From positions 62,001-93,582 of the forward strand of contig NKIB01010367.1 in the NCBI GenBank assembly GCA_002256025.1: a stretch of DNA of 31,582 nucleotides. Direction: 5' to 3'. A program made the position numbers and the translations under genes. This document shows positions 1 to 31,582 of the stretch, piece by piece. Numbering within the stretch: the stretch's first letter is position 1; each line of letters starts with the position of its first letter. This DNA is from Asterionella formosa. Lineage: Eukaryota. The notes beneath the pieces were generated by a model that was not told the DNA's origin, did not search any database, and saw only the letters and a list, made by a program, of their open reading frames with translations.

Positions 1-463
1 CTGGTAAAAGAAATAATTGGAAAGCCATAGCGCGATAGTACGCACCCCGAGCGCCCTTGAGAAGCGTTGTTTCTTTTGGACAATCATCAAGTTCACCAAA
101 TAGTCGCTTTCGATCCAATTCTCTCCGCTTCTTGTCTCGGTCTTCTTTAGATTTCACAAAGGCGTTGAGGAACCACAGCAAAGAAAAAAATATGCTAAAA
201 GGAATTGCATTCTTGTCGAAAAATTGGACTTCATCTACAATCCAAGCATAGTCGTCTCGATTAATGCCATTCGTCCGCTGGCTTGGAATCCACTCAGGAA
301 CCACAGTTGCCATAAAATCAAAAAAGGCCGACAGTCCAATACAGAATAACCATATTCGATGGACCGTGGAAACATCAAATAAACCCAACTCTTGCAAGGA
401 AATATTCAGAACAAATGGAGCAGCACATCGTGTTTTGTCAGAGTGTGAAGTTGCTTCTTTCAT
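1..463 (-). CDS. 5' part of a hypothetical membrane protein (ORF runs off the left edge of the window)
   Basis: Not in the ORF track because no stop lies inside the window. Manual translation from the ATG at 463 (in-frame TGA four codons upstream) gives 154 open codons: MKEATSHSDKTRCAAPF...HRIWLFCIGLSAFFDFMATVVP...IPFSIFFSLLWFLNAFVKSKEDRDKKRRELDRKRLF...YRAMAFQLFLLP. Two hydrophobic segments are followed by a charged helix. Confidence 0.65.
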   Translation of the reverse strand, partial: MKEATSHSDKTRCAAPFVLNISLQELGLFDVSTVHRIWLFCIGLSAFFDFMATVVPEWIPSQRTNGINRDDYAWIVDEVQFFDKNAIPFSIFFSLLWFLNAFVKSKEDRDKKRRELDRKRLFGELDDCPKETTLLKGARGAYYRAMAFQLFLLP

Positions 464-671
464 TGAAGTGCTTCACTGTCAACGTCGCTCGGAGCGCTCC
501 AATTCGCATTGACTGGTAAAGGATTAGTGAATTGATTTTCAACAGGTCATTCAAACATGTTCAGAAATTTTATATTGCTGTAGGACTCAATAATAACGTA
601 CCGGTACTCGTTTCTTGTTATCTAAAAATGGTAAAATAAATACCGGTACATGCATATGCGTTGGTAAACGA

Positions 672-948
672 TTTTCGCTATTGACCTTACTCTGTCAATT
701 CTCACTGTTTCTTAATTATAAGCTTAAACTAAAACTAAGTTTCAATCCCATTCATCACACTTCGAGAACCTGTTCTTCGTGTTCCCTTTTCGTTGATGTA
801 AACCTTCTTCTGATTGATCTAAGACATCAATCTCGTTAGCAAGCTTCTTGACATGGGAACGCACCATTTGACTCATTGGACTCATTGGACTATAGTCGAG
901 TCCACAGTCCTTGTGACTCATTATAGCCATTGATGCTATATTCTTGAC
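672..948 (-). repeat. ~280-bp dispersed repeat, copy A (inverted relative to 4544-4823)
   Basis: The reverse complement aligns along its length with 4544-4823. Shared blocks include TAATGAGTCACAAGGA, CATGTCAAGAAGCTT and GATGAATGGGATTGAAACTTAGTTTTAGTTTAAGCTTA. Confidence 0.95.
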
Positions 949-1060
949 AGTACCATTCAAGGGTTACTTTCTATTGGGTCCAAATCATGGTAGACCTATT
1001 ATGGGCATGTTCAAAACAAGATATTCCTTAAAATTGAACTGATGATCTGATTGGTTAAAA

Positions 1061-1333
1061 CCAATACAAGATGGATGGAAATAGTAAACCCAATACATGG
1101 TACACCTTGTATTGGATATTAAACCCTCTATTTCGGAGAAACGATTCATACCTTGTATTGGAAAAGAATTCCGGTCATTTCACAAAATACCTTGTATTGA
1201 AAAAAGAGCCTATTTCCTTCTTCTATTGGCAAAAGCACAGATTCGCAACCCTAACGATGAAGCTAGACAATACAAGGTCAACCTTGTTTTGGCAAATTAC
1301 TTTTTCACCTTGTATTGGATTCCAATAAATGGT
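1061..1333. repeat. Cluster of ACCTTGTATTGG 12-mers in both orientations (subterminal-repeat-like)
   Basis: Forward copies or near-copies at 1104, 1150, 1189, 1281 and 1307. Reverse copies at 1061, 1090, 1268 and about 1322. Confidence 0.85.
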
Positions 1334-2262
1334 ATTTTTGTTTCTTGTGTCCCAAGCTGTTGAGTAGAATATCCATCATGTACACAAGAATACGAGTAGG
1401 CAGACTCCTCCTGCATAGGTTGTTCTTAATTAGGTTATTCCCGCTCTGGCTATTGTCTTGCGGATTTTCAGGCTCTAAGTAATTTCTATAATTAAATGAT
1501 GGGCAGCAATAGCAAGCCTTGTAATATTTAAGTAAAATGAGTAGGCAGTCGGTAAGGACATGGTGCCAAAATAGTACTAATTTGTGGATCGCCTCAACAA
1601 AACCCTTCTTGGTGGCTAATCACCTTCTTGTATAGATGTGTAATTGCAGACAAGAGACCAGTCATGGCATATCATGCCTTCAGCAATTCAAAACCAAGTG
1701 ATCAGCACGCTTTTCGCCAATATAGCCCTTTCAAACAACGTTAAATGCATATATTCGATATTTTCTATGTTGATTACTATGTATGATTCCGCAAGCGTGG
1801 AATGCAAAACAGAATACTAATGTACCAACTAAAGTGTACCAGGTGTCTACAGGTGAGTCTTTTTTGTGCTCTGGTCGAGGGGTACCAGGTACCTCCTCTC
1901 GACAATGGCGGAACCCTTCCCCCCTAACAACGGTTTCGGAGCATATCCTACATGTGGCACCTACACCGGCATTTCAAGATTTATTGAATACCGCCGAAAC
2001 AGAGAAATACGACTCTACAATAATCGATTTTGAAGCGGAAATTCACTTTCCTGGCAGTAGAACCTCCGTATAACCCAATCTACAATGACACGAAACAAAA
2101 AGAGACGAATTGCAATGGTGGTACTCTCAAGAACCTCAGCGACAACATATCACGCAAGACGACTACAGAGAAGGGAACAAGCATTAATACTGCCACCGCA
2201 TAGTCGGCGAAGGCGCAAACTCAGCACGAACATCACAAAGATAGGAAATCACACTCCTGAAA

Positions 2263-3440
2263 TTAGCTATATGGAACAGACAAAACGGTGCAGTATCGGC
2301 CTCCCTCCAAATATACTCCATCCTGATGATAGATTCTATTGTCATATCCACCAATATTCCGTAAAGTTGTTCTCAATCTTTCCACTCGAGTTTGCCTTGT
2401 ACTAATTCCGAAATTTTCCCATACAGAACCGAAAATAGGGATATTGGCTATATCATCTGCCTCAATTATAAAATTTTGGAGATGGCAAATGCAATACAAG
2501 CTTAAACATGAGTGGCATCCACAGCACTACCTATCCTCTTGCATACACTATGCCAAAACTCATTCAATAATTTCCCCACAGAAAAAAGTAATGGAATGAA
2601 TCTTTGTATGGAGCATTTGACATAAGAAACTGACCAGGCCATGGTGAAACTAATCTTGAATACAACCCAAAGCTTCATCTCTGACTAACCAAAATTGCCT
2701 ACCCCTTTCATCAGCTGTTGACTGTTCAAACAACCAATCATGTGACAGTTTCGCTGAGTGAAATGCACTTGCATCATGTGTACTACCAGGTGATTCCATA
2801 GAAATCCAAAGGAAGCGGCAATCAGCACCAGCAATGGCCTATAACTTAACAGATGCAAATCCATTTCTGTTTCTATATGATAATAGTGATGCACATTCAC
2901 CTTTTCTGTGAACTTTCCCCCAAGTTACCTTTATACAGAAATAGTGCCTGCATTAAACCCCCAACATGCATCAATGTATGATGAACCTCCCGAAATGTGA
3001 AGTGATGCACAAGTACATGATTTCATCAATGGAAAGAGCCTGCCTGTTGATTGTTTGTTTAGAAAGGTCATTCTTTTTATCTTTGAAGTAATCCCTGGAA
3101 CAATGGGTTTTCTCAATAATTCACAAGCAAATTGAACCATTCGAAATATTGCATGGAAAATGACATCATCAAGCATTTGGAAATTGAGCATGAATTGGTA
3201 GCATAATGAGGAATAAAGTTGAACCCTTTGGTGGCGAACTCTCTGATCTTTTCCTTGCTTCTTTGTCATCTCTGTCATTTTTATTGTTAGACCTAATGGT
3301 GGCAAGGGCAGCATACCCCAAAAACGCAAGGAGTATTGGCTGAAGTTGTCAATTGACAGTAACACTTGACATGATGAAGAGACAATTGTGATAAAACATT
3401 TTCCATCATAACATGTTTTATCAGATTTTTTTACAGGCCC
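2263..3440 (-). mobile_element. Decayed PIF/Harbinger transposon with a DDE_Tnp_4 transposase pseudogene and one surviving end
   Basis: Minus-strand fragments across frames: GGSSYIDACWGF (HTH region), SYRNRNGFASVKL*AIAGADCRFLWISMESPGSTHDASAF, FWLVRDEAL, SPWPG...KDSFHYF, IIE*..FGIVYAR, CHLQNFII. Stops, frameshifts and a deletion of the first-Asp region. The end reads TTA|GGGCCTGT on the minus strand at 3440, typical of a PIF TIR next to a TAA/TTA target. Confidence 0.85.
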
Positions 3441-3544
3441 TAAGGAAATGAACTACACTCAAATTACATAGACCTTGACGTGCCTCTACATTTTAACGTT
3501 TATTTTAGAAATCAGTTACAAAACAGTGGAGAAAGCAATCCTAA

Positions 3545-4393
3545 TCACTTTTTAACCAGGGCATCATTTGGGACCTCATCCTCAACCCATGTGAATGCTT
3601 CTGTCAAGTACTTGAATGTGAGACCTCCGAATGAAACCAACAAAAATCCAGCGCCGATTTGCCACGGAATTTCATCATTGTAGAGGACTCCACGAGACAT
3701 TAAAGTGGCCATCAAGGGAATAGAAATGAGAGCAAGTAATTCTGCGTTCATTATCGAAGCCATCCTTCCTGCTAACTTCTCACTCATTGATGGGTACACT
3801 CCATTGTTTCTTTTTTCAATCGCTCGTTGAATAATCTTGGTTGTTGGGAAAAAGGACGAGGCTCCCATTACTCCGAGAAGGGATAGCTTGACCCAAAAAA
3901 GTGGTTCGTACTTATAGAAATCCCAGCCCTTTCCGTACTCAGTGACTCGTAAATAACCCGAACCAGTCAAGAGCACAGCAGCAAGTCCATACACGGTGTC
4001 AGCAACTGTCAAAGTATCTTGATCTTCCTCTGACATGCCAGATTTGATGAGAAGACGTTCAGTTACGAGACAACCAGCTGAGACAATAATGGAAGCGTAG
4101 TGAACGTATGCCACCAAGGCACTGATCAAAGGAAACATGGCGCCTTGTGAGGCAGCCTCCGCTGGGAGACTGGAAAAAAGAACGACCATGGCAGGCGTGG
4201 CACCAACAACGGTAACGATTGCCCGCTTTTCATTTTCGCCCATCACCTCATCAAAGATGTCATTTTTGCTGGCGCCCAATGCGACATTCAGAGATTGTAG
4301 CGCTCTATGAGTACTGGGGCGGGGTCTAGTTGGGGAGAACGCGGAACTGGAGACCGCATAGGAAAGGAAGGAAAGGCTCATAAGTCGAACCAT
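3545..4393 (-). CDS. Plastid-targeted DUF2214-family multi-pass membrane protein (282 aa, intronless)
   Basis: Signal peptide plus SSA-FSP (ASAFAP-type) motif and an S/T/R-rich transit peptide. DUF2214-like motifs: AYVHY, ERLLIK, ADTVYGLAA, GYLRVTEYGKGWDFY..EPLFWVK, SFFPT, ELLALISIPLMATLMSRGV. Confidence 0.88.
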   Translation of the reverse strand: MVRLMSLSFLSYAVSSSAFSPTRPRPSTHRALQSLNVALGASKNDIFDEVMGENEKRAIVTVVGATPAMVVLFSSLPAEAASQGAMFPLISALVAYVHYASIIVSAGCLVTERLLIKSGMSEEDQDTLTVADTVYGLAAVLLTGSGYLRVTEYGKGWDFYKYEPLFWVKLSLLGVMGASSFFPTTKIIQRAIEKRNNGVYPSMSEKLAGRMASIMNAELLALISIPLMATLMSRGVLYNDEIPWQIGAGFLLVSFGGLTFKYLTEAFTWVEDEVPNDALVKK

Positions 4394-4543
4394 GGTGGTC
4401 GGAGCTTGAAAATCATTTGATGTACTGGTAATACTGGGATGATAGCTGAAACCATTATACGTACAGTCTATAATTGGTATACATGTAAATGGTACCAGGT
4501 CCCTCGTACCTGGTACGGAGTAGTAATATATTCAACTACGAAT

Positions 4544-4823
4544 GTTAAGAATATAGAGCATTTATTGCTACCGGTATAATGAGTCACAAGGATTGTGGAC
4601 TCGATTACCCGGTATAGTCCAATGAGTCAATGGTGAACATGTCAAGAAGCTTCCTAATGAGATTGATGTTTTAGATCATCAGACGAAGGTTTGCATCAAC
4701 GAAAAGGGAAAACAAAGAACAGGTTCTCAAAGTGCGATGAATGGGATTGAAACTTAGTTTTAGTTTAAGCTTAAAATTAAGAAACAGTGAGAATTGACCA
4801 CAGAGTAAGGTCAACAGCGAAAA
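4544..4823 (+). repeat. ~280-bp dispersed repeat, copy B, carrying two TA-duplicating micro-insertions
   Basis: Aligns with the reverse complement of 672-948. It has an extra CCGGTA at 4571-4576 and an extra CCCGGTA at 4608-4614. Confidence 0.95.
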
Positions 4824-5099
4824 CTAGCATGAAGGCTAGCAGCAAAAGATATTAGTACTAGTGGTACAACAGGTAAGACCTACGTAAGAGGATACACGTC
4901 AGAAAGGAAGGAGTACGTGAACATTTAACACGCTTTAAAGCGACGCTTTGAGGCCACAGGCTATTCAGGAACGATGGGAAGAAGTGACAAAGACACATCT
5001 GTGAGGTTGCCAAGCAACGTTTGATGGCTGGGCCAGATGCTAAATGGCACATCTGGAAAGCAAAGTTTCTCGCATAAATGTGCTACAAGAACTTTCAAG

Positions 5100-5900
5100 G
5101 AATACTCAATGGTGAAAGTTACTCTGCACCAAGGTAACTGGATGATCTGTGGGTTGCAAGTACCAGCCACCTCTGCTGATTTTCTCATTGACAGCGAGGG
5201 AAGATTGACAATTATAAAAGACATGCTCATTCAACAGACATCCCTACAAGAACTTATTCATATATGTGTGTTCACTTTAAAGCTTCTGGATACAGACAAA
5301 AACAAAGGTGATAAATATAACACTCATTAAGAATTGCTTGGTTAAAGATGATTGACCTTCGAGACATGATGGGGTACAACAAAAGGTCATCCAAAGAACC
5401 AAAGAAGTATCTGAAAACAAATGGAGCTCTCTTTACTCCTGAATCTTCAACCAGGAAGTCTCCTCACCTACTATCAAAGCCACTTCCTGCCACCAGAGAA
5501 GATATTGCCAATGATTCTAGTAGCATAGATTCCGAATTATCCCCTTCCCAATTGTCAGCTTTTTTATCTCCAGTCCCTGCCGATACTTTATTGGATGATG
5601 AATTCTGAAAAATGCCAGATTATCATTAAGAAACGTGGACAACCTACCAAGGATAAGAAACAAGAAATGATGCAACTGCTGTCAAATATGTTAAGCGGCA
5701 AGGCACATACTACTGAGAAATTAATGTCTACTTTGATGAGAAACATCATCAAGATGTTTTGGATCTTGGGAATAAACCAACTATGAGTGAGCTGGATGCA
5801 AGGAAATTTTCCCATAAAGAAGTTTGGGACAAGTTATTGGATACCTGTTGTAAGTATGTACTGCGAAAAGTTAAAGGTAGCTTGGGCTGAAGTAGCAAGC
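5100..5900 (+). pseudogene. Decayed accessory (ORF1-type) gene of a Harbinger element, convergent with the transposase
   Basis: Broken coding-like frames including INVYFDEKHHQDVLDLGNKPTMSELDARKFSHKEVWDKLLDT. It faces the Harbinger transposase tail-to-tail, the usual two-gene Harbinger layout. The assignment rests on position and recalled similarity. Boundaries are approximate. Confidence 0.5.
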
Positions 5901-6120
5901 AATGAAGTGTCACCAATGTGACGGTAAAGAGTATCAAGAGAATGTCAGTTTTGTTGCATTTTTGAAGCCATGGATGCACTGACAAAGAATTCTGTACTAA
6001 CTCTCATACAAACAGCTGAGGATGCATCTAATTATAATTAGGTTTGTAACTATATTTCTACTTTTAGTTGTTATTACCTTGGAATCAAATTTCTTCCAGT
6101 TATTCTTTGTATGCTAGCTA

Positions 6121-7334
6121 CTACATTAATCCTATTTCAAGCAGTTCATGTCGTTGGCACAACACAGTAGCTGGAGGCTGCCTAAACCCATTGTTGGTGA
6201 CAACATCAAGAATGGCAATTGGCCAAGTTTGTGAAGTACCTTGTACTACATCCAATTTCCTGAAAGATGGAAGATAATCCAACACAAGAGGAGCATTGGG
6301 CATTGAATCAACAAGCTCCAAACTAGAAAGAAATTCAAAACCACTACCAACTTCCTTATTTCTTTCATCATCCATAAGTAGGCAAAATTTGTGTAAGCGG
6401 GCACAAGCAGGCCAGAAAGAATAGCAACTGGTTTCTTCAGGCTGAAGGACAAGGATGTCCTCAGGATCCTCTATTTATTGGTAAGCAAACCAAACATCAT
6501 CTCAATTATAATGCGTAGTTGTAAAAGAAAAAAGCTGTATGCATCTTTCTTTGATGATTCCCTTTGATTTCCAACAAAGGGACAGAAGACTTAATCAGTC
6601 AGTGTGTAAGCAGCATCACCTACTATGTATTGTCCTGGACAAAGTTTGGATGCAATCTGAGAAAGCTGTGTTCTTTCAAATGCCTTCTGATCTGGACATT
6701 TTCCTGGTGCCACAATAACAAAGTATTGGAAACAACAATTACTGTTGCAAATAGCTTGAACATTCGTTCCATACAACACATAATGCCCAGACCAATATGC
6801 TTGAGGGAAGCCATCACAATCCTTTTTTCTTGGTTTGGCAATAGGCTGTATATACCCATTTATAGCACCAATGCATCCACGAAATAGTTGCTCCTCGCCT
6901 TTTTCAAGAAATCCATTCATCACTTCTTGTTTCTGATTGTTTGTTGCAGGTAAGTGAATTGATAATGCTGTGCAGGAGTTCACTGTATCAAGGGATGTTT
7001 TAGTGATTGCATAAACAGATGGATAAGAAACTCCATAGATGTGACAAATGTCTATGAGGTTTCCGCCTGCAAGCAAGCCAGCAATGGCCAATTGTGAGGA
7101 TCAACTCAGGATAAATATGCTGATTAGTGCTATATAAATCTTAAATTGCATTTTATTTGACAGCATCAACTGCAATGGAATATTGAAAGCTTGAAGAGAC
7201 ATGAAATGACACCTATCCTTGTGGAGAAGCTTTGTAACATGATCATTCCAGCCAGTTAAGATGTTGATGATCCCATCTTGCTGATCACGCTGGCTTCGAG
7301 TTTTGTCCATAGGACTCCAAAAATGACAATGCAA
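6121..7334 (-). pseudogene. PIF/Harbinger (DDE_Tnp_4, HARBI1-like) transposase pseudogene
   Basis: WNDHVTKLLH..., LAGGNLIDICHIYGVS, FRGCIGAINGY (GAIDG with D->N), YWSGHYVLYGTNVQAICNS, APGKCPDQKAF, YIVGDAAYTLTD*, DAYSFFLLQLRIIIEMMFGLLTNK*RIL. In-frame stops and frameshifts. Confidence 0.93.
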
Positions 7335-7887
7335 TTGCTCTGTTTTTTCGTTTTATTTCATGTTCTAAATCAAGATTGTCAATGACAGCCCAACTGTCAG
7401 GTTCTTCCAGTCAATTTGTCATTGTTGTTTCAGTAAGGATGATGCATGGTCAGACAGATTGTATAATTGAAGTGCACATTGCCATTATTTTTGCTGAGTC
7501 TAATGCACATGTTTGTGGAGACACAAATACAGAAAAATAGTTCTTGACCTTCAGCTGAATAGTTGAATGAACTTAAGATGAATAGTTTAAAATGGCTAAC
7601 TTATTTGCCATTACTGAGAAATATCTGAGAAATGTATCTCTGTAACAATCCATTTTTTTCTGAAGATGCATTAAAAAAAATTATTTGTATCTCTGCTAAG
7701 ATTGCCCCTGAAATAACATGATACATATGTACCGACAATAGGTAAAACTGTGTGAAATTCGAGTATACTACCAAACCAAGTTCATTTTGTATAAATTGAT
7801 TGAAACACCATTTACCTCGATACTAGCTATATTGATGCTGGAAGTATGGTCAATTTGCACTTGGCATCACCTGATTCCTCAACTGAG

Positions 7888-10173
7888 TTAGTTTCCGGCA
7901 TTCGTTTCGTACAAAATATTTGGACTAAAACTGTATGAAATTCGAGTGTAGTTGTGTTCCCATGATGGATCAAAGTTGGCAAATAGAATGTCATCATTGC
8001 AAGTTTTGTTTCTGTCCTGGCAGCATAACTTGCAACATGGACAAGTTATTTCAACACTCCCCGGTACACAATCAGCGCTCAAAAAGTAAATGCTCCTTGA
8101 TTTGGAACAAAAATCTGTAAGATCGCCAATGAACTTGTTTTTATCCAGCAAGAACATGGTTAAATCGGTCAGTTGCGACACTTTGGGAGAAATGGTACCA
8201 TTAAATCTGTTCCGATTCAAAAGTAAGTATCGTAGATTGGTAAGTTCCCAAAGAGTTTCGGGAATAGTACCTGACAAATGATTGTTACTCAGGTCCAACA
8301 AAATTAATGATGACAGATTACCCAACCAATTTGGGATTTCTCCAGTTCGGTGAGCTTGCCCCAGACTGAGCTCACGCAACTTTGTTAAGCCCGAAAAAAA
8401 ATCGTAACTGGGAATTGCTGCTGGTCTAAAGTCGTTGCTGCTTAAGAATAAGTAAGTAAGATTTTGCAAGGACCCGATGGCTTGGGTGATTGTTCCATTC
8501 AATTTATTGGAAGTCAAGTCCAAGTGCGCCAAGCTCTTAAGATTCTCAATTGAAGCTGGCACAGATCCAGTTAAGCTATTCTGATATAGAGAAAGGAAGG
8601 ACAAAGCAGTATTCTCCGCCACGAATTCTGGAATGCTTCCGCCAATTTTGTTGTTGTGCACATCTAAGATGGTCAAGGATTTTCGTTGGAAGAGGTGAGC
8701 CGGCAAGTTACCAGTTAACAAATTCCCAGAAATGTCCAAGTTAACGAGTGCTCCAAGATTGGCCAAGAACGTATCATCCATACGGCCGGAAAGCATGTTG
8801 TCATCAAGGTAGAGATACTCCAAATTGGAAAGTTCATTGATCATTTGCATCTCTCCATAAAAACGGTTTCCCTCCAACGCCAACGTCTTGAGTAATGTTG
8901 CCTGGCCTAAGGAGTTTGGAATCTCTCCAGTTAGTTCGTTCCCAGTTAAAGCACAGACGGTCAACTTGGAGAGAGCAGATCCGATCCAATCAGGCAACTT
9001 CTCAGTGAGGGAATTGAACCTCAAGTCGAAAAAATTAAGCTTGGTCAATTTTTGAAAAGAGTCTGGGATGGAACCAGCAATCTTATTGCGCTTGATATCG
9101 AGGAAATCAAGAGTGGTCATGAAAGAAAGTTCCGTCGGGAGGGTGCCTCGTAACTCGTTGTCGGCTGAAAACACAGGGATCAATATTAAACTTGGTTAGC
9201 AAGTAAACAAAGCAATTACCATACACTCGCTTGAAGCCTCATCCATTCACTTACGAATCAATATAGAATCCACCTGGCTGTATTCGTTACAGCTTGCACC
9301 TACTGCAAATTCCGCACCAGTCGTCAAGGTAACTTTATTTGCCCAATTGCAATGATGCGTTGGCGTCAGGAATTTCAATTGATCATTCCACGATGGTCCA
9401 TCCAGGGAGTAGTAAAAGACAGTCAAGATGTAGCGGTGCAAAAAATTCAGACCTTCTTCAGTCCCGATTGATTGGGGAATTCCCATTGCCAAAGCATCAG
9501 TGTTAGCCAAAAACAAGGCAGCCAAAAATTGCGGGGTACCCTCATTATTGAAATCGCCTGGGGTTGAAACGCCGTTTTGAACAAAAAACTCCATTGTGTC
9601 AGAGAGACGAGTTGAATAGGTGGTAGAAGAGGTGGGGGTAGATGGAGCACTGGTGGTTAACCCGACAGGTGCGGATGGAGCACTCGTTGTTGATCCGGCA
9701 AATGCGGCTTCTGCAGACGAGGCTTTGCTCTTGTTCTTGGATGCACCAACGGCAATGCCCAGAATGATAGAAACCAGAACAATGAATGCAAGTACCAAGA
9801 GCCAGTAGCGCTTACTGGACCTCTGCCTTTGTGTGTCGAATCTAATCGTTTCCGTCCTGTGGCTCATTTGATCCGTCAATCGCACGGTTTCCAACTTCGG
9901 CGACGAGTTCAAGATTCGTCCAGCATACAGCCGAGCTTCGTCGACGCTTGGAAGCTGATCGTGAATGACGGTGGCGTCATCTGAGTCATAGACGAAGGCT
10001 CGTAGGTTTCGTTCAGAACGGGCCGATGGTCGTTCTGCTTCTTCCAGGAGGCGAGCAGCATTCGTTCGCACTTGTTCGGCCGCATTCGCTGGTACCACAC
10101 GCCATGGACGAGACGGCGGGGCTTCACCGGGATCAATCGCGTTGGGGGTTTGATATGCTTTGGCGGGCAACAT
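7888..10173 (-). CDS. Type II membrane leucine-rich-repeat protein (diatom receptor-like LRR family, no kinase domain), 2 exons
   Basis: Exons 10173(or in-frame ATG 10326)-9255 and 9164-7888. The 90-bp intron 9254-9165 (GTAAGT...GCTAAC...TTTCAG) joins ILI-P-DNELRGTLPTEL in frame. Single TM (YWLLVLAFIVLVSIILGIAVG), S/T/P-rich stalk, PQxxA...RYILTVFYYSLDG..W...C.W cap, many LxxLxLxxNxLxGxIP repeats and a C-terminal ADC...CPCCKLCC motif. Confidence 0.92.
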
Positions 10174-10536
10174 GGGGAGGACTTTGTGCAGGTAACGAGT
10201 TTGGTTGTGCGTGCGAGAATAGTGGTGATGATGTGGATTATTTGCCGGATCATGGACGCCTCGAGTCCTGACTTTAGATGAGAGCGGGCACGACCGGGAT
10301 GAGGGCTTTATTAAATTGCAGAACATATTTCATTGCTTTGCATAGCTACATGCATCCTGTGTATTCCGTACGTATGGTGGGCAAGCAGCAAATTATGTCG
10401 AGCTAATCTATTATCATTATTTGTGCATACAGAATTTTTAATTATGTTTTATTATGAATATGTAAATGTATATATATGATATTGGAATATATTTACGATA
10501 GGTGACAAAACAACGTACCCGGCGACCATATTGATG

Positions 10537-10895
10537 TACCGGTATGTAGTCCAGCTCGGCTTAAAAATACATAATTATATGTCGTATGGTGGAGACGTGG
10601 AGACTACCTGGTACCTGGGTATCAACTGTAATATGCCGGTATATAGCATCACTTATACTGAGGAACCCTTCAAACGACCAGGTGCATCCTTAAAGTGCAA
10701 CATACTACCGGTACATATGTCATGTAGGAATGTGAACAAACACATACTGTATGTAGGCTACAAGCTTTTCTCATAGTGAGTACCGGTATATTTTTTTAAT
10801 TTTTATTATTTACTGAACGTACTACCGGTACTGTACCGGTAGTCTATTTTACATCATTGGTTCTGAAAAATGTTTACCGGTAGCTACTACCGGTA
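10537..10895. repeat. Dense cluster of TACCGGTA / TACCTGGTA words upstream of the LRR gene (putative transposon excision footprints)
   Basis: TACCGGTA at 10537, 10706, 10781, 10823, 10834, 10875 and 10888. TACCTGGTA at 10605. Confidence 0.85.
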
Positions 10896-11039
10896 TTTCT
10901 CCAAATTTGTCAACAGTATAAGTAACGGTAGTTTTGCCACGACAGCATTGCAGCAGTAGCACTATCCATGATAACAATTTTGTTTACGTATTACCTTTAG
11001 TCATGAAATTTATTAACAAGGGGGGCTAGCGGTAGCATA

Positions 11040-12502
11040 CTGGAAGGTCTGGTAATCAGCGCATTTGGCTTGCAGGTGGCTCATTTTCTGGTCATAGATT
11101 CACATGCGAAAAAATGCAGGGGTACATCCCCCAAAAATTGTCTGACACCTAAATTTTGCGCCACCCCATTATCTTTAAATAATTGTTTGCATAAACATTA
11201 AGCCGTTATTCGGTTTATGGTCAAACTGTACTTTAAGTCAGCAGTCAGCAAGTTGAAGTTAGCAGTCAGTGATTTTATGTCAGCAAATGAAGTCAGCAGT
11301 CAGCGAGTTTTTCAAATTTTTGCGAATCAGTTAGCAGTCAGAAAAACGAAGTCCACAGACAGTAGTTAGCAACTTGAAGTCATCATGATTTTTATTAGAG
11401 AATTTAAGATCATGCATACTGGTAGTGAAATGAAGAAGTAGATAGCAATGACTATTTAACATGTATTATTACCTCTGTGTTACTCCCAATAACAGGTACT
11501 AGCTATGGTAGTAGAGAATGCTTCAGTATCCTACAACGAAAAGATGCGTTTCCATTGTTATTCAAGAGAAACAGCAATTGAAAATGTTGTTTTTCCTTTT
11601 CTTGTGCAGAACCCCCCAGTTCTAACTTGTGTCCGAGTTTTCAAACAAGAGAGGATATGATGCAAGATGCAATGCATTGTAAAGTGATCTCTGTGGTGCT
11701 CCAATGCGGTATGTGTAGTTGGTATTGATTTGATGCATTTGCGCTAGTTCTGTCAGAAAAATTTCGTCTTCATGCAAACCATATAATATTTTCTAACCGT
11801 CACATATAAAAATAATTGCATGTATGGTAAAATTTTAATCAATGGCTTTGAGCCACTTCGACCGTTTTTGTCACTTTTAGAATGGATAGATCTCAGTTAA
11901 TATATGTTCAAGTAAAAAATGATCTAATTCTCATGTAGCTTAATGACTAACTAATATCGTGCCAAAAAGGCGAGAGAGAGGATCGACTTTAGCAAAATTC
12001 TAGAATAAGTCGGAAAACGATATAATAACGTGGCTCAAAGCCATTTATAACTTTTACCCCATAAATAAATAAAGAACTTTTATTCCAAAATATGGAAAGT
12101 CCATGAAAAATGAAAATTAAACACAATTCGTACTATAGTAGGTTTCTTCCTACCCAGTAGGTTGCTTGAAGTCAGCAAGTTAAAGTTAGTAGTCAGCGAT
12201 TTCAAGTCACTTGATAGAAAATGAACTCAGCAGTCAGCGAATATTTCAAATTTTCAGCAAATCAAGTCAACATTTAGCAAAATGAAGTCCGCAGTCAGCA
12301 AGTTGAAGATGATAGTCAGCGATTCTGCTGTGAAAGGTGGAAGCGCTTTCAGTTTGAAACTTTGAAAGAGTTACAGGTAATATAAATGCATGGAAATATT
12401 TTAAATTTGAGCTGGTCAGGCTATCAATGAATTAGGTTGAAACCGCTAAGTGAAATTTCTAGTTTAATATGCGCGCAATCCGCTGATTACCGGACTTCCT
12501 GG
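11040..12502. mobile_element. ~1.46-kb non-autonomous TIR element with a probable TA target (Tc1/mariner/pogo-like)
   Basis: Left end TA|CTGGAAGGTCTGGTAATCAGCGCATT. Right end, reverse-complemented, CCAGGAAGTCCGGTAATCAGCGGATT, followed by TG. The five mismatches in the first 22 nt are all transitions. Internal GTCAGCA-rich ~150-bp direct repeats (about 11237-11390 and 12168-12325) and an internal inverted repeat. No ORF. Confidence 0.75.
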
Positions 12503-12701
12503 TGAATTAAATTTGATTCTTATGTAGTACATAGAGGTCCAATCCTCACCCGAATGGCTGTAAGTATTGATTCCCACAACACATCGACCATTATTTGAGT
12601 ACCGGTATGCTGGTACCTTGTTAACAGGAGTACCAGGAAGGATCCGGTAGCGTACCTTTTATGCGCACTTCTTCTGTTTCGACTCACTCCCACTGAGTCG
12701 T

Positions 12702-12881
12702 CTTATGCCTAGCAGACGAGATAGGCTGGCTTTCCATTCCAAACTCTCTTAAGTAAACTTCTATAGTGTTGAATTATCAATCATTGAATCGCCTTATGCC
12801 TAGCAGACGAGATAGGCTGGCTTTCCATTCCAAACTCTCTTAAGTAAACTTCTATAGTGTTGAATTATCAATCATTGAATC
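12702..12881. repeat. Perfect 89-bp tandem duplication (period 91)
   Basis: 12702-12790 is identical to 12793-12881 (CTTATGCCTAGCAGACGAG...ATCAATCATTGAATC). Confidence 0.97.
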
Positions 12882-12995
12882 CAAGTCGTGCTCTGATCAT
12901 CGAAATTGTGTTCACCTACAACTAGTACTGGTAACGGTATTCAGCAACTGTACGACGGTTTACTAATAGTATTCACCAATCAGTAACTTCCTGCT

Positions 12996-13082
12996 GTCGT
13001 AGTCAGCAATTTCTAGTCATTGTCAGCAAAATCTAGTCGTTGTCAGCACCTTCTAATCGTTGTTGGCAGATTTCTAGTCGTA
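12996..13082. repeat. Minisatellite, about 4.3 copies of a 20-bp unit (GTCGTTGTCAGCANNTTCTA)
   Basis: Units start at 12996, 13016, 13036, 13056 and 13077. They share the GTCAGCA core with the neighbouring TIR element. Confidence 0.9.
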
Positions 13083-13886
13083 TGTAGTCCTCACCAGCCA
13101 CTGGATTAGTACCATAAACAAAAGAGTCATTTTACAAATTTCAATGGACTATTAATTGATATTCTTATATAGAGAGAATCAAACAAAAGTTGGTTCGAAT
13201 TACAGACTGCCCTAGAGTAGAGTGTCGCATACTGTGAAAGTGTTAAATCTCTCGTGGTAACTTCGTCATTTTGAATTGTGCATCATCTCAAGTACATGAA
13301 GAAATGCGCCATCGGCAACTTCAATTTTTGTTGTTAATATTAGTGTTTTTACAGTTATTTTTTTGCGATTGTATAATTCATGTTGTGTTAGATATATTTA
13401 ACAATAGCAAATCATCATTCTCGTTTTCCGAGACAGAGACAGCATGATGCAGGATTCTGCAGCCGCTCACAAGAACTACTCTTACACTGTAGTGTTTGAT
13501 AAATAGAAACAAATCGCAACATCTAAGCTAAAAAACTAGATATACTCGCGTCTACAAGGGCTACCTCGGATACCCTGAAAATCTATCCTATGTAGCCATA
13601 GTATATGTGATAATCATGTGATTTTTCATAACCCTAATGTAATCAGAAGTTCGTTTGCTGCTTAAGTTTAAGCAGGAAGTCAGATTCCTGCTTCCGTTAA
13701 AAGCTTCCTCATGGGGAAGGCCAGCGTGCATGCATTTCGCCATGCCGGCCCATCCCAAACGATCTTAAAGTATAATGCCTTAAGTTTTTGCGGCAAATTT
13801 TGATACGTGTATCAAAAATTCACTTCGATGTGTACAAGCACGTTTTCCGTATATCCCTGGTACCTGGTACTGGGAATACATGCTTA

Positions 13887-14622
13887 CCAGGGAAGGTGAG
13901 GTAATTGCGCCTACTACTGCGCGATTTTTTGGTTTCAGCCCGCCTGCAGGGCTTTACAACTACAATTGACCGTTGGAATCGGCTGTCTTCCCAGCCAATG
14001 TTCCTTCCAAGTTAATTGAATTTGTAACCGCATTTAGTGATTTGGCGTTTGCTCCTTCATAAACCCTCCAATTTGCTCACTACACGAAATTTTTGCTCAT
14101 CGCTGAAAAAATTTCCTCAACGAAAGTTAGCACGGTTTAGCAGTTATTAACTTTTCTTAATTGCGGTTATAATTTGAATTTCCTTAATAAAAAACATTGG
14201 CTAGCCGAAACTTTAATTATCAAGCAGGAATGGAAGTCTTAGAACTTACACAGCATCCAACCCTGTTGGGACAATTAACTTGTGGACCATTTATGATTGA
14301 ACAAGTGCATTGCAATGGAAAAATTACTATTTGCAGAAATGCTAATGTGGAGGATCGGATTTATATCTGGAATGTTCGGCTTTCTCATTGAAGCTTCTCT
14401 GGATTCTCGAATTGAGGCTTACCTCTGGGTTTACAAACTAGTTTTAAATTCTCATAGTTTCTGTTTTACAATTATTTGTAGACTGGATTACCTTAGGGTT
14501 GTTTAATACTAGTACAGACATTGGATACAGCAAGTTGCGATCATTTTGCTTGAATAAAAAGTTTATTATCGGAGAAAGGGAGCTAAATATTGAGCTTCAG
14601 CAGAATTACCGCAACTTGCAGG
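13887..14622. mobile_element. Putative 736-bp TA-flanked non-autonomous element with CC...GG ends
   Basis: Left end TA|CCAGGGAAGGTGAGGTAATT. Right end, reverse-complemented, TA|CCTGCAAGTTGCGGTAATT. The TIRs are imperfect and resemble those of the 11040-12502 element. Confidence 0.5.
14197..14391 (+). pseudogene. Ty3/Gypsy integrase C-terminal (GPY/F module) remnant
   Basis: FNYQAGMEVLELTQHPTLLGQLTCGPFMIEQVHCNGKITICRNANVEDRIYIWNVR matches the Gypsy pol tail pattern Y..G..VL......KL.....GP(Y/F).I..VH.NGT..I.......R.NIR. A purine tract GGAGAAAGGGAG at 14571-14582 may be a PPT. Confidence 0.8.
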
Positions 14623-15234
14623 TATGTACGTAAGGCTATTGGGCCGACAATAGGTATAATGCCGGCTGCACATCCATCAAAGAAACAATCGTCATTGTTA
14701 ACGCATCACTTTCATGCATTATCACTTCAGTTCTACCGGACAAAATACCAGGATTATGTGTACCTCCACTGCTGAACAATCGTCCGGTTTTTTAGAAAAT
14801 GATCAAACTGTTAATCATCAAGACGAACAAGGTGAAGCTAGTGATTTTCGGTTGAAGTTATAGTGAAGATCACCTTCACGGTGTTCTCCCAGACGATTGT
14901 CTGGTACCTGCCTGGTAGTAGATCGTAGTAGCATCCTGCCAAAGGCTAAATTAATTTATAGAATCCTGTGTTGTGTTCACGGATCAGTTTTTCGTGAGTT
15001 CAAGTCATTCTTTTGGCAAATGCTTGTTGTGTTTGGTAGGCCTGCCTGCAGTAAGTCATTGAATAGTTGATGCAGGTTGAAATGCACAAGCTAAGCAAGT
15101 TAAGGAAAGGTAAAGCATGTTTCATAATATTAATATATATGTTTATTTTTTTTATTTGCTACTACAATATTATTTGCTTCCTTTTGTCACAAATCTTTCC
15201 CTTCCTTCCATCATGTCCACAGAACTTGGCTATA

Positions 15235-16230
15235 CTCAGCAGAACCATGTTTAATGCATGTTTGATAGGCGCAGCTTATCGTTCCAGTCTTCCCTTCTTC
15301 GAACAAACTCCACTGAATTAGAATTTGATTTTGATGAATCTGTCAGCGAACCCGAATACATTTTCACTCTCCACATGTGTTGATATCCTTTGTTATGATT
15401 ATAGAATCAATAACTCAATACCAGCTATGATGGTTTTCGTTTTAACTAGTGGATGCAACTCAAATTGTATTAAATTTCTCGAGTTGACTGGCTGTCAGTG
15501 GACCAACACCATATCTCGGTTTCAAATTCATGAATCAAGAAACTTCAACATGACGATGAAATTATCCTACAAATCAAAAAGGATAGTATGGTTTATGGCC
15601 CATTCATACTCCTCTATTTGTAGGCAAGTCTTTCATTGTGCTCAAAACAACATATTCGCAGTTTTAAGTTATTCGACGAAAATTGAATTGTTTCATTGAG
15701 TTGAACTCTCAGCAGACCCAAACCGAGTCTCACTTTCAATATGAATCATTAGCTTTCATGATATGACCCTTGATTATCCAACACAACAAAGCTGTTTTAA
15801 ACCTAGTCGACACAGACCTAATTATTTTATTTGGTTCACCTCTCAGTAGTAGACCCAAATCGATTTTCGCTTTCCATATGAATCATCACTAGTAGTCTTC
15901 ATCATATAATGATAGATTATCCTGTACAACAAACAGTATGTATCCACTTTTCGAACGAGTCCACAAACCTGACCAAACTCTTTGTTTTCGATTGAATGCT
16001 CACTGGATCCAAATTGAATTTCTCTTTCCATGTGAATTGTTATTCTTTGTCATGGCGATACTTTGTCAAACAAAGCTTGACTCAAGTAGAATTGATTGTT
16101 TACATAATCTGTCACCTAGTAACCCCAAATTAGTTTTGCTTTTTTACTTTCATACCATATGAATTCTTCTTTTTCATTTTGACCATAGATCTTCTCCAAC
16201 AACTCAAAACATAACAATGCTGTTCCTTGT
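15235..16230. repeat. Old degenerate tandem array, about 6-7 units of ~110-215 bp
   Basis: Recurrent core CT(C/G)TCAGCAGACCCAAA...TTTC(C/A)ATATGAAT at about 15340, 15492, 15706, 15840, 15999 and 16109, partial at 15235. ATTATCC and GTTTTAA blocks recur in several units. Confidence 0.75.
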
Positions 16231-16740
16231 TCATACAAGTTGTTCTTCATAATGACCTAATTACCTAGCAAATCAAAACAGTAAATTTTGTACTTTTTGT
16301 ACTGTTGGTGCCGCTTAAATCTTAGCAGTAGGCCAAAAATTTTCGATCTGAATTGATGATTATTGTCATGATGTGAGATCATATCAAACACCTCGAAATA
16401 GCATGACTCTTGTACTGCTAGCTAGTAAAAATGCTAGTCACATGGTGCATTGAGTGTTTTTGAACCGTTCAAATTCATGCACGATTTCATACATGCATTC
16501 TGTATTTATTGTTCGTGGCCGTGTTTCGACATCACGTATGGCATACGAACGGATTCTGGATTCCGTCCTGTGGTACTTTCGTGTGTAGAATTCATTGTAT
16601 GTAGCCTGTTCATATCTCACCTACATAAATGTCGAAGTGTCCGGTAAAACTGAAATGCAACTCATCAGCAGCCATCCAGAGTCGTACTTGATACCATGGT
16701 ACCATGAAGCTGTACCGGTACTTTCATTGCTGTCGCTTCC

Positions 16741-17658
16741 ATGACTCTAACGAGTGATGATGGGATAATGGAGACCCAATATCACGACGAGATTGTGCCT
16801 TATCTCAAGGCATTTCTAACCCCAGCATCACTTGAGGAACAAACTCGATTCGGGCGCATCAAGTGCTGTAATGTGTCTCGGTCGTTGTATTGCTCTGAAT
16901 GCTATAGTCTTCTGGTACCTCAGTCCCATTGGCCGCTGAAACTGCAAACATCGGATGCTAAATCAATGCTCCTACCGTTCAACCTATGCGTAGTGCTACA
17001 TGACAGGCGAAAATCTGCCACAGGACTTCATGCTGCAGTTCTTGACAAGGCCAATCAGACACATCAAGTGACTGTTGTAGATATCGAGCGAGGGGAACCA
17101 ATGCCACAATTTAAGGCGAACGATGGTACCTACCTTTTGTTTCCGTCACCTGACTCGGTACCACTCGCATCTGCAGCGACTAGCATTAGTACTCTCGTTG
17201 TTTTGGATTGCAAATGGACGCGCTCAAGTAGTCGGGACCACGCCTCGATTTCGAATTTGCCAAAGGTACACTTGACAAATCCTCCCGTTGAAAGCAATTA
17301 TTGGCGATGGCACAATGCAGGATCAGGTATGCTATCTACCATGGAAGCTGTATATGTGGCAGCCAAAGAAGTGTCCGCGGCCTTGTCCATAGGGGAAGAC
17401 TCTGATTATTTGGCACTATTGTGGTTGTTTGCTCTCCAAAGGGCAGCCATTTTGCGCCATACTCAAGTCCAACTTAGAGAGCCGCCGTTCACTGACGCAG
17501 GAAAGGAAGAGCAACGTGCGTTAAGACGACAACGGGGTACAGAGAAGCAAAATAGACATGCTCACGACGCGTTGGTTCAACTTCAGAAGCATGCCCGACC
17601 CGCAGCCAAGAAGCCAAGGTGGTGTTCAGAACTTCTTACCTACGTCGATAAAAGATGA
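16741..17658 (+). CDS. DTW-domain protein (tRNA-uridine aminocarboxypropyltransferase, DTWD1-like)
   Basis: SLYCSECY, LPFNLCVVLHD..KSATGLHA, LLFPSPDS, LVVLDCKW (DTW-motif position), LPKVHL, YWRWH, LSTMEAVY, LLWLF. Single 305-aa ORF, with a possible alternative start at 16768. Confidence 0.88.
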   Translation: MTLTSDDGIMETQYHDEIVPYLKAFLTPASLEEQTRFGRIKCCNVSRSLYCSECYSLLVPQSHWPLKLQTSDAKSMLLPFNLCVVLHDRRKSATGLHAAVLDKANQTHQVTVVDIERGEPMPQFKANDGTYLLFPSPDSVPLASAATSISTLVVLDCKWTRSSSRDHASISNLPKVHLTNPPVESNYWRWHNAGSGMLSTMEAVYVAAKEVSAALSIGEDSDYLALLWLFALQRAAILRHTQVQLREPPFTDAGKEEQRALRRQRGTEKQNRHAHDALVQLQKHARPAAKKPRWCSELLTYVDKR

Positions 17659-18248
17659 TGCCATTTGTATGCGTATTGCAGCGATTGGGACATGATTTCA
17701 TAATTAAAATACATTAAACGTCAGCTGAAGAATTGCCATTGCCGATTAGGTGAGGGGGGATTGATACTGTTGTGTCCAATTCATGTGGTATCAGATTTGA
17801 TTAATGTCTCATGACAACATTCACGAAGCACAGCCAACGTGTCATTCTCCTAACTAGGTTCCGTTGATATTGTATCAACAAATCTTGTTCGTGCTCGCCC
17901 ACTTACAACGGAGCTCCTATCTACACGACTTGGTATTGATTGTTGAACGAGGAAAACTAATTTTGCAATAAATGAATCTGTTGGAAATCGCTCAAATTCA
18001 CCTACTTACAACGGAGTCCATGACTTAAATTATGCCGTTCCGTCTCGCGTTAGGAGGGCCCACCAATACATTAGAATACCTTTCTTCTTGGAGATGATGT
18101 AATGGCACGGGGTACTCCAACCCCCTTGTACCTGTTAATCAAATTTTTCTTGACAGCCTTTTTTAAACTGGGATAGACGAGAAAGAAAAGAAAACCTCCA
18201 TACTTCCAATTAGAAAATAGCGTTCGTAACGTGTGTTAATACCTCTAA

Positions 18249-19496
18249 CTAATCAATCAAGACACCAGCTTTCGTCTGGAAGTATTTTGGCACAGACACT
18301 CGCCCAGCAAAGTCCATGACCTGACCCAACAAAATTTTCCCTACAGTTAAATCTGGATTCTTTTCCAGCAATTGATCAATGCTGCCATCAAAAAAGTCGT
18401 TGTATCCAGAGAGCAAATCCATCAATCCATCGAATTGTCTTGATAACCACTTCGTTAAGCCACCGTCGAGAAGTTGTCTCAAATTGATCGTTTCCTTCGG
18501 AGGCACGACTGCTTCTCCGGACAGTCCCAAAATGGCATCAAAGATTAGATTCTTCTCGTTCGGATCTAAATCTTTTACCATACTTGCTAAAAGGTCATTC
18601 ATTTGAGAAGAGTCCTTCAAGGCACCCTGGACCATAGTGCCCACGCTTTCCTTATCGACGCAAACATCATCGTCTGGCGAACGTTGATGCTCTGCGAGGT
18701 AGTGATGAGACGAAGGCACGTCTTGGAGTATTGGAAGCATTTCTTGAATCATACGAGTTATTTTGGTAGATTTTTTCAAGGTGTGGATCAATTGGTTCGG
18801 ATCCTGTCTTACTCCTAGTAGTGAACGCATGGTGTTCACCTTAGCATGCACATGATACTGTCGAGCAACGTCTGGCTTGAGCTTGATCTCAGCAGTTGCT
18901 GGACATACTGGCGGATCTCTTGCTACAGTATAGTTTCGTTTGCGTTGGGTATTTAGTATCTCGTCGAGTTGAGCCCAGTCCACATTTGACGACTTGACGG
19001 CTGCCAGAGACGTCAAGGCCCGATGAAATAGTTCTTGGAGAGTATCCGAGGGGGTTTCAGTTATCGATTGTTGACTGAAAAGTGCTTCAAGTGCAATCAA
19101 GTCTGGTTTTTCAAATTCAATCTCTCGCTTCTCTGGTCTCTTGCTCCCTACCAAATTGGAATTATACTGCAGCAATTGTACCCTTTGAATGACTTTCGAT
19201 ACAACCAATGCTTGTTGCTCTTCACTCGCTGATAGCCTCAATGTTAGATTCAACGAGCGATTTCTAAGCTTTTCAATCGTTTGAATTATCTCTTCTACGC
19301 GAGAATCTGGTTGAGATTCTTCTTCTATACTCTGTTCAATAACTTTGACGGGAACGACGATGGGAGTCCTTTCTATGGGCGCTGGATGAACCGAGTTCCA
19401 TATCCATAGCAAGTATCCCATACTAAGCAAGACATTCGCAATTAACAAGAGAATTAGCCCCTTGGCAGCGGCGCGACGAGCTGTGGGCTCGGACAT
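18249..19496 (-). CDS. Hypothetical 415-aa protein with an N-terminal membrane anchor and coiled-coil segments
   Basis: Long intronless ORF. Hydrophobic GLILLLIANVLLSMGYLLWIW near the N-terminus, then heptad-like VEEIIQTIEKLRNRSLNLTLRL. No family recognised. Confidence 0.8.
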   Translation of the reverse strand: MSEPTARRAAAKGLILLLIANVLLSMGYLLWIWNSVHPAPIERTPIVVPVKVIEQSIEEESQPDSRVEEIIQTIEKLRNRSLNLTLRLSASEEQQALVVSKVIQRVQLLQYNSNLVGSKRPEKREIEFEKPDLIALEALFSQQSITETPSDTLQELFHRALTSLAAVKSSNVDWAQLDEILNTQRKRNYTVARDPPVCPATAEIKLKPDVARQYHVHAKVNTMRSLLGVRQDPNQLIHTLKKSTKITRMIQEMLPILQDVPSSHHYLAEHQRSPDDDVCVDKESVGTMVQGALKDSSQMNDLLASMVKDLDPNEKNLIFDAILGLSGEAVVPPKETINLRQLLDGGLTKWLSRQFDGLMDLLSGYNDFFDGSIDQLLEKNPDLTVGKILLGQVMDFAGRVSVPKYFQTKAGVLID

Positions 19497-19921
19497 GATA
19501 AAATTAAAAGTTGGCAGCTTGAGTGAGAAGGATAGAAGGTAGGGACCTGTTCAGCATAATCATCAAGTTTTACAGCGATCTGTGCTCAACAACTGATCTC
19601 ACAAAAAGTCTGAATCTGCTGCATTTTTAAACCACTGTAAGCGAATCAGAAAAATTTGCACCATAAATGTTTCGAGGCCAAATGTTTTGAAATGGTCCGT
19701 ACACCTTCCCGGGGGCTGGATTTCTCTTCACGCACGAAGTCTCTCACGTGCTCGTAGTAGTACCTAGTACCACCTAAAAACTGCTTTGAACCTCTATCGA
19801 AATTATTTAACCGCCTTGAACCTCTATACGTAGAATAACACGTTTTGTCACGAATTTCGGATAGTTTTTTACAAATCTGAAACGATCCATCTGAAGCTGA
19901 GCATGTAGCACTTCTCTATGT

Positions 19922-20740
19922 ATGAACATTGCTACACTGAACATTCATTGTGTAATGTACGACGATGTTTATGAGGAGCTGTCCAAGACTGTAATTGCAA
20001 CAAAATTGGAACAGCCAGCTTGGTTCAATCAAGAAGGGAGCATTGTTCAACTGGAAGAAGAAGCATTTGGTTTAAAGTCACAATACAAAATCCTGTACAA
20101 TGATAAATTCATATTTGCTAATGAGGTGGGAAGCAATACAAGTCAAACCAAGGATAGCCACTATGGAGGGGAATAACACTTGGTACTTGGTGCAGCTGCA
20201 AGGCCTCAACAAAAGTGGTGTGCTCAGGAAGATGCCCATTTCACTGTCCTGGGATTTACGGCTTCTACCGGGGAACCCCTAATGTGCGCTTTAATCTTCC
20301 CTGCAAAGGAACTGGAGTATGGTTGGGTACAAGGACTGGGTGGGCGGGGGAAGACGACGACATGAAATCAAATACAGGGGGTGAGGGTAAACAATATCCA
20401 CAGGGTCCTGTGTGTGAGTTCAAAGGCAAAAAACTACCAACCATGTGCTGTTGCTCTGAAAGTGGGTGGTCTATCACTGCAGATCTCCTTGTTGCTATGC
20501 TGAAAGTCATTAATAAAAGTGAAGTGTTTGACAGAACTGAGGGTATTGCTCCCTTTCTACTACTCCTTGATGGACATGGCTGGCTCACGTTTCGACTTGA
20601 CTTTCTTGGAATATATAAACAATCCTGTTAACCCATGGAGTGTATGTATTGGCGGGCCTTATGGCACCTCGTATTGGCAAGTTGGAGATTCCAGCCAGCA
20701 GAATGGAAGTTTCAAGATGAACACTGGTAAAGCAAAGATA
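19922..20740 (+). pseudogene. pogo-like (Tc1/mariner superfamily, DDE_1-type) transposase remnant
   Basis: Frameshifted pieces: FIFANEVGSNTSQTKD (DE->NE), HFTVLGFTASTGEPLMCALIF, GPVCEFKGK, SITADLLVAMLK, PFLLLLDGHG/SRF, CIGGPYGTSYWQVGDSSQQNGSFK. These give the three catalytic positions of pogo-type enzymes. The N-terminal DNA-binding part is absent. Confidence 0.85.
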
Positions 20741-23496
20741 ATTTCCCGATTCTGTTATGTCCAGCACAGCATGTTCGGAGTGATGCCAAATTTATCTTTA
20801 TGATTTTATTTTCATTCTATCCTGTTCATATCTTGACATTGTCATCATTTTGAATTTTCAATGTCTTTGCGGACATTGCAATGGTGTTATCTGTGCAACT
20901 ACGAATATATGAAAGAATAAATCCCCATCTGAGTCTTACAATATGAATCTGTTCAAATTCATCTGATCTTTGAGTGAATTCAAAGGAATCTTCGATTAAT
21001 TTCATAAGTTTCTTCATCTTCTTTTCCGAAAACATGAAGTCGTGTTGTGTAAACAACGGAAGTAAGTCATGTTTCTTGTTTGACTGATCCTTTCCACGAC
21101 GAAATCCATTAAATGCCATTTGGAAAGTTTTTGTCAAAGGGCCAGAAGACTATGATGTAAAACAGTGGAGGGGAAATCCGGAGCCTTTGTGGCGCTTGAG
21201 ATGTTGCAACTGGTGTGATTGTAACTGAGTGTAATAATTGTTGAACAGGAGCACAGTTTAGTATGTTGCGCTAGCGACATGAGCTATAGTGTTCACACAA
21301 TATATATAACAAGGAACAACGACACAACAATGCACGTAATGACTGGCTGTGGACAGTGATATGGATTGATGCATATCATATTTTCGTTATGCATATGTCA
21401 ACGCATCTGCATACTTAGATTCTATTCGCAATATGATACTATCATGTCAAAGTTTTGCCTTGACTGTATGCATTTAAAGTTGAACAAATATATAAACATA
21501 TATATTTTATGATCAATCAATCTTTTTTCCATGATGTATTGATAACACTTGTGTACACATTTTATCGTATTTTATTAGCATTGTATTATTATAACATCAT
21601 CATGTTTTGATTAGGAATAAATGATAAACATTTTAATAAATCTTCATAGTTTTATGATCAATGTATCATAGCTATGTGATAGACATTATTCAATATCACG
21701 TATAATATTTTGGTGATGAATGTATTGACATAACCTCATTGTAATATCATATTATTACATTATCAATCATTCAATGTTGATTGATTGGGAACCACTGTAT
21801 ACTGCATTGTACTACGGAGTATAGTATAACACTGTAAGTCACTGCTGTACATACAGTATTATACTACCTGTAATGTACACAAGTCGACAGTGTACATACG
21901 CACACACAAAGGTTTGAGGCAACGGACAGTTCGAACGAGTGAATGACCATATGATTACCAATTTTTCCAGCGGCAAACCACAATGATGAAAGACACTCGT
22001 CCCTCTATTGATGATGACACAGACAACGAACAAGTAGAATGTGTTTGTTTACGAGCTGATTGGCGAGATTGTAATGCAGGTGGTCGACGAAACGGATTTA
22101 CTATGTGCGCTGTGTGCTGAACCATTCCGAGTTCGAATGATTTCTTCTCTGTCAACTCTTAATTGAATGATTATGAACATAGGTGCACTGCACAGGATGA
22201 TTACTAAAAGATATAATGATCACTTGACCAACAATTGAAGATGCTTTTGCAAACAATCATTCCACTCATAATTTCTATTATTTCGTTGTTGTTGCAAAAA
22301 TCGGCATGAGGACTGATGAAGATGATGAGCCATAGTATATTACTTAAACTGGTATATTATCCTACCAAGAAATTTAAATACAGGAACCTAATAGAAACAA
22401 GACATATAATAATAAAATATACACAGTCAAAAGGGTTACTATTTAAATTACGAGGACCTTTATCAAAATTATGAGATGATATAACGAAAAATTGTGATCA
22501 GATGATCATAATCATAGGATTATGATGGTTTTTATATGCAGACGCTCCTGTGATCACAACACAGTAAAGCTAGCATAGTGACAAATACAACTTCACCATA
22601 AATATTATATTATCACAAAACTTCCGGAATCGTGATCCTTGTCCTCCATTTGTCTTTATTGCTACGTATTTTTCTTGCACAACCTCACAGGTTGATTGTA
22701 GTGTTTAGGCGGTCTCCCAGAGCTGAGGGAATTGTCCACAGTGTCCTGGTTGTGACAAACAACCTGAGTAGTAACTTTCCAACAGTAAGTGACAACAAGA
22801 AGCAAGAGGACCGGATATTGAAACACACAACTTCGTCCACCAGAATCTCAGTCATGTTTTCCTTTTGCTTACCTCCTCTTTCTTGCTGAAGCATCTTTAA
22901 AGATAATATGAGAATGGGTTCTTGGTTTGCAAGAAAACTGGTGCAATGAAAGTCTAATAACCACCTTTCAAGACAAGGAATCAATCAGCAACGATTTCAA
23001 GCAACGCTACAATCAAGTGAGCAGCAGGGACAGGGAAAACAACAAACGGGTAGTTCAATGGACAGGCGTAATGATGGAGGTGAGAAAAATTGCGATTCAC
23101 AGATGGATTTGTGTTTGGAGATCAATTTTTTGAAATTCCACTGCATGCAAGTCACCTAGCAAATGGCCTACGGATCCGTCAGATCGTCAAAATGCCTCAT
23201 AATATATGATTTTATCTAATGATTAATTTCTATTATTTGTTATCATTATATCTGTTCATAAGTTCACCAAAGCAAGCAAAAGCACTTTCATTGCTGATCA
23301 GCTGGTTGATTTAACATAGCTCAAATGGTTTTCTTGTGCTATGTTGTGTTTGAGGGGTATCTCAATGGCCGGTTTTTGCAAAATAAGAAAAGAGTAACAT
23401 AAAGTACAATAGGCATTTGTTGCAAGGCTCTACTAAAACTTCGTTGAACCTCGAAAACGATTTTTTATCTATAGGAAAAACAGCCTAAGTTGCATG

Positions 23497-23670
23497 TGAT
23501 CGCTGACTGCTAGCTTCCACTTGCTGACAGCTGACTTAAAGAACAGTTTGACCATAAACTACTAATGGCTGAACGATTATGCAAACAATAATTTAAGAAA
23601 AACAGAGTGGTGCAAAATTCAGGGGTTTGGGGGGGGGTGTACGCCTACCTTTTTTTGCATGTGAATTTAT
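23497..23670 (-). repeat. Inverted partial copy of the 11040-12502 element (its ~11094-11273 segment)
   Basis: The reverse complement shares ATTCACATGC.AAAAAA, TTAAAT.ATTGTTTGCATAA and GTTTATGGTCAAACTGT.CTTTAAGTCAGC.GTCAGCAAGT.GAAG.TAGCAGTCAG. Confidence 0.9.
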
Positions 23671-23976
23671 GCATAACAAGAAAACGAGCAACCTGCGCGC
23701 GATGTGCGATGATTACTGGACCTTTCTCCAGTTGAAGAAAGAATGACGCAAGGCAGAACAGAACCAGACAACAAGAAAATGATGTTTGTCTGCGTCGATT
23801 TGTTGACAAACAGAGAGATCACAGACAATGGGACAAAAATACACTTGATTGTGAACGTCATTCAAAATCGAAATGAGGCAAAACAGATTTCATGCATCCT
23901 CATGATGATATGTCTACTACCAGTGCCCGGTATATTGTCAATTGACTCCATACTGTCTGTCTAATTCTTGATCACC

Positions 23977-24901
23977 ATGAAATTTGTCATCGCCGTCGTT
24001 CTCCTTTTGACTCCTATTGCCTCGGCATTTATCCCTGCTGCTGCTTACATCAGAAAGTCGTCTCTCTTAGTTGGAAAGGATCCCAATGTTTTCCTTGGAG
24101 GAAACCCTTGGAAGCCTGACTCGGAAAAGAACAAGATGGGTGTAAGTTACGATACTGTCACGATCTCAACGACGGTCCGGAGTTGCATTATACTTTTGAC
24201 GTTAAAACGACATGATCTAACACGCGCAAATGTTTCTGCAGTCTACTGATACTCCTGACTTTTTCCCTGAAGACTACGAAAATGATATTGAATTCACCTC
24301 TGGTATTTTGGGATCGCAGTCGATGAGAGGTGGCGGAACGACTGTCCAACTCCCTGGAATGGAGAATTTAGGAGCGGACGCTATCATGATGGGAGGTATC
24401 GATGTAAATACAGAGATTCCTGCTGGCATGACGTTCGTGCCTTCAAGTGTGCCCGATGGTACTTTGGAATTCAAGGTTGCAGGCAGTGGAAGTGGTACGT
24501 ACTGAATGGATGGCAGTGTCACCATGCCCGCGTGTCAAGGAATCGCATTTTTTTCATTTACACCCATTTTGTATGGTGTAGAGTATACATAGTGCGTTCA
24601 ATTATTCGTCATTTATAAACACTCACTCTCGTGCATTTCAGGAACTGAAATTGTTCTTTCCGTGAAACCCGTTTGCATGACCTTCGAGGATTACTATGCT
24701 GCCTTCACCTCTGATTCCCACAGATCTCTCTCCGTCAAGCCTGTTACAGGACGTATGGACCGTAGAGGAGGAGAAACGACCGAATTGACCATCAGATGCG
24801 ACCCTTTGGGACAAGCTGGTACTTTTACTGGAGATTTGGTCATTAACTTGCCAGAGGACAATAGCAAAATTTGCTACAAGATTACTGCCATTTCGTATTG
24901 A
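23977..24901 (+). CDS. Plastid-targeted protein of unknown function (225 aa, 3 exons) with a beta-rich C-terminal domain
   Basis: Exons 23977-24141, 24242-24494 and 24642-24901. Introns GTAAGT...TGCAG (100 bp) and GTACGT...TTTCAG (147 bp) keep the frame. MKFVIAVVLLLTPIASA-FIP is a canonical ASAFAP presequence. The C-terminus contains KPVCMTFEDYYAAF...GRMDRRGGE...GDLVINLPED. Confidence 0.9.
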
Positions 24902-25373
24902 GAATGGACTTGTGGGTTTTGGATCTCTGGGATGGAGGAGCGATTAAGCTTAGGGTGAATGCTATGATTACCAAAATGCAGAAAATATATTCGATATGTA
25001 GATGACTTCACTATCATTAGTACGTATACTCGTGTGTATTTTATAGAGTGCACTGAATCTAGCCGTATTGAAGCAGTGAAGGAAGCAGCTTCTTGAGTAG
25101 TTTCCTAGATACAATGACATCGAGATGTGCTGTTAGTATACTGCGAAATAATGTTATTCTTTATCAAAAAGGCAAAGCACTGAAGTCAAAAATAAGAGAA
25201 GAAAAAACCAAATGCTGGTAGAGTAATACCAGAATCAGAATACATAGCTTTTTGCAAGATGTGAGAATCATGAGTTCTGACAATTGAGCAATGGTTTATT
25301 GTCACACACAGAATCTGTAGGTACTCATACTCATCGGCACAACCAAGATGAAATGAATACTACTGGGATGATA

Positions 25374-25456
25374 TTGCATGAATGCTGGCCTTTATGTTCA
25401 GGGACAGCGTTCCTTTTGCATGAATGCTGGCCTTTATGTTCAGGGACAGCGTTCCT
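25374..25456. repeat. Perfect 41-bp tandem duplication (period 42)
   Basis: TTGCATGAATGCTGGCCTTTATGTTCAGGGACAGCGTTCCT at 25374-25414 and 25416-25456. Confidence 0.97.
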
Positions 25457-27175
25457 ACAATTGCTTCCAGTGCAAAAAATGCAAACAACAACCCGAAATG
25501 GAAATATCTATCCAGGAAATCAGTCCTAAACAAGTTCAGAGGTTATAAAGAGAGTAAAAGAGTTTAATGAGTGAGCTTTAAAAAATATATTTAAGTTCTA
25601 TATTATGCTATTGTTAAAGAACTCAACAATTGTGGAGGTTGTAAAGTTGCAATGGTGTGGCCATTGACCTTGCTACGTTTCTGCATTATTAAAAGCTTGT
25701 GGGTATAGTTGACAGTTAGCATTTGCTATATTGGATTTGCAAAGCAAAAAACAGCAAGGCTATTTACATTGGCAGAGAGGCGGGGGGTCATCTATTGTCG
25801 GTGCAAGTTTGTCTGGGATGCAGTGGCAACTTAAGTTTGAGTAGGTATCTTACACTGCATATGTTTCCCTCGACTGAATCTACAAGACAAATGATCAGGA
25901 TATGAGTGTTGCATTCATCTGCAAATAGAAAACATCTTATTCATGTTATGTATCTTATAAATACAATCATATGATCATGTAACTTCAATATGATATCATC
26001 TAAGATGTATAATAATTATTGTCATAAAGAATATTTGAAACATAAATATATAGATATATGTATTTATGTAATGTTTACCATCAAACTACAACAATCAGCA
26101 ATCGCTCAATTAATTGACATTCATTACAAGTCTGTAATCGAAGTCCAAGACACATCAATGGATGTAAGTCTTCATCTTCTTTACAAGGTCTTCAATTGCC
26201 TCTGGAACATGTTGATAGCACTGCTGCTGTAGTGCTGGATTGAATCGGCTAGAGTCAATGGCATGAAATGGTAAGCCAACATGTACTGATGAACTCGAAA
26301 AGAAAAATGTTATTCCTCTGATAGACATAATTTAACAATTTCCCTTGCCCCCTTCATTTCTTCTTCAGTGACAGGCTTCGCTCGCGTAGTATGCCCCTTT
26401 AGCACAGGCAGCACACATATGTGCAACTTCCTGCCTCTCTGCAAGCAATTTCTGCATGAGGAAACTACGGAGTAAACATGATGACCTCAAGGCAAATAAC
26501 TCCAAGCTTGGTACCAGCCCATGTGCTCATCATTCCTTTGTTTTCTTTCAACATGTGAGTACACAGGAGCCGAAAAGTACTCAATTTGGAAAGCTGAATT
26601 GGAGGCAAAAAATTTGATGTCCCAGAAGTTTGTTTGTTTGACCGCGGAACTTCTGACCCCAATTTGGTGCTAAATCGAGGCGAATCTTCCCCAATTGGTA
26701 GCAATTAATACCAATTTGGAGCCAACTTGGTATCAAGCATTTCCAACTTAGCTCACTAGGGGTTCAAATGCAGCAACCTTAGAAAAAAACGCATTTTTTT
26801 TAAAGTTTTGGTATTCCATGGAGGTATCTTCGGTATCATGTCCAAGTTCGTCTCGCATGTATGTGCATTTTATACGAAAAGTACGTGTTTGATTAGTCTG
26901 AATCAATTTTTTTAAACCTTCCTCGAGCTAGGGGTTCAAAGGTAGCTATCGGAGCTTGCGCCTCATGATCGGCCAAGCCGCAAAGTTTGGTTGGAACTAG
27001 AGCCTCTATAGTTAACAGAGGTAGTACGGGGTAGGTAGTCTCGTCTGATTGCTTTCCATTTTTCCACCCCGAGCAGACAGAATTGTCAACCAAAATCTCA
27101 GCAGCAAAGAAAGTGACGAATTCCCGGTTCATTGTCACCGTGACCTTCTTGTTATCATCAATCAATAGTTTTGCC

Positions 27176-28195
27176 ATGGGTAATTCCCAGCCAACGAATA
27201 AAACAGGCCGAAAGGTTGTTCTACAGGTAAGATACATTGCTTCATCAGGCAACACTGCGCCCTAGTTCCGATTTCTCACTCCAATATCCAGAAACTGGAG
27301 AATGCGAAAAAGACTGGCATTTTGTCCCTGAGCGAGCATAGTCTCGAGATTATACCCGATCAGGTTTACGAGTAAGTTCATCCCAGGTATTCAATCGGGG
27401 CAAAGAACATGGCAGTACTTCGAAAATGATCTTTTCAATGTCTGATACTCCTCTCGCTTTCCGGTGCGCAGGATCCAAACTTTAAAATCACTCGATATTT
27501 CAAAAAATAATCTAAAATCTCTGGGGAAATTATCTACTCTGACCAACCTGAAAACAATTCACTGCGAAGACAATAAACTTTGTGCTGGAACCTTGGTGCC
27601 AGTATCCACATTAAAAAATCTCCAAAACTTGTATTGTGGAGGCAACCGGCTTGGGCGAAAATCAGAAATGGAAGCTGGAAACCCCACCAAGGTGGATCCT
27701 CTCCCTATTTTGCCGGTTAGTCTGAAGCTATTAATTTGCGATCGAAACTCGTTAGGCACTGTCCCTCGGTCCATTGTCAGCAATGTATTAATAAAGCTTG
27801 AAAAGCTCGATCTCTCGGACAACCTATTGGCGGCCATCCCCGAAGACATTTCCAATTTGAAAGCTCTGAATGAGTTAAATCTCAACAATAACATAATTGT
27901 GTCACTTCCAGAAAGCATTGGTCAACTATCAAAATTAAAATCGCTCTCGTTAAAGGGAAACAAGATATCTGTTCACAGTACCACCTTCTCGGTCACCAAT
28001 CCGCAACCGCTTCCCGCCTCGCTCTTTTCGCAGACTCCATTGATTGATTTGAATTTGCACGGAAATCCCATGACGTCAACACAGCTGAATCAGATGGAGG
28101 GCTTTTCTGTGTTTTTGGAACGACGCGAAAAGGTCAAAACAAAGGATTTGTATGGAGGTGCCATGACGAGTTATGATGTATGTGGACTTGAATGA
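27176..28195 (+). CDS. LRRC57-like leucine-rich-repeat protein, probably N-myristoylated (284 aa, 3 exons)
   Basis: Exons 27176-27226, 27292-27371 and 27472-28195, with GT-AG introns of 65 and 100 bp. The spliced N-terminus MGNSQPTNKTGRKVVLQKLENAKKTGILSLSEHSL recalls LRRC57 (MGNS...AxKTG..xL). The C-terminal LNLHGNP...LNQMEGFSVFLER also fits. Confidence 0.88.
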
Positions 28196-28247
28196 ATGAA
28201 AATATTTTATAATATCTAATTAGGTGAGCTACTTAAAGCTCTCTAGG

Positions 28248-28622
28248 CTAGCATCTCCCACCATTTTGGATAGGACTACATACACCTTCTCCGTAGTCCG
28301 TGAGAGACGGAACAATCACACCAACCACAAGCAGAGCCAAAATGACGACAATCAAGGATCCTGCAACAATTTTGGATATCAACGGGTCCGTATTTGTCTC
28401 CAAAGCCTTGTCAAGGTCGTATTCGTCTTCATTATCGGGGATCCCAAGCTGTTGCCGGCGTTTGCTGGATATTATCTTCCTCTTCTCCGCTGCCTTGCGC
28501 TCACTCCTGGAGTATTGATTGCTCAACGCATGTCGACTTGTGTGGCAAAGGGGCAAAAAACCAAGTGTCACTAGGGGTGACAAAAGTACCCAAAGAGTAA
28601 ACAGAGACTTCCTCATAGGCAT
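28248..28622 (-). CDS. Small single-TM protein, probably plastid-targeted (122-124 aa)
   Basis: Signal-like LFTLWVLLSPLVTLG-FLP, a basic transit-like segment, acidic DNEDEYDLD, TM KIVAGSLIVVILALLVVGVIVP and a C-terminal CxPxxxGGRC. Start at 28622 or 28616. Confidence 0.78.
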   Translation of the reverse strand: MPMRKSLFTLWVLLSPLVTLGFLPLCHTSRHALSNQYSRSERKAAEKRKIISSKRRQQLGIPDNEDEYDLDKALETNTDPLISKIVAGSLIVVILALLVVGVIVPSLTDYGEGVCSPIQNGGRC

Positions 28623-28794
28623 TGTGGTTAGCTAAGTGCGTGTCAATTTGTGAATTTGTGTTGGGTTTCGTCGACGGATGTATGGAGGGATGAAGGGGAG
28701 GTCCGATGGCAAAATCCAAGAGCAATACCCGCTACATACGTATTGGCCAACCAGACGTGTGTCGTCCTAATGATCTCATCAATCCTCATACCCG

Positions 28795-28875
28795 GACCAG
28801 GTACCTGGTACCTGGTACTAGATGTAACAGGGTACATGGTACCTGGTACCTTGTACGAGGTACCAGTACCAGGTA
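28795..28875. repeat. Cluster of concatenated TACCWGGTA-type words in a divergent promoter region
   Basis: TACCTGGTA at 28802, 28809 and 28840, TACCAGTA at 28861, TACCAGGTA at 28867. Another TACCTGGTA at 29150. Confidence 0.85.
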
Positions 28876-29555
28876 ACATGAGACGATAAATAGTATGCGT
28901 ACCTGCGTACGGTATCTAGACAACGCACGACGTAAAAATAATTGTCCGCGCCATAGTTTGCTTCTTCATTGGTTTTCGTTCTGCTACCTGGTTACTCACT
29001 TTTCTACTTACGGAATACCGCTGTACAGACATAGCAAATATGCATTGCTTTCGCGTTGCTGCCTCTTGCGCGATCACCATCGGGCAGCAGCCGAAAATTG
29101 ACCTGGTATCATTGCTTCATACTCCATCATGCAGTGGTGGTACTCCAGGTACCTGGTACCTGTACCCTGTTACTGCTGCGATTCACGCCACCATTTCCAG
29201 TTTGCTTTCTTTACATTGTAAAAGTCGTATGATACACCATCCCAAACTTAATTCACACGGCATTTCAGTTATGGATACCACCCTGAGTCGATCACCTCTT
29301 CGACTAACGGTACTGTATACGGTATACGAATCCCTTTAAATCAGTTAACTCCTCTAGTGTATAGCCACAGTCTTGTAGATTTGTGAAGAAGAAATGGTGA
29401 GCAGAAGGGAACATTCCATGTTAGCATGTCAGTCCCATCATATGCATCCTCACACACCCCATCACTCCCTACCGGTAACCGGTATGCCCACAATAACCGA
29501 CTCAACGCATGAATAATAAAAGTCATCAGGATCGAACCAACATCAATTATCAAAA

Positions 29556-29969
29556 ATGGAAGAAGAAGAAATTAATTACGTATTTTCTTTATTCGACCCA
29601 GATTCCCAGAACCGCATTTCCGTCCAGGACGTGCGGGCAGCCATCCAGGGTGTGGGAGGAAGCAAGGGAATGGACTTGTTGGAACGTTTGCCTCACGATG
29701 GGACCTTGAGCATGGACGAGTTCCAAGCCATAGTATCACAGAAAGAGAAGATTGGAGACATGCAGCGCATCTTTTCACTCTTCGATGCCGATCAAAAGGG
29801 TTACATATCATTGGAGGACTTGCAGCGAATTGCTGACGACTTGGGAGAATCTATGACAGATGAAGAGCTTCAGGATATGCTGGACCGGGCAGATCCAGAT
29901 CAAGATGGACGAGTCACTGCGGAAGATTTTTCGAAACTCATGACCAAGAAACTATTTACTCGAGAGTAG
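29556..29969 (+). CDS. Centrin/caltractin-like EF-hand protein (137 aa)
   Basis: The C-lobe FSLFDADQKGYISLEDLQRIADDLGESMTDEELQDMLDRADPDQDGRV matches the centrin pattern L.RVA.ELGE.MTDEELQEM. The N-lobe is shortened and degenerate. Confidence 0.88.
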   Translation: MEEEEINYVFSLFDPDSQNRISVQDVRAAIQGVGGSKGMDLLERLPHDGTLSMDEFQAIVSQKEKIGDMQRIFSLFDADQKGYISLEDLQRIADDLGESMTDEELQDMLDRADPDQDGRVTAEDFSKLMTKKLFTRE

Positions 29970-30078
29970 GGTAGATTGACGATTGTTAAATCCGGTTTCG
30001 ATACGCTTGGCCCTTTGTAGCACTGCAAACGAGCTAAAATTGAGAAAGATTAGCACAGATCGTTCTATTATTCCTTCT

Positions 30079-30793
30079 CTATCGACTGGCGCTAAGTACA
30101 TTTGGGTATTGGTTTACCAACTCAATGACGAAACTTGACGGCGCATGTGCAAATATTGTGCCTGGATACACTGCTGAACCCCACTTGGGATGAGTCAAAA
30201 TCTTGCAGAAGCCAGCATTGTACGATTTGTAGTTCAACAGGCATTCCATACCATCGACTTCGGAGTAGACCTTGTTGCAATCCGCGGTCAACATCGGCAA
30301 ACCGGAACATGGATCAATGAAATCGGCCCAGTAGCCCTTTTCTCGAATTTTCATGCATAATTCTCGTCCAAAGGCGATAAACTGTAAAGAAATTGTATAG
30401 TGTCCATAGACTAGTTTGTTAGTTCGGAACGCTGTTTATCCATGTGCATGACAACGATAAAAGTGACGCCCATCAAACTGACAACGATTTAGAAATGATT
30501 TATGAACCACTCACCACATTCAACAGCCGATCCTTCTCTGCTTCTATGTGTTCTCCAATTGCAACTAAATCATCTTTTGCATGCTGATTCGTTGGGAGTG
30601 CCAAAATATCCAAGCCATCATCGGCCAACACGCCATCTGTCGTGAGGTACTTGTCGGCAAAGACGTGACGAAACTCACGAAGTAGCGGCTTGGGTAATGT
30701 ATGGACCGAACATTCAAGGCCATCGACTGAATCACTTCTCTGGCACAAGACTCGAGGAGCTAGCAGAATTGAGGAGTTGGGGGACGTTGCCAT
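30079..30793 (-). CDS. MMADHC: Cobalamin trafficking protein CblD (MMADHC family), 193 aa, 2 exons
   Basis: Exons 30793-30515 and 30381-30079, with a 133-bp intron GTGAGT...TTTACAG. Motifs EAEKDRLLNVFIAFGRELCMKIREKGYWADFIDPCSGLP and GFCKILTHPKWGSAVYPGTIFAHAP match the MMADHC C-terminal domain. Confidence 0.92.
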
Positions 30794-31582
30794 GTTCAAG
30801 ACAGTCAAAATAGCTAACACCGGTAGCTAGACCCTCTCTGATGTGGTGAAGGATTTTGTTGAGCTTCTTTTTACGGTATAATTACCGGTATATAATTATG
30901 TATTTACCTGGTAATAAACCATAGTTGGTAGATGCTACGTATCTGTAGCTCTCACGCAGTAAAATTTGCTAGAAAAAATGTTTCTACACAATTTGTTTGT
31001 TTTACTTTGTTTGCTAATAATTGTTTTTATAAAAGAGTGAGCTTAATGTAAATGTAAATTTGAATGTATGATTTTGAAACTTCCAAGCTCATGCATGTTT
31101 CAAAATAGAGGTGATCTTCGGAGGCGAGGTTCATTTGTGTTCCCAACTTGAACTGAGAATAAACTACATCCTCTTCCTAAATACACATTTGTCTTAATCT
31201 TGGCCTGTCTCAACTTAGGTCAGATGCTGTTTGATCGAAGACTGCTTACAGAATGATCCTGTTAATCATAACTAGATCATATCTAGTTTGCTTCTTTAAT
31301 GTTCCTTGATGTTGCGGACATATCTGTAATTGTCTAGTCAATCATTTATTGATTTGGCTTCTAGGTCTGATCGTCTTCTAGAGTCCAATTAACAGGTTAG
31401 AGAGAACTTCTCCTGAAAGTTCCTCTCTCAACTGTGGCATTTTACACGCGATATTTAACCATTTGATCTTGAATCAATCATCTAGTGGATTGTGGTACAT
31501 GTTCCTAATCAGGTCACTAGAGGCGAAATATATTGACACTCATAACCTGATCAGGAATCAGGAATCTCTATGTGTTTCAACT

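Follow-up and report, generated by a model that had tools for sequence, protein, structure and literature searches.

The stretch of diatom DNA analysed here (31,582 nt, referred to as the window) raises the question of why short palindromes bounded by TA dinucleotides, chiefly TACCGGTA and TACCWGGTA, are crowded into the DNA upstream of its genes. The first-pass annotation took them to be excision footprints of a Tc1/mariner/pogo-type element with CC(A)...(T)GG ends that repeatedly re-hit open promoter chromatin. The copies of both words and of the rarer forms that it had located were all recovered at the same positions (Table 1), and the counts, flanks and upstream positions confirmed that the words are TA-bounded, restricted to promoters and far more frequent than expected by chance.

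The window contains 14 copies of TACCGGTA and 10 of TACCWGGTA, compared with 0.12 and 0.07 expected from dinucleotide-preserving shuffles, and none of the 100 shuffles reached either count. This enrichment, approximately 100-fold for each word, was counted in favour of a binding site, as was the scarcity of near matches, with each of the 24 one-mismatch variants of TACCGGTA present in 0–3 copies. TACCGGTA is tied for the commonest 8-mer of the window, and the broader TACC-N0-2-GGTA family has 27 copies. TA bounds all 24 exact 8- and 9-mers by definition of the patterns, and T and A flank 14 of the 16 ACCGGT hexamers. Apart from a weak C at +1, similarity among the 14 copies of TACCGGTA does not extend into their flanks. 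A second, unrelated homotypic cluster is also found in the window, consisting of eight copies of CCAATACAAGG in positions 1061–1318, and was likewise counted for a binding-site reading.

Placement was assessed using the 600 nt upstream of each of eight inferred start codons, which together cover 4,533 nt, or 14.4% of the window, and account for 19% of all TA dinucleotides in it. These regions contain 24 of the 27 family members, among them 21 exact 8- or 9-mers (out of 24) and 13 of the 14 copies of TACCGGTA, and seven of the eight ATGs are served. Upstream of genes the density of copies is approximately 30 times that in the rest of the window; the binomial P value for this placement (1e-17) is overstated because the copies are clustered. 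Only three copies (1883, 12600 and 13861) fall in the remaining ~27 kb, which includes large multi-copy tracts (11.1–16.4, 19.1–23.1 and 25.1–27.1 kb), and for the copies at 12600 and 13861 the read data show the surrounding DNA to be multi-copy. Two further genes outside this set of eight ATGs, at about 23.7–25.1 kb and 27.4–28.2 kb, are without a copy because there is none between 16721 and 28795, and copies therefore accompany seven of ten genes. In the 20 kb compared, RNA contigs start at 16717 and 29510, at or 26–40 nt downstream of copies, although the end of a contig gives only an approximate indication of where a transcript starts. The helical phasing of neighbouring copies (R=0.79 at 10.5 nt, n=6) is a weak hint, too weak to use.

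Table 1. Positions of the words and of related features in the window
Feature	Position	Strand	Context
TACCGGTA, 14 copies	599, 641, 4569, 10537, 10706, 10781, 10823, 10834, 10875, 10888, 12600, 16713, 29470, 30883		
TACCWGGTA, 10 copies	1883, 4507, 10605, 13861, 28802, 28809, 28840, 28867, 29150, 30905		
Rarer forms	TACCATGGTA 16692; TACTGGTA 4423, 11417, 12926; TACCAGTA 28861		
Two TACCGGTA (599, 641)	599..648		136 and 178 nt upstream of ATG 463, minus-strand ORF 2–472
Paralogous copy of 4543–4823, inverted	672..949	+	Plain TA opposite 4569 TACCGGTA; TATAG opposite 4606 TATACCGGGTAA
Single TACCAGGTA	1883..1891		GGTACC on either side
DUF2214 gene promoter	4423..4614		ATG 4393, minus; TACTGGTA 4423, TACCTGGTA 4507, TACCGGTA 4569, TACCCGGTA 4606
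Paralogous copy bearing two motif copies	4543..4823	-	Motif copies at 4569 and 4606
Densest cluster (360 nt)	10537..10895		Seven TACCGGTA, one TACCTGGTA, one TACCTGGGTA; 211–562 nt upstream of LRR gene ATG (10326, minus)
TACCGGTA	12600..12607		Multi-copy (repeat) DNA
CCTGGTA heptamer array, 2.1 units (TRF)	13856..13870		Multi-copy DNA
TACCATGGTA and TACCGGTA	16692..16720		40 and 21 nt upstream of DTW-domain gene ATG (16741, plus)
Decayed ACCWGGT heptamer tandem array, ~11 units (11.1; TRF)	28796..28875		Four TACCWGGTA and TACCAGTA; 180–245 nt upstream of minus-strand ORF, ATG 28622
GGTACCT heptamer array, 2.9 units (TRF)	29148..29166		Divergent promoter region
TACCGGTA followed directly by ACCGGTA, 7-nt period	29470..29484		79 nt upstream of EF-hand gene ATG (29556)
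TACCGGTA and TACCTGGTA	30883..30913		90 and 112 nt upstream of MMADHC-like gene ATG (30793, minus)

The reading we favour, with a probability of about one in two, is that the words are promoter-proximal palindromic sites for a putative dimeric factor and that slippage of heptamers has spread the 9-mer form. The cis-element would be TACC-(0 or 1 nt)-GGTA, arranged in homotypic clusters 20–560 nt upstream of start codons, and would be bound by a sequence-specific factor as a dimer. The 9-mer form resides mostly in short (GGTACCW)n heptanucleotide arrays that may grow, shrink and decay as microsatellites do. Candidate readers might include proteins of the grainyhead/CP2 type (AACCGGTT), the RFX type and the bZIP type. 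Among the points counted against this reading are that a single factor must fit spacings of both 0 and 1 nt, or two factors are needed, and that the accessible portions of the oomycete motif literature name no protein that binds the word.

The 8-mer is identical to a motif known from oomycete promoters. TACCGGTA is motif M94 of Phytophthora infestans and is grouped with a sister palindrome, M93 (TACATGTA; PMC3597505); the Table S1 row for M94 gives conservation as yes/no/yes and 0.03–0.22 copies per kb of promoter. Motif streme-5 of Plasmopara halstedii, ATACCGGTAT, is found upstream of 206 genes and was equated with motif-9 of Seidl et al. 2012, GTACCGGTA (PMC10031896). Motif-9 is described as an inverted repeat that precedes 1,284 Phytophthora genes and belongs to the motifs conserved in three species (PMC3520976). 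Our literature searches found no diatom report of the TACCGGTA motif or of diatom transposon footprints, and the literature containing the 8-mer included no promoter-motif title among the matches listed.

Around relatives of the DUF2214 gene in other algae, TACCGGTA was not enriched (3 copies in 628 kb, 2.0 expected), which suggests that it is not a general ochrophyte motif, though the 80 metagenome loci compared share no more than 61% protein identity, too distant for promoter alignment, and do not include the relatives with 75–76% protein identity. One metagenome contig from another alga (L055) carries three copies of TACATGTA and one of TACCGGTA within positions 4082–4367, between divergent ORFs, with a fourth TACATGTA at 5209. 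Other algal contigs have enriched palindromic 8-mers of their own that are not flanked by TA, such as GCGTACGC, GGCATGCC and CGTCGACG, suggesting that lineage-specific palindromes of a promoter type are common.

How isolated copies of the 8-mer arise is a separate matter, for which three routes come into question: the footprint of a transposon, copying templated locally by a neighbouring copy, or precise loss via TA microhomology. Origin by point mutation fails to account for the eight exact 8-mers that lie within 360 nt, where degenerate copies are scarce. The first-pass annotation predicted TA-duplicating insertions of +CCGGTA between paralogues, and the inverted duplication (672–949 and 4543–4823) is the only paralogous pair that covers copies. 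At 4569 the difference has exactly the predicted form, with a clean 6-nt TA-bounded gap in all four usable scoring schemes, although the indel is unpolarised. The copy at 4606 was ambiguous, since reading it as a +7 event requires a further, separate change of a 9-nt repeat unit. A second pair (11044–11273 and 23499–23724) covers no copy. The clean indel at 4569 points to a dedicated mutational process, which a pure binding-site model does not supply.

Contigs of four sequencing runs were compared with the window. Contigs of the second population (X6) are identical to the window over 10400–11178, spanning the densest cluster, and over 28169–29817, and sequences of the same species in other runs are near-identical to it. 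No allelic indel was found at a motif copy among the 12 of 93 rows listed. Eight differences listed in 10644–10749 for contigs of another population (X2) miss the copies, but only about one overlap would be expected and this is uninformative. X2 contigs also differ from the window by exactly +7 letters within 16638–19633 and by −7 within 28773–30399, the sites of the gaps not being placed.

Tc1/mariner transposases duplicate TA and leave 2–3 terminal nucleotides on excision, as seen for Tc1, Mos1 and Sleeping Beauty. A transposon-scar origin of the words is possible but unproven, and we consider it unlikely that they are simply functionless footprints. The TA at both ends of every copy, the T and A flanks of the ACCGGT hexamers and the TA-duplicating 6-nt indel at 4569, with a compatible 7-nt one at 4606, are consistent with footprints, as are the +7 and −7 contigs noted above. 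Abundance specific to the lineage is what would be expected of the lineage's own element, and the oomycete sister word TACATGTA likewise has the structure TA + CA + TG + TA. The footprint interpretation is partly supported, by the TA-bounded words, their upstream bias and the 4569 indel; a parent element, a Tc1/mariner gene and an excess of single-end products did not emerge in the window. There, no element bearing CC(A)...(T)GG termini and TA duplications was detected, and a scan from every TACC or GGTA for pairs 40–12,000 nt apart found no convincing terminal inverted repeat and no pair of TA-bordered CC...GG ends with a matching one. Ends resembling Mos1 (TACCAGGTGT-like) numbered 4 against 1.46 expected in the window and were without a partner, and self-BLAST of the window together with an inverted-repeat search around a Harbinger remnant gave no usable parent element. 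Amongst the 77 window ORFs of at least 70 aa, a Pfam scan found no Tc1/mariner domain, the only transposase match being DDE_Tnp_4 of the PIF/Harbinger type (6594–7100).

Single-end footprint words are common excision products in the systems that have been studied. In the window they are at background (TACCTA 5 observed and 4.35 expected, TAGGTA 5 and 4.46, TACCATA 4 and 1.87, TATGGTA 2 and 1.83, TACCGTA 0 and 0.67), strong enrichment being confined to CC+GG and CC(W)GG, so the ordered series of variants described in the first-pass annotation was not borne out as a graded spectrum. Nor were concatemers produced by re-hitting of a new TA: this predicts a 6-nt period, but the sole adjacent TACCGGTA pair, at 29470, has a period of 7 nt, and the CCWGGTA concatemers are heptamer arrays of a kind also found in bacteria, where three-unit CCWGGTA arrays occur in 84 stretches, often beside arrays of other heptamers. 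Footprints would also be expected outside the upstream regions, which leave 81% of the TA dinucleotides to only 3 of the 27 copies, and the eight exact copies in 360 nt would require eight hits on one promoter; we know of no precedent for such a density of Tc1/mariner footprints. Conservation between species, which had been held to speak against scars, has a partial counterpart in another lineage, as oomycete studies score the word as conserved among promoters of Phytophthora (PMC3597505 and PMC3520976).

A combination of the two readings, in which isolated TACCGGTA copies were born as TA-duplicating scars when a Tc1/mariner-type element with CC...GG ends excised, and were then kept in promoters because of a factor that reads them, with TACATGTA and TACCGGTA of oomycetes sharing this origin, strikes us as quite improbable. 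Both oomycete words, abundant as promoter palindromes, have the form TA-xy-y'x'-TA, and if correct this would be a case of a transposon seeding regulatory sites.

It is very unlikely that the words are neutral low-complexity DNA, in which a (GGTACCW)n microsatellite and its decayed fragments lie in intergenic DNA with no reader protein and no transposon involved. The period-7 arrays found by TRF at 13856, 28796 and 29148, the point-decayed units of the array at 28796–28875 and the bacterial arrays all fit such a view, as does recurrence of the array elsewhere in the same organism, where many contigs of different loci carry it (19 X6 contigs with a loose end at 28818 and 13 with one at 28819); viral contigs scanned for the CCWGGTA array gave 0 matches. 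However, these arrays involve the 9-mer form only. The 14 isolated TACCGGTA copies are not in a heptamer array and form no concatemer with a 6-nt period, and slippage leaves both the upstream restriction and the identity to an oomycete promoter motif unexplained. That the words are the tips of inverted repeats from miniature transposable elements of a decayed family can be largely dismissed, as the TACCGGTA flanks have nothing extended in common, none of the window's repeat families has the word at its end and the cluster at 10537–10895 is single-copy DNA, even though the window is rich in multi-copy DNA and sequence ending at 14624 joins the array directly in other repeat copies (at least 10 X2 contigs, with short sides of 20–25 letters).

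To our knowledge, diatoms have few known cis-regulatory words. A sharp palindrome with approximately 3 copies per kb of upstream DNA, present at seven of ten genes in a random window and identical to an oomycete motif, provides a handle for finding the cognate factor and allows one to ask whether a regulator-site pair is common to stramenopiles. The single clean TA-bounded 6-nt indel sharpens the question of how exact copies of a word arise.

Three known systems bear comparison. Like Tc1/mariner footprints, the words have TA on either side of a 4–5 nt palindromic core and one 6-nt difference between paralogues takes the form of a TA-duplicating insertion; unlike footprints, they are promoter-restricted, with single-end forms unenriched and neither parent element nor gene in the window. 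Heptanucleotide tandem repeats are known in prokaryotes, such as the STRR repeats of cyanobacteria. The diatom arrays resemble these in their head-to-tail 7-nt units and share the GGTACCW unit with the 84 bacterial stretches, but are short (2–11 units) and are found in eukaryotic promoters beside an isolated palindromic 8-mer that does not belong to the heptamer repeats. In the oomycete reports, M94/motif-9 is the same 8-mer palindrome, abundant and over-represented upstream of genes, and is treated as the inverted-repeat site of a putative factor in another stramenopile lineage. The sister word TACATGTA is not enriched in the diatom window (1 copy). In contrast to M94 (0.03–0.22 per kb), TACCGGTA is more than 10 times denser in the diatom, where 4.5 kb of upstream sequence holds 13 copies, and, unlike in oomycetes, it occurs together with a 9-mer form and with heptamer arrays.

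The words under study are real, sharp and promoter-restricted. The palindromic 8-mer TACCGGTA occurs 14 times in the window against 0.12 expected, and the 9-mer form TACCWGGTA 10 times against 0.07 expected, both counts being matched by 0 of 100 shuffles. The first-pass annotation had placed every one of these copies correctly, and the rarer forms that it listed were also present at their positions. TACCGGTA is a sharp word, which ties for the most frequent 8-mer of the window; T and A flanks are found on 14 of the 16 ACCGGT hexamers, and the 24 one-mismatch variants have 0-3 copies apiece. When start codons were inferred from ORFs, Pfam matches and RNA contigs, 24 of the 27 copies of TACC-N0-2-GGTA were found no more than 600 nt upstream of an inferred ATG, at distances of 21-562 nt, with 7 of 8 ATGs served. 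Together these upstream intervals cover 14.4 % of the sequence and 19 % of its TA dinucleotides, and the nominal P for the placement is inflated because the copies are clustered. Copies accompany 7 of 10 genes; those lacking them are the one at 18249-19550 and the two at about 23.7-25.1 kb and 27.4-28.2 kb, outside the set with an inferred ATG. Only 3 copies were found in the remaining roughly 27 kb, despite much AT-rich non-coding and repeated DNA there, and the promoter restriction is roughly 30-fold. The palindrome TACGTA is also over-represented in the window (12 occurrences, 3.3 expected) and possibly represents a separate site with an ACGT core, outside the series proposed for the other words.

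The window belongs to the nuclear genome of a diatom-like alga. Relatives of its DUF2214 ORF that carry source names are from diatom transcriptomes, the top match being 98 % identical, and the public runs containing the stretch are labelled as lake, freshwater or algae metagenomes. Contig depth placed the multi-copy DNA at 11.1-16.4, 19.1-23.1 and 25.1-27.1 kb, with the gene-bearing parts single-copy. The segment 19071-23072, where summed contig depth in the public run X2 reaches up to about 300x the single-copy level, is a very high-copy repeat family and had no protein-family match. Inside the multi-copy DNA, GTCAGCA-containing units are repeated at 11230-11400, 12170-12330, 12996-13081 and 23499-23560 with tandem periods of 21, 34 and 20 nt, and inverted copies are found at 11044-11273 and 23499-23724. 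No terminal inverted repeats were recognisable near the transposase fragment.

Features of the window, and examples of heptamer arrays on prokaryote contigs
Feature	Position	Strand	Remarks
DUF2214 membrane protein	3548-4393	minus	ORF, domain match
PIF/Harbinger-type transposase fragment	6594-7100	minus	decayed; DDE_Tnp_4, E 4e-8
LRR protein	7888-10329	minus
Heptamer array	13856		2.1 units
DTW-domain protein	16741-17658	plus
RNA-supported ORF	18249-19550
RNA-supported ORF	about 23.7-25.1 kb
Second LRR protein	27446-28195	plus
RNA-supported ORF	28248-28631
Heptamer array	28796-28875		decayed; about 11 units
Heptamer array	29148		2.9 units
EF-hand protein	29556-29969	plus
MMADHC-like protein	30082-30826	minus
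Bacterial array	L101:1544-1594
Bacterial array	L135:10001-10023

The words had been read as excision footprints of a TA-targeting transposon of the Tc1/mariner/pogo type, and the strongest support for this came from a comparison of paralogues. Self-comparison revealed four paralogous pairs, but copies are covered by one alone, the inverted duplication 672-949/4543-4823. Here, CATTATACCGGTAGC in the 4.5-kb paralogue faces CATTATAGC in the other, and global alignment produced a clean 6-nt gap at this site in all four scoring schemes that yielded a real alignment, which has exactly the form of a TA-duplicating +CCGGTA or of a loss made precise by the flanking TAs. At 4606, the second copy (TACCCGGTA) faces TATAG and fits a 7-nt event only with a separate adjoining 9-nt repeat-unit difference; the aligner prefers mismatches there, and this case was therefore counted as ambiguous. 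The comparison thus yields one clean TA-bounded indel (n=1 of one or two cases), unpolarised in direction, which is far too specific for a random indel. The duplication spans about 280 nt at 85 % identity (BLAST), with blocks up to 94 %, and its two halves enclose the gene for DUF2214 together with about 3.6 kb of DNA. The 672-949 paralogue adjoins a second homotypic cluster (1061-1318), with 8 copies of CCAATACAAGG in 260 nt (0-1 mismatch, both orientations) and 9 in the whole window against 0.64 expected.

Against footprints stand the roughly 30-fold promoter restriction and several further results. No TACC...GGTA pair spaced 40-12,000 nt in the window had a convincing inverted repeat, no element with the postulated CC(A)...(T)GG ends was found in the window, and a Tc1/mariner domain was absent from its 77 ORFs. 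In place of the ordered resection series that had been described there are two sharp words, with single-end retention words at background frequency. Re-hitting of the new TA predicts a 6-nt period, but the sole abutting TACCGGTA pair, at 29470, has a period of 7 nt.

Alleles were compared on contigs of four runs. None of the 12 indels listed, from a total of 93, was at a motif copy, and X6, from another population, is identical to the window over the main cluster and 28.2-29.8 kb. Against the window, two contigs of X2 show length differences of exactly +7 letters (within 16638-19633) and exactly -7 letters (within 28773-30399); located no more closely than these spans, the differences fit one heptamer unit gained or lost.

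Two kinds of copy can be distinguished. The 8-mer is dispersed in unique sequence, as in the seven copies at 10537-10895, with nothing common in the flanks other than a weak C preference at +1. The 9-mer form is mostly within head-to-tail heptamer arrays, and its flanks read CC..GG for this reason. Other loci of this organism have such arrays too, as many contigs show. Loose X6 contig ends fall at the array (19 at 28818 and 13 at 28819), and 14624 is joined to 28796-28832 in at least 10 X2 contigs. Elsewhere in the genome, copies of the repeat at 14600-14630, and likewise one RNA contig, pass from the sequence that ends ...GCAGGTA at 14622-14624 straight into a GGTACCWGG array, where the window itself has TGTACG; the matching sides of the alternative joins are just 20-25 letters.

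When prokaryotes were scanned at one genome per species, 84 bacterial stretches proved to contain the three-unit heptamer array TACCWGGTACCWGGTACCWGGTA, with about 0.07 matches expected by our own arithmetic under uniform composition, though the scan covered this one heptamer unit and the count says nothing on its being special. Some Gemmatimonadaceae, Acidimicrobiia, Deltaproteobacteria and Chitinophaga MAGs contain several per genome. In context these are plain tandem arrays of the heptamer, and arrays of different heptamers often adjoin them directly; in L135 a long hairpin has the array at its centre. No eukaryotic TA-targeting transposon is thus needed for concatemers of the unit to arise. 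The arrays look like a class of heptanucleotide repeats that has been described little or not at all.

Judged from a single metagenome scan, the abundance of the words is lineage-specific. The scan gave 80 loci with DUF2214 relatives, all at 61 % identity or lower, and in their 628 kb TACCGGTA was found 3 times (2.0 expected) and TACCWGGTA 0 times (0.5 expected). Several of these contigs have enriched palindromic 8-mers of their own, without TA ends (GCGTACGC, GGCATGCC and CGTCGACG). L055, a contig from another alga, has four TACATGTA and one TACCGGTA, with four of the five within 4082-4367, between divergent ORFs; that interval contains three TACATGTA, two of them overlapping as TACATGTACATGTA, plus TACCGGTA.

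The best-supported reading, to which we assign a probability of about 0.5, is that the palindrome is a putative binding site and the diatom counterpart of the oomycete motif M94/motif-9. A putative factor, probably dimeric, would bind it in promoters, and the 9-mer form would multiply through heptamer slippage. Excision footprints in pure form are unlikely, and a hybrid, in which transposon scars seed sites later read by a factor, is rather improbable. Pure microsatellite drift is very doubtful and accounts for parts only, as do transposon-tip remnants, which are highly improbable.

We found no report in the literature of TACCGGTA as a diatom promoter motif. In the oomycete Phytophthora infestans it is catalogued as promoter motif M94, named beside its sister palindrome M93, TACATGTA, which has 4,150 promoter occurrences (PMC3597505). 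Table S1 of that paper gives TACCGGTA an over-representation P down to 1e-4, conservation of yes/no/yes and 0.03-0.22 copies per kb. In Plasmopara halstedii, 206 genes have ATACCGGTAT upstream, a sequence equated with motif-9 of Seidl et al., GTACCGGTA (PMC10031896). According to Seidl et al., motif-9 is an inverted repeat that 1,284 genes have upstream, and it is among the motifs conserved in upstream regions of three Phytophthora species (PMC3520976). The available parts of these papers name no binding factor for M94/motif-9. The palindromes TACATGTA and TACCGGTA of L055 are M93 and M94 of P. infestans. Oomycetes are stramenopiles too, and their M94 8-mer is identical to TACCGGTA of the diatom window.
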